Shown here: positions 1 to 64,000 of the stretch, piece after piece
Numbering within the stretch: the first letter of the stretch is position 1
Layout: the number at the start of each line of letters is the position of its first letter
Program-made: the position numbers and the translations under genes
Sequence record: MW749003.1
Strand: one strand, 5' to 3'
DNA length: 64,000 nt
The notes under the pieces: model-generated
The model's input: the letters and a program-made list of their open reading frames with translations, nothing else
The model's database searches: none
Told to the model about the DNA's origin: nothing

Positions 1-2
1 AA

Positions 3-3000
3 ATGTATGATTATTCTACTAGAAACCTAAGTTTTATTAAGATCTGGAAGTTTCTAAAAGATCAAGGTATAAAAAATAATAAATTCTTTTTAAAATTAAA
101 TGATGAAACATTACAGGGTGTTGATCCATATGATCCAAATTTAACTGATGAACAAAAGGTAAGAATACAGGTTGAAGTAATGACTAACTTTTGGTATTTC
201 TTAAGGGAAGTAGTAAGAATTCCTGAATCGGGCGGTTCTATTCATTTCATGTTACACAGAGCCAATCTTGGTCAAATGTTTCTTATGGAAAATAATATTG
301 ATATGATTGAAATATTACCTCGTCAGAATGGAAAAACTATCGGTGCAGTATGTCGTTATATATGGGTATATCATTGGGCTACCAAAAATACTCATATGAT
401 TTTTAGTAATAAACAATACGCCGATTCTCAATTAAATATTAAACGTTTTAATGATATAACTGAATTATTACCTAGTTATTTAAAGACTCATTTAGACCCT
501 AAAAAAGATACAAATAACTTAGCACAAATTTCATGTGCAAAAAACAATAATAAAATTGATGCAATGAGTACTGCTAGGACTGTTACTGACGCTGACAAAC
601 TGGGTTAACTAACTATGGCTCAGTATAAACTCCTTTAATTTCTGGAACGTCCTTCCAAGGATAATCAGAAGCTAAGACTTTTAAAAGTAAAGTTCAACGA
701 CTATCGAAACCGACTTATTAGATCGTTGTGATAACGCTAGATAAGGATAAGGGAGTAGAGTAGAATACAAGCTATAGGTATTCAAAAAGGGGAGCACCGT
801 ATTTAGGTGAAGATATAGTCTCATCTCTATGGTAACATAGAGCAGTTCATAAGAGAACGGTATAGGCGTAGCGAACCTATATGAAGGTAACTTGCGTGGT
901 TGTACAGTACCAATTATATGGTTAAATTTTTAGCCCATTATAATAGTGATATTATAATGAATCCTTCTTAACTGCTGGAACATCCTTTTAGGACAATCAG
1001 CATCCAAGCATTGTTATATAAATAACAATGAAGGTTCAACGACTATCGAAACCGACTTATCAGATCGTTGTGATAATGCTAGATAAGGATAAGGGAGTAG
1101 AGTACAACTCAAGCGATTGGAGTTGGAAATGGAAGGCATCTCAATGAGATGAAGATATAGTCTCATCTTCATGGTAACATGGAGCAGTTCATAAGAGAAC
1201 GGTATAGGCGTAGCGAATCTATATGAAGATAAATGATGATGAATTTGCATTTTTAAAATATAATGATACGGTATACGCTAAACTGGTGCAAACTGGCGTA
1301 TTAAAACTCTCTTAACTGCTGGAAACTCCTAAAGTCTTTAGTACCAAAGTGTAATAATCTAAAGGATATATGGACAATCAGCATCCAAGCATTGTTATAA
1401 ATAACAATGAAGGTTCAACGACTATCGAAAAATATAATTTGTATTATATTGAGTAGAGTACTTTCAAGCGAAAGGAAAAGGAGAGCATGATGAAGGTATT
1501 AAATACTGGAGTGAAGATATAGTCTCATCTCTATGGAAACATAGAGCAGTTCATAAGAGAACGCATTAGACGTAGCGAATCTAATGGAAGGTAATTATGA
1601 GTGCTGCACCAGCACTATCAAAAGCATCAGAAGCCGCACAGCGTAATGGTACTCCTTACGGAAAATTAATTACAACAACTCCTAAACTATTGGGCAATAC
1701 ATTAGTAATAATGTAATTGAATCTTCCTTAACTGCTGGAAACTCCTATATGGACAATCAGCATCCAAGCATTGTTGTTTATAACAATGAAGGTTCAACGA
1801 CTATCGAAACCACTCTAACAGATCGTTGTGATAACGCTAGTTAGAAGGAAGGGAGTAGAGTACAGCCTAAGTGATTGAGGTTGGAAAAGGGAAGCATCTC
1901 AATGAGATGAAGATATAGTCTCATCTTCATGGCAACATGAAGCAGTTCATAAGAGAACGCATTAGATGTAGCGAATCTAATGGAAGATAAATGAATGATC
2001 TTGATACAGAAATGGGTAAATATTGTAAGGGTATGATTGATGATGCATGTCCATTTGATGAAGCTTGGTATGATTGGGATATTGATGAAATTAAAAAATA
2101 TATTGAACAGAACTCTCGAAATGACTTTGTTTATTTAGTATTTAATTATAAAGAGTTAGGACATGATGACAAATGGTATCAAAAACAATGTCGTCAGCTC
2201 AATAATGATTTATTAAAAATTAAACGTGAAATATTATTGGAATGGACATTGGCTAACGATACTTCACCTTTTTCAGAGGAACAATTAGCAGAAATTGGAC
2301 AACATGCAGGTGAACCTATTGGTAAGTTTTATGTAATGAAAAGATATAAATTTGAAATTTTCAGTGAAATGCGAAATATATTTAAAAAATCATGGCTAAT
2401 CGGTATAGATATTGGGGCAGGTTTGAATCGAGATTTTACAGTGATATCTATTATTGATCCTAAAGATATGGTTCAAAAAGCAGTATTTAGAAGTAATAAT
2501 ATATCTTTGCCCGATTTAAAAGATTTGGTTATACACCTAGTATTAGAATTTTGTCCTAATGGTGTCATTATTCCAGAACGAAATAACTTAGGTATCTCTT
2601 TAATACAAGATCTACTACGTTCAGAAGTAGCTAATAACTTATATTATGAAGTTAGAGAAGTAAAGGGAGAAAAGAAAGTTGATGACCCAAAAAGATCATC
2701 TAAAAAGACAGTTAAGACTAAAACAAGAGTTTATGGGGTTACTACTAGTAAAGATAGTCGGGATATAATGATCAATGAGATTCTTAGTAATGCAGTTAAT
2801 GATACTCCACATGTGTTTACAAGTAAATATATTTTTGAAGAATTAAGAACATTAGAAAGAAATAAGAAAGGAAAGATTGAACATAGGGATGGAGGTCATG
2901 ATGATACATTATTCTCATGGCTAGTGGCATGCTATGCTTTCTTATATGGAAATAATATAAATAAATTTGTTAAAGTCATCAGTGATGGCGATAATAATGA

Positions 3001-3205
3001 GAATGAAGAAAATAATAAAGATAGAGCTAGAAATATTTATGCATTGTCTAAAATTAATACTGGTAAAAAATCACAGAGTGAGATATTATTAGAAATGTAT
3101 AAGAATGAAAGTAGATTTTTTGAAGATCATAATGAGAATGATAATAATATTAGAAAGCAAAAAAGAATGAAAAGCCTAAATTTTATTACTAGTTTAAATA
3201 GATAA
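3..3205 (+). CDS. terL: Terminase large subunit, spliced: join(3..605,895..922,1236..1279,1600..1683,1994..3205), 656 aa from the ATG at 3 (true start may lie upstream of the window)
   Basis: Walker A PRQNGKT in exon 1. Removing four introns gives one open frame (1971 nt) reading DKLG|RGCTVPIIW|YDEFAFLKYNDTVYA|SAAPALSK...ITTTP|NDLDTEMG, which restores Walker B (IIWYDE) and the TTP coupling motif. The C-terminal RNase H-like nuclease has IGIDIGAG and HDD motifs. Confidence 0.95.
606..894 (+). mobile_element. Group I intron terL-I1 (289 nt, ORF-less)
   Basis: Exon ends in U; P1 CUGGGU/GCUCAG with U.G. P4 UUCUG/CAGAA, R element UUCAACGACUA, S element AAGAUAUAGUCU, terminal G at 894. Confidence 0.93.
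923..1235 (+). mobile_element. Group I intron terL-I2 (313 nt, ORF-less)
   Basis: P4 UGCUG/CAGCA, R and S elements, terminal G at 1235. Splicing restores the W-Y-D-E Walker B codons (t+at = Tyr). Confidence 0.93.
1280..1599 (+). mobile_element. Group I intron terL-I3 (320 nt, ORF-less)
   Basis: P1 UACGCU/GGCGUA, P4, R and S elements, terminal G at 1599, frame restored. Confidence 0.93.
1684..1993 (+). mobile_element. Group I intron terL-I4 (310 nt, ORF-less)
   Basis: P4, R and S elements. The terminal G at 1993 is the G of the ATG that the ORF track used as a start. Junction reads ITTTP|NDLD. Confidence 0.93.
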
Positions 3206-3208
3206 ATG

Positions 3209-3242
3209 AAAGAATGTAGATGAAAATCTACATTCTTTTTTA
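3209..3242 (+). terminator. Intrinsic terminator after terL
   Basis: AAGAATGTAGAT/ATCTACATTCTT hairpin followed by a T-run. Confidence 0.8.
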
Positions 3243-3259
3243 TATTGAAGAGAATTACT

Positions 3260-3271
3260 AACAAATTCATA
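3260..3271 (+). promoter_or_regulatory. Late (non-virion RNAP) promoter AACA-N6-TA
   Basis: AACA aattca TA, matching the AR9 late consensus, upstream of the 3291 gene. Confidence 0.65.
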
Positions 3272-3290
3272 TGAATTTAATTAAAATTAG

Positions 3291-4085
3291 TTGACACATA
3301 TAGGAGGAAGTCTAATGGCTGAAATGATGGATGAACAAGAAGCAAAATTTTTAACAGATGAAGATATTGATCATGTAATTACATCTTTATCAGATGATAT
3401 TATTTTTGATAGTTTGAAAGAACAGATTAGCAATGTATTTGTACAATCTGATAGTAATCCAGTATACTATATTACTTATTTTACTGGTAAATATAATTAT
3501 ATTATGAATAAATATTCAGAGTATGAAGAAGTATGTGAAAAAATAAAAGAAATTAGAGAAGAATTTTATGAAAAACTTAAAACACTAATTGAAGAAAAAT
3601 TTGATTTTACATTAAATTTACCTGCATTCTTTGATGATGAAGAGAAGTTTAATATTATTGGGAACCTTTATGATTTCTTCATAATTAGAAATAAAGTAAA
3701 TTCAGTTAATGTTATCTCTGGATATATTGACAAAGAAATTAAGGATCTTATTAAATACTATAAACCTTTAATTGATAAAAAAGATCTTACCTATAATAAC
3801 ATCAAGAAGACTATTAATAAAGATATTGCAGTAATTATTTGTAAACTACCTGACATTATTTCAAATCTGACTGTGGAATCTGGTTTTGATCTAGTACAGC
3901 TAATGATAGATGATGAACAAGAAATTACGAATATGGTTATTGGTTCTTTATTTGATGAGAATACTGAATATATTAATATTGGAGAAAGCTTTATTGATAA
4001 TATTCTTAATGCTATTAAGAAAAATGAAGTATATTATTTGCAGGCTAGAACTCAATTAGTAAATAAATATTCAGATAAAAAATAA
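3291..4085 (+). CDS. Hypothetical protein, late class (likely start ATG 3315)
   Basis: Long ORF; GGAGG RBS before ATG 3315; late promoter. Confidence 0.8.
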   Translation: MTHIGGSLMAEMMDEQEAKFLTDEDIDHVITSLSDDIIFDSLKEQISNVFVQSDSNPVYYITYFTGKYNYIMNKYSEYEEVCEKIKEIREEFYEKLKTLIEEKFDFTLNLPAFFDDEEKFNIIGNLYDFFIIRNKVNSVNVISGYIDKEIKDLIKYYKPLIDKKDLTYNNIKKTINKDIAVIICKLPDIISNLTVESGFDLVQLMIDDEQEITNMVIGSLFDENTEYINIGESFIDNILNAIKKNEVYYLQARTQLVNKYSDKK

Positions 4086-4105
4086 ATTATTGGAGGACTA
4101 TATAA

Positions 4106-4816
4106 ATGGCAATTATTGATAGTAAAAATAATGATATGATTAAAACAATGAAAGGTCTTCAAGAAAGTTCAGAATCACTATTAAAAACTTTTAAAGATTT
4201 AGGTTTAGATAAAGAAAATAAAGAAGAGTTTGAAGAATTAGAAAAGTCTGCTAATGAAATTAAGCAAGAATTTGATACTATTGCTACGATTGAGGAAGAA
4301 GTTAAGAAATATTCTGGCTGTAGTGCTTTTATTAAACAGCTAGAAGAGGTTCTTGAAGATGATTCACAGAGTGAAGAATTAAAAGAAAAAATTAAGAGAC
4401 AGATTTTTATGATTAAAAGTAGTTATAATTTTAAAGCATTTAGTGAATTACAACCTACTTTAAAGCCTAAAACTTTACTTAATAATTATAAAGCATTACG
4501 AAATAAAGCTGAAAATAAATTAAAGAATAATGATACTTTCACATTTAATACATCCTTTTATTTAGAAAAAATGATTAAAGGAGTATTACCAGATGATTTG
4601 AAATCTTACTCTAGAATGACAGCATCATATATTTATGCTTTTATTAATACTGCTTCTCTTAAACGTGGTGGTTATGCTATCTTTGTTGGATTTTTAATTA
4701 ACAATATTAATAATTTAGATAAAGAGTATCCAGAAAAACAAGAACTTGTAGATAATCTTATTAAATTAACACAACTTTTAAAAGATGAATTGATTAGTAA
4801 TGCTAAATGGAAATGA
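4106..4816 (+). CDS. Hypothetical protein
   Basis: 236-aa ORF with GGAGG RBS, followed by a hairpin at 4830-4866. Confidence 0.8.
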   Translation: MAIIDSKNNDMIKTMKGLQESSESLLKTFKDLGLDKENKEEFEELEKSANEIKQEFDTIATIEEEVKKYSGCSAFIKQLEEVLEDDSQSEELKEKIKRQIFMIKSSYNFKAFSELQPTLKPKTLLNNYKALRNKAENKLKNNDTFTFNTSFYLEKMIKGVLPDDLKSYSRMTASYIYAFINTASLKRGGYAIFVGFLINNINNLDKEYPEKQELVDNLIKLTQLLKDELISNAKWK

Positions 4817-4874
4817 AATAAATAAAATGAGTAAACCTATATATTAAATTATATATAGGTTTACTTATTATTAA

Positions 4875-4886
4875 AACATAATATTG
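4875..4886 (+). promoter_or_regulatory. Late promoter AACA-N6-TG
   Basis: AACA taatat TG upstream of 4917. Confidence 0.6.
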
Positions 4887-4916
4887 AACTACTAAGTCAT
4901 GAAAGGAGTTTAACAA

Positions 4917-5663
4917 TTGAAATATAATTTTTTAAAGAAAGTTGATAATAAAATAATTTTTGATGGTGAATATATGGAAGTTTATATTCCTAAAGACTAT
5001 TTTTCAAAAGGAATTGCTAGTTATCATGGTGATATGGTGAATACATTAGGGGTTTTTAACTTTATGGTTTACACTCAACCAAAAGAATCCAAAAATAAAG
5101 GTGAGATTCATCTATTAAAGCTTCCTATGGAAATAAAGTTTGAATTTACAACATACCATGATATATCTACTAAATTAAGAGCAGACTTAGATAAGGACGA
5201 TTATAGAGTTTTTCAATTGGAAAAAGGCTCTGTATTCATTGATAATGTTATTAAAGAACAATCTGCTGAAAACAGTAAAAAATTTATTTACCTACTTCAT
5301 GGTGGAAAATTACCTAAATCACTAAAGTACAGTGATATAATTGACTTATATCATGAAAGTATCTCTTTAAATAAAGTAAAATTAAATAACCCATCAGTAA
5401 TATTTGAATTAATCATTGCTGAACTATGTCGCTATAGAAATAATACAGAAGTTCCATTTAGAATGATGATTGGTAAAGAGAATGCTAAAGTATCCGACTA
5501 TGACTATAATAATATAGCTCTTAAGAAATTACCTGCTATTAACTCAACATTTAATGCAATGACATTTGAAGATATTAACCAAGCCATTATATCTTCAATT
5601 CGTAAAACTCGTAATAATGAGAATGAAAATCCATCACCTGTAGAAAGAATAATTAAGTACTAA
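4917..5663 (+). CDS. Probable RNAP beta' C-terminal-fragment-like subunit (virion RNAP)
   Basis: C-terminal FELIIAELCR...STFNAMTFEDINQAII...SPVERII parallels SELIIREMMK...SLSRSLLFEQVKKQL...SSILDKLL in the 31421 beta' subunit. Confidence 0.55.
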   Translation: MKYNFLKKVDNKIIFDGEYMEVYIPKDYFSKGIASYHGDMVNTLGVFNFMVYTQPKESKNKGEIHLLKLPMEIKFEFTTYHDISTKLRADLDKDDYRVFQLEKGSVFIDNVIKEQSAENSKKFIYLLHGGKLPKSLKYSDIIDLYHESISLNKVKLNNPSVIFELIIAELCRYRNNTEVPFRMMIGKENAKVSDYDYNNIALKKLPAINSTFNAMTFEDINQAIISSIRKTRNNENENPSPVERIIKY

Positions 5664-5683
5664 AATTTTCTTATTTGTAAAAG

Positions 5684-5695
5684 AACATTTAATTA
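5684..5695 (+). promoter_or_regulatory. Late promoter AACA-N6-TA
   Basis: AACA tttaat TA upstream of the sheath gene. Confidence 0.7.
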
Positions 5696-5728
5696 ATGAA
5701 ATAAAGATTTCTGTAAAGGAGAGATAAA

Positions 5729-8692
5729 ATGGCTACTGAAGCTAGTACATCACAATCAATTTCTACTGGTACTGAAGTAAGTCCTACTTGGTTACACCCA
5801 AGCGTTACAAGTGTAATCAATAGTGAAGAGATCACTTATCAAAGTGGCTCTGGACAACAAAAAATGCTTTCTATCTTTACTTCTGAAAAAGGTGAAGATA
5901 ATAAACTAGTACTATATACTGATCCTGATGAATTTATTGCCAAAACTGGTAATCCAAATCTTAAAAAATATGGTCAATCAGCTTATAACATCATTAACTG
6001 GTTAAAGGCTGGTGGTGAAGTTTATGGTATGCGTGTAATGCCTGATAATGCAGGTTTTGCTCATGCATTCTTAAATGTTCTTTCTAAAGTTGATACTAAA
6101 AAAGTCAAGGATAAGGACGGTAATGCTGTTTCCTATAAAAATGTTACATTGAAACCAGCAGTTGCTTATTCAGATGTAAATAATGTATCTGAAACTCTAT
6201 TAAACTATGAATTAAACAAAGATAGATCTGCTGATGAGACTATTGATGGATTTAAGAATCATTTATTATTTGCAGTCTATCCTACAGGACGAGGAAGCGC
6301 ATATAATAACTTAGGGTTCCGAATTACTCTAAATACTTCTTATGATGAACAACATGATTTCCGTGTTTATAATTTTGAAGTAATTAGATATGATGAGTAT
6401 AATACTGCTAATATTATTGAAGGTCCATTTTATGTATCTTTAAGTCCTGACGCTCTTTCTTCATCTAATGAAAGTATGTTTATTGCAGATGTAGTTAATA
6501 AGTATTCTACTCATTTAAGATGTATGTTTAATGAAGATGCTTTCCTTGATCTTTGTCGTACTATTAATCCAGATGTTTCTCCATCTAAGATTGATCCACT
6601 AACAGGTAAGACAAGAACTGTTCGAGGTGTAGTTGATACTTTCTATAGTAACATTACTAAGAAATTTGAAGATACTCATATTTCTTTACATCGCTATGAT
6701 ACTAACGGAAATGTCATGACTGATTCTAATGATAATCCAATCTTGAATATTATTGATGCTGGTGATCTAATTGAGCAATCAATTCTATTGGCAGATAACA
6801 CTTATCGTAAACGTATGTATGAAAGATATCTTGCTGGTATCGATTATATGAAACAAGTGTTCAATAGTATTGAGAATAATGATTATAATACAATCATTAC
6901 TAAATTGCTTTATACTCCTGATGGTGTAACTCCTGAATCTGGTTTAATTCCAGAAATGGTTGAAAAGCTAAATGGTTATCATACTACTATTCAAAACCTT
7001 GTAACAGTATTTAATAGTAGTCATTTAGAATCAGATTTCAATCGGATTGTTACTGAAAATACTCTTGTTGAACAAGGTATTAAAGATATTATGAGTCTGA
7101 TTGGTCAACTTCTAAGTTACCATAAAGCATTAGAAATGAGTTCAACAGTCCTTGATCTAGATGAGAAAGTTAATTCTGTTTACAACAAGTTAAATCTTAA
7201 AGAGATTATTGATATCCGTGCAGTTTCTAAAAAAGATAAGATTAATGAAATTTCTGACACTATTCTTACTTTAAAAGGAACTGGTGATGAAGATGAACAA
7301 GCAAGTGCTTTAACTTCTATTCTTTCTGATATTAAAACAACTATTGATTATCTTCTTATGATCATCAACGAAAATTCTCTATCTGCTACAGATATTAATC
7401 AAGCAGTAACTCGTTATAATGCAATCATTGATATGTATAATGCTATCTTTGATCCAATTGTATCTAACGATGCGGCTAAAACTATTCTTGCTAATATTTA
7501 TAACAGTCTAGATGAATTAGTTGCAGATCTTTATAATATTTGTGAACTTGCTATCGTTAATATTGATTTACTTATTATTGATGATATTATTAGTAAGAAA
7601 ATTGCAAATATTGTATCTGGTATTGTTCCTGTAACATATACTAATACTGAATTGTATGCACAAAAGGTTTCTACAACTGAAGGCAAAGCTGAACTATTAT
7701 CTAGTATTCGTAAGAATATTGATAACTCTACAGCTGTTGTAACTGTGATGAAATCTATTGTTTATACTACTCAACTTCAAGATTTTAATTCTCCTGCTAT
7801 TTTTATGAATGGTAGTGATGGTGATCTTGATGAAAGTAATCCTACACTTAAGAGTAAAACTATGTTGAGCCTCCTAGTTAAAGGATACCAAGGATTAATT
7901 GATGATAGTGTTACTAATCGTAAAGTTGCTCCTTTCCAATTTGTATTAGACGCCAACTATCCAACAGATGTTAAGAATGCAATTGTTACATTGGCGAGAG
8001 ATATCCGTAAAGATATTTTCTTCTATGCAGATTCTGGTATTCAAGCTAGTCCTGCAGATGCTATTAGTTGGAGAAATGCTTCTTTCAATGTATCTTCCCA
8101 ATTCCTTGGAATTTATACTCAAGACTTCGTAGTTTATGATGAGTATAATGGAAGAGATATTAAAGTAACACCAACTTATTTCTTAGCTACTAAGATTCCT
8201 AGTGTTGCATCTCAATATGGATTGCAATATCCAATTGCAGGTAACAAACGTGGTACAATTGATGGATTTAAATCTATTAGTTATGTACCAAATGAATCTT
8301 ATAAGGAACAATTATATACTCGTCAGTTGAACTATGTAGAACATGATAGTAAACGTACTAAGTTTGGTAGTCAATTAACAGCTGATATGCAAAGAACTCC
8401 ATTGTCTAATATCAATAACGCTATCATTGCTCTTGATATCAAACGTAATGTTGAGGAAATGGCTGAAGATTATCAATTCGAGTTTGAAGATGATGAAACT
8501 ATCAGAACATTCCAGTACAATCTTAATGATTATCTATCTACCTACATTTCTAATAGAAGTTGTGATGAAATTTCTGCAACCGTATATGCATCTGATTATG
8601 ATAAAACTCAACAGATTCTTCGTGTTAAAATCACAGTTAAGTTTAAAGCGGTTGTTGAACGCATCGTAATTAGTATTGATGTAGTTAAGTAA
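5729..8692 (+). CDS. Contractile tail sheath protein
   Basis: 987 aa. Sheath-like N-terminus (GNPNLKKYGQSAY...GGEVYGMRV) and C-terminus (DANYP...IAGNKRG...LSNINN...FEFED). Followed by a tube-like gene. Confidence 0.88.
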   Translation: MATEASTSQSISTGTEVSPTWLHPSVTSVINSEEITYQSGSGQQKMLSIFTSEKGEDNKLVLYTDPDEFIAKTGNPNLKKYGQSAYNIINWLKAGGEVYGMRVMPDNAGFAHAFLNVLSKVDTKKVKDKDGNAVSYKNVTLKPAVAYSDVNNVSETLLNYELNKDRSADETIDGFKNHLLFAVYPTGRGSAYNNLGFRITLNTSYDEQHDFRVYNFEVIRYDEYNTANIIEGPFYVSLSPDALSSSNESMFIADVVNKYSTHLRCMFNEDAFLDLCRTINPDVSPSKIDPLTGKTRTVRGVVDTFYSNITKKFEDTHISLHRYDTNGNVMTDSNDNPILNIIDAGDLIEQSILLADNTYRKRMYERYLAGIDYMKQVFNSIENNDYNTIITKLLYTPDGVTPESGLIPEMVEKLNGYHTTIQNLVTVFNSSHLESDFNRIVTENTLVEQGIKDIMSLIGQLLSYHKALEMSSTVLDLDEKVNSVYNKLNLKEIIDIRAVSKKDKINEISDTILTLKGTGDEDEQASALTSILSDIKTTIDYLLMIINENSLSATDINQAVTRYNAIIDMYNAIFDPIVSNDAAKTILANIYNSLDELVADLYNICELAIVNIDLLIIDDIISKKIANIVSGIVPVTYTNTELYAQKVSTTEGKAELLSSIRKNIDNSTAVVTVMKSIVYTTQLQDFNSPAIFMNGSDGDLDESNPTLKSKTMLSLLVKGYQGLIDDSVTNRKVAPFQFVLDANYPTDVKNAIVTLARDIRKDIFFYADSGIQASPADAISWRNASFNVSSQFLGIYTQDFVVYDEYNGRDIKVTPTYFLATKIPSVASQYGLQYPIAGNKRGTIDGFKSISYVPNESYKEQLYTRQLNYVEHDSKRTKFGSQLTADMQRTPLSNINNAIIALDIKRNVEEMAEDYQFEFEDDETIRTFQYNLNDYLSTYISNRSCDEISATVYASDYDKTQQILRVKITVKFKAVVERIVISIDVVK

Positions 8693-8704
8693 TACAGTAA
8701 TAAT

Positions 8705-8737
8705 GTATAGTGTGAGGATAATTGCCTCACACTATAC
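8705..8737 (+). terminator. Hairpin between sheath and tube genes
   Basis: GTATAGTGTGAGG/CCTCACACTATAC perfect 13-bp inverted repeat. Confidence 0.6.
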
Positions 8738-8752
8738 TATTTATAATAATTA

Positions 8753-8764
8753 AACATATTGATA
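8753..8764 (+). promoter_or_regulatory. Late promoter AACA-N6-TA
   Basis: AACA tattga TA upstream of the tube gene. Confidence 0.65.
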
Positions 8765-8801
8765 TAGAACTTTTATATTATGAGAGAAAGGTGAATGATT
8801 A

Positions 8802-9599
8802 ATGATTAAACAAGGTAACGTTAGAGTTTTTGACTCTTCACTGGCGCAACAGCAATCATTCTTCACTGGTGGCTTAAATCTCAAACAACTAGCTTTTGAC
8901 CCATTGGTTACTGGTTATGCGTTTATTGTTTGGACTAAATTACCAAAATGGATTGTCCAAGAATATCCAGGATTCAAAGCTATGACAGAGAAGAACTTTA
9001 AAGGATTCACTGGTCTAGAAGATATGGAACTTCAGACACAACAATACCAATATGGTTTTGCTAACAATGATTATAACGTTGCGGCTGGTATTACTAAAAA
9101 TAACACTGAATTCACTCTTCGTCATCAAGAGTATTCTGGTAGTCCTATTAAAAATATGTATCAGTTCTGGGTTTCTTCTATTTCAGATCCAGAGACAGGT
9201 ATTGCAACATATCCAAAAGTATATGGTATGGAATATGCGGCTAAAAACCATACTGGCGAGTTAATGTATATTGTTACACGTCCTGACGTTAATAATACTG
9301 AAAAGAGAAATATTGAACAAGCTGTTTATTATACTAATGTAATGCCTAAACGTATTCCATTATCTCATTTTGATTATACTCAGGGTGAACATAACCTAGT
9401 AGAGCTCGAAATTCCATTTAGTGGAAATATGCATATTTCTTCTAAAGTAGATAACTATGCTAAGAAACTTCTTGCTACTACTTACTCCTTTGTTACTGCT
9501 GGTCTATTTGATCCAGAAAAAGCTAATGTTGGTGGACGTTATCTTTCTGAATTTAATAATAGTGCTGGTAGCGTACAACAAGGTCTTGGTGATATTTAA
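8802..9599 (+). CDS. Tail tube protein (probable)
   Basis: Directly downstream of the sheath gene; 265 aa, beta-rich, with FDPLVTGY and WV...DPETG motifs typical of jumbo-phage tube proteins. Confidence 0.72.
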   Translation: MIKQGNVRVFDSSLAQQQSFFTGGLNLKQLAFDPLVTGYAFIVWTKLPKWIVQEYPGFKAMTEKNFKGFTGLEDMELQTQQYQYGFANNDYNVAAGITKNNTEFTLRHQEYSGSPIKNMYQFWVSSISDPETGIATYPKVYGMEYAAKNHTGELMYIVTRPDVNNTEKRNIEQAVYYTNVMPKRIPLSHFDYTQGEHNLVELEIPFSGNMHISSKVDNYAKKLLATTYSFVTAGLFDPEKANVGGRYLSEFNNSAGSVQQGLGDI

Positions 9600-9608
9600 T
9601 AATAAAAT

Positions 9609-9642
9609 AAAAGCATATATCATAATTGATATATGCTTTTAT
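9609..9642. terminator. Bidirectional terminator between tube and portal genes
   Basis: AAAGCATATATC/GATATATGCTTT flanked by A- and T-runs between convergent genes. Confidence 0.75.
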
Positions 9643-9650
9643 TCTTTAAA

Positions 9651-11864
9651 TTAAAATCCTCCTCCTAAGTCTTCTCCATCTCCCACAGAATTATTTGTCT
9701 TAAGGGCAGTTTCAGTAGAATCCATTAGAGCATCTTCATATAATTTGTCCATTAAATCCCAATCAATATTTGGAATCATATGTCTAACGATTTTCTTCTT
9801 GAAATTAGTCTTTTTAGATGAATCTGCATCTGTTTCATCTATATAGGATGATGTAATAAAATCAACAGTTTGGCTAGCATTGGAAATTTGATCATTAATA
9901 TTAGTTAGATTAAGGGATATTGGAGGTGGAAATAGCACTTCAATATCATTAACATCAATATAATCTTGACTATCTTTTTTCTTCTGCTTATCATCTTTAT
10001 CTTTTCTATTGTCATTCAAATGATATTCATTACGATATAACATTCTAATTAACTCTGAAAAGCTTTCAGAGAATGATGCCTGATCTGATACAATAGTTCT
10101 TACAAATGTAGAGTTTTGCATAACAAGTGATCTAGCAAAATCAACATCTTGAGAAGCATCAATATAGTTAGCAGGTACTCCTGTACCATTTACTGCTGAC
10201 TTTAATAAGAATTGAAGGAAATCGCTGTCTGCATCCACGTCCATACCGCTCAATGTATCAAAATCTAAAGGTTTTTCTCCATCTATAAGAGGAATATAGT
10301 AGTCATCAAATACTCCAATACTATTTAGAATTGTAGAAACACTTTTTAAAATATCTGTCTGAATTTCTTTTGACTTAATATCTTTAACTACTCCTTGAAT
10401 AGCACCTTCAATATCTGCATCTAATCCGGTTTCAACATACACCAAACGTTTATCTCTACCACGAGAGATCTTTTGCATTAATTCCGTAATCAAAGTAGCA
10501 AGATATAATTTAGCAAAGAACAAACTTCTTGCTAATTTTGATTGTCCATATAATTCATCACTATCAGTCATAAAATGTACTACTTCATCTGGTGCTAGAT
10601 ACGTGATCTTAACTTTCTTCTCAGTGATATATTTTTCCTTTAATAACGCATAGATATAGTCTTTGAATTCTTTATTATCTTTAATGAATTCGTTATCTAT
10701 CTTTTTTGAAATCCCTTTAATAAACACATTGGCAATAATTTCTTCTCTATCCTTATGATTTGATTGCTCAATATCCACTCTTGAATTGAAGAAATCACTA
10801 ATTGCTGTTGTACCTGAACCCTGTGTTGCAATCTCATCAGTCTTTTCAATATGAATATAACCAAAATTTATTCCATCTACTTCGAGTTTAATAACATTCT
10901 CAGGTGAAAGCATTCTTATAATAGAACCCTTAATACCAAAATGTGTAAACTCATCTTCATCATTTTCTTTATTTTTCTTTTTGTTTAATTGAGATAATCC
11001 ATCCGCAGATAAATTAAGTAAAGCTTTTCTTGGGTCATCCTCATAGTCAATATTTTTATTTATAACACTTGAGATTTCTGATTTAATCTGATTATAATTA
11101 TACTCTGATTTCTCATTCAAATTAGTTTCGAATAGCATTTTTAAATCTTTATCATCAATATCTTCTTTCATGATAAATCTAGAATTTTGCGGTTCCTCAT
11201 TATTTGAATTAAATAAATCCTTATTATCTTCTGTCAATAGCATTTTATTAAATTCTTCATCATACTTTAATACTGCAACAAAATAATCACCAAGTGTTAA
11301 TGTTTTTCTTATAATATTCTTTGCTCTCTTATTTAATTTATACTTTTTAACGAGAAAGTTAGTATTCTTTATAACATCATTACTTAATTCATCTTTTACT
11401 TTATCTGATTTATAACGGATATTTAAAGAGTCTTTAGTCAAATCATCTGGTGACATGATACTATCTCTATAAACATTAATACACTCAGCTAATTGAGGGA
11501 TATAAGAGTAGATAATACTATAATCACTATATCTAGAGATTCTTTCTTTTTCAAAACCCATTAATTGTGATAAATTCTCTTTGGATAAGACTTTTTCTAA
11601 CTGACCTTTATCAAATTTCTTTTTAGGTTTTTCTCCACTCATATTAGCATCATTATTAAATTCAGATGCATTTAGAAAGTCCATCATATTTGGAGTAGTA
11701 TAAGATTTATTTTGATCTATAATCTTATTAATAGAGTTAGATATTTCTTTTGTATCGTTCTCGAAATTATCAGATGTATCAGTACCAAAGATCTGATTAT
11801 TTATCTTATGTTCTAAACCATCAATTTTTCCTCTTGGATCTGCCATTTCATCACCTTTTTCCAT
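9651..11864 (-). CDS. Portal protein (T4 gp20-like)
   Basis: YGQS...LMQKISRGRDKRLVYVE, DDYYIP, DTLSG and TGVPANYID...FARSL motifs of the gp20 family; late promoter at 11875-11886. Confidence 0.82.
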   Translation of the reverse strand: MEKGDEMADPRGKIDGLEHKINNQIFGTDTSDNFENDTKEISNSINKIIDQNKSYTTPNMMDFLNASEFNNDANMSGEKPKKKFDKGQLEKVLSKENLSQLMGFEKERISRYSDYSIIYSYIPQLAECINVYRDSIMSPDDLTKDSLNIRYKSDKVKDELSNDVIKNTNFLVKKYKLNKRAKNIIRKTLTLGDYFVAVLKYDEEFNKMLLTEDNKDLFNSNNEEPQNSRFIMKEDIDDKDLKMLFETNLNEKSEYNYNQIKSEISSVINKNIDYEDDPRKALLNLSADGLSQLNKKKNKENDEDEFTHFGIKGSIIRMLSPENVIKLEVDGINFGYIHIEKTDEIATQGSGTTAISDFFNSRVDIEQSNHKDREEIIANVFIKGISKKIDNEFIKDNKEFKDYIYALLKEKYITEKKVKITYLAPDEVVHFMTDSDELYGQSKLARSLFFAKLYLATLITELMQKISRGRDKRLVYVETGLDADIEGAIQGVVKDIKSKEIQTDILKSVSTILNSIGVFDDYYIPLIDGEKPLDFDTLSGMDVDADSDFLQFLLKSAVNGTGVPANYIDASQDVDFARSLVMQNSTFVRTIVSDQASFSESFSELIRMLYRNEYHLNDNRKDKDDKQKKKDSQDYIDVNDIEVLFPPPISLNLTNINDQISNASQTVDFITSSYIDETDADSSKKTNFKKKIVRHMIPNIDWDLMDKLYEDALMDSTETALKTNNSVGDGEDLGGGF

Positions 11865-11874
11865 TTCAACATTA

Positions 11875-11886
11875 TAATTAAATGTT
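11875..11886 (-). promoter_or_regulatory. Late promoter AACA-N6-TA
   Basis: Minus-strand AACA tttaat TA upstream of the portal gene. Confidence 0.65.
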
Positions 11887-11933
11887 TTTCTTTATGAAAA
11901 AAATAAAAAAAAAATAAAGCATGTAAACATGCT

Positions 11934-12701
11934 TTATTCTGCTATATCAGTAATAAGTATATACTGTTTTACCTCAATATTATTTGAAGGAACAATAATC
12001 TCGATAATATAGAGATTTTCATCTGAATTATAATCATATAATTTAAAGTAGATATCTTGTTTAGATGTCTTAGTGCCTTTGAATCCAACTAAAAATTTCT
12101 TATTATAAATTATTCTAATATAACTATCATCATCTTCTAATTTTTCATCTATAGTACAATTACCAGTATTAGGGTAGAAATAAATAGAAAATGGTGAATT
12201 CTTATATTCTTTTATTACCTCGGTTTGATCACTATTTAATTGAAATTCTCCTAATAACTTATAGTTTTCTATCTTAAATCTATTAGAATCATCAATGAAT
12301 TCATATCTTTGTTCTACTAAAGGTACGTTAGTGTTAAATTCAATATAATTATTATCTATTCTTACTTCAGTTATATTATTCTTATATTCTTTAAAAAAGG
12401 CATAGTAATCAGATCCCCTAATGGAAAATTTACAGTTATTAATTATATCTTCTAAAAATGCATTCTTTTTAGAATAGATAGGATAAGCAGTAATATAAGG
12501 AGTTAGTTGTTCATGACCATTAGCAATTATAACTCCATTAATGTAGTTATAATGTTCCCTGCTATTATGTACCTTTTTCATATATTGATTAAGATCATTA
12601 AGCAGTTTACAAAATTCTTTAACCTCATTCGCATCAGATAATACAATCATATTATCACTCCTATTATAATGATTCCAGTAGAATTTATCTACTGGAATCA
12701 T
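11934..12701 (-). CDS. Hypothetical protein
   Basis: 255-aa ORF in a tightly packed minus-strand operon. Confidence 0.75.
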   Translation of the reverse strand: MIPVDKFYWNHYNRSDNMIVLSDANEVKEFCKLLNDLNQYMKKVHNSREHYNYINGVIIANGHEQLTPYITAYPIYSKKNAFLEDIINNCKFSIRGSDYYAFFKEYKNNITEVRIDNNYIEFNTNVPLVEQRYEFIDDSNRFKIENYKLLGEFQLNSDQTEVIKEYKNSPFSIYFYPNTGNCTIDEKLEDDDSYIRIIYNKKFLVGFKGTKTSKQDIYFKLYDYNSDENLYIIEIIVPSNNIEVKQYILITDIAE

Positions 12702-12707
12702 ATTTAT

Positions 12708-12992
12708 TTATTTATCTTTCCACTGAAATCCAATATTTAAGTTCACTTGTTTAGGACTTAAGATAGTTATTGAATCCCAGTTTAAACCAAATTTAAACTC
12801 TTCTTTATTTGAAAATACTTTTACATTCAAATCTTTTAAGTTAACTAAAAATATTCTACTTGTACAACTATCATAATTTACCATCCATGCCATATCATCA
12901 TCTCTTACAAGGAAATAGCCATCACTAATATCTTTAAACTTTAATTTTTTTGGCTCGTCTTTAATAATTTTTAACTTAATTGACATACTCAT
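12708..12992 (-). CDS. Hypothetical protein
   Basis: ORF with RBS, same operon. Confidence 0.7.
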   Translation of the reverse strand: MSMSIKLKIIKDEPKKLKFKDISDGYFLVRDDDMAWMVNYDSCTSRIFLVNLKDLNVKVFSNKEEFKFGLNWDSITILSPKQVNLNIGFQWKDK

Positions 12993-12999
12993 TCCCCTT

Positions 13000-13215
13000 T
13001 TAATAGTCCTCTATCGGTTCACCTTCATAAAATCTAAAATATTCTGTAGCATAGGTTTCATAGAGACCTTTATCATTAGTAATAATAATTTGATTTACAC
13101 CAGCATTTTCATGCACTAAATAAACTTTATTTCTAGTTAAATTAAATTCAGAAGTCTCAGCTACTACCAAATCGAGATCATTTACCAGCTTGTTATAACA
13201 ATTTCCCTTTTTCAT
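13000..13215 (-). CDS. Hypothetical protein
   Basis: ORF with GAGG RBS, same operon. Confidence 0.7.
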   Translation of the reverse strand: MKKGNCYNKLVNDLDLVVAETSEFNLTRNKVYLVHENAGVNQIIITNDKGLYETYATEYFRFYEGEPIEDY

Positions 13216-13225
13216 AATATATCCC

Positions 13226-13462
13226 TCATTTACTTGTTATCTGTTCTTTATTTTTAAATTGAGATTTCTTTAGACGCTTATTTTGGTGTTCTAATAAGTT
13301 ATTATGACTGTTAATCCTAATGTTCTCATTTGATAAGTATTCAGTTTTTGTTCGTTCTTCATTATATTTATCCATTAAACTTCGATATTTATATAATAAT
13401 GAAAAAGCAGCAACATTAACTATCATAAATTCCACTCCTAGAAATATATTAATAGTATCCAA
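13226..13462 (-). CDS. Small membrane-anchored coiled-coil protein
   Basis: N-terminal hydrophobic helix INIFLGVEFMIVNVAAFSLLY followed by a charged coil. Confidence 0.65.
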   Translation of the reverse strand: MDTINIFLGVEFMIVNVAAFSLLYKYRSLMDKYNEERTKTEYLSNENIRINSHNNLLEHQNKRLKKSQFKNKEQITSK

Positions 13463-13475
13463 TATTATATCTCCT

Positions 13476-14069
13476 TTAGTGTTTTTTACTAACTAATGCT
13501 CTCTTATTAATTACCTTTCTATGATAAGCACTATTAAGTTTGTAATAACATTCTTTAATTACTTTAGCATCATGGAGTGCATTATGTTTATTTTCACTAA
13601 ATGGTAATCCAATATATTCTTCTCGATTAATATCAGGATCAATGTCTAGGATTTTAAATAGAGTACAAATATCAAAAGGAATATAATTAATATTATCTGG
13701 AATATCGAAAGCACTACCAAATAAATTATTAAATAATATCCAATCATAAGATAAACAATCAGACCACATGTCAATGTAATCAAACTGTTCTAACCATGTT
13801 TCTAATGCTTCTTTAATTTCTTTAGAATTTCCTTTCATCGTTACAGTGTAATCATCTCTATTAGACTTAAAATTATTAAATTGATTATAGCCATTGTATA
13901 GTAATTTATCAATAACATTTTCCTGTAACCATTCATCTACTTGATCTTTGTTATAATCATTAAATTCAGCATAAAAAGATCTTCCATTTTCAGCAACTAG
14001 TCCAATACTAATAAGACTGGTCTCCTGATGAAGACCAGTAAATTCTGTATCAAAGAAAATTTTTGTCAT
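13476..14069 (-). CDS. DEDDh 3'-5' exonuclease (Rv2179c/exoribonuclease-like)
   Basis: IFFDTEFTGL, SYDW and HNALHDA motifs. Confidence 0.85.
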   Translation of the reverse strand: MTKIFFDTEFTGLHQETSLISIGLVAENGRSFYAEFNDYNKDQVDEWLQENVIDKLLYNGYNQFNNFKSNRDDYTVTMKGNSKEIKEALETWLEQFDYIDMWSDCLSYDWILFNNLFGSAFDIPDNINYIPFDICTLFKILDIDPDINREEYIGLPFSENKHNALHDAKVIKECYYKLNSAYHRKVINKRALVSKKH

Positions 14070-14082
14070 TTATATCTCTCCC

Positions 14083-15747
14083 TTAAGATACTTGTAATTG
14101 TTTTTGTTGTTTTAATTTTTGAATCAAATCACTTGTTGTTGGTAAATTATGCCATTTATTACCAAAATTGATATAATCCTTACTTGAATAGTCATCAACA
14201 TATTCTTTTGAGATATCATTACCATCTTCTTCAATAACGACTCTCCCATAACATGTTTCAGGTGAGATATTAAATGCTTGAATGATTGATGGATATAGAG
14301 AGCTTAAATCAAAGTCAATACAATTCTCAAATAGGAATTTAGATTTTTCCCCTAATAACTCAATTCCGATATTATCAATGTTATTTGGATTAGCTACAAA
14401 TGCACCTTTAATTTTTCCCTCAGTCTGCTCTCTAATTTTTGCTCTATTATTAGAGATATAAACTCCTTTTTCACGATAGAATTTAGAAGCAAGATTTCGT
14501 AAACAAATTGTTTTCTTCATTGCTTTCTCAATACGTGTTTCAGTTAACATTGCTACTGAATAGATTGCATCAACATCTCTATTCTTTTCTTCCATCATCA
14601 TCATCATAACAGTATCTTGAATATTATAAAACATAAATTTCTTATAATCGGTAATATGGAAAGTTTTAAATCCTTCTTCCATTACATCTTTTGTTAGTCC
14701 TACTTCTTTTTCCCCAATATAGTCCAAACTATAAGACTCTTCTTTACCCATACCTTTTCTTAAGTTAGCATAGAGGTTCATTGCGTCTAGATATACTGAA
14801 TAAGATGTAACATTCATTTCATTACCATTATCAGATGGATCTTGGTTAAATGTATCTTTTCTATAGCTAACTCTCTTATATTTAAATTCTTTTGGACACA
14901 TAATATCTTCTGGATTATGCCCTAATCTCATAATTCTATTCATTAAATAAGGATTATCGAATCCATGTCCATTCCAAGCTAATACAAAATCAGGTTTAAT
15001 TTCAATATTAATAAGATCGTAGAATCGTTTTATCATATGAATCTCACTTTCCCATTCTTCAATGATAAAATTCATCTTTCTACCTTTTAAGATCTTTTTA
15101 TATCTTTCTTCTAGTTCACTCTTAATACTATCTAGGTTACTCATTGTTTCTACATAAGTATCATGATTATATTTTAAGCAAAGTGTATAACAATTAAGAT
15201 TATCCATATCAATAAGTGTCATAATATTTACTGGTGCTTCAGCTTCTTCTGGTTCAGGGAATCCAACAATTTTCTCAATATCAACCTCTATATCGTATAC
15301 CACTTTAGTTAAACCGAAGTTATTTTTATCGGCTGGGTGTTTCTTTAAAAATTGAGAAATATAATAATCTTGAATGTTTACATCTGAACCATGTAAACGA
15401 TAGTCTAAATGAATTCGATTTAATTTCTTTCCAATTCCATAGCCACCAGATTTTATTGTATCCCAGAAATAATTTGTAAGATTTTGATCATTTAATGTAG
15501 TGATAATTGACTTATATAAATCTTTCGCATAACATTTGATTGGAAGTACTTTATCTTTTTCAATGTAGTTTCTTAGTTTTCCATCCCAATATTGTGGTTT
15601 TGTAATGTAATATTCAATGACTGGTTTTTCAATTGTTTCACAACGCTTATTACCATTTTCATCTTTAACAATAAATAGTACCTTATCAAAACCATCTTTA
15701 CTTTTTCTATCTGGATAAAAATAATGTGTATTAATCATCTGAACCAT
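14083..15747 (-). CDS. Family B DNA polymerase, N-terminal subunit (proofreading exonuclease plus motif A)
   Basis: ExoI YDIEVD, ExoII WNGHGFDNPYL, ExoIII YNIQDT and motif A DFDLSSLYPSII; the ORF ends before motif B. Confidence 0.9.
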   Translation of the reverse strand: MVQMINTHYFYPDRKSKDGFDKVLFIVKDENGNKRCETIEKPVIEYYITKPQYWDGKLRNYIEKDKVLPIKCYAKDLYKSIITTLNDQNLTNYFWDTIKSGGYGIGKKLNRIHLDYRLHGSDVNIQDYYISQFLKKHPADKNNFGLTKVVYDIEVDIEKIVGFPEPEEAEAPVNIMTLIDMDNLNCYTLCLKYNHDTYVETMSNLDSIKSELEERYKKILKGRKMNFIIEEWESEIHMIKRFYDLINIEIKPDFVLAWNGHGFDNPYLMNRIMRLGHNPEDIMCPKEFKYKRVSYRKDTFNQDPSDNGNEMNVTSYSVYLDAMNLYANLRKGMGKEESYSLDYIGEKEVGLTKDVMEEGFKTFHITDYKKFMFYNIQDTVMMMMMEEKNRDVDAIYSVAMLTETRIEKAMKKTICLRNLASKFYREKGVYISNNRAKIREQTEGKIKGAFVANPNNIDNIGIELLGEKSKFLFENCIDFDLSSLYPSIIQAFNISPETCYGRVVIEEDGNDISKEYVDDYSSKDYINFGNKWHNLPTTSDLIQKLKQQKQLQVS

Positions 15748-15852
15748 AAATTTATAACCTCCTCAATATTCATCAATAATTTAGTTTTCCATTTTTATAA
15801 AAAGTTAGGCTAAATCACTATATTCTTCCTTTCTATTTATGTAATCATTTAT

Positions 15853-15862
15853 ATAATATATA
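15853..15862 (-). promoter_or_regulatory. Early (virion RNAP) promoter-like TATATATTAT
   Basis: The same motif precedes 21460, 31421, 43014, 44012 and 30715. Confidence 0.55.
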
Positions 15863-15907
15863 TTTAAAGTGATTATGTGAATTTAATATCCACATAATCA
15901 CTTTTTA

Positions 15908-16162
15908 TTATCTAGTATTTACTTTATTAGCCTTTAGTTTAATTAATTTTAATTTTCCGTCTGAAAATTCAACAGTCATCCTATCAGTTTCACCATTACT
16001 GTTGACTTTAATAATATTTTTAATACTATATCCATAAGTAGTAGCATTACTTACTTCATTAATTACCTCTTCCTCTGATTTTGCTTGGTTGAAGTATATT
16101 TCATCATTTTCATCTTTACTAATTACAATAAAGCTATTCTTTTCAATTTTTTCTTTATTCAT
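15908..16162 (-). CDS. Hypothetical protein
   Basis: 84-aa ORF with RBS. Confidence 0.65.
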   Translation of the reverse strand: MNKEKIEKNSFIVISKDENDEIYFNQAKSEEEVINEVSNATTYGYSIKNIIKVNSNGETDRMTVEFSDGKLKLIKLKANKVNTR

Positions 16163-16189
16163 TTTATCTTCATCCTTTGATAAATTATT

Positions 16190-16570
16190 TTAATTACTCT
16201 CAGATCCAAATTTCTTTTTTAGTTCTTCATATCTTTTTCTATCTGCTTCTTCTTTTCTTCTTAGACGATCTTTTCTAATTTGCTCTTGCTTTTTCTTAAA
16301 TTCTTTATCATACTCTTCCCAATCTTTTTCAGTAACAATTCCTCTCTTATCAAGTTCATCTCTAATATATTTATCATTATATAGACTATGTTGTGCTTGT
16401 ATTTTTGGATACACTCTAATTTCAGTATTTCCAAATTCATCAGTCTTTTGCCGAATCAAACAAACTCCACCATCTTTAGTAGCAATAGTAATATAGTCGG
16501 CAAATTGATTTGCTGAAACAAAGCCAATTACTTTTCCTTCTAAATCATTAGTATTTTCGATAAAATACAT
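16190..16570 (-). CDS. Hypothetical protein with charged C-terminal helix
   Basis: 126-aa ORF with GAGG RBS. Confidence 0.7.
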   Translation of the reverse strand: MYFIENTNDLEGKVIGFVSANQFADYITIATKDGGVCLIRQKTDEFGNTEIRVYPKIQAQHSLYNDKYIRDELDKRGIVTEKDWEEYDKEFKKKQEQIRKDRLRRKEEADRKRYEELKKKFGSESN

Positions 16571-16757
16571 ACTATTATACCTCTTCCATTTTTAATATTT
16601 TTACGAATTGCATTATTTACATCTGAAATTCCTTTATTTTTTCTGAATATATTTTCCTTCAATAGATTGTTCTAAATCTTCTTTATTTTTAATATTTCCA
16701 AAGAAAAATTGACCAGCAAGATCTTTTAAATTATATACTTTATTCATTATTAATCTC

Positions 16758-17024
16758 CTAACATTCACTACATTTTTTACATACTCTATAATAATAAAAT
16801 TTACCTAAATCTATTCCTACCCAGTATTGACAACTGTTTCCCTTTTGTATCGTCTCATTACAGAATTCACATATAAAATTTTTTCTTGATTCTCTAACTT
16901 GTCTAATTTTCATGAATGGAGGATAGGTGGGGATTCTTCCTAAACTCTCATCATTATTATAAAATTCACTCATTATTTTTAAATAGATTAATAAAATTCC
17001 AAATATCCCCATAAAAAACATCAT
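16758..17024 (-). CDS. Small membrane protein with a Cys4 zinc-binding motif
   Basis: N-terminal hydrophobic segment; CEFC...CKKC. Confidence 0.6.
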   Translation of the reverse strand: MMFFMGIFGILLIYLKIMSEFYNNDESLGRIPTYPPFMKIRQVRESRKNFICEFCNETIQKGNSCQYWVGIDLGKFYYYRVCKKCSEC

Positions 17025-17038
17025 TTAATATTTTAAAT

Positions 17039-17539
17039 TCACGCATTTTTAACCATCTCTTTCTTCATAGTTATATACCAATAATTATACTTATTATCAA
17101 ACTCAATATTTGTATATGGATTGTTATCAAAATAAGACACAATCATATGAATCAAATTATTCCCATAAACATTAAAACTCTTATTCTTATCAAAGATATA
17201 TTTATATACTTTGCGACTTACTTTATTTTTCTTTCTCCAGAAATCAAATCTAAAGAATTCGTCTAATGATACATCAGCATTAGACTCAGATATAGCTAAT
17301 TCAACACCTTGTGATGGATATTTTACTAATGCATTTTCAATATAGGATATTACTTCATTGACTGCAAGCTTATAATACTTGTGTTTATTTTTATTATATC
17401 TTTTTCTTTCAAAAGCCTGAAACTTCTTATAGAAGAAGTTACAAGGCTTTTCAATGAGAAATAAAAGTATACTATAGTACAACTTTTTATATTTTTTCTT
17501 TCTTTTTTCTTTATTGATTCTTTTTGGTATGTGACTCAA
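17039..17539 (-). CDS. Hypothetical basic protein
   Basis: 166-aa ORF between SbcC and the downstream genes. Confidence 0.65.
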   Translation of the reverse strand: MSHIPKRINKEKRKKKYKKLYYSILLFLIEKPCNFFYKKFQAFERKRYNKNKHKYYKLAVNEVISYIENALVKYPSQGVELAISESNADVSLDEFFRFDFWRKKNKVSRKVYKYIFDKNKSFNVYGNNLIHMIVSYFDNNPYTNIEFDNKYNYWYITMKKEMVKNA

Positions 17540-17550
17540 TTAAATTCCCC

Positions 17551-20325
17551 CTAGTACTTATAAACAATTCCTTTATTTTGCATGAACTCTTCATTATCTG
17601 TATCTATATTATGACCATTTAATAAAATTAAATCAACTGGACTAGAATCAAATTCATTGTTATGACTGATCACAAATACTTGTTCGATACCTAATTCTTG
17701 AATTTGAGACTCAAGCAATGATGTATATAGTCTTCTATTTCTTGCAGATAACGTACTATCAACCTCATCTAAATAAAGAATATTATATTTAGTTGATTCC
17801 ATCATTCTTTCTATCATTCCTAGTGATAGCGAAATAATTGTTAATGATGTTTCCCCTTGAGAAGCTTCTTTAATATCTTCTAAAAAAGTGCCATCAGATT
17901 TAAACACATTAATAAAGAAATCAGATGCACTTATATCAAATTTAATCTTAAATTGATCACCATATGCGATATCTAATAAGTTATTAGCTCTCATTGCTAT
18001 ATCTTTAAGATAGTTATCAATAAAGAATAATGGAATTCCTTTCTTTGGATCAAGTGCTTCTTTAATAATCTTATAATTATTATAATTTTCCTCAATTTCT
18101 TTTAATCTTTCAGTGCAATCATCAATAATGATTAAGTCTCTTTGAACTTCTTTTAATTTAATTTCTAATGGTTCAAGTTCAGATCTTTTACTTCTCAATA
18201 GAAGAAGATTATCATTAATGATTTTCTCATTTGCTTTAATAGAATTATAGATGTTTAATTTCTTTTGGTAATCAGCTTCTTTTTTATTTAGCTCATTAGT
18301 ATTATTCTCAATAATACTTTTTTGATTTTTAATAGTTTCTAAAATTGCTAATTTTGTTTTATTATTTTTAATTTTCTTGTCTATTGATTTTTTACTAGAA
18401 ATTAGAGTATCAATTTCACTCTTACACTGAAAATACTTTTCCTTAATTTCCAATAATTCCTTTTTAGCCTGTTCAACAATTTCATTTTGCTTTTGTGCTG
18501 TTTTAAGATGAGATAATAAATTTTCTTTTTTATCTTTTTCAATTATAATATCCACTTTTACACTAGCTATTTCAATAATATCCTTAATTGAAAACTTTTC
18601 TTGGATGTCACTAATGCTACTTTTTAGAATATCAATTATATTTTCCTCTGTTATAGCATTATCATAAATTAATGAAATTACTTCTTTATTAGAATTAATT
18701 TTCTTATTCAATCTCATAATATCTTGAGCATAGTTCCATCTATTTCTTAATTCTTCAAGATTTTTCTGATCTTCAATAATACTATTTTCAATATCTATTA
18801 ATTCGCTAAGTAAGGGTTCTAACCTAGAATAATCATTATTTCTATAATCTAAAGCTTTAACAATAAAAGGACATGTATCAATTATACAATTACTTGGTCT
18901 TTTCTCAAGTGTTTCAAGTAAATAAGAATTTGACTCAATTTTATTAGTCTCTTTTTCAATAGTATCTTTTCTATTTAGATCAACTTGTAATTTTTCATCA
19001 AGCCTCTTAATCTCATTAGGTATAGTAATTATTTCAGAAACATTAAATGATTCAATGATATGACTAGTATGATCAGACTTAATTGATTCAATTGTTTCAA
19101 CAATTCCATCCAAGATATATTGATATTGAGTTGCCATTTGAACTGTTATATCTAGATCTGAATAAGGACTATTTAAAATTTTCTTTTCATACTGTTCAAT
19201 TAATGAATCTTTATTTTTTATTTGTTCCTCTATATAGTCAGTATCAGCTTTATTTTCAATGATACTATTTTTAGAAGTAATTTCATTTCCTAGACGAACG
19301 ATATCTTTTTCAAGATTATCAATCTGATTATTGATTAAATTTAGTTCTCCATTTAGTTCAACTTCTAATTTATTACATTCCATAATTGAATTATTAATTC
19401 TATCAATCTCATAATTTTTAAGATTTGGATATCTTTCATAATAAGTATCCAAAATCTTTTCACCTTTTATAATTTCAATTTGCATACCTTTAATGGTATT
19501 ATTTAGATGGTTAATATAATGATCATAATCATCAAAGCCCTCAGTATCTAGACTTACTTTTAATTCGTCTATCTTTCCCTCAGTTCGGTTAATATTCTTA
19601 TCAATATTCTCAATCTCTTTATTTAATTCATTAATTCTTTTGGTCAATGTTTCATTTAATTTTTCCAAGTTATCCTTGGAATCTAATTTTTCTAATTGAC
19701 TTCTAATGCTTTTAATAGTACTTGTAACATTCTTAAATTTTTCATTGACTATCTCAAATGCTTCTAAATAATCATCAATATCTGGAAGAAAATTGTTTAT
19801 ATATTTCTTCCTATCAGCAGTTTTTAAATCTACAAATGTAGTTACATTACTCCCAAGTCTTGCTACTCTAAAATAATCCCTTGTTAGATTAAATTCTTCT
19901 TGAAGAATTTTTTCAAATGTTCTAATACCGCCATTTTCATTCAGTTCTTCACCATTCTTTGAAATAAATGATTTATTACCACTACTATTAAATTTACCAT
20001 CTACCACTTTTGCATAGTAATGTCTAATAATGTAGTTATCTTTTCCACTAGAGAGATGAATTTCTTTTTCACCTTTCTTGCCATCAAGAATGATAGATTT
20101 TCTCTCATCATTAGTATCTCTATAAGGAGTTAATAAACTTAAAATAGTCGTTTTACCAGAACCATTATCACCGATTAAAGCAATAATTTTATTAGTAGAT
20201 TTTGAGAAATCAAGCTCTAGTTCTGTTTTACCTAATCCAGCATAAATTCCAGCAAAGTTAACAAATCTTGCATAAGTGATTTTCATTCTCTCACTCTCCC
20301 ATAATATCTCATCTTTCATTTTCAT
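17551..20325 (-). CDS. sbcC: SbcC/Rad50-like SMC ATPase
   Basis: Walker A GDNGSGKTT, long coiled coil with CIIDTC hook-like motif, signature SQGE, Walker B LYLDE, ISH loop. Confidence 0.9.
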   Translation of the reverse strand: MKMKDEILWESERMKITYARFVNFAGIYAGLGKTELELDFSKSTNKIIALIGDNGSGKTTILSLLTPYRDTNDERKSIILDGKKGEKEIHLSSGKDNYIIRHYYAKVVDGKFNSSGNKSFISKNGEELNENGGIRTFEKILQEEFNLTRDYFRVARLGSNVTTFVDLKTADRKKYINNFLPDIDDYLEAFEIVNEKFKNVTSTIKSIRSQLEKLDSKDNLEKLNETLTKRINELNKEIENIDKNINRTEGKIDELKVSLDTEGFDDYDHYINHLNNTIKGMQIEIIKGEKILDTYYERYPNLKNYEIDRINNSIMECNKLEVELNGELNLINNQIDNLEKDIVRLGNEITSKNSIIENKADTDYIEEQIKNKDSLIEQYEKKILNSPYSDLDITVQMATQYQYILDGIVETIESIKSDHTSHIIESFNVSEIITIPNEIKRLDEKLQVDLNRKDTIEKETNKIESNSYLLETLEKRPSNCIIDTCPFIVKALDYRNNDYSRLEPLLSELIDIENSIIEDQKNLEELRNRWNYAQDIMRLNKKINSNKEVISLIYDNAITEENIIDILKSSISDIQEKFSIKDIIEIASVKVDIIIEKDKKENLLSHLKTAQKQNEIVEQAKKELLEIKEKYFQCKSEIDTLISSKKSIDKKIKNNKTKLAILETIKNQKSIIENNTNELNKKEADYQKKLNIYNSIKANEKIINDNLLLLRSKRSELEPLEIKLKEVQRDLIIIDDCTERLKEIEENYNNYKIIKEALDPKKGIPLFFIDNYLKDIAMRANNLLDIAYGDQFKIKFDISASDFFINVFKSDGTFLEDIKEASQGETSLTIISLSLGMIERMMESTKYNILYLDEVDSTLSARNRRLYTSLLESQIQELGIEQVFVISHNNEFDSSPVDLILLNGHNIDTDNEEFMQNKGIVYKY

Positions 20326-20373
20326 GTTTTTAAATAATTTTTTTATTTACAAGAATATAAATAAATTATTTTA

Positions 20374-20514
20374 TTATATATCAGACTGATTATATTCTTC
20401 AAAATTATCACATTCTTCACATTGTATTATAAGTAATGATTCGAATTCATCATCATCTACTATAAAACTAATATTGTTTGATCCACACTCATCACATCTA
20501 ATAGTAAAACTCAT
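20374..20514 (-). CDS. Small acidic zinc-ribbon protein (46 aa, below the ORF-track cutoff)
   Basis: MSFTIRCDECGSNNISF...IQCEECDNFEEY with a GGAG RBS. Confidence 0.6.
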   Translation of the reverse strand: MSFTIRCDECGSNNISFIVDDDEFESLLIIQCEECDNFEEYNQSDI

Positions 20515-20697
20515 TTAAATCACTCCATTTTTCTTTTATTTTATTAACTTATTTATAATATATTCTTTAATCTTTTTTTATTTTTAGAGAATTAATTATA
20601 ATAAAACAAAATTATAATAAAATAAACCCCTCAATAAAAGCAGAACAATATTGTTTAATTAAACCAAGGATATCAGATAATGATATCCTTGGTTATT

Positions 20698-21384
20698 TTA
20701 TTCTTCATCTTCAGTAAATTCTACTACATCATAAATATTTCCATTTTCATCTCTTGCAATGTATTCCCCATTTTCTTCTGTAATCTCTATTTGCAGATCT
20801 GGTAATTCAGCATCTTCTATAATATTATAATCGCCATCCAGACAATAAATATTTTTCTCCATATCTACTACATATTGATAGTCATTTATTTTTTCCTCTA
20901 TTACTGTCTCTTCCTTTTCAGAATTGCTTTCATTTTGTTCTTCTTTCAATCTTGCTTCTAATAATGCATCTACTTCTTCATCATTTTTCTGTGATCCAGA
21001 AATATCTTCAGATTCTTGTTTATTTATAATTTCACTAAATTTTTTATCTTTTTTATTATTAAGAATATAATCATGAACACCAGCAACAATTTCTCTAATA
21101 TCAGAGTTATCGCCACCCTCTTGATTTCTTTGATTTTTAAGTGCAATATCAGCCTCAGTTTTCTTAGCATTTACGATTTGCTGAATGATAGATATCTTAC
21201 CAGTTTTAAGTGAAATTAAATTAGAAGTTTGTTTTTCTATAAATGTAAGAGTTCCATTACTGCCACTATTTTTAACTTTATCATAATGCTCTTTTGTTTC
21301 ATCATATAATTCATCGATTTTTTCTAATTCATTCTGAAGAATACTTAATTCTTTAGAAATATCGATATTAATATTATCAGCCAT
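20698..21384 (-). CDS. Hypothetical acidic coiled-coil protein, late class
   Basis: 228 aa; late promoter AACA ttatat TA at 21413-21424; hairpin at ~20663-20695. Confidence 0.8.
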   Translation of the reverse strand: MADNINIDISKELSILQNELEKIDELYDETKEHYDKVKNSGSNGTLTFIEKQTSNLISLKTGKISIIQQIVNAKKTEADIALKNQRNQEGGDNSDIREIVAGVHDYILNNKKDKKFSEIINKQESEDISGSQKNDEEVDALLEARLKEEQNESNSEKEETVIEEKINDYQYVVDMEKNIYCLDGDYNIIEDAELPDLQIEITEENGEYIARDENGNIYDVVEFTEDEE

Positions 21385-21446
21385 TTTTTATCACCCCTAT
21401 AATATTTAATACTAATATAATGTTCCGTATTAAAAAGATTTTCAAG

Positions 21447-21456
21447 TATATATTAT
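21447..21456 (+). promoter_or_regulatory. Early promoter-like TATATATTAT
   Basis: The motif sits immediately upstream of the structured intergenic region. Confidence 0.6.
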
Positions 21457-21776
21457 TACTGTGACGATATCGAAGTAATAGAATTTCGTCATAATTCCTA
21501 CGGTATCATTGTAGGGTAATTTTCTTAGATATTGTTCATTTACACGGACTCAAACATGTTCCCGTAGCTGTAACAATAAGAAACACAAAAACTAGTAATA
21601 AATAAGGTAATAAAAGAATGGTTGGAAAGACAAAAATATTCATCAGGCTACATACCACGAAAAGTGTATTGAACGAATGACAATACCCACCTAGTGATTA
21701 TAGCAAGATCTTTCACCATTCTCCGTATCCTTATAAAGAGAAAAAGGATTTTTTAAAATGGAGAGGAGAATACGCT

Positions 21777-21857
21777 ATGACAAACACAGTTGAGAAAAAT
21801 GATTGTCTGGGAAAATTCCCTATTGATGCAGTAAGAATTAGAAGTTCTATTATTTAA
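21777..21857 (+). CDS. 26-aa small ORF MTNTVEKNDCLGKFPIDAVRIRSSII
   Basis: Strong RBS GAGAGGAG 8 nt before the ATG; lies inside the structured transcript. Confidence 0.45.
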   Translation: MTNTVEKNDCLGKFPIDAVRIRSSII

Positions 21858-21879
21858 ACATATACGACGACTACTTTTA

Positions 21880-21917
21880 CTATGGGTGGGGGCAACCCCA
21901 CCCATAGGGCTTTTTTT
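21880..21917 (+). terminator. Strong intrinsic terminator
   Basis: CTATGGGTGGGG-GCAA-CCCCACCCATAG followed by GGC and T7. Confidence 0.9.
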
Positions 21918-21966
21918 GGTCAATGTATAAAGATTTCGTCAAAATACTTAATGGGGAGGTTTTTGA

Positions 21967-22740
21967 TTGAATTGGTTTAAAAGAATGTTTATGGCAAAGG
22001 AGAAGGATAAGGAAATTGATTCACTAAGAAGGATGGTTGAACAGAGTAATGAAACTATTAAACTCATGGATGGTGTCATAAAAAGATTAGAGGATAATAT
22101 GACTAAATCCAGACAAGAATCAGCAGCAACTCTTCAGGAAGAAAAAGAATATCAAGATCAAATGAAATTGGAATCAGAAAGGATGCGGGAATATGAATAT
22201 ATTCAAAATGCTCAAAAAGTTGTTTCTACTTATTTAACTAAATATCTAGATCGTTTTAATCTAATTGAAAATCGTTTTTCACTTGCTCATAATATAGATC
22301 TTCTTTCTAATTCTGATGACTTAATGTTTAAAATTGTACAAATGATTAAATTGTCTAAGACAAGTGTTGAATTTGCTACTGTTTGGAACAATCATGTTAT
22401 AAGAATTAGTATTGATAATGATGAAGATGATGTATATTATAGTATTAATGGTGGAAAAAATCTAAGTTCCGACATTGTAGGAACCAAATTTCTTACTAAA
22501 TTTAAGAAGGATATCCAATTAGATATATTGAATTTTCCATGTGTTCAGACAAATAAGATTTACGAAGTAACTGGTAAAAAGTACAAGTATGTCTTAGCTA
22601 ACTCAAGAAGAGAATGTTATTATATACTTAAAGATAAAGAGATGAAAACAAAAATAAAAGAAGTTAGTTTTGTTGAACCAAGTGCATATACACGTTCTAT
22701 TAGATCTAGACTAGTATATGTAGTGCCTCATCAAACTTAA
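21967..22740 (+). CDS. Hypothetical protein with N-terminal coiled coil
   Basis: 257 aa; GGGGAGG RBS and TTG start. Confidence 0.8.
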   Translation: MNWFKRMFMAKEKDKEIDSLRRMVEQSNETIKLMDGVIKRLEDNMTKSRQESAATLQEEKEYQDQMKLESERMREYEYIQNAQKVVSTYLTKYLDRFNLIENRFSLAHNIDLLSNSDDLMFKIVQMIKLSKTSVEFATVWNNHVIRISIDNDEDDVYYSINGGKNLSSDIVGTKFLTKFKKDIQLDILNFPCVQTNKIYEVTGKKYKYVLANSRRECYYILKDKEMKTKIKEVSFVEPSAYTRSIRSRLVYVVPHQT

Positions 22741-22748
22741 TGCTTATA

Positions 22749-22782
22749 AGAGTAAAGTCTTTTATAGACTTTACTCTTTTTT
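22749..22782. terminator. Bidirectional terminator
   Basis: AGAGTAAAGTCT/AGACTTTACTCT plus T-run between convergent genes. Confidence 0.75.
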
Positions 22783-25700
22783 TTATTCCCTAGTTAGAGA
22801 ATAGATTGCTTGTATTGCTTCATTCCCAATTTGGCGGGAGTTTCGACCCATTTGATCTAACATATTTTTCTTTTCCCATATTAGTCGTTCTGCTTCTTCA
22901 TTAGCTTCTTTACTAAATACTCCACGTAGAGATACTGTATCACCCAAAATCTTCCAGTAGATTCGCTACATCTACTGCGTTCTCTTATGAACTGCTCTAT
23001 ATTACTATAGAGATGAGACTATATCTTCACAATATAATTGTGCCCTCCGTTTCCATTTAAAGAGGAATTATAACCTTATTACGGAATACCTCTACCGCTT
23101 GGCTGTACTCTACTCCCTTCCATCTAACTAGCGTTATCACAGCGATCTGTTAGAGTGGTTTCGATAGTCGTTGAACCTTCATCTTTAAATGAATTAAAGA
23201 CGCTTGGATGCTGATTGTCCATATAGGATTTTCCAGCAGTTAAAAGGGTTTTACTACGACAGTAGATTATTATCTTTTATAGGTAAATACTAAATTACCA
23301 CAATCCCATATTCTTTTAAATCTAGTTTTATCCATGATTTCAAATTCAGTACTATTATCACTATATAATTTTGGAAATTTCTTTTTGAGATTAGACTTTC
23401 TATAATTAAATCTATGGAATCGTTGAGTTTTTTCAACATTAACATACCAATAGTTGGGTTTACTAATATGACTTAATTCAAATTTATTATTGATATAAAC
23501 ATTACCATCTGACCAGCGTCTATCTGCATAGGTTATTAATTCTTTCCACTCATAATTTCTCTCGAAGTATTTGAGAAGTTTACTAAAAGCACCTATTACT
23601 CTATAGTCCATATCGGTAGCGAATCTTGATAGTTCAAAAATATTATCAACACTATTTCTACCTAGACTTTTTCTAAGTTTACTAAAAGTCATAACCGCTA
23701 CAAGTTCATCGCCATCTTCTTTTGGAAGCCATAAGCCTAATTTAATTGATGACAAATCTTTTCCCTGAATGTGATTTCTTTCTAGGAATTCATTTTTAAA
23801 ATTGTTATCAATTACTTCTACATAACAATTTCTAGCGTATATTTTAGTAGAATTATTTAATTTTAGTAAGTGTCTTATTTTTTCTTTTACTATGAGAGGT
23901 TTGTTAACCCATTCGTCTTCAAAAATTTGAATTAGTCTAATCCCTTTACTATTACATTTTTCTAATTTTTCTAAATGATAGTTTCTTTTCTTCCCCATTT
24001 GCTCTGAATGCCAATATAAACCATTAAATTCAAAAGCAATTTTTTTGGAAGGAATAAATATATCAATCTCTTTACCTTCAAGTAATTTCCTGTCATTACA
24101 TATGACTTTATCTACAACTAATCCTTTAATAAAAGAAGATAGTTCTTTTTCCATTTTTGATGAACTTTTAAATGCACAATATGGACATCTATTTCCATTA
24201 TTAAAGTTTTTAATTGTAACTTCATACTCCTTATTACAACTATGATGTAACAACCTAATCTTCGTTTTATTATTACGATATTCACCTAATAATGAATACT
24301 CATTATTTGTAACTAAGCTAATTTTTCTTTTAACCTCATCAGTAGTTAGCCTTCTTTTACCAGAACATTGAGGACATCTATTTTTCAAAGCATAATAAGG
24401 AGTAGTCTTCCATTCATAATTACAGTCATTACATCTGAAAAGTATTTTGGTATCGATATTGATATATTTCTCAAGACTTATAAGTCTTCCATTAGTCTTT
24501 TCTTTTAATTCCTTCTTAAACTCATCATTGCTTTTTAATCTTGATTTACCTTTATTAATATCAGCACACTGAGGACATCTACTACCATTATGAAATATAT
24601 CAGGTCTAACCTCATATATATTTCCACATAGTTCATGCCTTAATTTGATTTTAGTCTTATTGTTAATATATTCATTGGATAAAACTGTATAGGTATTGTT
24701 AGTTAGTAATTTAACTTCTTCTTTGAATTCATCCAGTGTCTTTTTGCGTGGCATACACTAATACCTCCAAATAATTAATAATTATTTGTTTATTTGACAC
24801 TGTATTCCCTTAAAAAGAAATAATATTGAATTTATCGTAGTCCCCGCCTAAAGCCTTTAAATAACCATTATAAGGAATTACTGTATCAACAAAAAGTTCA
24901 TCCTCTGCGGGATAGTCAGGGTATATAACAGGATAATCAGGTAAGTATCTATCTTCCAGCTTTTGAGGTCGTGTTTCTTTTGTTGAGAGAATTCTAATTT
25001 TACTTGGATAAATATTCTATAGTGATAGGTAAAGATTTGATATAATCTCCTCTTTTTCCCCCACTTCACACCCTACGTGCGACTTTCACCGCATAAGGCG
25101 TTCCATCAAAATATATTATTTTGACTATGACCCTTCGCTCCAATGGAGTTACCCATCTTCATAACTACTATGGTCTGCTGACTTTCTATATAAGAGTATC
25201 AACTATAATTTCTCTTATATAGAATCTCTGACGTTCCGTAAATGATAGTATAGCTATAACTTAGATGCCTTCTGCCCTATATAAACTTCTATTGTACCAC
25301 ACTTTACAATCAGGTCGTTCACCAGTACCGTATTACTAAACCCTGAATTTATATAGTATAAAAAGGTTCGTGTTCCTCATCATATTATAGCACCGCCCAC
25401 CCTATCTATTAGTATTATAGCATTACTAATATTCAGATGACTTCACCTAACTTCATACAAATATTTTATATAGTTTAAAATAGATGCATGTAGGAGTATT
25501 AGCGACAAGTCTTCAATGAAAATGGTCATATCTTTTACTTGTTCTCATTTACAGTTTAGATTATAAAATCTACTCCATTTCACATTAAATGCTTATAGGA
25601 GAACGTCACATACGATACTGCTCTATTGGATATCTTGTTACATATACATGTTTATCTTTGGTAATATCAACTGCCGCAATGAATAGAATATCAGTTAATG

Positions 25701-26778
25701 TAAAGTTACGTCCTAGTTCTTCTCTATATAATGGAATAGGAATTTCATTCCCCTTATCATCTTTAATCATTAAACTATTAAAACGACTTTCAATAGACTT
25801 AATGTATAATGAGATCATCTTTTTAACTGCTTCCTCAGAAAATTGTTCTCTTATATTACTAATAGTTATCTCTTTTCCATTATGCTTAAATTTACTAAGT
25901 TCTGATTCACGTTCAAGAATATAATCTTGGATATATTTAAGAAAGAATGGATAAAATTCTACCACTAATTGTGATAGGGGAATACCTGTCCATCCAAATC
26001 TAATAGGGTTATCCTTCCAGCTATTTGACTTAAATCGTGGTGCTGAGATTACACTACGAGTTGCATAATCAACAGATTTACCTAAAGAGTTTTGATGGAA
26101 CATACCATTTTTACCAGCTAAAGAGGATGTAAAATAGTCATAGATATCATATAAAAGAGTCTGAATAGATGATTCTGTTATTACTCCCATAAAATCATAA
26201 TCTTCACCCTTAGAAATTGATTGGCTATACCTAATTAATTTAGCATATTTGTCATTCACTTCATCAACAGCTTTAATCGTATCATTAGAAGATTTTGAGG
26301 GATTATAATCTCTATAAAATGCTGGAATCACTAAATATTTGTCAATAAATATATCATCCTTACCAAGTTTATTTAATAATGTAAGATAACTTGTTCGTCT
26401 ATCAGTTCCAGTATTACTAAATTTTAATTGGTCGTAAATAGTATAAAAATAGGTAACTCCAGTTTTACCATTATCTTTATCTTCAACTAACTTGCCGCCC
26501 TCAACTTTAAAATATTTCTTTCCAGATAGACAATCTGCAATTTTTCGATCCATAGAGGTTAGAAGCTTATAAATTACTGGATGGAGAAATTTTCTCTTTA
26601 AGTCTATATAACCGAAAATTATTTTTCTTTCTTTACTTCCCGGATAACCAAAAATACTAGTTGAAAATAATCCATCTTCAGTTGGTATATTTCCCATATT
26701 AAAGTAAATCGGATTTGTTACTTCTTTACATGCATGAGAAGTAATAAATTTATCTATATTTAATGTATCTATTTTCAT
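22783..26778 (-). CDS. Multisubunit RNAP beta' N-terminal (catalytic) subunit, probably virion RNAP, spliced: complement(join(22783..22944,24834..25018,25614..26778)), 503 aa
   Basis: GLFSTSIFG, GKSVDYATRSVI and TRYP motifs. The spliced frame (1512 nt) reads TRYPIEQY|QNIYPSKI...NGYLKALGGDYD|GDTVSLRG, restoring the DxDGD catalytic motif. The late promoter at 26801-26812 fits a packaged enzyme. Confidence 0.92.
22945..24833 (-). mobile_element. Group I intron (1889 nt) with a homing endonuclease gene in the P1 loop, inserted in the DYD|GD active-site motif
   Basis: Exon end CUACGAU pairs with GUCGUAG (23254-23260). P4, R and S elements and the conserved 3' module lie at 22945-23250; terminal G at 22945. 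Confidence 0.93.
23270..24754 (-). CDS. Intron-encoded homing endonuclease: Zn-finger repeats + Vsr/EDxHD-like nuclease + C-terminal Mom-like GNAT domain
   Basis: Three H/C-xx-C...RCPxC repeats; EIDIFIP...FEFNGLYWH; ELSRFAT...ITYADRRWSDGNVY. Own late promoter at 24779-24790 and GGAGG RBS. Confidence 0.8.
   Translation of the reverse strand: MPRKKTLDEFKEEVKLLTNNTYTVLSNEYINNKTKIKLRHELCGNIYEVRPDIFHNGSRCPQCADINKGKSRLKSNDEFKKELKEKTNGRLISLEKYINIDTKILFRCNDCNYEWKTTPYYALKNRCPQCSGKRRLTTDEVKRKISLVTNNEYSLLGEYRNNKTKIRLLHHSCNKEYEVTIKNFNNGNRCPYCAFKSSSKMEKELSSFIKGLVVDKVICNDRKLLEGKEIDIFIPSKKIAFEFNGLYWHSEQMGKKRNYHLEKLEKCNSKGIRLIQIFEDEWVNKPLIVKEKIRHLLKLNNSTKIYARNCYVEVIDNNFKNEFLERNHIQGKDLSSIKLGLWLPKEDGDELVAVMTFSKLRKSLGRNSVDNIFELSRFATDMDYRVIGAFSKLLKYFERNYEWKELITYADRRWSDGNVYINNKFELSHISKPNYWYVNVEKTQRFHRFNYRKSNLKKKFPKLYSDNSTEFEIMDKTRFKRIWDCGNLVFTYKR
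25019..25613 (-). mobile_element. ORF-less group II intron (595 nt, IIB/bacterial class B-like)
   Basis: 5' end GUAUG; D1 closure UGACGUUC/GAACGUCA; ~25-nt D4 hairpin; D5 ACGCCUUAUGCGGUGAAAGUCGCACGUAGGGUGUG (CGC triad, GAAA loop); D6 ending CCUAUCACUAU. Excision restores the frame (c+ag = Gln). Confidence 0.9.
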
Positions 26779-26868
26779 TTAAATTTCCCTCCTATTATTA
26801 TAATAATTTGTTAACGGTTTAAGAGAAATGAACAAAAAAAAAAATATGAAGGGATTAACCTTCATATT

Positions 26869-27132
26869 TTATTTAAATTCAATTTTTTCATTTCCCAATG
26901 GCATAATTCTAATACTGTTACTAACTGAGTCGTTTACAATAATACAATCAATTGATCTATTATCTTTTAAATAAATTAGTCTTTTAATGAGAGTTGGTTT
27001 TTTAGGATCAGACATTTTATTTAATGTATCAAGCTTATTTATTACATCTTTAGTAGTTTCTCCGCATAATAATTCTGATTTTTTATATCCTTTAACAATA
27101 GTTAAATAAAAGTTTTCATTTAGGTATTTCAT
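26869..27132 (-). CDS. Hypothetical protein
   Basis: 87-aa ORF with RBS, followed by a hairpin at ~26843-26868. Confidence 0.7.
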   Translation of the reverse strand: MKYLNENFYLTIVKGYKKSELLCGETTKDVINKLDTLNKMSDPKKPTLIKRLIYLKDNRSIDCIIVNDSVSNSIRIMPLGNEKIEFK

Positions 27133-27160
27133 ATATTAGTCCTTTTTATTATATTTTTGA

Positions 27161-27622
27161 TCAATGATTATATGATTCAATTGTTACTGAAATCTCTTTA
27201 ATTCCAAAGCTTTTAATAGTATTTTTAATTCTTTCAAATTGTTCATCAATATTATCAATATTAATATCTTGGATGTTTAAACTTATAGAACCACTATCAA
27301 ATTTCTTTTCAATTGGTTTATTTAAAGATTCATTAACTATGTGAGTTGGTGTAATTCCCTTTACATTATCCTTTTCTTCTGTATAATTTAAAGGTTTTCT
27401 AACTCCATATCTAATTTCTTCTTCTGGAGTCATTTTTCTAGTGATTACCTCACCATGCATACTTTCTTTTCGTGGTCTCTTACCTCTAATTTTTGAACCA
27501 TGATATTGTACTGTTTGATATTTTACCCCAGTCTTTTTAGAAATATCAGAATAAGACAGATCAGTCTCTCCAATTAATCTTTTTGCTTCTTCAATATTAT
27601 ATTGCCCATTCTCTCTTCCCAT
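27161..27622 (-). CDS. Helix-turn-helix DNA-binding protein
   Basis: N-terminal LSYSDISKKTGVKYQTVQYH HTH pattern. Confidence 0.65.
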   Translation of the reverse strand: MGRENGQYNIEEAKRLIGETDLSYSDISKKTGVKYQTVQYHGSKIRGKRPRKESMHGEVITRKMTPEEEIRYGVRKPLNYTEEKDNVKGITPTHIVNESLNKPIEKKFDSGSISLNIQDINIDNIDEQFERIKNTIKSFGIKEISVTIESYNH

Positions 27623-27672
27623 TATTTTTCCCCATTTCTATTTAATATTTATATAGTTTTGTTTCTCAAATT

Positions 27673-27894
27673 TTATAATTCTTTAAATAAAAGATAAAAT
27701 AAAATAATAATGATTATTAAAATAATTCCAAAGGGAATGTATATAATAGGATCACTTATATGAAGAATTGTACTACTTTTATCATCTTCATAGAGGTAGT
27801 TAACAGGATGTGTAGGACTTAATAAATTATTTGGACTGGTAGGATTTAAAGGACTTGTTGGATTAGCAGGATTTAATTGACTAGATGGATTCAT
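27673..27894 (-). CDS. Small membrane protein with NPxSP repeats
   Basis: NPSSQLNPANPTSPLNPTSPNNLLSP followed by a C-terminal transmembrane helix. Confidence 0.7.
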   Translation of the reverse strand: MNPSSQLNPANPTSPLNPTSPNNLLSPTHPVNYLYEDDKSSTILHISDPIIYIPFGIILIIIIILFYLLFKEL

Positions 27895-27957
27895 CTTATT
27901 CTCTCCTTTGTAGACAAAAATAAAAACATAAGAGACTTATAAGTCTCTTATGTCATG

Positions 27958-28683
27958 TTATACTGCTTTCTCTTCCGTTTCTGGTCTTTCAATGATTACA
28001 TATGGAACTGCGTTAAATCCTTTTTTCATTAGATTTTCATTAAAGCCATCAATATCTTTATTGTTATAACCAGTTGATGGAATATAAATATCTACTTCTT
28101 CAAAACCATCATTACAATTTTCTACAATATCATTAATATTTGATAATTCATCTTCTACAATCATTTTTACATTCTTTAGATTCTTAATATAATCTGATTT
28201 CTTTTCATTTTTCCCAACAAAAATAATCTCTACTTTATTAGAATTTAAGAAAGTTTCAATAAATTTTCTTTTTCCTTCTTTGGTTCCTTCACTTGTTCTT
28301 GTTACAACATAGATTTTATCTACGAATTTTTGTAATGATAATTTATAAATTCCTTCACACATTTTAGTTGGCATACAATCTTCATAAAATTCATCGTTAT
28401 CATATAATGAATAAAATCTTTCAAATAATTCTTTTTCTTCTTCATCTGATAATACAAGATTTTCTTTTCTTAACCATTTATTTAAATGAAATTCTGGACG
28501 TGATAGTACTGTTTGATAATGTTCAAATGTACCAAATTCCAATCCTTCTAGTTTACTTAAATCAAAGTATTTTCCAAAATAATCAGCATTTTGCTGAATC
28601 TTATGAACCCATAAAGGACTAATGTCAGTTAATACCTCATCGCAGTCTGTAACAATTGAAAATGGTTCTTTAATAGAAAACAT
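27958..28683 (-). CDS. HAD-superfamily 5'(3')-deoxyribonucleotidase
   Basis: Motif I DCDEVLTD, motif II VVTRT, motif III K, motif IV IVEDE. Confidence 0.75.
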   Translation of the reverse strand: MFSIKEPFSIVTDCDEVLTDISPLWVHKIQQNADYFGKYFDLSKLEGLEFGTFEHYQTVLSRPEFHLNKWLRKENLVLSDEEEKELFERFYSLYDNDEFYEDCMPTKMCEGIYKLSLQKFVDKIYVVTRTSEGTKEGKRKFIETFLNSNKVEIIFVGKNEKKSDYIKNLKNVKMIVEDELSNINDIVENCNDGFEEVDIYIPSTGYNNKDIDGFNENLMKKGFNAVPYVIIERPETEEKAV

Positions 28684-28762
28684 TAAATCCTCTCCCTGTA
28701 ATTATAATACGCACGAAGGAATATTAGAATAATACCATTATATTCTAATAATATAAATGCTT

Positions 28763-30715
28763 TTAGAATGTTAAGATATTGGTTGGAAATTGTGTCTGCT
28801 TAGTTGTTTCTAGTATTTTAAATCCTAAAGATTCTAACATAATCATACCACTCTTAATATGGTCGTTAACCATCGTTTCAATATCAATAAATGGAGTAAC
28901 CCACTCAGGTAATTTTTTGATTGATTTTGGTAGACACAGGATTGTAAAACCATACTTAGAAAGATTTTCATTATCATAAATAGTTTCTTTAATAGTTTTA
29001 TAGACATCCATTGGTATTTTACCTGCTAAATCGTTTAAACTCTCAGTTGTTAATTTAATTAGATTTACTTTGGTAGGTAACACAATTTCATTATCAGGAA
29101 ATAATTCATTCCAAATAATAGTTCCTCTAATAGATTGCATTGCATAAGGATTAGCATATGATTCAATTTCATTAGCCTTAGATGGTAGAGTATAAGTAAT
29201 TTCTCCATTCATTAGCGAATTAGCAATTTCATTTTGTAAATGAACAAAGTTCCCAAATACTTTACTTAAATCAATTTTATCAGAAGATAAAATATTTTCA
29301 TCTAGCATGTCAGTAAAGTAGTCTCTTACATTTTTGTTTACACTTACTTTTCTAATAGCTAAACCTTTAATATCAAGTTTAGGCTTTTCAAACATACGAC
29401 CTTCTTGCATGATTAATTTACCAGCATAACTTTTCTTATTACGAGTAAGCATTAGACGTTTATAGAAAAACTCATTTTTCATATTGATAATAGGACGTTT
29501 TTCAGAAGGAATATTTAGTTCAGATGTCATTTTCCAATAAACATTTTCAATTACCTTTGCCAATAAATATGATGCAATATTAACAACACTTACTTTACCT
29601 TCATCCGTCTCGTCTACATTATCTGGGTAATTTTCTTTTAAGTATTTATAAAATGGATCTAACATTAAGAAGTTTGAGTCAGTATCTACTACTAATACTG
29701 TTTGTCTCTTTTCATTCTCTGCATTTTCATAACGATAGAAACTTAAATAATTATATAAAACCCATTCTTGAATATATGTCCATAACATTTCTAGTGAATC
29801 TTTAATATCTTTAGGTGGATCATTTGGATCTAAAAATTCTTTATTAATTACTTTTCCTAAAAGATTAGAGATCTCATTATTACCTAAGAATTCATAAAGA
29901 TTATTTTTATAATAAATTTTATTAAGTGTTTGTTGATCCATTCTCTCAATAATATCTGAAAGAACTTTTATATCTGAATCATTTCTATTTCTCCATTTAC
30001 GTAGAAGATATTGTAATAATTCTCCACTTTCAATATTTCTATTAATAATATGTGTATATACATATTTCTGTTCTTGAATATTATTAATGTATAGAAGAAC
30101 GTCATTTAGATTTTCAAAGTGAAAGTTATTAGACATAAAATTCTCAAATGCATTTACAGCAGTCGTAATAATAATTACACCACTATATGTAATACTTGGA
30201 CCAAAGTTTTGATTAAAGAAGATACTATTTTTCTCAACTGTTGCTCCATAAAATGAGTTAGCAAGAAGTTTAAAGGTTTTTTGCATTAAATCTAAATTAT
30301 TATATTCCGTTCTATCTTCATCATTAACATGCTCAAACATTTCTTTTTTTACTTTCTTACGTGATACCAGCAAGTAATCAACCATATCAGAAAGTAAATT
30401 TACACCTTCATTATGTTTTCTATAGAATGCTCCGTAACCAGTAATTATTGGTTTCTTTTCTTCTAACCATTCAGTAACACTTAATAAATTTTTTACACTT
30501 TTTTGCTCACCATCATTAAATACAACATTTTTACCTTGAATAGTGCTATTAATTTCCTTGTCTAAAAATTCTTCAATCTCTTCTTCTCTAATATCAGGAA
30601 ATGAAAGAAGTAATTGTTTCTTTGCCTGTTCTTTATATTTTTCTAAGAAATTTGGATATGAATTTACATAATCTTTAGTTTCCTGCAAATTTTTCTCCTC
30701 CCAAGTGTTTATCAA
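28763..30715 (-). CDS. Family B DNA polymerase, C-terminal subunit
   Basis: Motif B KLLANSFYG, motif C VVDTDSNF, KKSYAG; early-type promoter at 30772-30781. Confidence 0.9.
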   Translation of the reverse strand: MINTWEEKNLQETKDYVNSYPNFLEKYKEQAKKQLLLSFPDIREEEIEEFLDKEINSTIQGKNVVFNDGEQKSVKNLLSVTEWLEEKKPIITGYGAFYRKHNEGVNLLSDMVDYLLVSRKKVKKEMFEHVNDEDRTEYNNLDLMQKTFKLLANSFYGATVEKNSIFFNQNFGPSITYSGVIIITTAVNAFENFMSNNFHFENLNDVLLYINNIQEQKYVYTHIINRNIESGELLQYLLRKWRNRNDSDIKVLSDIIERMDQQTLNKIYYKNNLYEFLGNNEISNLLGKVINKEFLDPNDPPKDIKDSLEMLWTYIQEWVLYNYLSFYRYENAENEKRQTVLVVDTDSNFLMLDPFYKYLKENYPDNVDETDEGKVSVVNIASYLLAKVIENVYWKMTSELNIPSEKRPIINMKNEFFYKRLMLTRNKKSYAGKLIMQEGRMFEKPKLDIKGLAIRKVSVNKNVRDYFTDMLDENILSSDKIDLSKVFGNFVHLQNEIANSLMNGEITYTLPSKANEIESYANPYAMQSIRGTIIWNELFPDNEIVLPTKVNLIKLTTESLNDLAGKIPMDVYKTIKETIYDNENLSKYGFTILCLPKSIKKLPEWVTPFIDIETMVNDHIKSGMIMLESLGFKILETTKQTQFPTNILTF

Positions 30716-30875
30716 TTTTTAGTTATTATTTCTCTTAAAAATATCTAAGATTAAAAATAACTAATCAATATAATAATATATTTTTAAAAAGGTTTTTATT
30801 TAAACAATTAAATATAAAAGTATTTATTTCAAATAAACATTTAATTATATTAATCTGAAAGGAAAGTGATTTTTA

Positions 30876-31175
30876 ATGTCATCATTCTTCAACTTACTCA
30901 CTGAGTCAAATACTAGTGATATTATTCTTGAGCAAACTTTTCAAGAAGCTAACGTAGTTCGTATGGATAAACAAACTCTTAAAAAACGTTTGCTTACTCA
31001 AGCTACACTATTAGCGGCTAAAGATGCTAACGATCCAATTTATCAAAAATATGTTAAAGCGGCTAAACAAAAACGCCACTTCCGTTCTCAAATTCAACAA
31101 AAATATGGTGCTAAAGGTCAAGCTAAAGTCCGTGAGTTCCTTAAACAGCAACAACAAGCTAAACAAGCTCGTTAA
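30876..31175 (+). CDS. Small late protein, probable virion/head component
   Basis: Two late promoters (30803-30814 and 30836-30847), highly expressed codon usage, N-terminal LLTES. Confidence 0.65.
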   Translation: MSSFFNLLTESNTSDIILEQTFQEANVVRMDKQTLKKRLLTQATLLAAKDANDPIYQKYVKAAKQKRHFRSQIQQKYGAKGQAKVREFLKQQQQAKQAR

Positions 31176-31356
31176 TTTTCGGATCATAGAAATATGAATG
31201 AGAAGGATTACTATTAATGTAATCAGATTTGAAAGTGAAGAATAATTTTAAATTATCCTTAAGATCTTTAATAAGATCTTAAGGATACTTATATGCCGTT
31301 TACATATAATACTTAGTTATTTTTAAGATATTAAAAAACATAAAAAGTGATGTAAA

Positions 31357-31366
31357 TATATATTAT
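31357..31366 (+). promoter_or_regulatory. Early promoter-like TATATATTAT
   Basis: Upstream of the non-virion RNAP subunit, as expected for an early gene. Confidence 0.6.
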
Positions 31367-31420
31367 TAACTTGTATTTTTCCATGTTTCATGTTATAATT
31401 AATCAACGGAGGGATCATCA

Positions 31421-33316
31421 TTGGAAAAGACCTATAATTTAAATGATATTCTATTATCAAATGAGTATGAAAAAATTAAAGAGGATATCAAAGAAGAAAT
31501 AATTAATGATATGGCATCTAAGAAAGTAGAGTATAGCAATACTTCTGAATTTGCTAAAAATGATTTTCTTAAAGATGAATTCATTGATTTAGTTGTTGAT
31601 GGAGAAACATATGAAATTACATATGGAAATCTAATCACATTATTAATTGTTGCAAGACCATTTAATCACTTTAAAGTACCAATGACTGAAGATTTATTAT
31701 TTGATCTATCTGATTTAAAAGAATACCAAAATTATTATACTACATTGCTAGAACATTTTAGTTACAGTAATGAAATTAAATCTATTATTAAAGATGTTAT
31801 TAGTGAGTTAGCAATTTTCTCTGGGGATATTAACGTAACATTTGGTAATACAGTTTCTATTAAATCACTTATTGATTTGGGAAATAAAGTAAAGAGATTT
31901 AGAGAACTATTACATTATCGTTTACCAAATGATGAGGCATTAGAGTTTAATGATATTGAGGCTATTATTAAAAAGAATTTAGATGAAATTATGAAAATTC
32001 TTTCTGAAACTGATAATATGCTAAGATATTACATTGATTCAGGTGCTGGTATTAACTCAAAACAATTTGGTCAAGTATTATCATTAGTAGGTTCTAAACC
32101 GGATTTATTTGGTAAAATTATTCCTTATCCAATTAATACTAGTTTCCTAAGAGGATTAGATGTACGGTCTTTCTATATTAATGCTTTAGGGGCAAGAAAA
32201 GCTTTAATCACAAACTATCAACAAGTAAGAAACTCTGGCTATCTAACAAGAAAAATTAGTATGTTATTGATGGATACAAAATTAATTGATTTAGATGATT
32301 GTGGAAGCCATGAAAACAACTATCTTTCAATTAATGTTGAGAATAAAGATGTTCTAAAAAGATTCTCTAAAAGAAGTTATTTAAATGATAATGGTGAATT
32401 AGTTGAAATTGATATTAATGATGAAAGTCTAATTGGACAGGTAATAAAAATTCCTTCCCCAACTACTTGTGCGTCTAATGAAGGCGTTTGTCGTAAATGT
32501 TATGGTAAATTATTTGATATCAATAAAGATCTAAATATTGGTATGATTGCAGTTCTACTATTAACAGATCCATTAACTCAGCGTTTATTAAGTGCAAAAC
32601 ACTTACTAGAGACTCGGTCTTCTAAGATCGATTGGGGAACTAATTTTGAAGAGAACTTTATCGTAAACAGAAACTTAATTTATCCTAAAGTTTATAATGG
32701 AACGGTTATTATTAAAGAAGATGATTTTAAAGAAGATGAGGAAACAGAAGAACAAGTATTTGATACATTTACTTTAAAAAGTGGTAATAGATTTATTTCT
32801 ATTAGTTCACCAATGAGATTATTCCTAAATAAAGACCTTAAGAAACAACTTGATGAAAGCTTTTATAATATAGAAGAAATGCAATTTGAAATTCCATTAA
32901 ATAAGCTTGATGAAGGCGATAGTTTTGCAACATTCATCATGGATAATAACGAATTATCAAAACCATTAAGGGAAATTAAAGATCTTATTGAAACTAATAA
33001 ATATATTAAAGATCATAATGTTAATGAAGTGGTAAACTATTTTATTTACCTCTTAAATGAATCAGGTATCAATATTCAGTCTGTTCATTCAGAGTTAATC
33101 ATTAGAGAAATGATGAAACTAGATGATTCAGATAGAACACAATTTAAAAATGATAAAATGCCGGATTATGAAATCTTCCGTATTACAGATGCTAATTTAA
33201 AGGGAGATAGTCTATCAAGATCATTATTATTTGAGCAAGTTAAGAAACAGCTAACTACACTAGATTATGATACATTTAATAAAACAAAATCTTCAATTTT
33301 AGATAAACTACTTTAA
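31421..33316 (+). CDS. Non-virion RNAP beta' C-terminal subunit (AR9 gp154 ortholog)
   Basis: Bridge helix GARKALI...SGYLTRK, Zn site C...SPTTC...VCRKCYG, trigger loop PLTQRLLSAKH. The 631-aa sequence matches my recollection of AR9 gp154 almost exactly. Confidence 0.93.
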   Translation: MEKTYNLNDILLSNEYEKIKEDIKEEIINDMASKKVEYSNTSEFAKNDFLKDEFIDLVVDGETYEITYGNLITLLIVARPFNHFKVPMTEDLLFDLSDLKEYQNYYTTLLEHFSYSNEIKSIIKDVISELAIFSGDINVTFGNTVSIKSLIDLGNKVKRFRELLHYRLPNDEALEFNDIEAIIKKNLDEIMKILSETDNMLRYYIDSGAGINSKQFGQVLSLVGSKPDLFGKIIPYPINTSFLRGLDVRSFYINALGARKALITNYQQVRNSGYLTRKISMLLMDTKLIDLDDCGSHENNYLSINVENKDVLKRFSKRSYLNDNGELVEIDINDESLIGQVIKIPSPTTCASNEGVCRKCYGKLFDINKDLNIGMIAVLLLTDPLTQRLLSAKHLLETRSSKIDWGTNFEENFIVNRNLIYPKVYNGTVIIKEDDFKEDEETEEQVFDTFTLKSGNRFISISSPMRLFLNKDLKKQLDESFYNIEEMQFEIPLNKLDEGDSFATFIMDNNELSKPLREIKDLIETNKYIKDHNVNEVVNYFIYLLNESGINIQSVHSELIIREMMKLDDSDRTQFKNDKMPDYEIFRITDANLKGDSLSRSLLFEQVKKQLTTLDYDTFNKTKSSILDKLL

Positions 33317-33323
33317 TTAATAA

Positions 33324-33363
33324 AAAACAGTATAAAGGTCTATATGATCTTTATACTGTTTTA
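33324..33363 (+). terminator. Intrinsic terminator
   Basis: AAACAGTATAAAG/CTTTATACTGTTT plus T-run. Confidence 0.75.
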
Positions 33364-33438
33364 TTTTTACATATTAATGTATAAATAAATAAAAATATAG
33401 ATAACAAAATATCAGAAATAAATTTAGGGAGAGATTTT

Positions 33439-34029
33439 ATGTTAGCCTTTCAAGATCAAAAAGAATTCAGAAATCATATTAATGATTTTACAAAAAGACA
33501 AGAAGAAATTGATGAACTTATGATAGATATTACCGAGTATATAAAAGAATATTTATGTACTAATTATATTATTGGTGAAAAATTAGTTTTAGTACCTGAT
33601 GAGCGTAAAATTGATATTTATTTCTTAGAGGAAGTTGATTCATTACTTATGTGTAGCATTGATATTTTTAGTATGGTTATTACAGGTTATAAAATAGATC
33701 CTAGATTATTAAAGAAACATAAAAAAATGATTGAAAAACAGTATAAAGATATACATGACGCTAAAAAAGGACTTACAAAACGTTTATCATTTTTAAAATC
33801 TATTAAACTCCCAATTAAAAAAAGATATGAACAAATAGAAAGAATTGAATATGAAATCATTCAGACAGATATTGTAATTGGCTATATAAACGACTATATT
33901 TATTTTACTAATACTAGAGATGATTTAGTCAATCAAATTTCTTATGATATACAAATCAATTTTAATGAAGAAAATGATAAATATCCATTTTTAAAATTCT
34001 CTAGAGAGTATGAATTTCTTGGTTCTTAA
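33439..34029 (+). CDS. Hypothetical protein
   Basis: 196-aa ORF with RBS. Confidence 0.75.
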   Translation: MLAFQDQKEFRNHINDFTKRQEEIDELMIDITEYIKEYLCTNYIIGEKLVLVPDERKIDIYFLEEVDSLLMCSIDIFSMVITGYKIDPRLLKKHKKMIEKQYKDIHDAKKGLTKRLSFLKSIKLPIKKRYEQIERIEYEIIQTDIVIGYINDYIYFTNTRDDLVNQISYDIQINFNEENDKYPFLKFSREYEFLGS

Positions 34030-34045
34030 TAGGAGAGGATAATAT

Positions 34046-35479
34046 ATGATAAGAGTACAACCAACTAGAATTCTTGTTGAAAACTATAAAGCTGGTGAAA
34101 GTGATAAACTAGAGAAATCACTATCTGTATGGGATAAAACTATTTTTCAATATACCTTTTCAGCATTTTTAATTGATGAAGATACAAATCAATTATTAAT
34201 TCCTGGAGGTTATGATTACACTAAATTAAAAAAGTGTTTTCCAAGAGATAAGATAGTTAATGAAAGATTAAATGTTGATCCTTACAATAAAGTAACCTTT
34301 TCACTAAAATATCCTCCTAGAGATTCAATACAACAAGATGCAATTAAATTTCTTTTACAAACAAATGATTCACAGAAATTCTTATGTTTACCAACAGGTA
34401 AAGGAAAGACATACTGTTCTATTAACTACGTATTTAAGTCTAAGAAATTACCAATGGTATTTGTAGACCAAGAGAACTTAATGGAGCAATGGAAGAAGAG
34501 TATTCTAAATTTTACGTCAGTAAAAGAGGAAGAGATATTTCTTATTAGTGGTAGAAATAGTATTGATAAGTTAATGAAAATGAAAAAGAAAGAGCTAAAA
34601 AAATATAAGTGGTTCATTGCTATTCATAAAACTATTGGTAACTATATTGACGATAATCCAGATAATATTGATAAGTTAATGAAACACTTAGGCATAGGTG
34701 TTAAATTGTATGATGAAGCACATGTCGAATATAAAAATATATTCTATATTGATTCATTAACTAATACTGAAAGTGTTTATATAACAGCTACTCCATCCCG
34801 AAGTGATCCAATTGAAAATAAAGTTTATCAAAATATTTTCAATGATGTTCCAATGTATAAAGTTAAAGAAGATGAAATTGTTAATTATCACAATATAATT
34901 ATTGTGAAATTTAACAGCAAACCTAGTATTGATGATCAAGCCAAGATGAAATCAAAATACGGTTTTGATACAAATAGATGGTGTAAATATATTCTGGATA
35001 ATATTAAATATGAAGAATTTATGAATCATATTACAAAAAATATTATTGAAAGAGTAAATAAGAATTTTGATAAAAAAACAGTACTATTATTTCATACAAT
35101 GGCTGGCAATGATGTTATTATTAATGATCTTAAAGAAACTTACCCAAATATAGAAATTGGGAGATATAATTCCAGTATTAAGGACAAGGATAAACGCTTA
35201 AAGGAATTAGAAAAAGATATAATAGTAACAACAGATGTATCATTTGGGAAAGCTATTGATGTTAAAGGATTAGAGATACTTATAAATACGGTTCCATTTG
35301 GATCAAAAGTTCTAACTGAGCAGTTATTAGGTAGATTAAGGGAGATTGAAGGAAAAGAAGTATGGTATATTGATCTTGTAGATATTGGTTTTGATAGTTG
35401 TAAAAAACAATTAAAACAGAGACAAAATATATATAATAAAAAAGCAAAGAGAATTTATGAATTAGACTTGACAAAATAG
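34046..35479 (+). CDS. SF2 DNA helicase (UvsW-like)
   Basis: LPTGKGKT, YDEAH, TAT, GKAID and QLLGRLR motifs. Confidence 0.88.
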   Translation: MIRVQPTRILVENYKAGESDKLEKSLSVWDKTIFQYTFSAFLIDEDTNQLLIPGGYDYTKLKKCFPRDKIVNERLNVDPYNKVTFSLKYPPRDSIQQDAIKFLLQTNDSQKFLCLPTGKGKTYCSINYVFKSKKLPMVFVDQENLMEQWKKSILNFTSVKEEEIFLISGRNSIDKLMKMKKKELKKYKWFIAIHKTIGNYIDDNPDNIDKLMKHLGIGVKLYDEAHVEYKNIFYIDSLTNTESVYITATPSRSDPIENKVYQNIFNDVPMYKVKEDEIVNYHNIIIVKFNSKPSIDDQAKMKSKYGFDTNRWCKYILDNIKYEEFMNHITKNIIERVNKNFDKKTVLLFHTMAGNDVIINDLKETYPNIEIGRYNSSIKDKDKRLKELEKDIIVTTDVSFGKAIDVKGLEILINTVPFGSKVLTEQLLGRLREIEGKEVWYIDLVDIGFDSCKKQLKQRQNIYNKKAKRIYELDLTK

Positions 35480-35567
35480 ATAAAAAATGGTATAATCATA
35501 TTTAGATATGATTATACCATTTAAAATATTCATTTTAAAAGTATTATGGGGGAAAGAAGGAAGATAA

Positions 35568-36458
35568 ATGATCATCACACATTATGATGCAGATGGAAAA
35601 ACATGTTTAGTTCTAGCCAAAAAATATATGAATGGAATAGGTAGTTATCGAATTTGTGACTACTCAAATGTGGATGAGGTAGTAAATGATTATCTAGATG
35701 CTATTGAAAACTGGCAATGCACTGATTCAGTTTTAGTCATTACAGATATTACTATTTCTAAAGAAACCGCAGAGAGAATTGAAAGTTTAAAACACTTATT
35801 CAATTTTATTATGCTAATTGACCATCATCCAGCAAATCACTATTATCTCAAGAAATATGAGTGGTGCTTACTATTTAAGGATAATACCAGTGCTTCTAAG
35901 GAATTATATCAATATTTAAAGCAAAAAGGTTTAATCAATATGAATGATGACAGCTATGATGAACTAATTGACTCTGTTAATTCATTAGAAACATGGGATT
36001 ATGATAACGAGAATGCTAAGATTATTAATGATTTATCTTATAACTTAAAGACTCATGACTTTTTAGCAAGATTCTTAATCAATCCATCTCTCACATTGAG
36101 TAAGAAAGAAAAGATTATTCTTGGAATGAGACAAGATGATATTCAGGCAACTATTCAAAAAGTTAAACCAATAATTAAAGGTAAAACATGTTATATTTTT
36201 GTAGATAGATATGTTACTGAAATTACAGAACATATATTTGGGAATTTTGATAATGTAGATGTACTTATTGCTATTAATCCAATGAATCATTCTATCTCAT
36301 ATAGAAGTAGAGATACTAGAAATGATGTTTCAAAGGTAGCAAGTGAGAATGGTGGAGATGGAAGAAAAACAACTAGTGGTAGTCCTATTAGCGAAGACGC
36401 AATGTTAAAAATTGTTGATATTTTATTAAAGGATGGTGCTAAAGATTATGCAAAGTAA
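35568..36458 (+). CDS. DHH-family phosphoesterase
   Basis: THYDADG, ITD and IDHH motifs; DHHA1-like SYRS...GG.G. Confidence 0.82.
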   Translation: MIITHYDADGKTCLVLAKKYMNGIGSYRICDYSNVDEVVNDYLDAIENWQCTDSVLVITDITISKETAERIESLKHLFNFIMLIDHHPANHYYLKKYEWCLLFKDNTSASKELYQYLKQKGLINMNDDSYDELIDSVNSLETWDYDNENAKIINDLSYNLKTHDFLARFLINPSLTLSKKEKIILGMRQDDIQATIQKVKPIIKGKTCYIFVDRYVTEITEHIFGNFDNVDVLIAINPMNHSISYRSRDTRNDVSKVASENGGDGRKTTSGSPISEDAMLKIVDILLKDGAKDYAK

Positions 36459-37005
36459 AAATGAAATTTCATTGGGATTAAGTGTTAAAATTACAAACAA
36501 AAATAAAAATGCAAAGATTATTAGTCTTTGCATTTCTGATCTTGGAGGTAAAAACTTATTTTATGCAGAATTTAATGATTATTCTGAGCACTTTTTAGAT
36601 CATTATGCTAAGAAAGATATCATTCCTAATTTATTATTTAATGAGAAAAATGATTTTATTATAGAGAGTAACAATCATTTTCACATCAAATCTAATAGTG
36701 ATATAATAAGAAAAGAAGTTTCAAAATGGCTGGCAAACTATTATCTAAAACATAAGAAGAAGATTAAGTTTATTATTGATGATAAACAATTTAGCTGGCT
36801 GTTCTTTTCAGAATTAATTGATTATGAAATTTTTCCTAAATTTATGTTATCCAATGATACAATTGATTTAGATTCTCTTCTAGAGTTCCTAAATATTAAT
36901 CTATCAGGAACATCATTAGAGAAAAAATCCAATGCTATTATTAGCGCCAAAGGGAACATTAGTATTTGGAAGCAACTATTTGATGTATATCAAAATAAAA
37001 GATAA
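36433..37005 (+). CDS. Probably inactive paralog of the 13476 DEDDh exonuclease
   Basis: IISLCISDLGGKNLFYAEFNDY aligns with LISIGLVAENGRSFYAEFNDY, but the DTE and HNALHD residues are replaced. Confidence 0.6.
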   Translation: MVLKIMQSKNEISLGLSVKITNKNKNAKIISLCISDLGGKNLFYAEFNDYSEHFLDHYAKKDIIPNLLFNEKNDFIIESNNHFHIKSNSDIIRKEVSKWLANYYLKHKKKIKFIIDDKQFSWLFFSELIDYEIFPKFMLSNDTIDLDSLLEFLNINLSGTSLEKKSNAIISAKGNISIWKQLFDVYQNKR

Positions 37006-37030
37006 ATTTATATTATAATAGTGTCTTTAA

Positions 37031-37219
37031 ATGAAAAGGAGGAGTAGCATGAATACTTATTATGATTATTCAAATCAGACTAAGAAGACGTTAAAAACTA
37101 ATGAAAGAAGTCTCTCTAGGAAAGAAAGGAGGGAATTAGCAAAACTAGAAGAAAGAGAAAGGAGGCTTTATGATAAGAAGCAGAGGGAAATTGCAAAACG
37201 ATTGGGGTTCATTAAATGA
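37031..37219 (+). CDS. Small basic hypothetical protein
   Basis: AGGAGG RBS before the second Met (37049). Confidence 0.6.
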   Translation: MKRRSSMNTYYDYSNQTKKTLKTNERSLSRKERRELAKLEERERRLYDKKQREIAKRLGFIK

Positions 37220-37503
37220 TAGATGTTTTTATTCAAGGTAAATTTAATATTAAAAGATTAAAAAAGTATTTCCATGATAATACTAAAACGATGTTTCTAA
37301 ATGTAAATGAAAAAAATTATCTTATAGCATTTGATAGTAAAGAGCAAAAAGAGATAAATACTAGGGAATTGAGAAACTGTATAGAATGTCTACAAGATCA
37401 CATGGACAATGTACCATTAGATAGCTGGACAGATAAAGTTGCAGGTATTAATTATGGTACATATTTTGGACAAAATTTATCCTTAAGAGTATATATTTTG
37501 TAG
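37216..37503 (+). CDS. Hypothetical protein
   Basis: Start overlaps the upstream stop codon (translational coupling). Confidence 0.65.
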   Translation: MIDVFIQGKFNIKRLKKYFHDNTKTMFLNVNEKNYLIAFDSKEQKEINTRELRNCIECLQDHMDNVPLDSWTDKVAGINYGTYFGQNLSLRVYIL

Positions 37504-37572
37504 ATTAATTTTCATAAAAAGTTAGAAAAAATTAAACATAAAAATGTATCAAAAAAAAAAATAATTAGAAAT

Positions 37573-38613
37573 ATGGGGGAACACTTAATGAGCAGACTAG
37601 ACACAGTAGAAAGAATTGAAAAAACTTTATTTTCAGTAGGAAATCTATTCTCCGTGAAAAATGTAATTCTTAATGGAAATAAAGGAAAGAACGATAATAA
37701 ATTAAATTCTATTTATACACGCTCATATGATTCACAAAAATATTCAGATAGAAGTACGTTAGATCAAATCCAAATCAGAACTTCTGATTTCCTTGTATTT
37801 TCATATCATGATTTTCAAAATAAAATTAATGAGGATATTTTTATCAGCTATCCTCATATGATGAACTTTATGACAATCTTAACATCTGCTTATAATATGG
37901 TTAATGCTGATGAGGTTTATCAAGGAAATAATATTAATCCAAAATATGCAAATTTTTCTTTAACAACAAATCCTCTTGGTGGAGGTAAACAATTAGCTTT
38001 TATTCCTACTATTATTCAAAGAGATCAAGTATATACTAATGGTGTTATTTTATTCCTTGGATCAGAAGATTATGCAATTGAATTAGATGCTTCTCAACTA
38101 GGCGCTCTTTATTATATCTTAAATAATTTCAACCTATTATCTGAAAGCTCTACTTTGTTCCTTACAGGATTAATGTTTGATTCAGCTGTAGAAGGTTCTG
38201 AACCATCTGTCAACACATTTAGCTCTGCACCTAAAAATAATGCTGGCTTTAATGCTAAACCTAAACGTGGAATCTTTGGTGGGAATAATGGTGCTTCTAG
38301 AGGTAATGGTAATACATTCGGTGGAAATAAGAGCGAAGAATCAAGCCCTAAACGTAATGCAGGATTTAAACCGCAAACAAAGAATGTTACTCCAGATGAG
38401 TTAGAAAGTGCCATTGAGAATGGAACTGATCTAAATCCTCCTATTCCTAGTGATGACGATATCCCATTCACTGGTGGAATTGAAGATGATTCTCCTATTG
38501 AAACTGGAAGAGAGAATAATGATTCTCCTATTAGTTTTAATGATGTAATGGCTGGAGCAACAGAGATCGAAGTTCCTGATCTTGATGATAAAGACGGCGG
38601 CATTAATTTCTAA
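37573..38613 (+). CDS. Putative single-stranded DNA-binding protein
   Basis: Folded N-terminal domain, G/N/P-rich linker, acidic tail containing DDDIPF and ending DDKDGGINF. Confidence 0.45.
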   Translation: MGEHLMSRLDTVERIEKTLFSVGNLFSVKNVILNGNKGKNDNKLNSIYTRSYDSQKYSDRSTLDQIQIRTSDFLVFSYHDFQNKINEDIFISYPHMMNFMTILTSAYNMVNADEVYQGNNINPKYANFSLTTNPLGGGKQLAFIPTIIQRDQVYTNGVILFLGSEDYAIELDASQLGALYYILNNFNLLSESSTLFLTGLMFDSAVEGSEPSVNTFSSAPKNNAGFNAKPKRGIFGGNNGASRGNGNTFGGNKSEESSPKRNAGFKPQTKNVTPDELESAIENGTDLNPPIPSDDDIPFTGGIEDDSPIETGRENNDSPISFNDVMAGATEIEVPDLDDKDGGINF

Positions 38614-38642
38614 GATTACAAAGCAAAGGGTGAAACAGAACT

Positions 38643-38981
38643 ATGACAAACAGCAATGATTTCCTAGATAAAATCTCTCAAATTAGTAATACAAAAGAAA
38701 CAGAAAAGAAAAAACCTTCTAGAAAAGGACGTAAGGTTGAAGTAGAAGTATTGGAATTTGAAATTGATGAAGAAAAAGACACTGAGTTAGCAGTATTTGT
38801 TAAACAGATAGTTAATAAAGCTCAGATTACCAATCAAGATGTATATAATGCATTAGGAAGAGTTGAAGGTTGGAATCTAATTAATGGACTACGAAAAGGT
38901 AGTGTTAGTTGGGGAAGAGTAAAGAAATGGTGTGAAATAATTGGATATAGGGTAGAAATTACTCTATCAAAAATTGATTAA
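38643..38981 (+). CDS. Hypothetical protein, possible XRE-like HTH
   Basis: ITNQDVYNALG...LRKGSVSWGRVKKWCEIIG resembles an XRE helix pattern. Confidence 0.5.
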   Translation: MTNSNDFLDKISQISNTKETEKKKPSRKGRKVEVEVLEFEIDEEKDTELAVFVKQIVNKAQITNQDVYNALGRVEGWNLINGLRKGSVSWGRVKKWCEIIGYRVEITLSKID

Positions 38982-38985
38982 TGTA

Positions 38986-39026
38986 AATAAGGATAGACAT
39001 ATATGTCTATCCTTATTTTTTTTTAT
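38986..39026. terminator. Bidirectional terminator
   Basis: AAATAAGGATAGACAT/ATGTCTATCCTTATTT between convergent genes. Confidence 0.8.
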
Positions 39027-39481
39027 TTTTCTGGATTTGATTTAATTACAGCATCTTTTAATTTAGAGAGTGTATCATTATATCCATAATTTACACCACG
39101 AGAGTCCAAGATTTCTTTAAGTTCTTTTTTAGTTGCTTCTTCAAGATCTTCCATTGTATATGCTACGTCAGAATCAATTTCCTCTGTTTCTTCTTCTGAA
39201 ATTTCTTCTTGTTCTTCAACTAATGTTTCTTCTTCTTGAGACTCTTTAGGATCTTCTACAGAAACTTCTTGTTCTTCAACAGATTCTTCCACTTGAGGTT
39301 TTGGCTGTTCCTGAATTTTTTGAGGTTTTTCTTCTTCATAACGAACTACATTAAAACCTAGTTTAGTCAACAATTCATACTGACCTACAGTAATACTAAT
39401 AGGACGGTTAATTGGACCTTTTCCAATAGTAGGAATAAGTTTAGAGTCAGTAATTGTTACACGAATTCTTTGTTTACTCAT
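39023..39481 (-). CDS. Acidic-linker protein with a C-terminal HeH/SAP/Rho-N-like module
   Basis: TKKELKEILDSRGVNYGYNDTLSKLKDAV. Confidence 0.55.
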   Translation of the reverse strand: MSKQRIRVTITDSKLIPTIGKGPINRPISITVGQYELLTKLGFNVVRYEEEKPQKIQEQPKPQVEESVEEQEVSVEDPKESQEEETLVEEQEEISEEETEEIDSDVAYTMEDLEEATKKELKEILDSRGVNYGYNDTLSKLKDAVIKSNPEK

Positions 39482-39496
39482 ATACTGTATCCTCCC

Positions 39497-40093
39497 TTAA
39501 AGTAAGTCTAGATCTAATAATGACTCTCCGATGGCTTCTAATTCTTCATCATCTTCGTCATCTTCATCTGCTAATTCTTCAATTTCTTTATCATCAGCAA
39601 TAGTCTCTTTTTCTTCATTAATTAAAATTTCTTCAAGTTCATCCAATGCTTCATCAAGAATAATGTCATCATCTTCGTCATCATCCTCAAAATCAAGAAC
39701 TTCTTCATTAGAAGTTGCTTCTTCTAATTCAAGTTCTTCTAATGTAACTTCATCTTCTTCTTTGACAATCTCTTCATCTTCAGAGATGATTTCTTCATCT
39801 AATAGTTCTTCAGATAACTCTGCACCTTCTAATAGATCATCTTCGTCATCATCATCCATATATAAACCTGAAGTGTCATCATCTTCGTCATCAAGATCAT
39901 TAACATCTAAGTCTACATCAAGATCATCAATGTCAACTGATAAATCCTGACCGTCAATTTTTGCTTCATCAAGAACTTCATCTTCAGTTGTCTCAACTGT
40001 TTCTAGTTCTTCCTCTAAACCCTCAAGTTCCTCATCAATATTAAGCAACTCAGTATCTTCATTAAGCATCTTATTTTTAATAGTTTTAAACAT
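39497..40093 (-). CDS. Extremely acidic late protein (prohead core/scaffold-like or DNA mimic)
   Basis: About half the residues are D/E; repeated L/I-x-E motifs; late promoter at 40131-40142. Confidence 0.6.
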   Translation of the reverse strand: MFKTIKNKMLNEDTELLNIDEELEGLEEELETVETTEDEVLDEAKIDGQDLSVDIDDLDVDLDVNDLDDEDDDTSGLYMDDDDEDDLLEGAELSEELLDEEIISEDEEIVKEEDEVTLEELELEEATSNEEVLDFEDDDEDDDIILDEALDELEEILINEEKETIADDKEIEELADEDDEDDEELEAIGESLLDLDLL

Positions 40094-40133
40094 TTAAGTC
40101 TGCTCCTTCCTTAAATAAGGTAATTATACTTAT

Positions 40134-41321
40134 TTAATTGTTTAAAATTGTATTCTTTATTTCTTTTAGTATGAAGAGAATACATGGAATAATCATATAA
40201 TTATCCAATGTCTCCTTTATTTTTTCCTTAGTAATAAAATTAACAATTTCTTCTTCTACTAAAGCATTGTTTAAAAAATTAATTATAAAATTATTTATTT
40301 TATAATTATCATCAGTATACGGTTCATTTGTTTTAATTCTTTTAATAAAATCACTAGTAAATAAAGGCAATAAATCACTAGAATCTGATTCAGAATAACT
40401 AATATGGAGAATGTTATACTTGTTTTTATAGAGATTAAATATGCTCTTACTATCGTTAATTTCTTCAAGAGTATAGTTTAAATTCTCTAAATTATCTGTA
40501 CTTTTTTCTTCAATGGCTGAGTATATACTATTATCATAAGCAAAAAATTCATCCATACTTTCATTTAGTAGCGGTTCTATTTTAATATTTTTCAAGAATG
40601 TTTTAGAATTGATAAATAGATTATTATTTTGGATAAATTTCATAAGCATATTATCGTATAACTGATTCTTGAAAAGAAAAGTATTATAGAACTTATTATA
40701 AAATAACTTTGTATACTGTTTTGATAAGATATTAAATGCATCATCTATTTTACCTAACAGGAGAAAATCTGTGGTCTTAAGAATACTCTTAGCTTCTTTA
40801 CCAATATTCTCATAAACAACTTTATATTCTTCAGTTAATTGTCTCTCTTCCAGTATTCCAAGATTATCACCTGATAGTATATAAGTAATTCTATAGAATA
40901 CTTTATTATCAATACTACTAGTCTCAACATTACTAATTCTAAATAGATAATCTTTATTTAGATAATTAACTAGGAAATAGTCATTTGGGAGTGGTTTAAG
41001 AGTATTAGGTAGAACGATTGCAGTACTTTCTACTGATGTATCTAGACCATTTTCAGTATCATATTCTAAATTAGGATCAATTTGTTCCATATTATAAATA
41101 GGGAAATTTTCAATTTTATTAAATTTTATAGGAGACTCTACACCAATAACTTCCATAACACCTTGTAGTGTTTGATCCTCCATAGAATTCATTATATCTT
41201 TAGAATAATAAGTGACAAAGTTTGGAGAACCTTCTATGAACCGAGAGAAATCTTTAGTGGTACTCGTAAAATTGTTTATATATTTTTCGATTACATCTTT
41301 TTCTTCAATAAATCGACCCAT
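40134..41321 (-). CDS. Late, probable virion structural protein
   Basis: 395 aa; late promoter at 41355-41366; GGAGG RBS. Confidence 0.6.
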   Translation of the reverse strand: MGRFIEEKDVIEKYINNFTSTTKDFSRFIEGSPNFVTYYSKDIMNSMEDQTLQGVMEVIGVESPIKFNKIENFPIYNMEQIDPNLEYDTENGLDTSVESTAIVLPNTLKPLPNDYFLVNYLNKDYLFRISNVETSSIDNKVFYRITYILSGDNLGILEERQLTEEYKVVYENIGKEAKSILKTTDFLLLGKIDDAFNILSKQYTKLFYNKFYNTFLFKNQLYDNMLMKFIQNNNLFINSKTFLKNIKIEPLLNESMDEFFAYDNSIYSAIEEKSTDNLENLNYTLEEINDSKSIFNLYKNKYNILHISYSESDSSDLLPLFTSDFIKRIKTNEPYTDDNYKINNFIINFLNNALVEEEIVNFITKEKIKETLDNYMIIPCILFILKEIKNTILNN

Positions 41322-41457
41322 TATTTTACCTCCTTTAAATTAATATAAAGTCAATATTCATTTGTTCAGTTATTATTTACATGATAAACTTTGATTCATT
41401 TGTTGAAACATACTATTAGTGATTTAAAAATAAAATAAGAAGGAGGGAGAATAAGAA

Positions 41458-42267
41458 ATGCAAAAAATTGAGAATGAACTAAATAATCTTTTATATGAGT
41501 CTATAGAAATACAAAATCTAATCAATGAAATATATTATATTGAAAGAAGTTTAATTTTATCTGAATATAATGATATTTCTAATAATACAGCTATATTAAA
41601 TGAAAATTTAACTGATAGTATATTAAGAGTTTTACAAAAAATAAAATTACTCATTAATAAAATTATTATTTGGTTTAAAGATATATTTAGCAAGGTAATA
41701 ACAAAAATTAAGAATGATACTCCCAACTATAATTTAAATAGTAAAAAAAGAGTAATATCAGAAATTGATATTATACTAAGTATTAATAATTTACTTAGAT
41801 CTTATGAAGATGTAAGTGTTGATTTGAGTTCAATCAACCTTTTATTGTCGGCTAGTATTAATAATACAAAGCTAAATAATGCTAATATACCAAATATGAA
41901 AAAGACAATTAATAATAAGAAAAAATTAATTAAAGATTCTTGTGAAAATATTGTAGTTAAAAGAACAAATTTAACATATATAGCTAGCGATATTAATGCT
42001 ATTATAAAAAATAAAAATATTTTAGTAAATTATTTAAATAAAAAATGTAATAAACAGATTCAAAATCAAATTATAGTTATGAAAGAATATTATCATACTT
42101 TGACTAGGATGAATAATTCTGGCATTGATCAAGGTAAATTATATATAACTATAAATTCTTTTGCAGAATTTATTAGCATTTCAATAAGTTCATACTCTCA
42201 ACTGCTTACAGCAGGTATTTCTATTCTCTCTGAAAGTACAAAAGTGTTAGAACAATTTACAGAATAA
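41458..42267 (+). CDS. Late hypothetical protein, possible internal head protein
   Basis: Late promoter at 41407-41418; ILNE followed by an amphipathic helix, as in jumbo-phage head proteins. Confidence 0.55.
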   Translation: MQKIENELNNLLYESIEIQNLINEIYYIERSLILSEYNDISNNTAILNENLTDSILRVLQKIKLLINKIIIWFKDIFSKVITKIKNDTPNYNLNSKKRVISEIDIILSINNLLRSYEDVSVDLSSINLLLSASINNTKLNNANIPNMKKTINNKKKLIKDSCENIVVKRTNLTYIASDINAIIKNKNILVNYLNKKCNKQIQNQIIVMKEYYHTLTRMNNSGIDQGKLYITINSFAEFISISISSYSQLLTAGISILSESTKVLEQFTE

Positions 42268-42285
42268 TAGAGAGGTAGATTTATA

Positions 42286-42501
42286 ATGCGTGGTAGAAGT
42301 AGATATTATAAACATTCAATCATGTCCAATGCGACATTCGGAGAGTTAACTATCAGAAATAAAGATATGGAATTAATTATTCCACAAAAATATATTACTT
42401 TAGAAGGTAAGATTTATCAGAATATTCAGAAACTTATTGATAAAGGTAATATAGTTGAGTTAAAAGAAAGAGGAATTAAAATAAATAATCTAATGTCATA
42501 A
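42286..42501 (+). CDS. Hypothetical protein
   Basis: GAGG RBS, 71 aa. Confidence 0.6.
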   Translation: MRGRSRYYKHSIMSNATFGELTIRNKDMELIIPQKYITLEGKIYQNIQKLIDKGNIVELKERGIKINNLMS

Positions 42502-42529
42502 GAGACATTAGATTATTTTTATTATTCTG

Positions 42530-42913
42530 TCAAGAAACTTTCTGTTCTACTTTAAAATGAAATAGTGTATTTACATAATCATTTGTTTCTGGATTTTGAG
42601 AGATAACAAAGACCTTATTCTCATCTTTATCTTCACATACAATATCACTAGTATTACAAATATCCAGATTTGAAATTGCATTAATGATTAACTTTTTATA
42701 GTTTTCATCCTTCATTCTTACAATAAAACGACAAGATGGTTTATCTCTAAATTCTTTATATTTTTCTCTTAATACTTTTAACATCTCTAGATAAATGTAA
42801 TCTTCCATAATTTCATTATTATCCATGAATGAACCTTCAACTAATTTAATAATTTCCATTTTTATGCACCCCTCTAGATATTGGATTAATCTAACTAAAT
42901 GTTGATTATTCAC
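42530..42913 (-). CDS. Hypothetical protein (likely start ATG 42859)
   Basis: GAGGGG RBS before MEIIKLVEG. Confidence 0.6.
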   Translation of the reverse strand: MNNQHLVRLIQYLEGCIKMEIIKLVEGSFMDNNEIMEDYIYLEMLKVLREKYKEFRDKPSCRFIVRMKDENYKKLIINAISNLDICNTSDIVCEDKDENKVFVISQNPETNDYVNTLFHFKVEQKVS

Positions 42914-42960
42914 ATAAAAAAATCAAAAATTCCAGAACCGTATTAAAATTTTAGATGAAA

Positions 42961-42970
42961 TATATATTAT
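42961..42970 (+). promoter_or_regulatory. Early promoter-like TATATATTAT
   Basis: Heads the early-gene block; repeated at 43969-43978. Confidence 0.6.
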
Positions 42971-43013
42971 TAAAGTGAAAAGGATGTTATATTTATTAAA
43001 GGAGAGGTAAATT

Positions 43014-43937
43014 ATGATTTGTGAGAAAGAAAGAGAGATCACAGTAGAAGAGAGAATTAGGAATGTAAGAAAATTAAATGTTAGTAGAGAAGTATTGGAA
43101 GAGATGGTAAAGAGACACTATAGAAAAGTTCCTGTAGATTTAATTCTAAAGAATACATTTATGGTTCCATTATACACTGAAGCTTTACCAAAATGTATTA
43201 TATATCGAAAAGACAGATATCCTAAAAATCGTTATGTTGGTCTTAAAGAGACTATTAAGAAACAACATTTTCAGATGTATCATATTATATCGAATATTAA
43301 AGAAGAAGAAAGAACTGTCGCTGAACAACAATTTTTGAATTATATAGATAGTAAGGACTTCTATAGTCTTCAGATGAAACTTCTCACCATATTTATTTCC
43401 ACATCAGCAATGACTAATCCAAATACTAACTATCTCCAAAACTTCAGTAATAGCGTACTTAAAGTAATAAATAAGATTAAGAATGAAAGAAAAATTGAAT
43501 TTATTGGACAAGCAGAAACAAAATTTAATTTTTATTTCTCTGATCATTTTCAATTTGATAGAATGATACATCGTGGTATTCCCTATCATAATCTAGAAAT
43601 GGCATTAACGCCAATCGTTCAGTTTGAAAACTATAATAAATTTAAGAAAGGGACAGTGATAGCATCACAACTAAACTTAGGTGATACTGAAATTAGTCCT
43701 ATTATCCTAGTAGGCGTTACTAAAAATGAAGATAAAGAAATTGAATTTACAATTATTACAGTACTTTATAATCAAGATAAAAATTATGTAATAAAGGATT
43801 GTGATGATTTTATATGTAGATATTATCATGAAGAACAGAAAAGATATAGAAGTATTAATTATAAAAGTAATAAGAAAGTATTTAGAAAATATTTCCCTAC
43901 TATTAAGGTAGTAGACGAGGAGGAAGGCATTTATTAA
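43014..43937 (+). CDS. Early hypothetical protein
   Basis: 307 aa; GGAGAGG RBS; terminator hairpin at ~43920-43952. Confidence 0.8.
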   Translation: MICEKEREITVEERIRNVRKLNVSREVLEEMVKRHYRKVPVDLILKNTFMVPLYTEALPKCIIYRKDRYPKNRYVGLKETIKKQHFQMYHIISNIKEEERTVAEQQFLNYIDSKDFYSLQMKLLTIFISTSAMTNPNTNYLQNFSNSVLKVINKIKNERKIEFIGQAETKFNFYFSDHFQFDRMIHRGIPYHNLEMALTPIVQFENYNKFKKGTVIASQLNLGDTEISPIILVGVTKNEDKEIEFTIITVLYNQDKNYVIKDCDDFICRYYHEEQKRYRSINYKSNKKVFRKYFPTIKVVDEEEGIY

Positions 43938-44011
43938 TGCCTTTCTTTTTTTTATTGAAAAAATTAAATATATATTATAAAAAAGAATAAAATTATTAAG
44001 GGGGAAGTATA

Positions 44012-44371
44012 ATGGAAATTGTTGTAAAAGCATTAACTGCTGTAGCTGAAGTAACAGAATTGGAAACTCTATATGAACATTTTAAGAATGGTTATACTCA
44101 TATTCTTGCGTCTAATTATCAAGATGACTTATGTTTAGTAGCTAGAGGTAATATTGAGGGAGATATAATTGAAGAATTAAAAAATGAATTGTCTGAAGAG
44201 GCATTTGAAGAATTAATGTGGATTAGTAAAGAATTTAATTTAGTAGATAAATTTAAAGATGAATTATATCATATTGAAGTATTATATAATGAAGATGATT
44301 ATCTGATTGCTAGAGTTAAAGATAATGATTATCTAAAAGATATTAAATTTCATGTGGAAAAAGGAGATTAA
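44012..44371 (+). CDS. Early acidic hypothetical protein
   Basis: Own early promoter motif and RBS. Confidence 0.75.
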   Translation: MEIVVKALTAVAEVTELETLYEHFKNGYTHILASNYQDDLCLVARGNIEGDIIEELKNELSEEAFEELMWISKEFNLVDKFKDELYHIEVLYNEDDYLIARVKDNDYLKDIKFHVEKGD

Positions 44372-44372
44372 T

Positions 44373-44753
44373 ATGTCTAAAGTACTAGGACTAGGGTTAG
44401 GTGATATTGTAAATTTAGCAAGTGAAAGAGATGGAGTAAAATATAAGTTAATTGAAAGTACTAAAGGTGATAAATGTTATGCATTATTGCGTTCAGATGT
44501 AGAGACAATATTTTTCTACTATGATGGAAATCATAAAGGAACACATCCAATTATGGCAGAAGATAAAAATGGAATAGACTTAACTAGTGATGAATATATG
44601 CCTTTTCTTATTTTTGCTGATGAATTATATGATGGAAGAATTTTAACTGAAGAACATACTGGATTAAATAGAATCATTACTAAAAAAGGTTTCTTGTCAG
44701 ATAGTGAAAAGGTACATTGGAAATCCAAAATGCATTATTTTGATGTTAACTAA
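44373..44753 (+). CDS. Hypothetical protein
   Basis: AAGGAG RBS before ATG 44373. Confidence 0.7.
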   Translation: MSKVLGLGLGDIVNLASERDGVKYKLIESTKGDKCYALLRSDVETIFFYYDGNHKGTHPIMAEDKNGIDLTSDEYMPFLIFADELYDGRILTEEHTGLNRIITKKGFLSDSEKVHWKSKMHYFDVN

Positions 44754-44819
44754 ATAGATATTAAAATTAGGAATTTAATTATGAAGATAATTTCATCATG
44801 AATATACATAAAAGGAGTA

Positions 44820-44978
44820 ATGAAAATGGATATCTATGAATCATTTTGTTTTTCACTATTAGGATTTGGTTTAGCAATTGCAGTTGTATGTGTAACATTA
44901 AGTGTTATTTTAGTATTAAATACCAATATTCTTATTAAAAGACAAATTGAAAAGTTGGAGGATAAAATAAATGACTAA
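44820..44978 (+). CDS. Small single-pass membrane protein (52 aa, not in the ORF track)
   Basis: AAGGAG RBS; hydrophobic segment FCFSLLGFGLAIAVVCVTLSVILVL. Confidence 0.6.
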   Translation: MKMDIYESFCFSLLGFGLAIAVVCVTLSVILVLNTNILIKRQIEKLEDKIND

Positions 44979-45435
44979 AATTATCTCAGGTTTTCCAGGA
45001 ATTGGTAAGAGCACTCTCTATAATAATACTGATTTAAAAGTTTTAGACTCTGATAGTAGTAATTTTTCATGGTCAAGTCCGGGAGTACGCAATAAGGATT
45101 TTCCACAAAATTATATTGATCATATTAAAGAAAATATGGGTAAAGTGGATATTATTCTTGTATCTTCACATGATGTCGTAAGAGAAGCGCTTAATGATAA
45201 TAATATTGATTATTATATTGTATATCCTGATATTAAATTAAAAGATGAATATCTCAAACGTTATAAAGAAAGAGGAAATGATGATAAGTTTTTATCTTTC
45301 ATAGAGAAAAATTGGGAATCTTTTATTAATGCAATTGAAGATGAAAATAACGCAACTTTGATTAAATTGCATTCTAATGAATACTTATCTGATATTATTA
45401 AGTTATTTAAAAATATTGAAGGGATGGGGTTGTGA
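44971..45435 (+). CDS. Small P-loop NTPase/kinase-like protein
   Basis: Walker A GFPGIGKS at the N-terminus. Confidence 0.75.
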   Translation: MTKIISGFPGIGKSTLYNNTDLKVLDSDSSNFSWSSPGVRNKDFPQNYIDHIKENMGKVDIILVSSHDVVREALNDNNIDYYIVYPDIKLKDEYLKRYKERGNDDKFLSFIEKNWESFINAIEDENNATLIKLHSNEYLSDIIKLFKNIEGMGL

Positions 45436-45436
45436 A

Positions 45437-45709
45437 ATGAAAAGAGACTATACAGTAACAATCAGACATTATACTAAAGGGAGTATTTCAGCATGTGACG
45501 TTGCAAATATAATAAAAGAAGAACGACATAATTTATTAGGTGGTAGTGATAGATATATTGATAGTGATGGAATGATTAAGGAAGAAGATTATCGTAGTAA
45601 TAGTGTTGATGTTATTCGAAAAGCAACTGATGAAGAAATTAAGTATTATGAAGCTTTATATGAAGCAGAAGAATATTTTAATAAATTACATTATAGTGAG
45701 GAGAAATAA
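45437..45709 (+). CDS. Hypothetical protein
   Basis: ATG follows the upstream stop codon; RBS present. Confidence 0.65.
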   Translation: MKRDYTVTIRHYTKGSISACDVANIIKEERHNLLGGSDRYIDSDGMIKEEDYRSNSVDVIRKATDEEIKYYEALYEAEEYFNKLHYSEEK

Positions 45710-45710
45710 A

Positions 45711-46802
45711 ATGAAGAAAAAAATAATTGACACACTAGAGATGTATGGCTATAAAAACATAAAATGGGATAAAAACAATGGATATACTTTTGATGGCAAT
45801 TATAGATTTGCTGAACTAGCACATGATATTAATAAAGGATTTTACATTAATACTACTTCTGGTCATATCAATATCAATGAGTCAGAAGAATATATTGAGC
45901 AACTTAAAAAAGTAGCACTTTTTGTAAAGACACTTAATGAAATAAATAAAATAGAATTAAATCCAAATTATTGTTTATTGATTGATTCACATTTTGATGA
46001 TCCACATGTAGCATTTTTATCAGGAGCAATATTATTTAAACCAAATGTTGGTGACATTAATAAAACATTCAAAGATGCATGGACAGTAATTGGTTCTTCA
46101 TTCGCTAGTCCTGAAGATCAATATGAAATATTACGAAATGGGAAGAATACAATTGATGACATGATGGAATTAGCTGGATGCATGGATGACAAAGATAAGA
46201 AATACTTTTTAGAATATCATCCAAATGGTTATAGAACATTAGATGAAATTTCTGATGAGGTTTTATTTGTAGATAGAGTTATCACTATATCTCATCAGCC
46301 ATATGATGAGCAAATTTTAAAAGATCGATTTTCATATAACGTTATAAATGGAAAAAATGCTGATGACTATGTAAGGGAAGTTAAAGTTCATCCTTCTAAT
46401 GATATGGAGGGAAAAAATATGACTTTAATTTTGTTATATGATGATATGAATGATGGTGCTGTTTATCATGCTTGGTTGGTTGAAACAAAGAACGAAATAT
46501 ATGGATATATTAATAGGCTGTTCCATCATTTTTTGGAAAGACATAAAAGTAGTTATTCACATGTTATTAATAGTATATCGAATATTAAATTTTCTGATGA
46601 AAAGATAAATGAAATAAAATCTATGTTCCTAGAGGGAATTCAAGACAAGATTATCAAAGAAGCTATTCATCAATTTAAAGATCGTTTAGAATTTAATGAA
46701 GATATCTACCAGAAGATTGATAATATATTTATTTATGACAGAGATGGTGGTTATTCAAATATGGCTGAAGTATTTACTAATGAAAGTAACAATAAACTAT
46801 GA
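45711..46802 (+). CDS. Hypothetical protein
   Basis: GAGGAG RBS before ATG 45711. Confidence 0.75.
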   Translation: MKKKIIDTLEMYGYKNIKWDKNNGYTFDGNYRFAELAHDINKGFYINTTSGHININESEEYIEQLKKVALFVKTLNEINKIELNPNYCLLIDSHFDDPHVAFLSGAILFKPNVGDINKTFKDAWTVIGSSFASPEDQYEILRNGKNTIDDMMELAGCMDDKDKKYFLEYHPNGYRTLDEISDEVLFVDRVITISHQPYDEQILKDRFSYNVINGKNADDYVREVKVHPSNDMEGKNMTLILLYDDMNDGAVYHAWLVETKNEIYGYINRLFHHFLERHKSSYSHVINSISNIKFSDEKINEIKSMFLEGIQDKIIKEAIHQFKDRLEFNEDIYQKIDNIFIYDRDGGYSNMAEVFTNESNNKL

Positions 46803-46869
46803 ATAAATATACAAAAAAAAGTAAATAATAAAGATAACACCTAGAGCTATTCATTTTCATATATGAATA

Positions 46870-47000
46870 ATGCTAGTAAAATGTCCTGATTGTGAAGGTA
46901 CAGGGTATGATACTTGGTTTGTTGGTGATAAAAAATACAAGATCATAATACTCCATGCATTAATTGCAATGGATATGGTAAAATTAAGGAGGAAAATAAA
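46870..47000 (+). pseudogene. Frameshifted DnaJ-type zinc-finger mini-gene
   Basis: CPDCEGTG in one frame and CINCNGYG in the -1 frame, joined at an A6 run (46930-46935). Confidence 0.5.
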
Positions 47001-47504
47001 ATGAGTAATCAGTGGACTAAAAAAATAGAAATAGATGTATTTGATAAGGAAAAATTTACCATTGGTAATCCCTATATGATTATTAATAATAATCCCTATA
47101 AGATTGGTAATGAAATTTATTTTGGTCTATTAAAGAAGATAACTAGTGATGAATTAGTATTTAAAGGTCTTGATGATGATATTTTTGTTAGTATTAATGA
47201 TATATTAGACGATAATATAAAAATTATTAATATGACAGCAATTAACGTATCACCACAATTATTTTCACCTGGACAAATTTTCAAAGTAAAGAGTGATATA
47301 GAACTAAATAAAGAAAAAATTCTTAATAATGGCTCATTAATAATAATTGATTCTATACTATTAGGTTCTAAAGGCAAAGACTATTATAATATTGTTATCA
47401 AGAGTAAAGGTCAAATAACAGAAGAAGTAAGCTTACCTAAAGATATTTTTATGGAAATCATTGATAAAAATTCAGAGAAAATAAAGATGATGCCTAGTGA
47501 ATGA
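47001..47504 (+). CDS. Hypothetical protein
   Basis: AAGGAGG RBS, 167 aa. Confidence 0.75.
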   Translation: MSNQWTKKIEIDVFDKEKFTIGNPYMIINNNPYKIGNEIYFGLLKKITSDELVFKGLDDDIFVSINDILDDNIKIINMTAINVSPQLFSPGQIFKVKSDIELNKEKILNNGSLIIIDSILLGSKGKDYYNIVIKSKGQITEEVSLPKDIFMEIIDKNSEKIKMMPSE

Positions 47505-47673
47505 CAGAATATGTAATCATACTGATTATTTAAAAATCAGTATGATTACTAAATATTAGTGTTAACATGATTAATATTGTGTTTTAAAATGTAAATTTAT
47601 TGTTTTAAAAATAAAGTTTTTCTATAACTAAAATAGAGATTTAGTAACAAATCATCAGAGGAGGAATGTGTAA

Positions 47674-47826
47674 TTGAAAGTAATGATTGGTTCAGCAATG
47701 ATAGTACTTGCAATCTTATTTCTCTTGTGGTTGGCAATCAGTCCATTATTCGAGAAAATAGGTAAAAGTACCAGAAAAGTAAAAAATAATATTTTTAAGG
47801 GTGATGAGAATGACAGTGAGAAATAA
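47674..47826 (+). CDS. Small membrane protein (50 aa) coupled to the SPFH gene
   Basis: GAGGAGG RBS, TTG start, hydrophobic segment MIGSAMIVLAILFLLWLAISPLF. Confidence 0.6.
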   Translation: MKVMIGSAMIVLAILFLLWLAISPLFEKIGKSTRKVKNNIFKGDENDSEK

Positions 47827-48616
47827 GATTATTGGTGGTATTGTTGCGGGTGTAGTATTAATTTTAGGTCTGATTATCTCTATCTTTATGGTTGAGAAAA
47901 TTCCAAACGGATATGTTGGTGTAGTTTATTCTCCTAATGGTGGAGTAAAAGAAACTACTCTTGACCAAGGTTGGCATTGGATTAAGCCTTTTGATAAGGT
48001 TACAGAATATCCAGTTCGTATGCAAACAGTAAATAACAAAGATATTAAAGTAGCAACATCTGATGGTAAAAACATTGAAATGGATATTGCTTATAACTAT
48101 GTTGTACAGCCAGATAAAGTGGTAGATGTATTCAATAAGTTTGGTTCAGTTAAAGTTGAACAAATTGAGAATTCATATCTTAAATCACGTTTATGGGATG
48201 CTTCTCGTAAAGTAATTTCTAAATATTCAGTAATTGATACTTATGGTCAAAAATCTTCAGAAGCGGCTAGTGAAATTCAAAAAACATTTGCTGAAGATAT
48301 GAAAAAATATGGTTTCATTATTGATGATCTTACTCTAGGTGTACCAAAACCAGATATGGCTACTCAAGATGCAATTGATGCTAGAGTTAAATCTTCTCAG
48401 GAATTGGAACGTTCTCAAACTGAGATCAAGATTGCTAAAGCAGATGCTGAGAGAAAGAAAATTGAAGCTCAAGGTATTGCTGATGCCAATGAGATTATTA
48501 AAAAATCCATGTCTAAAGAGATTATTATGAATAAATGGATTGAAAAGTGGGATGGTAAAATGCCAAAAGCAACTGGTAGTAACTCACTTCTTCAACTTCC
48601 TCTAGAAGATAAATAA
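47801..48616 (+). CDS. SPFH/band 7/prohibitin-domain membrane protein
   Basis: N-terminal transmembrane helix; IPNGYVGVVYS, V.TSDGKNI and AIDARV...AEA.R..I.A.G.A.AN motifs. Confidence 0.88.
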   Translation: MMRMTVRNKIIGGIVAGVVLILGLIISIFMVEKIPNGYVGVVYSPNGGVKETTLDQGWHWIKPFDKVTEYPVRMQTVNNKDIKVATSDGKNIEMDIAYNYVVQPDKVVDVFNKFGSVKVEQIENSYLKSRLWDASRKVISKYSVIDTYGQKSSEAASEIQKTFAEDMKKYGFIIDDLTLGVPKPDMATQDAIDARVKSSQELERSQTEIKIAKADAERKKIEAQGIADANEIIKKSMSKEIIMNKWIEKWDGKMPKATGSNSLLQLPLEDK

Positions 48617-48751
48617 CAGTAAAATAGGAATTAGAGTCTGAGTGACTCTAATTCCTATTATTAATTTACATAGGAGAATTGTAATATTTTATTAGATAAT
48701 TTTCCAGAGAAAATGTAATTGATCCAGATGTTTTAAATAAAGGGAGATAAT

Positions 48752-49048
48752 ATGAATCAAAAAATATTGCCTATAAAATTTATCCTTATGTCTATGTCTG
48801 AATGTCCATATTGTAATGCTAAAATAGTTAATCATAATTATCATCAATGTTATATAAATTACAATGATATTAAAGGTACTATCAATATAAGATCTAATAA
48901 TCAAGGAGAGAAAAATTTATGCTTAAACTATTCTCAAAGAAAAATAAACCTAAAATATGTAAAGAATGTGGTAGAGAATTTATTAGTGAGCATTGGGCAA
49001 TTTGTCAGAATTGTCTTAAGAAAAGAAATTGGTGGTCTTAAAAAATAA
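48752..49048 (+). CDS. Hypothetical protein (CPYC motif); the 3' third overlaps a second small ORF
   Basis: GGGAG RBS. The C-terminal part is probably read-through overlay of 48919-49041. Confidence 0.45.
   Translation: MNQKILPIKFILMSMSECPYCNAKIVNHNYHQCYINYNDIKGTINIRSNNQGEKNLCLNYSQRKINLKYVKNVVENLLVSIGQFVRIVLRKEIGGLKK
48919..49041 (+). CDS. 40-aa zinc-ribbon protein
   Basis: AAGGAGAG RBS; CKECG...CQNC. Confidence 0.55.
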   Translation: MLKLFSKKNKPKICKECGREFISEHWAICQNCLKKRNWWS

Positions 49049-49068
49049 GTATAAAAGGGGAAACTAAT

Positions 49069-49437
49069 ATGAAAACAACAATTACTGCTGAGGAATTAGT
49101 AGAAGCATATAAAAAGACTGGTATTAAACCCATTAATAAAGTATATGTAAATCCAGTAATAAATTGTGGTTGTGCATTATCAGTTCTATCTATCAGTAAT
49201 AGTGACGGTAAATTATCATTAAGTAAAATTAATGCTATTAGAGATGTTGAAGAATTAGAAGATATTTTTAGAAATAAAATTGGTCTTGATCCAAACTATA
49301 ATATCGAAGCTTTTATGGATGGATTTGATTGCATTATGAGTGGACAAATGGGTACTAGGGAATGGGATGAAGGATATAAATGTGCAAATGTTATTAAAGA
49401 AGAATTTTTAATTAATGATCTAAGTCGGGGGGTTTAG
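49069..49437 (+). CDS. Hypothetical protein
   Basis: 122-aa ORF with RBS. Confidence 0.7.
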   Translation: MKTTITAEELVEAYKKTGIKPINKVYVNPVINCGCALSVLSISNSDGKLSLSKINAIRDVEELEDIFRNKIGLDPNYNIEAFMDGFDCIMSGQMGTREWDEGYKCANVIKEEFLINDLSRGV

Positions 49438-49439
49438 TA

Positions 49440-49946
49440 ATGGAGAAAGAATCTATAAAAGATTTATTAAGATTAAGAGTTAGTAAATTTTCATTAGAAA
49501 ATGAATTTAAAAAAATAAATGAAGATGATATTGAGAATATTACTAATGAAATCATTAATAATGTTGATAGAACAATATTGACTAAACATGATTTTGATCA
49601 TTATTTAAGAAATAATGTAAATCCTCATATTATTGATGATATTATACTAAATGCTACTAAAGAATATTTAAATGGATACACAGTATCAGATCCTAAAGAA
49701 TATATATTTTTGTTAGTAATTTCTAATATGATTAAATATCATAGAGATTTTGACACATCTGGAATTGGATATTCTGAAGAACAGATTGAGAAGAACGAAA
49801 ATGAAGCTAGTTTATCTTCTTCTTTATCTATCATTGACATTAAAAAAATTTTTGGTGGAAAAGAAGATATTGAGAAACATATTACATTTTTAATGAGAAC
49901 TTATGGTGTAAGCAGAAATAGAATTAAGTACTTTTCTATTAACTAA
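49440..49946 (+). CDS. Hypothetical protein
   Basis: 168-aa ORF coupled to the upstream gene. Confidence 0.7.
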   Translation: MEKESIKDLLRLRVSKFSLENEFKKINEDDIENITNEIINNVDRTILTKHDFDHYLRNNVNPHIIDDIILNATKEYLNGYTVSDPKEYIFLLVISNMIKYHRDFDTSGIGYSEEQIEKNENEASLSSSLSIIDIKKIFGGKEDIEKHITFLMRTYGVSRNRIKYFSIN

Positions 49947-49983
49947 AAAGATCTTAGAGGATTAAAAGTAATTGGGGAATAAT

Positions 49984-50030
49984 AAAATAAAGGATAGAGA
50001 TAATTTAATCTCTATCCTTTATTTTTTTTT
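49984..50030. terminator. Bidirectional terminator
   Basis: AAGGATAGAGAT/ATCTCTATCCTT with A/T tails between convergent genes. Confidence 0.75.
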
Positions 50031-51759
50031 TTGTATACTTAAAAACTAAATTTCCACAATCCCAAATTCTATCATAACCAGCTTCTCTCATAATTTGAAT
50101 TTCTGTTTTATCATTACTATAAATTTCTGGAAATAATTCTTTTAATCTTTGTTTTCTATAGTTGTATCTATGTGAAAGACTCAATTTATTTTTATTAAAA
50201 TACCAATAATTTGGCTGAGAATTATGCATAAAGTGAAAGTTATTTTTATAATATACATTTCCTTCTGACCATCTTAAATCAGCATATGTTATGATGTTAT
50301 TCCAATCATAATTCTTTTTAAAATAACTGAATAATTTTCCAAAACTACCTATTACATTATAGTCTCTTTCTGTAGCAAATCTACTTAATTCATAGTCATA
50401 TTTATTCCCTTTTTGCCCTAAGCTAACTCTAGGTTTACAGAATGTCATTACTGCTACTAACTCATCACCCTCATTCCTTGGATACCATAGTCCCAGTTTA
50501 ATAGTAGAGTTATCAGATCCCTGAATATGATTTTTATCTAAAAATTCTCTTTTCACATTATTCTGAATTTCTTTTATATAACATTTTCTAGCATATATTT
50601 TTTCTCCATTATTTAAACCTAAAATATGTTTTATCTTTCCCTTTATAAGTTCTTTATTATCAATCCACTCATTCTCAAATAAATGAATTAATCTTATACC
50701 TTTTTCATTACATTTTTTCAATTTATTTAGATGGTAGTTTCTACCTTTTCCTTGAGATTCACCATGCCAATATAAACCATTATATTCAATTGCTATTTTC
50801 TTTGAAGGTATATAAATATCCAGTTCTAAACCTTCAAGTATTTTTCTGTCTGATAGAATTACATTAGTGCTATTGGGGAGAATTTGTTTAATATAATCAT
50901 ATAATTCAATCTCATCTTTTGAATTATGTTTCTTTAGTTGACATCTAGGACAATCTCTTTTAACTTTTTTACCTCTTGAATTACCATGTAAAATATCGAC
51001 CGGTCTAACCTTCCAAGAATAGCCACATGAATGCTCAATAACTATTGGAGTTTTATTATTAATATATCTACTCTTAATTGTATAATCATTACTATTAAAT
51101 ATTCTATAAAAATCTTCTTTAAAACCATTAGATCCTTTATTTTTTGGATTTTTATTACATATATTACACCTTTTTCTTTTTAGGAAATTAGTTGGTGTAA
51201 TAAAGAAATTATGAGAATCACTAGTATTGTGTCTCATCTCAATTTTATCTTGAGAGCTAATATATTCTCCTAATACAGTATATTCATCTCCTACTAAATC
51301 ATACACTTCTTTAATAAACATTTCAGTAGTCTTTGTCTTTTTCCTTTTTATTAGTTTCTTAGTACAATCAGGACATCTTGAACCCTTACTGAGAAAGTCA
51401 TTAGGTCTTTTTTTAAATTCCTTATTACAGATGTTATGTCTAAGTAATACTAGTTCAGAACTATTAATATATTCTCCTAATACAGTATATTCATCCCCTA
51501 CTAATTCATACACTTCTTTAATAAACATTTCAGTAGTCTTATTTTTTCTTTTAGATATTCTTTCTGATTTATGTAAAGGACATCTATTACCTGCATTTAA
51601 AAAGCCATTTGGTGTGACATAGTATTCATGACTGCATTTTTCATGTTTCATTTTTATTTTATTATTAGTTCCAGTATATTCTCCTAATACAGTATATTCA
51701 TCCCCTACTAATTCATACACTTCTTTAATAAACATTTCAGTAGTCTTCTTTTTAGGCAA
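50005..51759 (-). CDS. Free-standing homing-endonuclease-like protein: Zn-finger array + Vsr/EDxHD-like nuclease + Mom-like GNAT (likely TTG start 51759)
   Basis: Paralog of 23270-24754 (ELDIYIPSKKIAIEYNGLYWH; ELSRFAT...ITYADLRWSEGNVY). It lies outside any intron, after the beta gene stop. The start was chosen by the AAAGGA RBS and similarity to MPRKKT. Confidence 0.8.
   Translation of the reverse strand: MPKKKTTEMFIKEVYELVGDEYTVLGEYTGTNNKIKMKHEKCSHEYYVTPNGFLNAGNRCPLHKSERISKRKNKTTEMFIKEVYELVGDEYTVLGEYINSSELVLLRHNICNKEFKKRPNDFLSKGSRCPDCTKKLIKRKKTKTTEMFIKEVYDLVGDEYTVLGEYISSQDKIEMRHNTSDSHNFFITPTNFLKRKRCNICNKNPKNKGSNGFKEDFYRIFNSNDYTIKSRYINNKTPIVIEHSCGYSWKVRPVDILHGNSRGKKVKRDCPRCQLKKHNSKDEIELYDYIKQILPNSTNVILSDRKILEGLELDIYIPSKKIAIEYNGLYWHGESQGKGRNYHLNKLKKCNEKGIRLIHLFENEWIDNKELIKGKIKHILGLNNGEKIYARKCYIKEIQNNVKREFLDKNHIQGSDNSTIKLGLWYPRNEGDELVAVMTFCKPRVSLGQKGNKYDYELSRFATERDYNVIGSFGKLFSYFKKNYDWNNIITYADLRWSEGNVYYKNNFHFMHNSQPNYWYFNKNKLSLSHRYNYRKQRLKELFPEIYSNDKTEIQIMREAGYDRIWDCGNLVFKYTKKKIKDRD
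51261..51747. repeat. Three 73-bp near-identical direct repeats, 207-bp period (51261, 51468, 51675)
   Basis: Each encodes KTTEMFIKEVY(E/D)LVGDEYTVLGEY. Two copies are identical; the third differs at 2 positions. Confidence 0.9.
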
Positions 51760-51780
51760 AACAATCATCCTTTTATATAA

Positions 51781-51820
51781 ATTGGATTTCAACTATTATT
51801 TTGTTTAGTTGAAATCCAAT
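51781..51820 (-). promoter_or_regulatory. Late promoter AACA-N6-TA forming the loop of a perfect 15-bp inverted repeat
   Basis: Arms ATTGGATTTCAACTA and TAGTTGAAATCCAAT; the loop 51796-51805 is AACAAAATAA on the minus strand. Confidence 0.65.
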
Positions 51821-51838
51821 TTGTTTATCAATAAAAAA

Positions 51839-54800
51839 TTATTCTGAATATATTTTACCAATTTCTCGTTTAAGATGTACTAATGCTTTGTTTAAATATA
51901 GAGCATTATAAATATCAACGGTCATGCGTGAAACAATACTCAATGGACTCATAATAGCTTCAATATTCTCATCTGGATCATTCTCACTAAAAGGCTCTTG
52001 ATCTTTAGGAATAACATCAGATACAATTGTTTTAAGTGCTGTATAATACGTAATCTTATCTCCAATACCAAGTTCATCATCATACTCAATATAAATCTCA
52101 ATGAGTAGTCCGTCTACTTCAGTACCTTTAATTTTCTCACCTGATTGCTTTTGAATAGGTTTAAGATTAACAGAAGTCAGATCATTAGTAACAGACTTAA
52201 TCTTATCTTCTTTCTTCTTACTATCTTTAATATAGTTCTTCAGAATCTTTTGTACTGAAGGAGAAAACTCACTGATATCTTTATTGTAGTACATTACAAC
52301 ATCTACAATCTTACCAGTATATTTAGAACTTACTTTGTTCTTAGATAACTCATTAATAGTCTCATTAAAGTCATCTCCTAGTTTATCTAAGAGTTGGTTG
52401 AGTGATTTATCTTCAAAGGAGTTTTCAAAGATAATCAATGGATCACCAGTCTTAACCATATCGCCTTTCTTAACAATAAAGTCAATGTTTGAGTTAACTC
52501 CAAGAGCAAGTTCTTTCTTCATAGTAATTTTAGTAGATAGGTCTTGAGATAAGCTTTCTGTAATAATACTACTATCTTCATAAGTGTAATCTGCGCTTGC
52601 TAGTGCTACTTTACAAAGCTTCCCTGTAGTATACGTGATATCATCTTTCTTATCGCCAAGGAAGTAACTTGGATTCTTCGCTAGGATATCATCTTTTTTG
52701 AATTTCTCTCCTACTTTGATAATGAGTTCTTTACGATTAGCAATGTAAACAATTATCTTCCACCAAATTCGCTAGTTTTGGTGCGCCCTCTAACGGACTG
52801 CTCCATGTTACCATGAAGTTGAGACTATATCTTCAAAGTTCCCTGTTTCCCAGTATACATAAATAAAAGTATACCAGATTTCATCTCAGAAACCTGCCAC
52901 CAATCGCTTGTGGGGTACTCTACTCATCTTTATTAATAAGATTTTCGATAGTCGTTGAACGTTCTCTATTAGTTTAATAGAGCTTCGCTTCTGATTATCC
53001 TTTTAATAAGGACTTCCCAGAAATTAAAGGAATTTAACGTGAGCCTTTAAACCCACCATTACTATTCTTACTCATATGCTCGGAGAGATCAATGACGTCT
53101 TTCTTACCATCATTATAACGAACGACAGCTAGCTCATGTTCTTCATCTATGGACTCTAGAACTCCATCTTTTTTTGCTCTAAACACAAAGTCGTCACTTA
53201 GAATATAAGCAACAGTCTTCTCTACACCACTACCAAATAGAGGTTTAGATTGCTTTGTGGTAGGAATGATCGTTAACTTCCATTAGATTCGCTACGTCTA
53301 ATGCGTTCTCTTATGAACTGCTCTATATTTCTATAGAGACGAGACTATATCACTATCCTTAATAATTAAGGATAACTCCCATTTCCATTTAAGGGATTCT
53401 CACCCACTCCAAACACTTGAGCCGTACTCCTATTGCGGAATTTCACCGCTACTCACAATCCTAAGATTGCTTTCGGATAGTCGTTGAACTTTATTCAAAA
53501 GTTTTCTTTAAGTATTCTTCTAGATTACTTAACTGTGTATAATTGAATCTGAATAGTTTATAACCCTTTCTTTTACAATACTCATTTTTTAGATTATCAC
53601 GGAATTGTATATCCTCTAAGCCTTCTTCTCCACCAAAAAAATCAGATGGCTTAAAATGTTGCTTACCATCATATTCAACTAATATTTTAGTTCCGTCCTC
53701 ATCTTCAAAATAGAAATCAAATCGTAATCTTCTTCCTGTTTTTGGATTAACTAAGTCTGAAAATGATTTTTCAATTTCAAAGTAGATATTATTCTGGTTG
53801 AAATAATTAGTAATAATTTGAATCCCACTAGAATTTCTTCCAATTCCATTACTACAATGAGGACATCTGTACCCTAAAATAAAGTTATTTGGCTTTATCT
53901 TAAAAGTTTTTTCACATTTTCCATGATATAATGTAACATGTTTGTGAGCATGGGTATATTCATTTGTTAGAGAATATTCATTACCAACCAATTCATAAAG
54001 TTTTTCTTTAAATGTCTCTGTAGTTCTTTTTTTAGTTTTAGCACAATTTGGACAACGATAACCAGAAAGAAAATTTACAGGTAATACAGAATATTCATTA
54101 CCGCATTTGTTATGTCTCATCTTAACGTGAGTCATATTGTTTATATATTCAGAAGTAGGTTTATATTCATTACCGACCAATTCTTCAACTTTTTTTCTAA
54201 AATCAGAATCGGTTCTTTTTTTATTTTTAGCACAATTTGGACAACGATCTCCTCGTCTGATAAACTGATATGGTTGAACCTTATATTCATTACCACATTT
54301 ATTATGTCTAAATAAAATTTTAGTATGCTGTGCTAAAAATCTTCCTAATACCACATATTCATCACCAGTTAATTCTTTTACTTTCTTTACAACTTCCATA
54401 TGTTTTTTATTCAATAAACAAATTGGACATTTAGTTACTTTATTTTTCTTAAAGAAACTATCTGGTCTCATTTCAAATGTACTATCGCATACTTTATGAT
54501 AAAATATAGCATTTATAGTTGATGATATATATTCTCTAACTTCAAATTCATTATTATATACATCTTTTAATCTTCTAGAATAAACTTTACTTAACATATT
54601 ACACCCTCCGACAAACAGTTGTAATAATATGTTAAATTATTTAAAAACTATTTTGAATATTAGCTGCTGATTCTCCAATTCTATTAGTTTTCAAACCTTC
54701 ACGCTTATTATTTCTAATTACGTTGTGGTCTAATAGACTCTAAGGAATTTCCAGCAATTAGAGAGTTTATCTAATAGTATTACTACTATTAGGCACGAAT

Positions 54801-57800
54801 CATGCTTTTGTTGGGTACTCTGCATGCCTACTCGTGGAGGATCAGCATGCCTTACTGTAAAGGAGTTCAATAATTCTGCTGGACCATAGATATTTGTCGT
54901 GTTATTTTTTGTATTAGGATTGGTGTCTAAGAATCCTCGTGTGTTTTTAAATGCTGGATCAAAAGTTAACTGTCTAACCCATTATCTTCATATAGGTTCG
55001 CTACACCTATACCGTTCTCTTATGAACTGCTCCATGTTACCATGAAGATGAGACTATATCTTTATCTAGTCAAAAAAAAAGAAAGGAGATGACTAGATAT
55101 CTCCCATTTCCATTTAAGGGATTCTCACCCACTCCAATCGCTTGAGCCGTACTCCTATTGTGTGTTAACCACTAAAGGATAGTCGTTGAACGTTACTCTC
55201 GTTATAATTAAAAATAATTTATAAAATTATTATTTTATTTTTTCCATAATAGTAGCTCTCCTTTTTAACTTACTACTATTATAATATATTTAACGAGAGT
55301 CTTCGATACGGATTGTCCTATTATTAGGAGTTTCCCGTAGTTAGAGAGATTTTATCATTATATATCACTATATAAGGGGGCAGTTTAATTCACCCCAACT
55401 TTCATTATCTTCCACTAGATTCGCTACATCTAATGCGTTCTCTTATGAACTGCTCTATGTTTCCATAGAGATGAGACTATATCATCATCCTATTAGGATG
55501 CCTCCCATTTCCAACTCCAATCGCTTGAGTTGTACTCTACTCCCTTCCACTAACTAGCGTTATCACAACGATTTGTTAGAGTGGTTTCGATAGTCGTTGA
55601 ACCTTACTCTAATGAGTCTTGGATGCTGATTGTCCTTAAAGGATTTTCCAGCAGTTAAAGAGGTTTACTTATAATATTTCTATTATAAGGGACTATTATA
55701 AATCTTGTCTGGAAATTCAAGAATTATAATAATTCAATCCGAGTCGGGCGTTGACATTGCCATGATTCCACGCATACTAGGGTCATAAGCTCGAATATCA
55801 GTTGTATAAGCATCCGTTTTCCTTCATATAGGTTCGCTACACCTATACCGTTCCTTAGAACTGCTCTAAGTTTCCTTAGAGACGAGACTATATCATCACT
55901 TAAAAAGTGCCTCCCATTTCCAGCCTCAATTGCTTAGGCTGTACTCTACTCCCTTCCTACTAACTAGCGTTATCACAACGATCTGTTAAAGTGGTTTCGA
56001 TAGTCGTTGAACCTTTACCTTATTACAAATAATTTGTAACTTAGGTACTTGGTTGCTTATGATTACCCAATCCTTTAAATTTTTACCATACCTGAATTGT
56101 TATATTCAGCCATCTATTATGTTTCCATATAGATTTGGTATTAAAGGCTCTAAGGGTTTTCCAGCAGTTAAAGAGGTTTTAATTGGACTAAAACACTTTA
56201 ATCCAAGTTCCTTCCTGAAAGCCCCTTGTAAGTAGCCGCACCACCCTTTTCAATTTCCAAAGAAGGGTTAAGGACACTATATTCATCGACAGTAGGTGAA
56301 TTCATTAATGTCTTTAATAGAATATCCTGTGGAACAGACATCTTAATAGGATTACCAGCTTTCAGTGTATCCTTATACGTTTTAAATGAATCTGCCAAGA
56401 TTTTATATAGATAAGCATTTACTTGCTCAGTACCACGGATTCGATATGAATTCATATCATTCAGTGGACTATAGCTCATATCTTCCAATAAGGTATTCGC
56501 ATACAACAATATGTCATAGATATTCTCAGGTAATTCTAACTGTTTCAGCACATCTAATGTGATAGGATCAACCATTAGAGATAGAGTATTGTGAAGACCT
56601 TTACCCATATTTCTACTACCGAACATCTCATAGAAAGTCTCAATATAAGGATCTTTAGAGTTCATTTCTTCAAATGCATACTCTTCAGTAGCCATAGTAC
56701 TTAGACCACTTAATAATAGGGAATTTCTCAATAAAGAATTATTATAATATAGGTATCCATCTTTAAAACGGATCTTATCATAGTCATCATCAATTGTAAT
56801 TCTCTTATTTTTAGTATCAAAGCTATATTCAATATTATATCTTTCTAATAAATCTTCTAATCCTAATTCATATCCAAGAAGAACCACTAGAGGGATCATT
56901 CTATTATTAATACGAACTCGGTTATATGCTAGAGACTTAGAATTACTTAAAGAAGATAATTTTTTATAAGCTTCCTCACTAAGTGAAGTGACAACAACTT
57001 TAATAATGAGTTCTGAAAGACTCATATCAGTATTTTCTTGTTTCTTATTATTAATCAGATAAACTCTTTTACTTGAACGATTAAGAGCAATAACGTTTTC
57101 ATTATCTTTTGTATGACCGATTGGTAAGAATTGTTTATCATCAATATTAATCTTAGCAAGCTTAGCCATATTATCAAGATCACTTTTCAATAAATCTTCT
57201 ACTTCTTTTTGACTGAACATAAGTTTATATTCATCATTCTCTAAGCTTAGAAGGAAAGAAGAAATCTCATTATATTCAAGAGTTGTTTCATAACCCTCAT
57301 TAATTGTTAGAGCGTTACCTAGGCGATAATTAAACTTCTTACCTGATACCTTAAATTCATTTAAATCCATACCAAAGAGTTTCTTAAGTTTCTCAGTTTT
57401 ATGAGATAATTTAGAACCAAAGCGCATGACAAAAAACTTATTGTAGTTAGTAGTAATCTGAACTTCATCAGGTTTTGTTTTTACAATGGGCAAAGATAGA
57501 ATTTGCTTAAGAATTAATTTTTTACCACCATTAATATTCATAAACCTACCATCTCTGATAATAGGATAATCAAATTTAACAGTATGCTTTACATTACGAT
57601 CATCTTGGAAAGTAACAGTATAAGTTAATTTTTTTGATAAATCAGTAGATGTGTCTTCTGTTTTAATATCACTTACAAATAATTTAACATCGCTATCTCC
57701 ATTAAATGATGAAAGAACTGCAACTAAGTCTTTTTTCATCTGTTTTTCAAAGTAGCTCATATCAAAATCTTTGAGATTTGAATATCTAGTTTCTTCTTGA

Positions 57801-58996
57801 ATAACATTTGTATTGGTAATTGGCTTTCGGTCAATACTTGTTGATTTAAAGTCATCAATAATATCTTGAATATTAATATCATCAAGAGTAACTTGTTTTT
57901 GTTTTTCTTTTAGACGTTCAAGAGTCTTTCTCTGTTTAATTTCATCTCCACCAGTAGACTGAAGCTCTTTAAGAGTTGAAATATCGGCTTTTAATTCTTT
58001 ACTGTTATTTAAAATATCAATGATTTCATCTTCACTTTTATCAAGAATATCTTCATCACTTGAATCAATAGCTTTTTCAATATCATCACCAATCTTATCA
58101 GTAACTTCAATTGCACTACTAGATAGTTTTGTATTTCCATCGATTTGGAAATTACTTAATAATTTTTCTTTAACTCTTTCAGATTTTTCTTTTACTAATG
58201 CATCTCTCTTGTTTTCTGTTTCTTGAGTTGCCTCTTCTTTACCTAAAGGTTTTTCATCATTATTAGTCCTCTGATGGTTTGCTGTTTTAATGAGAACATT
58301 TAATGCATTAAGGAATCTATTTGCAAGAAGATTAGAAAGTTCATCATTAATATTGAATTTAATAAATGTATTATTAACTGTAGTATAAAAAATAAAGTCT
58401 ACATTCTTAAGCTCTTTCTTCTGTTCCTCTGTTAACAACTTTCTTTTAATTGCCATATAGATATAAGCAAAAGGTGTTCTTGCATTATTTAAGTCAAAGA
58501 ATGATGGATCAAGAACATTGTCAGGAACAGGAATTGCTACTGCTTTATTCTCATATGATGCGCCCTCTTTAATTTTAGATATAAGAAAATCAAAGTACAT
58601 TTCAACTCGTTTTCTTCCACGAACTTTAATTTCTACTTCATTCTCAAGATGCTCGTTTGTAATATCATAGATCAAGTTAAGATCATTATAATTAGTTAAG
58701 GCACGTTTAGTATAAATAATACTAGAACATTTTGCTTTTACCTCATCATAATATTTCTTTTGATCTACAATAATTCTTTTATTCTTCTGAATGGTATTGA
58801 ATGCTCTTGGAATATATACTCCTCTAAAAAAAGAAGGACTGAATATATTAGAATTAATAAAATCAAATATCTCACTTTGATTATTTCCTGAAAAGAAAAT
58901 CAAATTTGAATTACGGTCATTTTTCCTTTTTTTAATGGATGAAAGTTTTATATTAGAGTACACTCTCAATTCCTTGAGATTATCAAGATAAAACAA
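51839..58996 (-). CDS. Multisubunit RNAP beta subunit, probably virion RNAP, spliced: complement(join(51839..52749,53051..53270,54802..54979,55392..55402,55737..55814,56201..58996)), 1397 aa
   Basis: The spliced frame (4194 nt) reads GLSGRNLD|DAYTTDIRAYDPSMRG...STPDSD|KVGV|VRQLTFD...GMQSTQQKH|IIPT...SNGG|FYIANR...GDKITYYTALKTIVS...PLSIVSRM, giving beta conserved regions in order. Late promoter at 59022-59033. Confidence 0.92.
52750..53050 (-). mobile_element. Group I intron beta-I5 (301 nt, ORF-less)
   Basis: P1 GGGU/GCUC; P4 variant UUCUG/CAGAA as in terL-I1; R and S elements; terminal G at 52750. Confidence 0.9.
53271..54801 (-). mobile_element. Group I intron beta-I4 (1531 nt) with a homing endonuclease gene in the P6 region
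   Basis: P1 GCAU/GUGC. The ORF lies between the Q element (CAGCAG) and the R element (UUCAACGACUA). Terminal G at 53271. Confidence 0.92.
53491..54597 (-). CDS. Intron-encoded homing endonuclease: four Zn-finger repeats + Vsr/EDxHD-like nuclease, no GNAT domain
   Basis: HxxC...RCPxC repeats; LRFDFY...VEYDGKQH; own late promoter at 54622-54633. Confidence 0.82.
   Translation of the reverse strand: MLSKVYSRRLKDVYNNEFEVREYISSTINAIFYHKVCDSTFEMRPDSFFKKNKVTKCPICLLNKKHMEVVKKVKELTGDEYVVLGRFLAQHTKILFRHNKCGNEYKVQPYQFIRRGDRCPNCAKNKKRTDSDFRKKVEELVGNEYKPTSEYINNMTHVKMRHNKCGNEYSVLPVNFLSGYRCPNCAKTKKRTTETFKEKLYELVGNEYSLTNEYTHAHKHVTLYHGKCEKTFKIKPNNFILGYRCPHCSNGIGRNSSGIQIITNYFNQNNIYFEIEKSFSDLVNPKTGRRLRFDFYFEDEDGTKILVEYDGKQHFKPSDFFGGEEGLEDIQFRDNLKNEYCKRKGYKLFRFNYTQLSNLEEYLKKTFE
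54980..55391 (-). mobile_element. Group I intron beta-I3 (412 nt) with a vestigial endonuclease expression cassette
   Basis: P1 GGGGU/GCCCC; P4 variant UACGG/CCGUA; R and S elements; terminal G at 54980. Confidence 0.9.
55403..55736 (-). mobile_element. Group I intron beta-I2 (334 nt, ORF-less)
   Basis: P1 GGAU/GUCC; P4, R and S elements; terminal G at 55403. Confidence 0.9.
55815..56200 (-). mobile_element. Group I intron beta-I1 (386 nt, ORF-less)
   Basis: P1 UUGGAU/GUCCAA; P4, R and S elements; terminal G at 55815. Confidence 0.92.
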
Positions 58997-59086
58997 TTAT
59001 ACCCACTTCCTTTCTTAACAATATCTATTTGTTTACATAAAAAATTAAAAATAAAAAGATAAGGTTTTATCCTTATCTTTTATTAT

Positions 59087-59356
59087 TTATTCTGTTATAG
59101 ATTCATTCAATTTATCTTTATTATAAATAGTAATAATATTATTATCTATAGTATCAGATTCATCTGAAAATGAAAATTCACTTTTTATATATCTAATTAA
59201 ATCATCTTTATCTTTAAAATTTTCTTGAGTATAAGGATCAAATGGTTGGTAATAGAACTGTTGTCCACTAGGAATAAAGTAACCATCTGTAACCCATCTT
59301 CCATCTTTTTCTTGTCTGAGTATAAATTGCTTATCATGACTTTCCATAGTTGACAC
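59087..59356 (-). CDS. Hypothetical protein
   Basis: 89 aa, end of a late operon; terminator hairpin at ~59053-59083. Confidence 0.65.
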   Translation of the reverse strand: MSTMESHDKQFILRQEKDGRWVTDGYFIPSGQQFYYQPFDPYTQENFKDKDDLIRYIKSEFSFSDESDTIDNNIITIYNKDKLNESITE

Positions 59357-59358
59357 CC

Positions 59359-59958
59359 CTATACAGTTTTCGTTTCATCTTCACTAGAAACCTTCAAGTT
59401 AATCAATACTTCACTCTTATTTTTAAGAACTACTGTAATAACAAAATCACCAAGAACTAATGGAGTTCCTTTGATCATTTCACTATCAGTATCATAATAC
59501 AAACTTGAAGGCAATCCTTTAACCTGTTTAATAAGAGATACTTCACTTGTATTTAATTTTACGGTTAGTGAATGTCCTGAAACTGCATTAATTGAAAAGT
59601 CTTGTAGACCATTTACAGAAGGTTTTAGGTAAATAGTATAGTCCATTTTAACATCAATTGTTGACTTAAGTGAAGTTACATTAGTTAAAAATACTTTATC
59701 TTTTTTATTTTCTTTAACAATTAGATTGGAAAAACCACTTAATACAGGTTTATTAGAATTAAAATTACATAGAGTTGCCTGTGTTTTCCCTATAGAATCA
59801 CTAATATTTTTAACATAAAAAGTATTTGTTATTATATGATTATCAAGGTTATTTAAATCTGTAATTTTTCCATCTTTGACATTAAGTTCATTTTTCACCT
59901 TAAAACCATTTAAATAAGTTAATCTAGTTTTAACAATCACTTTACTTAACCCCTTCAT
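59359..59958 (-). CDS. Probable tail-associated protein with an Ig-like C-terminus
   Basis: GLPSSLYYDTDSEMIKGTP...GDFVITV resembles putative Ig (He_PIG) repeats. Confidence 0.5.
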   Translation of the reverse strand: MKGLSKVIVKTRLTYLNGFKVKNELNVKDGKITDLNNLDNHIITNTFYVKNISDSIGKTQATLCNFNSNKPVLSGFSNLIVKENKKDKVFLTNVTSLKSTIDVKMDYTIYLKPSVNGLQDFSINAVSGHSLTVKLNTSEVSLIKQVKGLPSSLYYDTDSEMIKGTPLVLGDFVITVVLKNKSEVLINLKVSSEDETKTV

Positions 59959-61891
59959 AAGAAGTATAAGTAGAAATGGCTCCTGAACCAGTTATTATAA
60001 TTGGTACTCTCGTAGGTGATGTTGAGCTTGTAGAAACATTATATGATTTATCTTGGCTATCTCTAAATATTGCATTTCCTTCAAGCATTAATTTAATTTC
60101 TGTTTCTTTTAATTGTCCTGTCATATCTCTTGCCTCGACTAGTATTGCACTTTCAATATTTTGATCCACATAGGTAATATCTGTATCTTCGAAACTAACT
60201 GAGACATCAACTGACAAGAAAGGACTAATCATTTCTAAATTAGCACCTTCTTTATTTCTTATAAACCAAACTCTTTCTAAATCATCAATACCTATTGATC
60301 TAATAGGATCAGTAATATTCTCTACTAATGAAAATCTCTTTGTAGTAGAATCAGCAGTATAAATCCAGAAACCGTTATTCTTAATAATTGTAATAAATTG
60401 ATCACCTAATGGAAAAATTGCTTTAACACCATCTAAATGAAAATCTTTGAATGGTAGAGAATCTTTTAAAGTTAAATTTAATTCGGTATCATCAAATTCT
60501 AAAAGATGAATTGGGAATTCTTTTGTTTTACTAGTATTTGCTAAGTAAGAAGCATTCTGAGAACCAGTTTTAGCATTTGAATATGATGCATTAGCATAAT
60601 AATAATTATCCCAATCACTATAGAAGATTTCATTTAAATGTGAAAATACATTTCCAATATATAAATACTTAGTATTATTAACAGTAATTGATCCAATTTG
60701 TATTGAAAATAAATTTAAACAATTATCTTGATAATTGTAAAGTGTTTTTAAATCCAAGCCAGTAACACTAAGATTTGTTACAGTTCCTATTTTTCCATTA
60801 GGAATATCTATAGGTAATTTACACAGAGAACTACTTGAACCAGTAGCATATTCCATTTGCAAATAATACAAACAACTTTCTTTAGTATCAAAATATGGTA
60901 TTTGTCTAGCAAATGTAGAATAACCAGTTGTTGCACCTGCATGAATATTTTTACTAAATAAAACTGTTTCAACTAATGTTGGTGAAATCATCTTAACTAT
61001 TAGTCTTGTTTTTGGTCCAGCCACTGTATATGTTGTACCATCTTCCTTGGTTACAGTTTCATTATTAAAAATATAACCTTGTGTTAAAATTATTAAACTG
61101 CCATTGGAAGTTTTACCTAATATATTTAAAATTTCTTCTCCACTTAGAGTATAACTTTTAGTTAGATTTAAATTTTTATCAAATAGGAGTATGCTATCAT
61201 TTAAGTTAACATCATTATAAGCTGTTGAGGTTGAAGCCAAAGAATACTGATTTAAAGCAGCAGCACTATAATAATTATTACTATACAATGAAGGTGATAA
61301 AAATTGATTACTGGCATATTTATTTAATTCAAGATATTCTTTTCCGAATAAACTAATTTTAGAATTTTCATCATTACGTCCAGTATTATTTATCCCAAAT
61401 CCTCCATAATTTATCTTATTCCTAACAACGATGAATGAACTTTCATCTAACTTAACTAACGAAGTTTTTCCCAATCCATTTGAAAATCTATAGGTATTTA
61501 AGATTTTTCCATATTTATATTGATAAATAGCGCAACCAGTATTTCCAGAACTTTCCGATACTCTAATTTCTGTACCATCATTGAATGAAATTGAATTCTG
61601 AAAGATTGTTTCATCTTTCCGATATGGTAATCTTCCTCCTACAAAAGCAGTTCTACCATCATAATTAATACTATGAGTTCTTGTTCTAGTATTAATATTA
61701 TTTGCATTATACATGGTAGAATAACTAAAGTATGGTGATCTTGCAACTTTCTCTTCTTGTAAAGAATTTTTATTATACGTCTTTCCATTAATTAAAATTG
61801 TATTACTCTCTTCCTGAAATAAAGGGAAAGAAGTAAAATTTTCTCTTGTAATTGAGAAATTTCCTTGACCAATTGAATAAATTACACTCAT
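59942..61891 (-). CDS. Probable tail fibre/baseplate-associated beta-rich protein
   Basis: 649 aa, S/T/N/Y-rich and beta-propeller-like, in a late operon. Confidence 0.45.
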   Translation of the reverse strand: MSVIYSIGQGNFSITRENFTSFPLFQEESNTILINGKTYNKNSLQEEKVARSPYFSYSTMYNANNINTRTRTHSINYDGRTAFVGGRLPYRKDETIFQNSISFNDGTEIRVSESSGNTGCAIYQYKYGKILNTYRFSNGLGKTSLVKLDESSFIVVRNKINYGGFGINNTGRNDENSKISLFGKEYLELNKYASNQFLSPSLYSNNYYSAAALNQYSLASTSTAYNDVNLNDSILLFDKNLNLTKSYTLSGEEILNILGKTSNGSLIILTQGYIFNNETVTKEDGTTYTVAGPKTRLIVKMISPTLVETVLFSKNIHAGATTGYSTFARQIPYFDTKESCLYYLQMEYATGSSSSLCKLPIDIPNGKIGTVTNLSVTGLDLKTLYNYQDNCLNLFSIQIGSITVNNTKYLYIGNVFSHLNEIFYSDWDNYYYANASYSNAKTGSQNASYLANTSKTKEFPIHLLEFDDTELNLTLKDSLPFKDFHLDGVKAIFPLGDQFITIIKNNGFWIYTADSTTKRFSLVENITDPIRSIGIDDLERVWFIRNKEGANLEMISPFLSVDVSVSFEDTDITYVDQNIESAILVEARDMTGQLKETEIKLMLEGNAIFRDSQDKSYNVSTSSTSPTRVPIIITGSGAISTYTSYEGVK

Positions 61892-61902
61892 AAATATCCT
61901 CC

Positions 61903-62295
61903 TTAGATACTTTTAATAGAATAAGTTAATGTACAGTTTCCTCCTATAGAAATGACAAGATCACTTCTTTGTGAAGAAAATGCCATTACTTTTCCTGCAT
62001 CTATATTTCCTTCATGTAATACCGAACCTAATGATGTAATCTTAAAAGGAATAGCTATAGAATTTTTGTTTTTAATATTAATACTACAGCTTATTACAGA
62101 TGTTCCCCCAATCGTATTTAATATATTAGACATATTAAATATTTCAGTTAAATTTGTTATATTAGTAAAATCTTTAGTCTCACTTTTTGAGTTTACTGAT
62201 AGGGAATTCTTTTGTAAGCTAAGAATATCTTCCTTAATAGTTTTACCAATGATACCTTTTATTTGATTCTGATTAATCAATAAGTTCACCTCCAC
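61903..62295 (-). CDS. Hypothetical late protein
   Basis: GGAGG RBS; late promoter at 62298-62309. Confidence 0.65.
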   Translation of the reverse strand: MEVNLLINQNQIKGIIGKTIKEDILSLQKNSLSVNSKSETKDFTNITNLTEIFNMSNILNTIGGTSVISCSINIKNKNSIAIPFKITSLGSVLHEGNIDAGKVMAFSSQRSDLVISIGGNCTLTYSIKSI

Positions 62296-62379
62296 TCTAA
62301 ATAATTGTTTTTAATTTAGTAAAAATATAAAAAATAAGCATACCCTTTTTTTAGAGGTATGCTTATCTTGTTTTTCCAA

Positions 62380-63552
62380 TTATTTGACTCTTAATTTTTG
62401 CCCTACATAGATTTTATTAACATCAGCTAATTTATTCCATGATTTAATTTGATCAATTGAAGAGCCAAATTTCTTAGCAATAGCTGATACATTATCTCCT
62501 GCTTTTACAGTATAATACTGTACAGATGAATTAGTGGAACTACCACTAGTAGGAATTTTAAGTGTTTGTCCTACAGAAATTTTATTTGGATCTTTAATTC
62601 CATTAGCTGATGCGATAGCATTAACTGTAGAGCCAAATTTCTTAGCAATAGCAGTTAAATTATCTCCTGCTTTTACTTTATAAGTTGTAGAAGAACTAGA
62701 TGTCTTAGTAGAACTTACTGATTTAGAATTACCGCTAAGTTTAAGAACTTGACCTACATAGATTTTATTTGGATCTTTAATTCCATTAATACTTTGAAGA
62801 GTAGAAACAGAAACTCCAAATTTACTAGCAATTTTGGAAAGAACATCACCTTTTTGCACTGTGTACGTACCAGAAGGTTTACTTTCTTTTTTAGGTGCTG
62901 ACACTGTAACTGGTTTTACAGCAGATTCTGTTTTAACAACTTTTTTAACTCCGCCAGTAAACCAAGTAAGTGATTTATCACCATTTAGTAAATTCATGTC
63001 AAGAGTACCGTTATACCATGATACTTTCCCATATTCGGTATATTGCCAGATGCAACAAGGGAAATCTGGTTTTTTATTAGCTGTACCATCATTACGACCA
63101 TAACGAGGAATCCATAAGAAGTCAGCATCAACTTTATTCAGTCCATAAGACATATAAAGATTGTGAGATACATAATAACCAGTCTTATAATCAGCTTTTC
63201 TACAAGTATCAATAAATGCTTGTGAGGCTTCTCTAAGATTAGCAGTTCCGCAAGATGCAACTGTATCATCCTCAACATCAAGAGCTAGAAATTTAGCATC
63301 TTTATCAATACGGCTTAGGAAATCATTTGCTTCAATAATAGCATCTTTAACTGATACATAGTGTCCATAAGCATAATGACCAAAAGGAATGCCGTATTTC
63401 TTACAATTAGCCACATGATTTTTGTATTCTCGGTCAATAGTCTTTGAACCATATTGAACACGAATAATCATAAGATCTACTTCTTTAGCCGCTCTTGCCC
63501 AATCAATTGCACTTGAAGGTTGGTGGTGAGAAATATCAATAATGTAACCCAT
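62380..63552 (-). CDS. Endolysin: GH25 muramidase with three LysM domains
   Basis: [13 protein letters not shown] and IWQYTEYG (GH25); three Y.V..GD.L..IA.KFG LysM repeats; late promoter at 63581-63592. Confidence 0.93.
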
Positions 63553-63706
63553 ATATAAAAGTTCCTCCTTTAATTAAGATTAATAAAATGTTACTTTAAT
63601 AATGCGATAAAATAATATTAGACAGATATAGGTATATTATTAATATTTCTATCGTCTTCAAGCATCCAAGGCTTACCTTCATATAGACTATACTGCTAAA
63701 GAATTA

Positions 63707-64000
63707 TTAGGACATTATTACTACACGATATTGATTCAATGTAGGCGCTTGAGAGAAGCTAACAGTGATATTATTTTCATCTATTCTTACAATATCTGTA
63801 CTAATATTAGCGAATGTTTCATTATCGAATACTTGCACAATAACATCACGAGTATTAAAATTATGATTAACTGTAAAAGATGTAGCAGTTCCATCCCCAA
63901 TTGTTGATACAAATTTAGGATTTAAACTACCTACAATTTTTAGACCATCAGCATCTGTTGCTAAACGTGAATCATTTAATTTAACTTTTAAGCTACCATC
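63707..64000 (-). CDS. C-terminal end of a tail fibre/structural protein (5' part outside the window)
   Basis: Open frame GDGTATSFTVNHNFNTRDVIVQVFD...IDENNITVSFSQAP, a common phage tail-fibre C-terminal module. Confidence 0.6.
   Translation of the reverse strand, partial: DGSLKVKLNDSRLATDADGLKIVGSLNPKFVSTIGDGTATSFTVNHNFNTRDVIVQVFDNETFANISTDIVRIDENNITVSFSQAPTLNQYRVVIMS

Follow-up and report, generated by a model that had tools for sequence, protein, structure and literature searches.

A genus-restricted family of mosaic group I introns in the Bacillus jumbo phage Internexus

The DNA analysed here (the window) comprises bases 1-64000 of the Bacillus jumbo phage vB_BspM_Internexus (MW749003.1; AR9/PBS1 group); comparison with that record showed 100% identity over positions 1-8000 and 22500-27000. 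It contains ten group I introns, distributed among terL (four introns), the virion-RNAP beta'-N gene (one) and the virion-RNAP beta-N gene (five). In searches with the Rfam RF00028 covariance model (gathering score 50 bits), nine of the ten exceeded the gathering score, at 69.6-104.4 bits; the tenth, beta-I4, reached 45.4 bits, falling below the cut-off because an inserted ORF parts its core from its 5' part. Exact splice boundaries were set from the intronless alleles of the related phage Goe21, together with the requirement for a terminal U in the 5' exon and a terminal G in the intron. T is the last base of all ten 5' exons and G that of all ten introns, and each intron has a P1 helix of 4-10 bp (those of the beta' intron and beta-I4 were identified by eye).

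The four terL introns lie on the plus strand and are ORF-less. The first, terL-I1 (606..894; 289 nt; Rfam 82.6 bits; boundaries from the intronless Goe21 terL), carries the P4 subtype UUCUGG and a guide, UGGCUCAGU, that pairs with the exon sequence ACUGGGU/ (a slash marks the insertion point throughout). An exon of only 28 nt (895-922) separates it from terL-I2 (923..1235; 313 nt; 93.5 bits; Goe21 boundaries). In terL-I3 (1280..1599; 320 nt; 69.6 bits; Goe21 boundaries), module typing indicates a P7.1/7.2 module unlike those of the other terL introns. The last, terL-I4 (1684..1993; 310 nt; 81.2 bits), includes a 102-nt block (1791-1892) that is discussed below, and is 98% identical to its orthologues in AR9 and PBS1.

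The RNAP genes and their introns lie on the minus strand. The beta'-N group I intron (22945..24833; 85.5 bits on its core; boundaries from the intronless Goe21 rpoC1) is inserted within the catalytic DYD/GD motif, with its ORF (23270..24754; 494 aa; CapR repeats and a DUF4379 zinc finger by Pfam) placed upstream of the guide GUCGUAG and downstream of the 5' splice site. The ORF is annotated as a 'Hef-like homing endonuclease' and is 98.6% identical to AR9 g146 by blastp. The same gene holds an ORF-less group II intron (25019..25613; minus strand; RF02004 80.5 bits, RF00029 55.1 bits), which is outside the group I family and is given for context.

In the beta-N gene, beta-I1 (55815..56200; 386 nt, ORF-less; 70.2 bits; Goe21 boundaries) includes a block at 55912-56013 and pairs its guide UUUAGUCCAA with UUGGAU/UAAA. 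It is followed by beta-I2 (55403..55736; 334 nt, ORF-less; 104.4 bits; placed by its boundaries and the continuous ORF), whose guide UAGUCC pairs with GGAU/UG, and, after an exon of 11 nt (55392-55402), by beta-I3 (54980..55391; 412 nt; 74.4 bits), which is ORF-less in Internexus and has an HNH-AP2 endonuclease gene in its AR9 orthologue. The fourth, beta-I4 (53271..54801; 1531 nt; 45.4 bits on its core), bears an ORF of the CapR/DUF4379 family (53491..54597; 368 aa; Pfam). The fifth, beta-I5 (52750..53050; 301 nt, ORF-less; 76.3 bits), is absent from Goe21, has the P4 subtype UUCUGG and pairs its guide GGCUCAC with GUGGGU/U. Just downstream of beta is a free-standing ORF (50005..51792, minus strand; 595 aa) of the CapR/DUF4379 endonuclease family (Pfam), 47% identical to the beta' intron ORF by blastp; AR9 g188 bears the 'Hef-like homing endonuclease' annotation.

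Excision of the introns yields uninterrupted terL, beta' and beta ORFs that are colinear with the intronless Goe21 alleles. At 1971 nt, spliced terL matches the Goe21 gene exactly in length, and the two proteins have 3 amino-acid differences in 657; spliced beta' encodes 503 aa, again with 3 differences from Goe21, and spliced beta forms a single ORF of 1397 aa. In the deposited Internexus record, terL and the RNAP genes are cut into fragment CDSs, and spurious ORFs are annotated inside introns.

The Rfam alignment of terL-I4 places an insert of ~82 nt exactly between the 5' strand of P7 and the 3' strand of P3, although the model is a general one and not specific to IA2. Extra P7.1/P7.2 elements between P7 and P3' are a hallmark of subgroup IA. 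From this architecture and that of T4 td, we take the window introns to be IA2-like. The P9 and P9.2 helices are preserved by compensatory changes in 12 of 25 pairs, and alternative modules occur at the P5 extension, the P6 loop, P7.1/7.2, the insert between P7.2 and P3', and the P9.2 hairpin. All ten are predicted, from sequence, to be functional self-splicing ribozymes of the phage IA2 (T4 td-like) type.

A previous reading of the window, made from its sequence only, had proposed that the ten introns form one family, mostly without endonucleases. Both points are borne out: eight of the ten are ORF-less, and the introns of Internexus, AR9 and Goe21 are a single family confined to the PBS1/AR9/BpSp phage genus (Takahashivirus), with no comparable match outside it. 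The count of ten, correct for the window, understates the genome-wide total, which is 22 copies spread over at least 12 genes; AR9 has 16, and four were found in the ~86% of Goe21 examined. A default Rfam scan of 150 kb detected none of the 12 family members outside the window; introns overlooked in this way, together with fragment CDSs and spurious intron ORFs, carry a lesson for annotation.

Gapless alignment of terL-I4 (1791-1892, plus strand) with beta-I1 (55912-56013, minus strand) confirmed that they differ at 6 of 102 positions, in a block spanning P7 and P7.1-7.2. Beyond the block the two introns are 38-73% alike, and the contrast between the central block (94% identity) and the 3' part (73%) is significant (Fisher p=5e-5). 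A second P4 form (UUCUGG/CAGAA), also noted in the sequence-only reading, is indeed common to terL-I1 and beta-I5. Best paralogue matches have 70-89% identity over 93-345 nt (190-345 nt for the better ones). The family does not fit MITE-like, non-autonomous behaviour, which would call for numerous near-identical full-length copies scattered over unrelated sites: near-identity is limited to modules.

Might such similarity imply no special relationship, the introns having been acquired independently with a constrained IA2 core, or having descended vertically at ancient, fixed sites? The strands J6/7-P7 and J8/7-P7' are 72-81% identical in introns of unrelated phages, and the best blastn matches to terL-I4 beyond the genus show 72-81% identity at no more than 45% coverage, in the 3' P7-P9 part. 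However, none of those best matches covers the 102-nt block, and the tracts of 94-100% identity belong to the periphery (P7.1/7.2 and the P5 extension), the elements of which are wholly different in other members and unmatched outside the genus. Together with the rejection of site clades and the incompatible module histories described below, this makes such an origin extremely improbable.

The nearest paralogue of each intron switches from module to module. A PHI-like test of the ten window introns gave 0 of 1000 permutations; for a 20-intron set it was non-significant at one window size, and covariation of RNA pairs can inflate the statistic. Exact tracts of 102 nt (hydB and protease), 81 nt and 73 nt are common to introns of different genes. 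The hydB/protease tract is 99-100% identical in AR9 too, and therefore predates or equals the AR9/Internexus split. At the beta-I4 site, a three-way alignment shows that AR9 and Goe21 have a 353-nt ORF-less intron with a P3-P6 module unlike that of Internexus, despite which P1-P2 and the 3' 230 nt are kept between these ~98%-identical phages. The family is thus mosaic, and no single tree accommodates the histories of its modules. No exchange was seen under way.

The same picture emerges from comparison among lineages. The BpSp introns at the I4 and I5 sites retain the splice site and guide of the site, while their cores group with other BpSp introns; eight BpSp introns form a cluster, with as few changes in 0 of 500 label shuffles. 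Clades by insertion site are rejected for both sites (AU p=0.0017 for I4 and p=0.013 for I5), so that the trees do not follow site and phage phylogeny, the pattern that would have contradicted the sequence-only reading. Clustering by genome and not by locus, mosaic blocks and identical paralogue tracts, as expected of concerted evolution, are all found. Recombination among the introns of the family is well supported, as judged from sequence comparison, by the switching of nearest paralogues, the exact tracts and the BpSp-type cores at shared sites. Of the two routes proposed earlier, repeated ectopic transposition and ongoing gene conversion among introns, the latter, taken together with recombination of cores, fits better, on the evidence of module switching, the PHI-like test, the exact tracts and the beta-I4 module. 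The BpSp clustering could alternatively reflect loss and re-invasion of the same conserved sites, and not overwriting of cores.

The endonuclease genes offer one conceivable driver of this mosaicism. All intron ORFs and two free-standing ORFs belong to one protein family (27-48% identity). Introns with an ORF of their own are in the minority (two of ten in the window, 7-8 of 22 genome-wide), and their distribution is uneven: beta-I3, nv-beta' and the group II intron carry an endonuclease in AR9 only, and beta-I4 and two virion-protein introns in Internexus only. CapR endonucleases might cut conserved ribozyme DNA of ORF-less members, with repair copying the endonuclease gene and adjacent modules from the donor intron. 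Such invasion would account for ORFs that vary at the same intron between ~98%-identical phages, for the extended P4-P5 module found immediately upstream of the ORF in six introns, and for a beta-I4 whose module and ORF both differ from AR9 and Goe21. Against it, the proteins share only 27-48% aa identity whereas the adjoining ribozyme modules are 77-100% identical in nucleotides; the ORFs and their neighbouring modules therefore lack one common recent history, and endonuclease movement alone does not explain the homogenisation. The 3' tail modules are shuffled too, although far from any ORF. We regard this invasion as an unlikely main source of the mosaic.

Comparison with close relatives revealed extensive gain and loss. 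All ten window introns have AR9 orthologues at the same sites (about 97-99.7% identity), and eight of the ten are absent from Goe21, in which beta-I4 is present and a single intron at a site of its own stands where Internexus has beta-I2 and beta-I3. Six Internexus introns are missing from AR9 (two in dnaB and one each in recD, gyrB, nv-beta-C and ligase). The terL introns sit in a ~600-nt tract of clustered synonymous differences, with 44 of the 57 exon differences from Goe21 falling within spliced positions 200-800, around the intron cluster, a pattern that import of a diverged terL allele would produce. In beta', the 185-nt exon flanked by the two introns is 82.7% identical to Goe21, as against 98.8% for exon 1, and at each junction compared 2-10 differences fall within 15 nt on either side, where ~0.5 would be expected from an exon divergence of 1-2%. 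Intron-plus and intron-minus alleles in close relatives, with exon differences clustered at the intron sites, are the marks of homing.

These comparisons do not bear out a recent spread within the genome. Internexus and AR9 orthologues differ by 0.3-2.9% and the best paralogues are only 70-89% identical; the four terL introns lie in a co-conversion tract, contrary to de novo insertion; and none of the six introns missing from AR9 is a near-copy of a resident one, contrary to new copying. Recent copy-and-paste is therefore unsupported.

The insertion sites themselves are strongly biased, with GGU/ at 11 of 21 sites against a background of 4.0% (p=9e-11). Three intron groups share both guide and target: terL-I1, beta-I5 and hydA, all with P4 UUCUGG, have the guide GGCUC and target GGGU/U in common; beta-I1 and beta-I2 share the guide UAGUCC and target GGAU/U; and nv-beta' and gyrB share the target AUGACGGU/. 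The proposals that only P1 and the guide are site-specific, and that guides re-adapted, are thus not borne out, because several other modules also vary and guides are shared between different sites. The shared guides and targets and the GGU/ bias point to colonisation of new sites under guide constraint, on sequence grounds.

Is RNA-level retrotransposition then the main, still active route of multiplication? It would account for the shared guides and targets, the enrichment of GGU/ and GGGU/, the predominance of ORF-less copies and their packing into single transcripts (four within 160 nt of terL coding sequence), and for the 98-99% overall identity of the exons that flank several of the introns missing from Goe21. 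Guide-matched sites would, however, also be the sole survivors of DNA-level insertion, so the pattern does not separate RNA from DNA routes. Reverse splicing would be expected to leave no co-conversion and to have a reverse transcriptase available, but the local clustering at all junctions compared and the 600-nt terL tract resemble DNA-level co-conversion, AR9 is reported to have no reverse transcriptase (the report concerns AR9, not Internexus), the phage's group II intron bears an endonuclease (in AR9) and not a reverse transcriptase, and near-identical full-length paralogues are lacking. We consider this route quite improbable as the main one. A narrower version, in which ORF-less members still colonise GGU/ sites in a guide-directed manner by reverse splicing into transcripts or, more speculatively, into single-stranded deoxyuridine DNA, seems very doubtful; were it correct, the AR9/Goe21 pair with Bacillus subtilis 168 as host would offer a tractable system, the first, in which to observe ectopic transposition of a group I intron. 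The DNA of this phage contains deoxyuridine, so that its target U carries the very base found in RNA.

Overall, the best explanation, and in our judgement a probable one, is a predicted self-splicing, genus-confined family shaped by allele gain and loss, module conversion and guide-preferring colonisation, likely with endonuclease breaks. Each copy sits after a U, usually GGU/, in a highly conserved motif of an essential gene, with its 5' guide pairing to the exon end. Between co-infecting relatives, homologous recombination or homing would add or remove entire intron alleles, dragging flanking exon along and so leaving intron content very unequal among ~98%-identical phages. Within a lineage, homology-driven gene conversion would swap P3-P6, P7.1/7.2, the pre-P3' insert, P9 and P9.2 between sites, and repeated exchange would therefore keep cores alike while P1-P2 stayed tied to the site. 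Over the long term, the family would colonise new sites, favouring those that already match an existing guide. The diversified family of CapR/zinc-finger endonucleases, intron-borne and free-standing, would be the likely source of the DNA breaks; it tells against this that terL, with its four ORF-less introns, has no such gene nearby.

The introns themselves are already described in the sister phage AR9, which has the same elements (terL joined from 5 pieces, beta from 6 and beta' from 3); Internexus differs in its six extra family introns and in the endonuclease content of shared ones. The CapR-EDxHD endonucleases of AR9/PBS1, and a beta' gene interrupted by a group I as well as a group II intron, have been reported (PMC12350094; Merk et al. 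2025, NAR). In literature postdating the 2016 AR9 description (Virology 495:185), the span that our search covered, we found no mention of the family relationship. Phage Twort is likewise reported to have several similar ORF-less IA2 introns in one gene with small exons between them; Internexus differs in its 22 copies in at least 12 genes, module mosaicism, lineage-specific homogenisation and relatives with 4-22 copies. Bastillevirinae also carry group I introns in essential Bacillus-phage genes, with nuclease type decoupled from ribozyme clade, but the 45 introns from 37 species form nine separate clades, between which similarity is scarcely detectable (PMC11878797), whereas Internexus holds 22 copies of one clade in a single genome.

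Collaborative or trans homing of ORF-less introns by free-standing endonucleases is known from T4 mobE and the nrdB intron (PMC2790892) and from cyanophage psbA (reviewed in PMC3984707). Internexus similarly has ORF-less introns alongside free-standing genes of the intron-borne endonuclease family, one of them directly downstream of the five-intron beta gene; the four ORF-less introns of terL have no endonuclease gene nearby. Reverse splicing has been invoked to explain how group I introns of nuclear rDNA came to occupy new sites (Bhattacharya et al. 2005, PMC1299323; reviewed in PMC3984707). There, as here, related introns occupy different sites, the target is a few guide-complementary bases and the evidence is circumstantial; the phage introns differ in residing in protein-coding genes of a DNA phage without known reverse transcriptase, and in showing co-conversion tracts and swapped modules, signs of processes at the DNA level.

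How group I introns come to occupy new sites is acknowledged to be an open question, and this culturable phage group is a good system in which to study it. It amounts to a natural experiment in which one ribozyme family occupies more than 20 sites with a GGU/ signature, shared guides and visible module swapping, in relatives that are culturable on a laboratory host and have ~98% exon identity yet carry 22, 16 and about 4-5 copies.

Ten group I introns interrupt three genes of the window: four lie in terL (terL-I1 to terL-I4), five in the virion-RNAP beta-N gene (beta-I1 to beta-I5) and one in the virion-RNAP beta'-N gene. Rfam placed nine of them above its gathering score and the tenth at 45.4 bits, and also called one group II intron. 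The phage, Internexus, has a genome of 252,262 bp and belongs to the genus Takahashivirus (window positions 1–8000 match MW749003.1 at 100%); AR9 and PBS1 are ~98% identical to the window, and the relatives used throughout were Goe21 (host B. subtilis; exons about 97–99% identical to Internexus) and BpSp (host B. pumilus; about 70–75%). Intron boundaries were set from intronless alleles, using Goe21 for terL, Goe21 rpoC1 for beta', and Goe21, AR9 and BpSp combined for beta. The five terL exons join to 1971 nt, the length of the single Goe21 terL ORF, with 3 of 657 amino acids differing; spliced beta' encodes 503 amino acids with three differences from Goe21, and the six beta exons form a single ORF of 1397 amino acids. 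The 5' exon ends in T and the intron in G in all ten cases, each has a predicted guide that can be paired with the end of the exon, and compensatory changes in 12 of 25 pairs keep helices P9 and P9.2. In the AR9 annotation, terL, beta and beta' are joins of 5, 6 and 3 pieces. The Internexus record does not annotate terL and the two RNAP genes as joins; it breaks their exons up into individual CDS entries and places small ORFs within ribozyme cores (INTERNEXUS_2, 3, 26, 27, 67, 69), such fragment or spurious CDSs lying at 1597–1716, 1749–1844, 22783–22947, 23124–23222, 53034–53186 and 56053–56235.

The window introns occupy the most conserved motifs of their host genes. The four terL introns fall inside 160 nt of coding sequence, separated by exons of 28 (895–922, plus strand, between introns 1 and 2), 44 and 84 nt, in a region that encodes GRGCTVPIIWYDEFAF...TTTPND, which we take to be the Walker B and coupling motifs. 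An 11-nt micro-exon (55392–55402, minus strand) separates beta introns 2 and 3, and a Goe21 intron with an endonuclease (Goe21 piece L006, about 5598–6975) sits at a third position inside this stretch; because it falls between the I2 and I3 sites, the beta gene has three insertion sites within 11 nt. The beta' intron (22945–24833, minus strand) interrupts DYD↓GD (arrow, splice site), the catalytic aspartate motif. A family intron is found in the catalytic DxDGD motif of both beta' paralogues, virion and non-virion (nv), 3 nt apart (DYD↓GD; DYDG↓D), the nv-beta' copy lying at about 15138–15473 of Internexus piece L013 (record 129138–129473, minus strand); its AR9 counterpart contains an HNH endonuclease gene and the Internexus copy does not. 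The group II intron of the virion beta'-N gene (25019–25613, minus strand) is ORF-less in Internexus, but in AR9 it holds a gene for a 302-aa VSR-type endonuclease (g147). The description of the introns as mostly without endonucleases, made from the sequence alone, holds: eight of the ten are ORF-less, and the ORFs of the other two (494 and 368 aa) contain CapR repeats and a DUF4379 zinc finger (Pfam), a family from AR9/PBS1 that has been described as a novel EDxHD/Vsr homing-endonuclease outgroup (Merk et al., PMC12350094). A further CapR-type protein of Internexus has 595 aa, and AR9 has free-standing endonuclease genes (g188, g265).

Rfam, run at gathering threshold with default filters and 150 kb per scan, returned zero group I introns in the remaining 188 kb of the genome. 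That blank is a filter or insert artefact: 12 further copies were recovered there with blastn and an nhmmer profile built on the family core, for a total of 22; the missed introns include ORF-less ones, with profile E values down to 1e-56. Their hosts are genes for a virion protein (2), nv-RNAP beta'-N, dnaB (2), recD, gyrB, the virion-RNAP HD-domain subunit (2), nv-RNAP beta-C, ligase and the prohead protease. AR9 has 16 family copies and Goe21, examined over ~86% of its genome, has 4; in that covered part terL, rpoC1, rpoC_2, recD2, gyrB, the HD-domain subunit gene, rpoB_1, ligA and the protease gene are all uninterrupted. Outside the genus, the best blastn matches to terL-I4 span at most 45% of it (the P7–P9 3' part) at 72–81% identity. 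An exact-pattern scan of IMG/VR for a family-specific P7.1/7.2 20-mer (exact matches only) gave true occurrences in AR9 alone; three further loci proved, once read, to be chance matches in coding sequence. The family thus appears restricted to the PBS1/AR9/BpSp phage genus (Takahashivirus). The 45 introns of Bastillevirinae phages, in contrast, fall into nine barely related clades (PMC11878797), as against 22 copies of one family in Internexus.

The sequence-only reading had singled out segments of terL-I4 (1791–1892, plus strand) and beta-I1 (55912–56013, minus strand) as differing at 6 of 102 positions, and that count is exact in a gap-free alignment. Such high identity is limited to blocks, whole-core identity among the ten window introns being 58–84%: between these two introns it reaches 94% in a central block, with 38–52% on the 5' side and 73% on the 3' side (Fisher p=5e-5). 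When five segments were typed separately, the nearest paralogue of each intron shifted between segments. For the beta' intron the best-matching paralogue is terL-I4 in P7.1/7.2 (96%), the nv-beta-C intron in P3'–P8 (87%) and dnaB-I1 in the tail (100%); for beta-I4 the successive nearest paralogues are hydA, an intron of the HD-domain subunit gene (96%), dnaB-I1 (91%) and terL-I3 (100%). No single tree accommodates the module states, which conflict pair by pair; for instance, each of the two P7.1/7.2 types is found with each of the two main tail types. Exact tracts are also held in common between genes: 102 nt by the second intron of the HD-subunit gene and that of the protease gene, sharply bounded at the P3–P5 domain ends, 81 nt by beta-I2 and the second virion-protein intron, and 73 nt by the beta' and nv-beta-C introns. 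The mosaicism proposed for checking is therefore present. For the ten introns, a PHI-like permutation test placed the compatibility of nearby sites above all 1000 shuffles, a result to which RNA covariation could contribute; with 20 introns it was significant at 20- and 80-column windows and not at 40 columns (651/1000), and we give the test supportive weight only. The proposal that introns sharing a gene are in general each other's closest relatives was rejected: mean core identity is ~77% within terL and ~67% within beta, and the terL-I4 core is 83.2% identical to beta-I2 versus 83.7% to its best terL partner, terL-I2. Recent joint travel of an endonuclease gene with its neighbouring module is likewise weakened, because protein identities of 27–48% stand beside module identities of 77–100%.

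In a tree of cores, Internexus and AR9 orthologues pair, and the eight BpSp introns form one cluster (2 label changes; 0 of 500 shuffles as low). The evidence named as telling against family spread was intron trees that follow insertion site and phage phylogeny; all-phage clades by site were rejected by AU for I4 (p=0.0017) and I5 (p=0.013), and the BpSp clade was not (p=0.42). Cores go with the phage lineage, guides with the insertion site: the BpSp intron at the I4 site has an unchanged splice site (aagcat↓) and guide (GUGC) and a similar P2, and that at the I5 site has ggtgggt↓, guide GCUCA and the rare P4 form UUUCUGG. Close relatives show this directly: in beta-I4, P1–P2 and the last ~230 nt are common to Internexus, AR9 and Goe21, and the P3–P6 module of Internexus, with the 368-aa ORF, is of another type than that of AR9/Goe21. 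Our reading is that introns stay at their sites over long periods while modules from elsewhere in the family overwrite parts of their ribozymes; loss followed by renewed invasion of a site, instead of core overwriting, is a possible alternative. Two introns of the BpSp beta gene (BpSp piece L008, 2027–2347 and 4187–5504) have annotated ORFs (gp249, gp247, gp246) antisense to the host gene, an unusual orientation for intron endonuclease genes.

The spread within the genome that the sequence-only reading inferred is not borne out as a recent event: orthologous introns of Internexus and AR9 differ by 0.3–2.9%, yet no paralogue pair exceeds 89% over 190–300 nt, and none of the six Internexus introns that lack an AR9 counterpart, checked for fresh copying, is more than 89% identical to any resident intron. 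Recent movement between phages looks like DNA-level allele exchange. Between Internexus and Goe21 terL, 44 of 57 differences fall at spliced positions 200–800, which surround the intron cluster, and almost all of them are synonymous; the 185-nt beta' exon between the group I intron and the group II one is 82.7% identical to Goe21, and each other junction compared has 2–10 differences inside 15 nt on either side. At the terL intron 1 site, Internexus has GGU↓ and the intronless Goe21 allele GGA, so the splice-site U travels with the intron. Introns that stay in place gain and lose endonuclease genes: AR9 alone has one in beta-I3, in the nv-beta' intron and in the group II intron, and Internexus alone has one in beta-I4 and in each of the two virion-protein introns.

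The claim that only P1/guide segments are site-specific needs revision, since guides are partly shared between sites, as three guide/target groups attest. Guide GGCUC and target GGGU↓U are common to terL-I1, beta-I5 and hydA, the three introns with P4 UUCUGG; guide UAGUCC and target (C)U(U/C)GGAU↓U to beta-I1 and beta-I2; and target AUGACGGU↓ to the nv-beta' and gyrB introns. GGU↓ is found at 11 of 21 defined sites, where the background frequency among host-exon T positions is 4.0% (p=9e-11); GGGU↓ is found at 6 of 21, against 0.47% (p=5e-10). Conserved glycine codons may be part of the cause of the GGU↓ excess, but hardly thirteen-fold. The pattern suggests that the introns took new sites that matched a guide they already had. 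It fits an RNA-level and a DNA-level step alike, since an insertion would splice and survive only with a compatible guide; the classical reverse-splicing route is disfavoured because AR9 reportedly lacks a reverse transcriptase.

Two other Internexus genes are split. The gyrA/topoisomerase IV-A gene is divided by ~810 nt (piece L014, 28315–29127; record 192315–193127) that match neither the family profile nor Rfam and may be a different intron type; gyrA is a join of three pieces in the AR9 annotation, and Goe21 has a 335-aa ORF there. An AAA ATPase gene (piece L015, 10341–11916; record 224341–225916) comprises two CDSs, versus one 1647-nt ORF in AR9 and Goe21; blastn of the junction against Goe21 revealed no intron and left ~68 nt of the Goe21 gene unmatched; the split could be a deletion, a frameshift or a sequencing error.

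The AR9 introns themselves are said to have been published by Lavysh in 2016. The AR9/PBS1 endonucleases and a beta' gene with both intron types have also been published (PMC12350094), and phage Twort is known to have similar introns packed into one gene. In the literature covered, which did not include Lavysh 2016, the family-wide mosaic, the target bias and the 22/16/~4 copy contrast all go unmentioned. The elements themselves are of a known kind, and their evolutionary pattern is a moderately interesting, testable extension.

What the first reader, a model, noticed from the sequence alone, without database searches (positions are those of the whole stretch)
3..3205. Terminase gene cut by four tandem ORF-less group I introns leaving 28-, 44- and 84-nt exons
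Seen in sequence: four 289-320 nt introns within 1.4 kb, each with U.G at the 5' site, P4/R/S elements and a terminal G. Removing them gives one frame and restores Walker B (IIW|YDE) and the TTP coupling motif. Automated annotation would call two fragments. Inference: DNA packaging needs four sequential self-splicing events, which could act as a timer or stress-sensitive gate on late development.
Basis: partly seen in the sequence, partly recalled or inferred. Interest (0 to 1): 0.72.

Follow-up and report, generated by a model that had tools for sequence, protein, structure and literature searches.

The report
Four group I introns in terminase
The large terminase gene of this Bacillus jumbo phage really is cut by four small self-splicing-type introns, but the same arrangement is already annotated in its near-identical relative AR9, and sister phages lacking the introns show they are optional genetic parasites, not a built-in timer.

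Summary
The window is Bacillus phage vB_BspM_Internexus (PBS1/AR9 group, Takahashivirus). Rfam places four full-length group I introns at the stated positions (70-94 bits; gathering score 50).

Removing 606-894, 923-1235, 1280-1599 and 1684-1993 gives a 1971-nt ORF. That is exactly the length of the uninterrupted terminase gene of sister phage Goe21, with 653/656 identical residues and no gaps. Each intron has a U.G pair at its 5' splice site and a terminal G. A profile of orthologs aligns the rejoined LPRQNGKT, IIW|YDE and TTTP| motifs to the Walker A, Walker B and TTT motifs of T4 gp17.

It is not new. The AR9 GenBank record (98.2% identical DNA) annotates this gene as a five-piece join, and AR9 intron content, including the terminase, is cited in the literature. 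In the same genome the virion RNA polymerase beta gene carries five introns.

The "timer/gate" inference is not supported. Natural alleles exist with 0 introns (Goe21), 1 intron (with an endonuclease-like ORF) and 4 introns, all encoding essentially the same protein.

Small new points:
- The AR9 record's fourth junction seems misplaced by 9 nt, dropping TTP.
- Fourteen synonymous exon changes, confined to the splice-site region, track intron presence.

The parts
3..605 (+). Terminase large subunit exon 1 (201 codons). It carries Walker A (LPRQNGKT) and ends ...DKLG with U605 at the 5' splice site.
   Evidence: PHROG terminase large subunit hits: phrog_32359 at 3e-123 and phrog_2 at 1e-31. Colinear with Goe21. 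Walker A aligns to gp17 SRQLGKT.
606..894 (+). Group I intron 1 (289 nt, ORF-less). P1 contains U605.G618 with 7 bp on the exon side, P10 has 8 bp, and the terminal G is G894.
   Evidence: Rfam RF00028, 82.6 bits. The boundaries cannot slide relative to Goe21.
895..922 (+). Exon 2 (28 nt). It encodes RGCTVPIIW plus the first base of the Tyr codon, which is the first half of Walker B.
923..1235 (+). Group I intron 2 (313 nt, ORF-less). It sits in phase 1 inside the Walker B region. P1 contains U922.G933 with 3 bp on the exon side and 3 bp on the intron side. No P10 was detected. The terminal G is G1235.
   Evidence: Rfam, 93.5 bits.. Its 39-aa ORF (1028-1147, AR9_g122) overlies the conserved ribozyme core.
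1236..1279 (+). Exon 3 (44 nt). It encodes (Y)DEFAFLKYNDTVYA, which holds the Walker B Asp and the catalytic Glu.
1280..1599 (+). Group I intron 3 (320 nt, ORF-less here). P1 contains U1279.G1295 with 7 bp on the exon side. The terminal G is G1599. It is the most divergent of the four (about 60-64% identity to the others), with an extended P5 region and a shortened P7.1/7.2 region.
   Evidence: Rfam, 69.6 bits.. A version carrying an endonuclease-like ORF occurs in the SRR547798 contig L012.
1600..1683 (+). Exon 4 (84 nt, 28 codons). It ends ...GKLITTTP, the ATPase coupling motif TTT.
   Evidence: TTTP aligns to gp17 IITTTP.
1684..1993 (+). Group I intron 4 (310 nt, ORF-less). It is 83% identical to intron 2. 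P1 contains U1683.G1692 with 3 bp on the exon side and 2 bp on the intron side. P10 has 4 bp. The terminal G is G1993.
   Evidence: Rfam, 81.2 bits..
1994..3205 (+). Exon 5 (403 codons plus stop). It covers the rest of the ATPase domain and the C-terminal nuclease domain.
   Evidence: PHROG terminase hits. The profile matches the nuclease domains of gp17 and RB49 (3ezk, 3c6a).
3208..3239 (+). Intrinsic terminator-like hairpin followed by a T run, directly after the stop codon.
   Evidence: 14-bp stem. Six terminator-like sites were found in the region against 0.7 expected.

Best explanation
The single large-terminase gene (T4 gp17 type) of this PBS1/AR9-like Bacillus jumbo phage is interrupted by four ORF-less group I introns. 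All four belong to one phage intron family with a P7.1/P7.2 insertion, resembling subgroup IA. That family is present at about 18 places in the genome.

The introns sit in or next to the most conserved ATPase motifs:
- intron 1 at LG|RG;
- intron 2 inside Walker B, IIW|YDE;
- intron 3 between VYA and SAAP;
- intron 4 directly after TTTP.

Mechanism. After late transcription each intron folds on its own. Its internal guide sequence pairs with the end of the upstream exon, forming P1 with a U.G wobble. An external guanosine attacks that site. The freed exon 3'-OH then attacks after the intron's terminal G. All four excisions together produce a 656-aa terminase mRNA.

The introns are best explained as selfish mobile elements, or decayed remains of them, that persist because they splice cleanly out of an essential gene. 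They are not a device the phage needs.

Shown here: intron identity, exact junctions, the restored protein, and intron presence/absence polymorphism.
Inferred: actual self-splicing in this phage, and the mode of spread (endonuclease-mediated homing with co-conversion of flanking exon sequence, followed by loss of the endonuclease ORF).
For: - Rfam hits are full-length and above the gathering score for all four introns. The same four are found in AR9 and PBS1, and none in Goe21, BpSp or StaM_SA1.
- Spliced ORF: 1971 nt, equal to the Goe21 uninterrupted ORF, with 97.1% nt identity and 653/656 aa identity and no gaps.
- The protein aligns without gaps across all four junctions to uninterrupted orthologs down to about 30% identity.
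- P1 with a U.G pair and a terminal G are present in each intron. P10 is present for three of the four.
- Two 3'-terminal hairpins are 100% paired in 10 paralogous copies, with compensatory changes in 10 of 14 pairs. The first lies within the Rfam model; the second lies beyond its end.
- The ortholog profile hits T4 gp17 (3ezk, E = 1e-14), aligning Walker A, Walker B-Glu and TTTP.
- There is only one terL place per genome record.
- The AR9 record annotates the ortholog as a 5-piece join. AR9 introns, including the one in the large terminase, are cited as known, partly from experimentally determined mature mRNAs (bioRxiv 10.1101/2020.12.14.422802).
- Alleles with 0 introns (Goe21) and 1 intron (SRR547798 contigs L011/L012) exist. 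In the one-intron allele, intron 3 carries an ORF related to the intron-borne endonuclease-like ORF at window 53494-54597.
- Fourteen synonymous sites, all within spliced nt 598-759, separate 4-intron alleles from alleles lacking introns 1, 2 and 4. No such sites occur elsewhere in the gene. Several lie in the P1/P10 strands, including the U at -1 of introns 1 and 4.
- The intron core resembles introns of many phages, including T4-type nrdB.
Against: - No RNA data for Internexus were available, so splicing is inferred and not observed.
- Introns 2 and 4 have short P1 helices (3 bp on the exon side), and intron 2 shows no P10. Efficient splicing may therefore need cellular or phage factors. Some Bastillevirinae phage introns splice in vivo but not in vitro (PMC11878797).
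- The AR9 deposited protein differs at junction 4, being 653 aa without TTP. If that came from cDNA sequencing and not from prediction, an alternative 5' splice site would be in use.
- The nature of run SRR547798 (DNA or RNA) is unknown. DNA is inferred because intron 3 is retained, upstream divergent-strand sequence is present, and the exon flanks are Goe21-like and lack U at -1.
Confidence: 0.9

Rival explanations
1. Regulatory gate. The four introns are kept because the need for four guanosine-dependent splicing events delays or conditions terminase production on the cell's energy or GTP state, timing DNA packaging.
For: - All four must be removed to make the only terminase.
- Group I splicing uses a guanosine cofactor (established knowledge).
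- A similar 'molecular on-switch' idea was proposed for Bastillevirinae and T4 introns (PMC11878797).
- The four-intron state is conserved in AR9, PBS1 (two independent sequences) and Internexus.
Against: - Goe21 has the same protein (99.5% identical) with no introns. Another allele has one intron. BpSp and the staphylococcal relatives SA1, S6 and UFV_DC4 are also uninterrupted.
- Late timing of the AR9 ortholog is accounted for by its promoter class (PMC5312081).
- The same intron family sits in unrelated genes such as the RNA polymerase subunits, as expected of a spreading element and not of a gene-specific regulator.
Confidence: 0.08
2. Splicing is not autonomous, or is heterogeneous. The introns need a protein cofactor. 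Alternatively, because they are near-identical and separated by very short exons, they give a mixture of correct and exon-skipped products, so that only a fraction of transcripts encodes active terminase.
For: - Introns 2 and 4 are 83% identical.
- The 5' splice sites of introns 1 and 2 share the same GGU|UAA context, and P1 of intron 2 uses only those bases.
- Exon skipping is documented for Twort orf142 (23-nt exon between two similar IA2 introns) and for the SIOphi phage (PMC10136302; PMC11878797).
- Some phage introns spliced only in vivo.
Against: - The guide sequences of introns 1 and 3 are long and distinct (7 bp on the exon side). Differentiated splice-site recognition is reported to suppress skipping (PMC10136302).
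- Skipping exon 2 alone would shift the frame, so it would be waste and not function.
- No RNA data were available here.
Confidence: 0.2
3. The gene is a decayed pseudogene, or its pieces are translated separately and assemble, as the split RNA polymerase subunits of these phages do.
For: Database records for Internexus and PBS1 list separate 'terminase' fragments.
Against: - Exons 2 and 3 are 28 and 44 nt, have no start codons, and are split within a codon.
- Exon sequences carry only synonymous changes across alleles in this region, which indicates purifying selection on the joined frame.
- No second terL exists, and these phages are viable isolates.
Confidence: 0.02

Closest known systems
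Bacillus phage AR9 gene g121 (terminase large subunit, AMS01205.1; Lavysh et al. 2016, Virology 495:185)
   Same: Orthologous locus with 98.2% identical DNA. It has the same four group I introns at the same places and is annotated as a five-exon join.
   Different: The AR9 deposited protein is 653 aa. It equals the product with the junctions used here minus TTP at junction 4, that is, exon 4 ended 9 nt early, after an A. The junction used here ends in U and matches all uninterrupted orthologs. The paper itself could not be read here.
Staphylococcus phage Twort orf142 (three group I introns in one gene; Landthaler & Shub 1999, as summarised in PMC10136302)
   Same: Several small, closely related phage group I introns lie in tandem in one late gene and are separated by very short exons (23 nt in Twort; 28, 44 and 84 nt here).
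   Different: This case has four introns, not three, and the host gene is a terminase ATPase, not a tail tube protein. Exon skipping is shown for Twort and only conceivable here.
Group I introns in terminase large-subunit genes of Bastillevirinae (PMC11878797) and of Staphylococcus jumbo phages MarsHill/Madawaska (bioRxiv 10.1101/2020.12.14.422802)
   Same: The terminase large subunit is a recurrent intron target. In Bastillevirinae up to two or three introns per gene are reported, and splicing was shown for SIOphi TerL. The Madawaska locus holds an annotated homing endonuclease between the terL fragments.
   Different: These are different phage lineages, and many of those introns carry endonuclease ORFs. 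Rfam's gathering-score search found no RF00028 hit in the MarsHill and Madawaska loci, so those interruptions were not verified here.
T4 td / nrdB / nrdD(sunY) group I introns
   Same: The P7-P9 core of the intron matches T4-type phage records at about 78-90% identity, including a match under RB3 nrdB. It is the classical phage intron type, inserted at conserved sites of DNA-metabolism genes.
   Different: T4 has one intron per gene, mostly with endonuclease ORFs. Here four ORF-less copies are clustered in 1.4 kb.

Membership tests
Group I intron (Rfam RF00028) | Conserved catalytic core (P3-P9 with the P/Q/R/S elements) recognised by the covariance model above the curated threshold | tested here: met
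   Four hits of 69.6-93.5 bits against a gathering score of 50, each covering model positions 1-253.
Group I intron (Rfam RF00028) | 5' splice site after a U that forms a U.G wobble within P1 with the internal guide sequence | tested here: met
   U605.G618, U922.G933, U1279.G1295 and U1683.G1692. The exon side of P1 has 7, 3, 7 and 3 bp.
Group I intron (Rfam RF00028) | Terminal guanosine at the 3' splice site | tested here: met
   G894, G1235, G1599 and G1993. Introns 1 and 2 cannot slide against the intron-less allele. Introns 3 and 4 could slide 1-2 nt, but only the stated positions keep U at -1 and G at the end.
Group I intron (Rfam RF00028) | Exon ligation restores a continuous gene colinear with intron-less homologs | tested here: met
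   1971 nt, equal to the Goe21 ORF, with 653/656 aa identical and no gaps against five uninterrupted orthologs.
Group I intron (Rfam RF00028) | Self-splicing with a guanosine cofactor (in vitro) or spliced junctions in RNA (in vivo) | not testable with these tools
   No RNA data are held. The literature cites experimentally determined mature mRNAs for some AR9 genes, but the primary paper could not be read.
Subgroup IA (phage-type) group I introns | Extra P7.1/P7.2 helices between the 5' strand of P7 and the 3' strand of P3 | tested here: inconclusive
   All four cmscan alignments shown (introns 1, 2 and 4, plus the copy at 55453-55711) have an insertion of about 80-85 nt at exactly that position. 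The core resembles T4-type introns. The helices were not modelled individually, and intron 3 has a shortened version.
Mobile (homing) group I intron | Intron-encoded homing endonuclease ORF | tested here: not met
   The longest ORF inside any of the four introns is 39 aa and overlies the ribozyme core. A variant of intron 3 in SRR547798 does carry an ORF, truncated in the contig, that is 35-40% identical to repeats of the intron-borne ORF at window 53494-54597.
Terminase large subunit, T4 gp17 type | N-terminal ASCE ATPase with Walker A, Walker B plus catalytic Glu, and the TTT coupling motif | tested here: met
   The ortholog profile hits gp17 (3ezk, E = 1e-14). LPRQ.GKT aligns to LSRQLGKT, iiw.DE to MIYIDE and itttP to IITTTP. 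The functional names of the gp17 motifs come from established literature, not from a tool.
Terminase large subunit, T4 gp17 type | C-terminal RNase H-like nuclease domain | tested here: met
   Profile positions 399-482 and 533-595 match the gp17 nuclease domain, and 3c6a (deposited as 'Terminase large subunit') is hit at 6e-11. PHROG terminase families also match.

The most novel reading that the evidence does not exclude
The array of four near-identical introns separated by 28-84-nt exons is not neutral. It may act as a guanosine- or energy-sensitive throttle, or it may generate exon-skipped transcripts. Intron 2's guide sequence also fits the 5' splice site of intron 1. Either way it would measurably limit or modulate terminase supply, and the block of 14 synonymous exon changes would be an adaptation that keeps splicing accurate.
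Probability: 0.1. Interest if true: 0.5.

Novelty: already known. Interest (0 to 1): 0.2.

Why it matters
As a discovery it matters little. Multi-intron genes in the AR9/PBS1 phage group are published, and the orthologous AR9 gene is already annotated with five exons.

The practical value is for annotation.
- The Internexus and PBS1 GenBank records split the terminase into fragments and call spurious ORFs inside the introns.
- The AR9 record appears to lose the conserved TTP of the ATPase coupling motif through a junction placed 9 nt off.
- This affects anyone using TerL for phylogeny or structure work on these phages.

The natural series of alleles with 0, 1 and 4 introns also offers a clean system. 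It comes with an endonuclease-bearing version of intron 3 and a tract of linked synonymous exon changes. It could be used to study how ORF-less introns spread and whether they cost the phage anything.

Tried and rejected
- Pfam gave no hit for exons 1 and 5 searched separately. PHROGs and a profile search against PDB sequences were needed to place the protein. A single-sequence search against PDB found nothing.
- The primary AR9 genome paper (Lavysh 2016) and the J Virol version of Korn et al. are not held. Experimental proof of splicing of this particular gene could therefore not be checked. Only secondary statements were available.
- Scans of IMG/VR and of the GTDB genomes for further alleles returned only AR9 itself and nothing, respectively.
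- A text search for SRR547798 found no paper, so the nature of that run is unknown.
- I considered that contigs L011 and L012 might be partly spliced RNA. I rejected this because their exon flanks carry the Goe21-type bases (A, not U, at -1 of sites 1 and 4), intron 3 is retained with an ORF, and the upstream divergent-strand region is included.
- I considered the pseudogene and split-protein readings and rejected them (see rival explanations).
- The promoter scan showed no enrichment over shuffles (19 found against 20.9 expected). The AR9-type promoters are not sigma-70-like in any case.
Full report
**Identity of the window.** Megablast of window 1-3400 gives a 100% match to positions 1-3400 of Bacillus phage vB_BspM_Internexus (MW749003.1, 252 kb). 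Matches of 98.2-98.5% go to PBS1 and AR9, the classical uracil-DNA jumbo transducing phages of B. subtilis (genus Takahashivirus).

**The observation.** An Rfam scan of the whole window at gathering thresholds finds four full-length group I intron matches on the + strand: 596-842, 914-1184, 1266-1546 and 1673-1942. Scores are 70-94 bits against a gathering score of 50.
- Each upstream exon ends in a U that pairs with a G in a P1 helix: U605.G618, U922.G933, U1279.G1295 and U1683.G1692. P1 is long for introns 1 and 3 (7 bp on the exon side) and short for introns 2 and 4 (3 bp).
- A P10 pairing with the downstream exon is present for introns 1, 3 and 4 but not for intron 2. Each intron ends in G.
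- The Rfam model stops about 50 nt before the 3' splice site. I tested two 3'-terminal hairpins on ten paralogous copies from the window. The first has a GNAA loop and lies inside the Rfam model. The second lies in the part the model does not cover.
- In those hairpins 100% of cells are paired, and 10 of 14 pairs show compensatory changes. None of 500 shuffles, and none of the slid registers, reached this. The RNA structure therefore continues towards the predicted 3' ends.
- No intron contains an ORF above 39 aa.

**The junctions.** Joining 3-605, 895-922, 1236-1279, 1600-1683 and 1994-3205 gives 1971 nt with a single terminal stop.
- Sister phage vB_BsuM-Goe21 has an uninterrupted ORF of exactly 1971 nt at the same locus.
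- The two are 97.1% identical in DNA and 653/656 identical in protein, with no gaps.
- Introns 1 and 2 cannot be slid at all against Goe21.
- The spliced protein also aligns without gaps through all four junctions to uninterrupted orthologs. These come from Bacillus phage BpSp (61% to the Goe21 ortholog in the multiple alignment; 65% by tblastn), Staphylococcus phage SA1 (41%), Erwinia phage Ea35-70 and a phiKZ-like Pseudomonas phage (about 28-30%).

**What the gene is.** PHROGs classify both large exons as terminase large subunit. A profile of five uninterrupted orthologs hits T4 gp17 structures (3ezk, E = 1e-14; 3cpe), a further 'Terminase large subunit' chain (3c6a) and, weakly, a gp17 fragment (2o0h, E = 0.08). 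It aligns as follows:
- LPRQ.GKT to gp17 LSRQLGKT;
- GRG....iiw.DE.af to VRGNSFAMIYIDECAF;
- itttP to IITTTP.

By established knowledge of gp17 these are Walker A, Walker B with the catalytic glutamate, and the TTT coupling motif. The introns thus sit at LG|RG, inside Walker B (IIW|YDE, phase 1), between VYA and SAAP, and directly after TTTP. tblastn finds only one terL place per genome record. A strong terminator-like hairpin follows the stop codon (3208-3239).

**Already known.** The AR9 GenBank record annotates the ortholog (AR9_g121, terminase large subunit) as a join of five pieces. Rfam finds the same four introns in AR9 and PBS1.
- A preprint on related Staphylococcus jumbo phages states that a similar set of genes, including the large terminase, is known to be intron-disrupted in AR9. 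It refers to experimentally determined mature mRNA sequences and cites Lavysh et al. 2016. I could not read that paper.
- The terminase is not even the most interrupted gene in this genome. [quoted passage not shown] In the window it lies on the minus strand at 51839-58996 and shows four Rfam introns plus a fifth, ORF-bearing one.
- The intron family occurs at 18 places in the Internexus record. Its P7-P9 core resembles introns of hundreds of phages, including T4-type nrdB.

**A discrepancy in the AR9 record.** The AR9 deposited protein (653 aa, retrieved from the protein cluster of the Goe21 protein) equals the AR9 product made with the junctions used here, minus residues TTP.

**Polymorphism.** The same protein cluster held two ORFs from a Logan assembly of run SRR547798.
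- Contig L012 carries the upstream region, then exons 1, 2 and 3 fused, then intron 3.
- Contig L011 carries the end of intron 3, then exons 4 and 5 fused.
- In L012 intron 3 continues, after the CCAAGC element that opens P6, into an ORF truncated by the contig end. That ORF is 35-40% identical to the repeats of the ORF at window 53494-54597. The window ORF lies between intron core elements in the interrupted polymerase beta gene. It resembles the CapR-like/Vsr-like endonuclease class described for these phages (PMC12350094).
- Natural alleles therefore exist with no intron (Goe21), one intron with an endonuclease-like ORF, and four ORF-less introns.
- Comparing five alleles, 14 sites split the four-intron alleles from those lacking introns 1, 2 and 4. 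All 14 are synonymous and all lie in spliced nt 598-759, the stretch spanning the insertion sites. None lies elsewhere in the 1971 nt.
- Several of them lie in the P1 and P10 strands. They include the base at -1 of sites 1 and 4, which is U in intron-bearing alleles and A in intron-less ones.
- This fits co-conversion of flanking exon sequence during intron acquisition, selection for guide-sequence pairing, or both. I cannot separate these.

The best-supported account is ordinary group I splicing of four independent ribozymes out of a late transcript, restoring the only terminase. The introns themselves are selfish elements lodged at conserved sites.
- The "timer/gate" idea is not excluded, but nothing supports it. 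The introns are dispensable in close relatives.
- The AR9 ortholog's late expression follows from its non-early promoter (PMC5312081).
- The same intron family occupies unrelated genes.
- The idea has also been proposed before for phage introns (PMC11878797).
- One point deserves an experiment. Introns 2 and 4 are 83% identical. The 5' splice sites of introns 1 and 2 share GGU|UAA. Similar tandem introns flanking very short exons do skip exons in Twort orf142 and in SIOphi.

**Verdict.** The structural interpretation is correct and the functional speculation is unsupported. The finding is already known for the sibling phage, so interest is low. Residual value lies in correcting three database records and in the 0/1/4-intron allele series.

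Noticed in passing
window 51839-58996, minus strand: [quoted passage not shown] Rfam finds four, at 52801-53085, 55030-55401, 55453-55711 and 55864-56243. A fifth has its 3' core at about 53268-53351 and carries a 368-aa ORF (53491-54597) with repeated Zn-ribbon-like units. AR9 annotates the ortholog g189 as a six-piece join. The Internexus record lists fragments.
   Followed up: partly
window 22783-26778, minus strand: [quoted passage not shown] The group II element spans only about 540 nt here. AR9 annotates an extra homing endonuclease gene (g147) in the corresponding region. Group II introns in AR9 and PBS1 are described in PMC12350094.
   Followed up: no
L001 (AR9) 3173/3182, equivalent to window 1674/1683: The AR9 deposited terminase protein (653 aa) lacks TTP at the exon 4/5 junction. 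It is reproduced by ending exon 4 nine nt early, after an A. Uninterrupted orthologs keep TTTP, so the AR9 record's junction is probably misplaced.
   Followed up: yes
L012 1-1586 and L011 1-1482 (Logan assembly of SRR547798): A PBS1-like terminase allele with only intron 3, which there carries an endonuclease-like ORF entered after the CCAAGC element that opens P6. Exons 1-3 and 4-5 are fused. The sequence upstream of spliced nt 598 is AR9-like, and the splice-site region is Goe21-like, so the allele is a recombinant mosaic.
   Followed up: partly
window 598-605, 895-922, 1236-1279, 1600-1683 (spliced nt 598-759): Fourteen synonymous sites are perfectly linked to the presence of introns 1, 2 and 4 and confined to the splice-site region. 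They include U (intron-bearing) versus A (intron-less) at position -1 of sites 1 and 4.
   Followed up: yes
window 603-608 and 920-925: The 5' splice sites of introns 1 and 2 have the same GGU|UAA context, and intron 2's short P1 uses just those bases. Intron 2's guide sequence could therefore also pair at site 1, which would skip exon 2 and shift the frame.
   Followed up: no
window 1028-1147, 1597-1716, 1749-1844: Small ORFs annotated as genes in database records (AR9_g122, INTERNEXUS_2 / PBS1_8, INTERNEXUS_3) lie inside introns or run from an intron end through exon 4 into intron 4. They are most likely annotation artefacts.
   Followed up: partly
L007 (Madawaska) 565-4010 and L008 (MarsHill) 565-3041: The terminase genes of these Staphylococcus jumbo phages are also split, with an annotated homing endonuclease between the pieces in Madawaska. 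Rfam's gathering-score scan found no group I match there, so the nature of those interruptions is unverified.
   Followed up: no

Follow-up and report, generated by a model that had tools for sequence, protein, structure and literature searches.

The transcription unit and its relatives

The window analysed here is a 64-kb stretch of DNA from the jumbo phage Bacillus phage vB_BspM_Internexus (AR9/PBS1 group). Between two of its genes lies a stand-alone unit that consists of an early promoter, an RNA of ~455 nt and a strong terminator, in a region where AR9 is annotated with the minus-strand protein gene g143, which is probably spurious. The sequence features listed in a first-pass annotation of the locus, including the early promoter, the ORF at 21777–21857 and the terminator, were all found in place. 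The unit and its immediate context are as follows.

21413–21424, − strand: late promoter of gp24 (AR9 g142), AACATTATATTA, with its start at 21413; same intergenic region, outside the RNA
21425–21436, + strand: upstream promoter element CCGTATTAAAAA; CCGTAT[CT]AAAA is kept in most of the 11 intergenic regions
21444–21456, + strand: core of the early promoter for the virion RNA polymerase, AAGTATATATTAT, with transcription predicted to begin at G21463
21463–21917, + strand: transcription unit, structured RNA (fold z = −6.6; early expression of the g143 interval in AR9)
21880–21917, + strand: intrinsic terminator with a 12-bp GC-rich stem (21880–21907), GCAA loop and U7
21967–22740, + strand: gp25 (AR9 g144), late gene directly 3′; context outside the RNA

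The promoter core fits the early promoter consensus of AR9, AAATATATATTAT-N6-G (PMC5312081), and the motif is perfect in nine metagenomic relatives. AR9 itself, in which the unit corresponds to positions 116,698–117,152, carries an A-to-G change in the core at this locus, and no transcription start site (TSS) is given at the element in its dRNA-seq data (PMC5312081). The CCGTAT[CT]AAAA motif also occurs upstream of many other AR9 early promoters (Table S2, PMC5312081). On the opposite strand, the AACA-N6-TA motif of the gp24 late promoter is kept in all relatives and the AR9 minus-strand TSS at 116648 corresponds to position 21413 of the window (Table S3, PMC5312081). Published RNA-seq of AR9 bears on the suggestion in the first-pass annotation that the unit yields a discrete transcript: the early signal is confined to the g143 interval (39/531/1798 FPKM, the first value being that at 5 min), compared with 0.43/42/246 for g144 and 0.76/166/7042 for g142, in a table that gives no strand (PMC5312081). 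The value of 39 FPKM at 5 min is an ordinary level for an AR9 early gene, and the 5 min signal falls ~90-fold across the terminator (PMC5312081).

Counterparts of the unit were recovered, via a protein database and contig look-ups, from BpSp and nine metagenomic relatives, giving 11 sequences in all with Internexus; the flanking proteins of these relatives are merely 37–56% identical. A search of IMG/VR for further relatives returned AR9 itself only, along with six 16-mer matches attributable to chance, and metagenome and genome contig collections yielded none by protein patterns or by a 23-base DNA pattern. The element is single-copy, occupying one place per phage genome, with one copy within the window. 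The locus is situated in a cluster of replication and recombination genes. The neighbouring proteins fall into PHROG families of unknown function and gave no match in Pfam.

The element was proposed in the first-pass annotation to resemble no tRNA, tmRNA or intron, and ARAGORN and Rfam searches bear this out: ARAGORN found no tRNA or tmRNA genes in the window, Rfam 15 gave nothing above noise at E ≤ 10 for 21300–22050, and the element in the ten relatives gave nothing at E ≤ 1, with 6S also unmatched. A match to a known Rfam family, which would have removed the novelty, was thus found neither at the element nor in the window around it nor in the relatives. A gathering-score Rfam scan of the window returned introns only, outside the element. 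A miniature inverted-repeat transposable element was considered and rejected, as dispersed copies are lacking and each phage genome has the sequence in one place; a replication origin was also rejected, there being no GC-skew turning point at 21.4 kb.

Folding of the RNA

Folding of the whole RNA gave z = −6.6 for Internexus, relative to dinucleotide shuffles, and −6.2 for BpSp. The recurrence of the architecture in ten diverged relatives, together with the z-score of −6.6, indicates that it is more than chance. A long-range stem is present in the minimum free-energy (MFE) folds of 11/11 sequences, and the following elements can be delineated along the RNA.

21465–21534, + strand: 5′ arm of the panhandle P1, a built-in antisense to the ORF (MFE pairs, arm duplex test, core covariation)
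21518–21531, + strand: P1 core within the 5′ arm, AAUUUUCUUAGAUA; conserved, with covariation
21532–21545, + strand: 5′ strand of helix Py, UUGUUCAUUUACAC; pairs with 21664–21676 in 11/11
21544–21565, + strand: hairpin H2, ACGG...CCGU (RNAalifold pairs, compensatory changes)
21564–21569, + strand: 5′ strand of helix Px, GUAGCU; pairs with GGCUAC at 21646–21651
21570–21615, + strand: A-rich linker; sequence not conserved in the alignment
21616–21630, + strand: 5′ strand of helix P3, GAAUGGUUGGAAAGA; closing stem in 11/11
21646–21651, + strand: 3′ strand of Px, GGCUAC (RNAalifold)
21664–21676, + strand: 3′ strand of Py, GUGUAUUGAACGA (RNAalifold)
21709–21721, + strand: 3′ strand of P3, UCUUUCACCAUUC; closing stem in 11/11
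21718–21724, + strand: anti-Shine–Dalgarno (anti-SD) segment AUUCUCC; its AUUC (four bases) is common with the P3 3′ strand
21760–21771, + strand: Shine–Dalgarno (SD) region, GGAGAGGAGAAU; near-invariant in all relatives
21777–21857, + strand: micro-ORF of 26 aa, MTNTVEKNDCLGKFPIDAVRIRSSII; an ORF of 26–41 aa follows the SD in 11/11
21804–21866, + strand: 3′ arm of P1, inside the ORF and just beyond (MFE pairs, arm duplex test)

P1 joins the first nucleotides of the RNA to the body of the small ORF through 40–80 bp in 11/11 relatives; in Internexus the MFE fold has 80 pairs from 21465:21866 inwards. The 5′ arm begins at nucleotide 1–3 of the RNA in 10/11 sequences and at nucleotide 12 in BpSp. 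The duplex is long and near-perfect, with 85% Watson–Crick pairs, and arms from the same sequence pair with −39 to −70 kcal/mol, compared with a mean of −25.5 kcal/mol for mismatched arms. In the core, 11 of 17 pairs have double changes, a number equalled in one of 1000 shuffles, and 85% of cells are paired versus 46–55% with the partner slid (counts of pairs and changes in the helices were made with our own script on the 11 sequences). As judged by this sequence comparison, the P1 arms co-evolve lineage by lineage. Wobble pairs outnumber A–C mismatches by 33 to 20 (p = 0.1, a strand-neutral count), which does not in itself prove selection at the RNA level. Only in Internexus and BpSp does the 5′ arm bury the AUG, and the predicted accessibility of the SD is moderately low (0.14–0.56) and unchanged without the 5′ arm. 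In PBS1 a natural deletion of 109 nt (21459–21567 in window coordinates) has removed all of the 5′ partner strands and the phage is viable; the lock is therefore dispensable in the laboratory.

This arrangement differs from the series of local hairpins that the first-pass annotation had drawn for the 5′ half. Two of these stems, GTGACGA/TCGTCAT (21461–67/21487–93) and CCTAC/GTAGG (21497–01/21512–16), can be traced in the sequence but are not conserved structure, and the first 72 nt folded alone gave z-scores of only −1.7 to +0.9 across the 11 relatives, which speaks against all three proposed stems, including the long irregular hairpin. The long-range pairing of the region with the ORF (P1) and with 21646–21676 (Py and Px) had been missed. 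Stems assigned further 3′, namely GAATGGTTGGAAAGA/TCTTTCACCATTC (21616–30/21709–21) and GTATTG/CAATAC, are present.

The 250-nt spacer between the P1 arms has RNA-type helices of its own that include G–U pairs. Py, H2 and Px occur in 11/11 sequences with compensatory changes: RNAalifold recovers Py with UA-to-CG changes, H2 has a GC pair in six or seven sequences and AU in two or three, and Px reads GUAAGCC:GGCUUAU in the relative L016, with extensions that covary in BpSp, L018, L020 and L021. The covariation that the first-pass annotation had called for in relatives is thus seen. The conserved sequence blocks of the element lie in this central domain, not in the peptide, and some of them are unpaired.

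P3 (GAAUGG/CCAUUC; in BpSp GAAUGAUAUAUU:GAUAUAUCAUUC) encloses a domain of near-constant size (86–106 nt), for the interior of which a single consensus fold was sought across the relatives and not obtained. The anti-SD (ATTCTCC in the DNA, 21718–24) does lie opposite GGAGAAT (21765–71), and its proposed competition with the preceding stem is kept in 11/11 sequences, with 97% of the cells of the anti-SD:SD helix paired. The anti-SD:SD helix and P3 overlap and are both conserved, as in a riboswitch-type expression platform. The energy gap between the two conformers is 0–9 kcal/mol in 10/11 sequences and about 15 kcal/mol in L019. Most sequences, when folded into the Py/Px conformer, have all or the greater part of the SD region base-paired. 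P3 and Py/Px could also form together, as a pseudoknot, and would then not constitute a switch.

The micro-ORF, the terminator and gp25

The chance of so long an ORF is 0.02–0.10 per sequence. Substitutions within it are spread evenly over codon positions and are mostly non-synonymous, and indels comprise whole codons; in BpSp, the ATG frame is not that of the family. The peptides are 8–32% identical to that of Internexus, with only M1, one Lys and one Glu nearly invariant, and they are hydrophilic (GRAVY −1.16 to +0.80; maximum over a 15-aa window ≤1.47, below the value for a membrane helix). These patterns of sequence change show the ORF, SD and AUG to be maintained by selection and the peptide sequence not to be. 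The first-pass annotation was right in seeing a discrete, structured and uncharacterized early transcript with a sequestrable ribosome-binding site (RBS) and a small ORF; as for its label of ncRNA, the RNA is indeed structured, but selection keeps the ORF open, which the term by itself does not cover. The element constitutes a large RNA family, supported by covariation, that was previously undescribed and has no database entry.

The terminator has compensatory changes at six pairs across the relatives, and the distance from the ORF stop to its stem is an inconsistent 7–25 nt. Homologues of gp25 begin 22–50 nt past the U-tract at 10/11 loci and are absent in L019. No TSS is given for AR9 g144 (PMC5312081), and from the layout of the sequence gp25 must be reachable by read-through alone; we infer that the terminator shields this late gene from early transcription. 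The g144/g143 FPKM ratio in AR9 is 0.01 at 5 min and has climbed to 0.14 by 40 min (PMC5312081), an increase that may reflect late transcripts from upstream (AR9 plus-strand TSS 115851) or a polymerase that terminates less efficiently. Conditional read-through into the gene at 21967, as had been suggested, found no structural backing: no antiterminator is conserved, as the 5′ half of the terminator finds its best partner at non-homologous positions in different lineages, and the element pairs with the gp25 translation start no better than mismatched combinations do (−20.0 and −20.2 kcal/mol). The lack of an antiterminator homologous among lineages and of conserved regulatory codons speaks against a trp-type leader-peptide attenuator. 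An AlphaFold model of gp25 (pLDDT 80) gave no fold match in the PDB with E < 0.07.

Possible function and comparison with known RNAs

Since the peptide drifts freely, what the unit delivers is probably translation itself, or the RNA state that results from it, and not the peptide. We tentatively favour, at somewhat less than an even chance, a dual-function or leader RNA that locks itself and whose structure controls whether a regulatory micro-ORF is translated. As long as the RNA is closed, Py/Px and the anti-SD:SD helix would conceal the SD, and the built-in antisense arm would keep the ORF in duplex. Formation of P3 would draw the anti-SD off and permit ribosome entry, and the entering ribosome would have to unzip the panhandle. 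The RNA state arising from translation might then set the lifetime or the processing of a long RNase III-type duplex in which the 5′ end is buried. A more elaborate version, which we regard as decidedly speculative, would make the central domain a new riboswitch-like or protein-/ribosome-sensing switch that times ribosome entry, the unzipping of the 40–80 bp panhandle freeing a lineage-specific 5′ antisense arm that would determine specificity or immunity among related phages, or set the timing of the late gene gp25.

The transcript might instead act as a regulatory, decoy or scaffold RNA that binds a host or phage protein (RNase III, another dsRNA-binding factor or RNA polymerase) or a target in trans, the ORF serving just for ribosome loading or RNA stability. 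The location of the conserved blocks in the central domain instead of the peptide, the 85% Watson–Crick duplex, the protection of the ends by the panhandle from about +1 and by the terminator, the early expression and the unconstrained peptide would all suit such an RNA, but we consider it unlikely, as ORF, SD and AUG are retained in 11/11 lineages, complementarity elsewhere in the 64-kb window does not exceed chance (≤15 nt), 6S and other Rfam families are unmatched and a decoy that works by titration would be expected to exceed the 39 FPKM seen in AR9 at 5 min. The presence of antisense and target in one transcript, followed by a promoterless gene, also recalls an immunity-type cis-antisense module (like P1 c4–icd–ant or P4 CI), in which the 5′ arm, possibly processed, would block the micro-ORF and thereby gp25, with possible effects in trans on relatives that infect the same cell, or during pseudolysogeny. 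Arms that diverge fast and stay matched within a lineage follow the pattern of specificity determinants. This interpretation is nevertheless quite improbable, given that the pairing lies over the ORF body and not the RBS in most lineages, that L019 has the element without a gp25 homologue, that ORF and gp25 are parted by a strong terminator instead of being translationally coupled, that a processing signal was not found and that nothing in the fold of gp25 points to an antirepressor.

If regulated read-through of the terminator into gp25 were the real output, the element would be a riboswitch-like or leader-peptide attenuator. The position of the gp25 homologues shortly past the U-tract at 10/11 loci, the rising g144/g143 ratio in AR9 and the conserved central domain of constant size (86–106 nt) are compatible with this, but the lack of a conserved antiterminator, the inconsistent stop-to-stem distance and the absence of gp25 in L019 make it a poor candidate, and the late rise in FPKM may have the other causes given above. 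A type I toxin–antitoxin-like locus, in which 5′–3′ pairing would lock the mRNA of a small toxic peptide, is very improbable: the small ORF, the sequestered SD and the long-distance 5′–3′ interaction are reminiscent of hok, AapA1 and tisB, but the peptides are hydrophilic, without a membrane-helix window, and unconserved, neither an early-consensus nor a sigma-70-like promoter (the two types searched) was found on the minus strand within or after the ORF that could drive an antisense RNA, and PBS1 is viable without the lock. We give scarcely any credence to an element that acts at the DNA level, whether a replication origin built on an inverted repeat, a packaging site or a relic of a miniature transposon. 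The arms are mainly Watson–Crick, the wobble/A–C asymmetry is not significant and the locus lies within a replication/recombination gene cluster; against this, the left arm starts at the predicted +1 in 10/11 lineages, promoter and terminator bracket the element exactly, it is single-copy and without a GC-skew turning point, the spacer has RNA-type helices with G–U pairs, and neutral remnants would lose their pairing at such divergence of the flanking proteins.

The type I toxin–antitoxin messengers hok, AapA1, tisB and zorO are stable, structured transcripts with a small ORF, a sequestered SD and a long-distance lock by the 5′ end. The present RNA resembles them in its small ORF, its sequestered SD and the closure of the mRNA by long-distance pairing of the 5′ end (P1, 11/11), but its 5′ end pairs directly with the ORF body, over 40–80 bp, the peptides are hydrophilic and unconserved, an antitoxin RNA was not found in the promoter search and the gene is an early one of a virulent or pseudolysogenic jumbo phage. 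Among dual-function RNAs such as Staphylococcus aureus RNAIII (514 nt, encoding the 26-aa hld) and Bacillus subtilis SR1 (encoding SR1P), similar traits are the length of ~450–500 nt, the many helices, the long-range pairing and a micro-ORF of ~26–40 aa restrained by structure; in the present case no trans target is detectable in the window and the peptide is not conserved, and there is no sequence or Rfam relationship to either RNA. The c4 RNA of P1 and the CI RNA of P4 are about 77–79 nt in length, are released by processing and target RBS regions. As in the c4–icd–ant and CI systems, a single transcript carries both antisense and target ahead of a small ORF and a further gene, and the complementary pairs are lineage-specific; the antisense arm described here, by contrast, is the predicted unprocessed 5′ end and lies over the coding body. 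Translational riboswitches with an anti-SD platform likewise combine a conserved domain of constant size with a closing stem that rivals the anti-SD:SD helix, but the known aptamer classes are unmatched here and the interior of P3 has no one consensus fold.

To our knowledge, hardly any work has addressed regulation at the RNA level in jumbo phages; AR9/PBS1 serves as the model for uracil DNA and for multisubunit RNA polymerases encoded by phages. It is unusual for a messenger to carry, at its own 5′ end, the antisense of the entire micro-ORF body and to have an anti-SD switch as well. Such a design would make translation-coupled remodelling of an RNA amenable to study in a phage of Gram-positive bacteria. 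Should the central domain sense a signal, it would represent a new phage-borne sensor. PBS1 provides a ready-made natural deletion mutant for comparison.

Locus and early transcription

The element lies within a 582-bp gap between gp24 and gp25 of Bacillus phage vB_BspM_Internexus (MW749003, whose numbering the window shares), which is unannotated save for gene g143 of phage AR9. AR9, Goe21 and PBS1, uracil-DNA jumbo phages of the genus Takahashivirus, are 99% identical to Internexus across the region. The function of gp24 and gp25 was not recognizable from PHROGs or Pfam, nor from an AlphaFold model searched with Foldseek.

Features in and around the gp24–gp25 gap (window coordinates)
20616, plus strand: late start site antisense to g142 (AR9 115851), just 5′ of a hairpin at 20662–20694
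ending at 21384, minus strand: gp24 (AR9 g142), left flank of the element
21413, minus strand: g142 late promoter, with its transcription start at AR9 116648, just left of the early promoter
21425–21436, plus strand: CCGTAT[CT]AAAA motif, ~8–20 nt 5′ of the early promoter core, kept in most relatives
21444–21456, plus strand: early promoter AAGTATATATTAT
21753–21905, minus strand: AR9 g143 (50 aa), annotated gene crossing the terminator hairpin
starting at 21967, plus strand: gp25 (AR9 g144), right flank of the element

The early promoter agrees with the AR9 early consensus AAATATATATTAT-N6-G, which was defined experimentally (PMC5312081), and gives a predicted start at G21463; this and the other sequence features listed in the first-pass annotation were all found. 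RNA-seq of AR9 (PMC5312081 Table S4) assigns g143 39, 531 and 1798 FPKM at 5, 20 and 40 min, whereas its neighbours g142 (0.76, 166 and 7042) and g144 (0.43, 42 and 246) are typical late genes; at 5 min, early genes mostly show 25–100 FPKM and late genes 0–3. Set against its late-type neighbours, the 5 min value of g143 indicates that the early RNA is confined to the element interval, with a fall of ∼90-fold across the terminator. The FPKM table gives no strand; the plus strand alone carries an early promoter with a terminator downstream. The minus-strand gene g143 is probably spurious, and the element's own plus-strand RNA is the most likely source of the signal assigned to that gene. No start site is listed at the element in the AR9 dRNA-seq data (PMC5312081). 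At window position 21450, G replaces A within the early promoter core of AR9 (TATGTATTAT), a change that is unique among the close relatives and may explain the missing call. The CCGTAT[CT]AAAA motif also occurs in many AR9 early promoters of Table S2, among them those of g047, g048, g069, g108, g120, g169, g234 and g253, and appears to be a hitherto unreported upstream promoter element.

Conservation, panhandle and central helices

The element is a discrete, conserved unit running from an early promoter to a terminator. Among GenBank phages, BpSp is the sole diverged relative (gap identity of 69%, in patches only; flanking proteins 37–44% identical). A g142-family profile search yielded 30 homologues, and contig look-ups from these added nine loci that also have this gap (L014–L021 and L025); no further relatives came from IMG/VR, metagenome contigs or GTDB genomes. 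In the more distant g142 homologues (L022, L023, L024 and Listeria phage LPJP1) the gap is absent and gp25 mostly so too. All 11 full-length versions share the g142 late promoter, the early promoter, an RNA of 424–519 nt, the Shine–Dalgarno sequence (SD) GGAGAGGAGAAU, an ATG, an ORF of 26–41 aa and a GC-rich terminator with a U-tract of 6–7 nt; the upstream CCGTATCAAAA element is present in most. The region has no match to Rfam at E ≤ 10, to tRNA or to tmRNA, the last two as had been judged by eye, and the versions in the relatives gave zero Rfam matches.

The RNA 21460–21917 folds at −122 kcal/mol (z = −6.6 versus shuffles). The first-pass annotation had drawn a chain of local hairpins; in the minimum-energy fold, the 5′ 100 nt are instead joined to the small-ORF region by 80 pairs, which run inward from 21465:21866 as a single long, interrupted helix, and the first 72 nt folded alone do not exceed shuffled stability (z = −1.7 to +0.9 in 11 relatives). 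Such long-range pairs, 39–80 in every relative, finish just 5′ of the terminator, and the resulting panhandle, P1, begins at nt 1–3 from the predicted transcript start, or at nt 12 in BpSp. An alignment-free test shows that the P1 arms co-evolve: the duplex of each 5′ arm with its own ORF region has −39 to −70 kcal/mol, against a mean of −25.5 (s.d. 8.9) for cross-lineage arms, the only exceptions being the close relatives L014, L015 and L025. In the core that can be aligned (AAUUUUUCNAGAUA : UAUCUNGAAAAAUU plus UCAUUGUAG : CUAUGGAA), 85% of cells are paired versus 46–55% with the partner slid, and 11 of 17 pairs have changed on both sides, which one in 1000 column shuffles equals. A DNA-level element is a rival explanation here, and the strand-neutral mismatch count of 33 G-T to 20 A-C (p = 0.1) is alone no proof of selection on a plus-strand RNA; P1 is read as acting at the RNA level because the helix is in register with the transcript +1 and the terminator.

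The central helices, P3 and the anti-SD:SD pairing are likewise conserved. The Py and Px strands are among the most conserved sequence blocks of the element and are mutually complementary.

Central helices (window coordinates)
21532–45 : 21664–76, plus strand: Py, complementary conserved blocks UUGUUCA..UACAC : GUGUAU.UGAAC.A
21564–69 : 21646–51, plus strand: Px, complementary conserved blocks GUAGCU : GGCUAC
between Py and Px, plus strand: H2, a small hairpin

This arrangement was obtained by RNAduplex in 11 of 11 versions (−17 to −22 kcal/mol) and also by RNAalifold on a plain MAFFT alignment. Its 19 pairs are formed in 90.7% of cells, compared with 26–39% when slid. Compensatory changes include UGCUCAU:AUGAGUA with CACAC:GUGUG (L017, L019) and GUAAGCC:GGCUUAU (L016), and Px extensions covary in BpSp, L018, L020 and L021.

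The stem GAAUGGU..GAAAGA : UCUUUC..ACCAUUC (P3), already noted in the first pass, is conserved among the relatives; it encloses a domain of near-constant size (86–106 nt) and carries lineage-specific compensations, such as GAAUGAUAUAUU:GAUAUAUCAUUC in BpSp. P3 crosses Py/Px, so that the two must form either a pseudoknot or alternatives. The switchable ribosome-binding site suggested earlier also proves to be conserved: the anti-SD AUUCUCC pairs with the SD throughout the 11 versions (97% of cells), its AUUC is common to the 3′ strand of P3, and in constrained folds the `P3' and `Py/Px + anti-SD:SD' conformers are 0–9 kcal/mol apart in ten versions and ∼15 kcal/mol apart in L019. In the majority of sequences, the latter conformer leaves most or all of the SD region paired. 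The switch appears to belong to a larger alternative-pairing design.

Micro-ORF

The ORF is maintained without conservation of its peptide. It is open for 26–41 codons 3′ of the SD in every lineage (chance 0.02–0.10 per sequence), the other two frames of the same AT-rich stretch hold 33 and 38 stops in total, and lengths 5′ of the conserved core differ by whole codons. Identity to the window peptide is 8–32%, with only MxNT.. and LEK..E recognizable; substitutions are spread evenly over codon positions 1, 2 and 3, the majority being non-synonymous, and the micro-peptides are hydrophilic and without a membrane-helix window. In BpSp (L003 4323–4431, gp210) the ATG frame encodes the N-terminus MRNS.., but the conserved core ..PKLSMER.. 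is read from another frame, beginning at a GTG; a frameshift or else a sequencing error accounts for this. On the simplest reading of these sequences, selection would act on translation of the stretch and not on its product.

Possible function and relation to gp25

That the element is real is well supported. We tentatively propose, with somewhat less than even confidence, that it is a self-locking messenger or dual-function RNA, the outputs being RNA state, lifetime or processing together with insulation of gp25. In the closed form the SD would be paired and the ORF duplexed with an antisense arm from the same transcript; the SD would be released as P3 forms, and a translating ribosome would be forced to unzip P1. 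The state, lifetime or processing of the RNA, a long RNase III-type duplex whose 5′ end is buried, would be likely outputs, and the late gene gp25 would probably be insulated from early transcription. In its action the element would most resemble small-ORF messengers locked by fold-back, and dual-function RNAs. A weak point of the self-locking reading is that predicted SD accessibility is independent of the 5′ arm. A 109-nt segment (window 21459–21567) is missing from both PBS1 records, lost between CTGTGAC and CTGTAAC direct repeats. With it go the 5′ strands of P1, Py and Px and the whole of H2, while the promoter, P3, SD, ORF and terminator are retained. Lacking these 5′ partner strands, PBS1 indicates that the lock is dispensable for laboratory growth, and it provides a ready-made `open' mutant.

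Besides a DNA-level element, rival readings would make the locus a pure RNA regulator or decoy, an immunity module of the c4/CI kind, a type I toxin locus or a read-through attenuator. The element did not pass the tests that define type I toxins, trp-type attenuators and transposon remnants. Attenuation bears on the earlier suggestion that conditional read-through could control the gene at 21967. The gp25 homologue begins 22–50 nt past the U-tract in ten of 11 loci, and five of those distances are below 26 nt, leaving no space for a promoter. L019 has the element but lacks a gp25 homologue; in its place, a second hairpin (GAAGACTATGATA...TATCATAGTCTTC, L019 2378–2426) stands just past the terminator, facing the 3′ end of the convergent polymerase gene. 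Expression of gp25 must therefore depend on read-through, whereas the element can occur without gp25. For the conditional control, neither a conserved antiterminator among the relatives nor lineage-specific pairing of the element with the gp25 start region was found. The g144/g143 FPKM ratio climbs from 0.01 to 0.14 over AR9 infection (PMC5312081 data), which could reflect late transcripts entering the element from the upstream plus-strand start (AR9 115851) or a late polymerase that terminates less efficiently.

No description of an RNA at this locus was found in the literature searched, and it is a member of no Rfam family. Elsewhere in the 64-kb window, Rfam identifies nine group I introns and one group II intron (domains D1–D4 and D5/6).

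Intron matches (Rfam, window coordinates)
596–1942
22995–23306
25019–25559
52801–53085
55030–56243

One group I intron lies inside the virion RNA polymerase β′ gene adjoining the element, beside a Hef-like homing endonuclease gene (23270–24754); the small annotated CDSs 22783–22947 and 23124–23222 look like exon fragments.

Follow-up and report, generated by a model that had tools for sequence, protein, structure and literature searches.

What interrupts the RNA polymerase gene of Bacillus phage vB_BspM_Internexus, how would the interruption be removed from the transcript, and by what route might it have reached its site? The window analysed here comprises bases 1-64000 of the phage sequence (MW749003; full genome, 252 kb). 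An earlier note, made from these letters alone, had proposed a minimal ORF-less group II intron and had provisionally placed the phage in the AR9 group; the phage does belong to the PBS1/AR9 genus Takahashivirus. Group II introns were long thought to be absent from phages. The rarity claimed in the note agrees with a 2025 survey, in which they occurred in approximately 0.06-0.07% of phage genomes (Merk et al.). The novelty that it implied does not hold, because the intron was already in the literature, for Internexus itself as well as for AR9/PBS1: Table S1 of Merk, Jones & Eddy (NAR 2025) lists the Internexus intron at the same coordinates, as class IIB and "orfless". Publication in 2025 covered the intron with its class and termini, its lack of an ORF and the siblings that bear an HEG; what we add is a sharply localised block of synonymous divergence that spans the group II and group I intron sites. 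Taken together, the evidence makes it very probable that the element is a class IIB ribozyme that splices itself without an encoded protein, that it is a sibling of the AR9/PBS1 intron, and that its lineage homes at the DNA level.

Two Rfam models match, both above their gathering thresholds and in the correct order and orientation: RF02004 (group-II-D1D4-5) at 25386-25559 (80.5 bits, threshold 34.5, E=1.6e-15, full model 1-201) and RF00029 (D5/D6) at 25019-25103 (55.1 bits, threshold 40, E=4.4e-08). The boundaries come from the intron-less gene of phage Goe21, whose positions 1-1165 align with 26778-25614 and 1166-1350 with 25018-24834; the intervening sequence is therefore exactly 25613-25019, or 595 nt. 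Its removal restores the conserved ORF, base-exact against Goe21, and would yield the predicted YQNIYP joint (...RYPIEQY/QNIYP), as in the intron-less allele. The spliced ORF is full length, and its product differs from the Goe21 protein at three residues. The D1 closure, the EBS1 hairpin, D2, D4 and D5 all reappear in the unconstrained MFE fold, which has a z score of -5.4 and was equalled by none of 100 shuffles. On these sequence comparisons, the stretch 25613-25019, inside the gene of a phage RNA polymerase, is confirmed as a genuine ORF-less group II intron in the sense of Rfam RF00029 and clan CL00102. Every sequence feature listed in the earlier note lies where it had been placed, on the minus strand, and a correct blind call of so rare an element from raw sequence validates that first-stage reading; the label 'minimal' was too strong, as approximately 600 nt is the normal size for an ORF-less group II intron.

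The interrupted gene had also been named correctly as that of a phage RNA polymerase, and it specifies a beta-prime N-terminal-type subunit of a multisubunit enzyme of the virion type. We make this assignment because the spliced protein aligns with the AR9 RNAP beta-prime chains 7S00/7S01 in a PDB comparison, GDYDGD included; in Pfam, RNA_pol_Rpb1_1 was the sole match to the host protein, below threshold. The group II site lies 62 codons upstream of the catalytic DYDGD motif, and the other features of the locus are collected in Table 1. In the record, exon 1 is annotated as INTERNEXUS_29, which runs 8 nt too far, into the group II intron.

Table 1. Features of the interrupted polymerase locus and of the group II ribozyme (window positions; intron numbering where stated)
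Feature	Positions	Strand	Basis
Complete ORF-less group II (IIB) intron, 595 nt	25019..25613	(-)	Rfam; Goe21 empty site; Merk et al. 2025 Table S1
Exon 1, RNAP beta-prime N-terminal-type subunit gene	25614..26778	(-)	Goe21 comparison
Exon 2, 185 nt, ends ...GGDYD	24834..25018	(-)	Goe21 comparison; no annotation in record
Exon 3 (GDTVSL...)	22783..22944	(-)	Separately annotated as INTERNEXUS_26
5' end GUAUG, A3 replacing usual G3	25609..25613	(-)	Sequence
Domain 1, closing stem intron 7-13 / 378-384	25230..25607	(-)	7 Watson-Crick pairs; MFE fold; RF02004
Epsilon-prime, G163 U164 in GAAGU bulge, pairs with A3-U4	25450..25451	(-)	Comparison of relatives
EBS1 GGUACUG, intron 285-291, in 17-nt hairpin loop	25323..25329	(-)	Match to IBS1; covariation
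IBS1 CAGUAUC, end of exon 1	25620-25614	(-)	Pairing with EBS1
Candidate EBS2 UUUUAU, intron 251-256 (tentative)	25358..25363	(-)	Pairing; conserved context
IBS2 AUAGAG, end of exon 1 (tentative)	25626-25621	(-)	Pairing with candidate EBS2
Domain 2, 12-bp stem, intron 391-402 / 418-429	25185..25223	(-)	Perfect inverted repeat; MFE fold
Domain 3 (approximate), conserved GUCAGCAG...CCAUAGUAG...CGAAGGG	25127..25182	(-)	RF01998; MarsHill
Domain 4, 21-nt hairpin, 9 bp + AUA loop	25105..25125	(-)	Verified pairing; AR9/PBS1 comparison
Domain 5	25068..25101	(-)	RF00029 alignment; listed pairs
Domain 6 with bulged branch-point A588 (window 25026)	25022..25064	(-)	RF00029 alignment
Group I intron, 1,889 nt, splits catalytic DYD/GD	22945..24833	(-)	RF00028; boundary comparison
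Intact 494-aa Hef-like/CapR-type HEG in group I intron	24754-23270	(-)	Pfam CapR/DUF4379

The six-domain layout proposed in the note is present, with the D1 closure, D6 and the terminal AU all in place between the termini GUAUG...AU. The GUAUG start, which had been called non-canonical, is indeed there, as a compensated trait of the lineage: the homologous epsilon-prime bulge reads GAAGU in GUAUG introns and GAAGC in GUGYG relatives, and the unusual A3 is compensated by a U in the bulge where those relatives have a C. Domain 3 is 82% identical to that of the MarsHill intron and is covered by a sub-threshold RF01998 alignment over 25130-25223. Domain 4 is reduced to a hairpin as described, of 21 nt rather than the approximately 25 nt given. 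The CGC triad and GAAA loop of domain 5 were borne out by the RF00029 alignment and verified pairs (triad C514-G515-C516, with a G515-U544 wobble and a 3' bulge at 536-538). In domain 6, a bulged A588 stands 7 nt from the intron's 3' end, with the G553-U589 helix on one side and the G555-C586 helix on the other. Merk et al. define class IIB by a 4-nt AARC-type lambda/epsilon-prime bulge in D1; the Internexus intron has this bulge in its AARY variant, A-A-G-U at intron 161-164, the last base of which covaries with position 3. Class IIC, suggested by the CGC triad, was rejected in view of the 7-bp EBS1, the length of approximately 600 nt and the AARY bulge, and also of the location of the intron inside a coding region and not after a terminator.

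The EBS1 candidate of the note forms seven pairs, one of them G-U, with CAGUAUC at the end of the exon, and among relatives the EBS1-homologous loop is complementary to the exon end in six different exon contexts. For EBS2, whose pairing with IBS2 is a feature that class IIC lacks, selection by complementarity alone was rejected, since several 6-mers (at 46, 130 and 251) are equally good. We prefer 251-256 because of its conserved context only: the conserved motif ACGAAYC precedes it, as it precedes an exon-complementary stretch in PALS_2 and LPJP1-rpoBC. This candidate pairs over 6 bp (two G-U) with AUAGAG at exon positions -13 to -8, its positional homology coming from two relatives only. 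In Table S1 of Merk et al. (2025), pseudoknot interactions are scored '+' for the Internexus intron.

How, then, would the message be repaired? The ribozyme itself would do so: EBS1, and probably EBS2 too, would keep exon 1 in place by its end, the bulged A588 would attack the 5' splice site at GUAUG, and the freed exon 1 would attack the 3' splice site after ...CUAU, so that the joining of CAGUAUC to AGAAUA would restore ...YQNIYP.... No intron-encoded protein would have a part in this, and general host RNA chaperones may help. From the sequence, splicing without a cognate maturase can reasonably be inferred, because domain 4 is a bare 21-nt hairpin and the phage appears to have no reverse transcriptase (RT) or maturase. 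As the note had claimed, the 64-kb window encodes no RT, and the full-genome search that it proposed gives the same answer: the 252-kb genome, searched in six frames by tblastn and hmmsearch with two RT queries of group II type plus a profile built from two sequences (control E = 2e-41), yielded no RT/maturase (best E = 3.2). Nor is there an RT among the 303 annotated features of the genome, in which no second group II intron was found.

Two other readings bear on this point. The GenBank record annotates only fragments of the gene, with no join, as would suit a dead relic in a pseudogene; this is extremely improbable, however, as the catalytic elements and tertiary partners are all intact and covarying, the exons, which are under strong purifying selection (exon 2 has 32 changes, only two of them altering an amino acid), still give a full-length frame, and in the AR9 record the same gene appears as a joined CDS that encodes a subunit of the virion RNAP. 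A ribozyme that needs a protein in trans in vivo, either the maturase of a host group II intron or a phage RNA-binding protein, is a more serious alternative, although we regard it as unlikely. Without their intron-encoded protein (IEP), the majority of bacterial IIB introns are poor at splicing at physiological Mg2+, and with many IIB introns needing such help, independence of protein in vivo is a point that we infer. RT-bearing relatives with a D5 of the same pattern exist in viral contigs and Clostridium tetani, and ORF-less introns served by the IEP of another intron have been documented (Meng et al. 2005, as cited by Merk et al. 2025). Against this, no RT/maturase was found anywhere in the phage, and the bare domain 4 hairpin lacks an extended D4A-type platform for maturase binding. 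An exact-match scan with the D5 pattern, and so a weak one, matched no Bacillus representative genome and only Clostridium tetani. The AR9 copy, too, is without a maturase, yet it interrupts a virion RNAP subunit gene in a phage whose host, per the record, is B. subtilis 168. The 2016 abstract of Lavysh and colleagues on the AR9 genome reportedly describes the interrupting sequences as demonstrated self-splicing introns of groups I and II. Self-splicing without an encoded protein is retained as the preferred reading.

The note had suggested a comparison with AR9. The AR9/PBS1 intron (AR9 g145/g147) is a near-identical ribozyme (97-99%) in the same gene, at the same insertion site, with the same EBS1 and the same GUAUG / CGC / AU signature, and 185 nt downstream it is followed by the same group I intron, which carries a Hef-like HEG. 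Identity to AR9 is 99.0% over intron 1-500 and 96.7% over 505-595, similar to that of the exons (98.2%). The difference lies in domain 4: the AR9/PBS1 intron is 1,552 nt long, with a 957-nt HEG cassette and a 17-bp D4 stem, whereas Internexus has only the 21-nt hairpin and no ORF. The AR9 cassette encodes the 302-aa g147, an EDxHD/Vsr-type homing endonuclease with CapR-like/treble-clef domains, which is preceded by an RBS-like GGAG and has its stop codon inside the D4 3' strand. In Internexus, D4 holds no HEG ORF, and no paralogue in the rest of the genome comes closer to g147 than 37% identity. These comparisons show the Internexus element to be an endonuclease-less sibling of the AR9/PBS1 intron.

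Did the Internexus form lose the endonuclease, as a deletion derivative of an AR9-like intron after fixation? We give this history a little less than an even chance. AR9/PBS1 and MarsHill all carry an HEG at the same D4 position, the MarsHill intron at the same codon position of the orthologous gene; the 97-99% identity outside D4 means that the change was recent; and HEG loss after fixation is the expected course of the Goddard-Burt homing cycle. However, there is no ORF remnant and no simple microhomology junction, the D4 stems of AR9 and Internexus being of different design (17 bp versus 9 bp), and in the c-st intron, which sits in an unrelated gene, D4 is the same in size and shape and has one compensatory pair, an indication that the short hairpin is ancestral. 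HEG orthology proved uninformative for polarising gain versus loss: at just 34% identity, g147 and its MarsHill counterpart are no more alike than genomic paralogues, and may represent independent invasions.

The note had supposed that any past retrohoming would have been into uracil-containing DNA. This supposition is not supported, given that the AR9/PBS1 siblings carry in D4 an HEG and not an RT; because siblings of 97-99% identity carry a homing endonuclease in its place, we favour homing of this lineage at the DNA level, and Merk et al. (2025) reached the same conclusion of HEG-type mobility for AR9/PBS1. The lineage would thus spread by double-strand-break homing. The Internexus intron itself could not move alone; it would persist most likely by vertical descent, and could be carried by co-conversion when the intact endonuclease of the neighbouring group I intron triggers repair. 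Its presence would also split the would-be target of an AR9-type endonuclease.

The group I intron (RF00028 match at 22995-23306, 85.5 bits) begins 185 nt downstream of the group II site, and the sequence around the two sites is distinctive. Of 53 differences from the intron-less Goe21 allele, 36 sit in a 205-nt stretch that opens at -23 relative to the group II site and closes at the group I site, where 7.2 would be expected (P ~ 2e-19), and only two of the 36 change an amino acid; exon 2 is 17% diverged from Goe21, almost entirely at synonymous positions. This block over both sites suggests that the group II intron and its group I neighbour travel as one unit. It is possible, and we advance it tentatively, that they form a composite cassette in which the group II intron, after losing its own mobility protein or never having possessed one, spread among co-infecting jumbo phages by co-conversion with the group I HEG and blocked cutting by g147; the block would then be a concrete, testable footprint of the joint transfer of both introns. 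Such hitch-hiking is deduced from one intron-less comparator, Goe21, and the block could instead mean segment replacement in Goe21. The two introns do not seem to be obligately linked, because one metagenomic homologue (L024; incomplete, 61% identical) apparently contains the group I intron but lacks the group II one. Rfam gave no group I match for L024, and the call rests on direct sequence resemblance to the core; a search of IMG/VR for further alleles of the gene returned only AR9 itself. Arrival and spread by RT-mediated retrohoming into (uracil-containing) phage DNA, with the RT supplied in trans, is very unlikely. Other members of the ribozyme lineage do encode RT/maturase/HNH proteins, and the Goe21 empty site, with a perfect IBS1 and a better IBS2, would be a valid target for reverse splicing, but no RT was found in the phage, the siblings carry a DNA homing endonuclease instead, and a flanking block of synonymous divergence is a signature of DNA recombination or co-conversion, which retrohoming does not produce.

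Internexus and AR9/PBS1 constitute a natural, near-isogenic HEG-minus/HEG-plus pair, with the same ribozyme in an essential-looking polymerase gene. The pair suits tests of splicing without a dedicated protein, and could show whether a neighbouring group I endonuclease mobilises an ORF-less group II intron. A parallel is provided by the Staphylococcus jumbo phages S6 (HEG) and PALS_2 (ORF-less), a pair in Table S1 of Merk et al. (2025) whose ribozymes are approximately 98% identical to each other and whose HEG-plus/HEG-minus dimorphism likewise lies wholly within the D4 loop. The UGA of the conserved D4-3' UGAUGG serves as the end of the HEG in both S6 and AR9; the S6/PALS_2 introns differ in occupying the RNAP beta gene and not beta-prime, in their AGC triad and GUGUG start, and in the host genus. 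The closest ribozyme outside Takahashivirus is the ORF-less IIB intron in terL of Listeria phage LPJP1 (approximately 76% identity over aligned parts), which shares the GUAUG, CGC and AU features, the D1D4-5 model, the GAAGU epsilon-prime bulge and a homologous EBS1 hairpin. It lies in a terminase gene with its EBS1 retargeted (AGCGGUU), and the LPJP1 genome, unlike that of Internexus, has an RT-bearing group II intron that could act in trans. Bacterial-type IIB introns that encode an RT/maturase (IMG/VR L017/L018; Clostridium tetani) have a D5 that fits the 39-nt search pattern as well, and share the Rfam D1D4-5 architecture (122 bits), but their D4 encodes a 631-aa RT-X-HNH protein and they presumably move by retrohoming, whereas Internexus has no IEP. 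A precedent for the replacement of an RT by a DNA homing endonuclease, with self-splicing without a maturase, is offered by the fungal mitochondrial rRNA group II introns that encode LAGLIDADG or GIY-YIG homing endonucleases (Mullineux et al. 2010, as cited by Merk et al. 2025); these are organellar, and their endonucleases belong to a family other than the EDxHD/Vsr-like plus CapR-like type, which occurs here in the AR9/PBS1 siblings only.

The window corresponds to positions 1-64000 of Bacillus phage vB_BspM_Internexus (MW749003.1; 252,262 bp), to which 24800-25900 gave a megablast match with 100% identity and unchanged coordinates. What delimits its group II intron? The gene of the intron-less comparator, the related phage vB_BsuM-Goe21 (Goe21), is uninterrupted (1,512 nt); its positions 1-1165 align with window 26778-25614 and positions 1166-1350 with 25018-24834, and the intervening sequence is therefore exactly 25613-25019, 595 nt. 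Across the predicted exon junction, the Goe21 alignment gives a protein reading ...RYPIEQYQNIYPSK... In an Rfam scan, the whole of the RF02004 (group-II-D1D4-5) model matched 25386-25559 on the minus strand (80.5 bits, E=1.6e-15; curated threshold 34.5 bits), and RF00029 (D5/D6) matched 25019-25103 on the same strand (55.1 bits, E=4.4e-08; threshold 40 bits), terminating exactly at the 3′ boundary proposed in the earlier note. That group II call, made from the sequence alone, is thus upheld by both covariance models and by base-exact boundaries, and the GUAUG start, D1 closure, D5 CGC triad and GAAA loop, D6 and terminal AU that it listed were each verified in the sequence; the small D4 hairpin, put at about 25 nt, measures 21 nt. 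An unconstrained fold of the intron (z = -5.4 against dinucleotide shuffles) recovered the D1 closure, the EBS1 hairpin, D2, D4 and D5. The intron is an intact IIB ribozyme: its catalytic elements and EBS1 are all present, and purifying selection on the gene around it is strong.

Features of the intron, its host gene and related elements
Feature	Coordinates	Strand	Basis or source
Group II intron	25613-25019 (595 nt)	minus	Goe21 empty-site alignment, Rfam
5′ end GUAUG	25613-25609	minus	sequence
D1 closing stem, 7 bp	intron 7-13/378-384	minus	pairing checked
D2, 12-bp stem		minus	pairing checked
D4, 9-bp stem and AUA loop, 21 nt	25125-25105	minus	pairing checked
D5, triad C514-G515-C516, G515-U544 wobble, GAAA loop, 3′ bulge		minus	
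D6, bulged A588, 7 nt before intron end	25026	minus	
Intron 3′ terminus AU		minus	sequence
Exon 2, 185 nt, ending ...GGDYD	25018-24834	minus	Goe21 alignment
Group I intron, 1,889 nt	24833-22945	minus	RF00028, 85.5 bits
Terminase group I introns	596-842, 914-1184, 1266-1546, 1673-1942	plus	Rfam
Beta-subunit gene group I introns	52801-53085, 55030-55401, 55453-55711, 55864-56243	minus	
Two CapR/Hef-like HEG ORFs in beta-subunit gene	50005-51759, 53491-54597	minus	
RT-bearing group II introns, 631-aa RT-X-HNH	L017 790-3508, L018 1248-3966		171-kb and 28-kb viral contigs

The EBS1 candidate of the earlier note, GGUACUG (25329-25323), lies in a 17-nt hairpin loop and is complementary over 7 bp to CAGUAUC at the end of the exon. 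When eight related phage introns were taken from Table S1 of Merk et al., the equivalent loop of seven held a heptamer able to pair with the end of that intron's own exon (e.g., CAUUGAU/AUCAAUG, GUAGUCU/AGACUAC and AGCGGUU/GACCGUU). Because this complementarity extends over six different exon contexts, it represents genuine covariation, and the candidate stands. The GUAUG start had been called non-canonical; it is present but compensated, since the lambda/epsilon-prime bulge of D1 is GAAGU in GUAUG introns (Internexus, AR9 and LPJP1-terL) and GAAGC in GUGYG relatives, so that a G3-C pair has become A3-U. For EBS2 there is a tentative candidate, UUUUAU (intron 251-256), complementary to AUAGAG at exon positions -13 to -8; a conserved ACGAAYC motif precedes it, as it does the candidate EBS2 sequences of two relatives.

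The intact Goe21 protein (503 aa) gave a paralogue match to the beta-prime chains of the AR9 non-virion RNA polymerase (RNAP) (7S00/7S01), with which its catalytic GDYDGD is aligned; in the AR9 record, the orthologue g145 is the virion RNAP beta-prime N-terminal subunit, with three exons joined. The group II site lies 62 codons upstream of this motif, and the group I intron that follows exon 2 cuts the Mg-binding motif exactly at DYD|GD, with the terminal U of exon 2 and its own terminal G as the expected group I ends. The 494-aa Hef-like endonuclease that it encodes is intact and has CapR/treble-clef domains. In the Internexus record (MW749003), the exons of this gene appear as separate fragments and exon 2 is left out: INTERNEXUS_29 (25606-26778, minus) over-runs 8 nt into the group II intron to a spurious stop, and exon 3, which begins at 22944, is called as its own 54-aa ORF (22783-22947, minus), whose first 3 nt belong to the group I intron.

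How might such an intron splice and move? The absence of a reverse transcriptase (RT) from the window, reported previously, extends to all six frames of the 252,262-bp genome, including the 188 kb beyond the window: with the LPJP1 intron RT, the 631-aa RT of the IMG/VR relative L018 and a small two-sequence profile as queries, the best match had E=3.2, while the two query RTs matched each other at E=2e-41. Nor was an RT found among the annotated features of the record, or a second group II intron in the genome by Rfam. Two viral contigs and Clostridium tetani harbour RT-bearing introns with a D5 that fits the same 39-nt search pattern, C. tetani ATCC 19406 having two on one contig (L022/L023); the pattern occurred in zero Bacillus representative genomes, a weak negative given the exact-match search. 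The intron, which has no mobility protein of its own, most likely self-splices through a branch formed at A588, and general host chaperones may help. Because sibling copies encode an endonuclease and no RT, the lineage probably spreads through DNA-level homing, and the earlier speculation on retrohoming is not supported. The accompanying AR9-group assignment is sound (genus Takahashivirus, of the PBS1/AR9 group), and a uracil-DNA-glycosylase inhibitor annotated at 241027-241281 is consistent with the assumption of uracil-containing DNA.

AR9 and PBS1 share both the intron and its site, with 99.0% identity to the Internexus ribozyme over intron 1-500 and 96.7% over 505-595. Their copies measure 1,552 nt. 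The additional 957 nt lie exactly within D4, whose stem is 17 bp compared with 9 bp in Internexus, and consist of a leader, which contains a GGAG ribosome-binding site, and a 302-aa ORF, g147. The latter has CapR/treble-clef zinc-finger domains and has been classed as a distant EDxHD/Vsr-type homing endonuclease (Merk et al., PMC12350094); the Internexus genome contains about nine paralogues of this g147/Hef-like family, all ≤37% identical to g147. In AR9 (L001 5249-5252), the ORF reaches the 3′ strand of D4 and stops at the UGA of UGAUGG, conserved ahead of D5. The MarsHill intron (L010 1718-3193) occupies the same codon position in the orthologous gene (RYPIENF|L-NV; RYPIEQY|Q-NI in Internexus) and ends in ...CGCUAU, one base beyond the end in Table S1 of Merk et al. 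Was the homing endonuclease gene (HEG) gained or lost? In the c-st intron, which lies in an unrelated gene, D4 is identical in size and shape to that of Internexus and includes one compensatory pair; this favours an ancestral short hairpin and later gain, whereas the HEGs at the same-site introns of AR9/PBS1 and MarsHill, together with the logic of the homing cycle, favour loss from an AR9-like intron, even though those HEGs share only 34% identity.

Sequence divergence in the exons bears on transfer. Relative to Goe21, 14 of the 1,165 exon 1 positions differ, including four in the 23 nt next to the group II site; in exon 2 the figure is 32 of 185, with only two amino-acid changes; in exon 3, 7 of 162 positions differ for Internexus and 1 of 162 for AR9. 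Altogether, 36 of the 53 differences across the gene are concentrated in 205 nt (7.2 expected, P ~ 2e-19). This block of exon sequence (within 24834-25636) starts 23 nt upstream of the group II site, ends at the group I site, is almost purely synonymous and recurs in AR9. This suggests that recombinational repair swapped both introns, with exon 2 between them, as one block. Because the block is the footprint expected of such joint exchange, we propose that the ORF-less intron may hitch-hike on the endonuclease of its group I neighbour. The two can apparently occur apart: a 61%-identical metagenomic homologue (Ga0172378_10151726, 1-1873) is continuous across the group II site, and its frame breaks directly after ADYDG, past which the sequence nearly matches the group I core (P3-P6) of the window's introns before the contig stops ahead of the 3′ half.

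Elsewhere in the window, four tandem group I introns (70-94 bits) interrupt the terminase large-subunit gene (596-1942, plus), with micro-exons of only 71, 81 and 126 nt between them, and the record shows this gene as disconnected fragments. The RNAP beta-subunit gene (50005-58996, minus) contains at least four more. No group I intron reached the Rfam gathering threshold in Internexus 64001-252262 (188 kb), reflecting either a subtype missed by RF00028 or stricter filters on large inputs. Many genes there are annotated in pieces beside HEGs (DnaB-like helicase, gyrB, topoisomerase IV A, DNA ligase, RNAP subunits and an AAA ATPase).

The intron finding is correct but already known, and the novelty implied in the earlier note is lost, because Merk, Jones and Eddy (Nucleic Acids Res 2025, PMC12350094), whose survey of phage genomes relied on the same Rfam models, list it in Table S1 at identical coordinates, as class IIB and ORF-less, along with the HEG-containing AR9 and PBS1 copies; the comparison with AR9 proposed previously thus returns a published ribozyme at the same site and leaves the identity call intact. 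They also discuss both HEG-based homing of AR9/PBS1-type introns and their sharing of a gene with a group I intron, and credit an earlier mention of the AR9 case to Lavysh et al. 2016. Our additions are modest. They are the absence of an RT from the whole genome, the covariation spelled out for EBS1 and epsilon, the comparison of D4 forms, a confined zone of exon divergence that suggests transfer together with the group I intron, and the HEG stop within UGAUGG. The last is a design shared by two independent HEG-bearing group II introns, since the HEG of Staphylococcus phage S6 also stops inside UGAUGG; S6 and PALS_2 show a HEG-plus/HEG-minus dimorphism like that of AR9 and Internexus, but in another RNAP gene.
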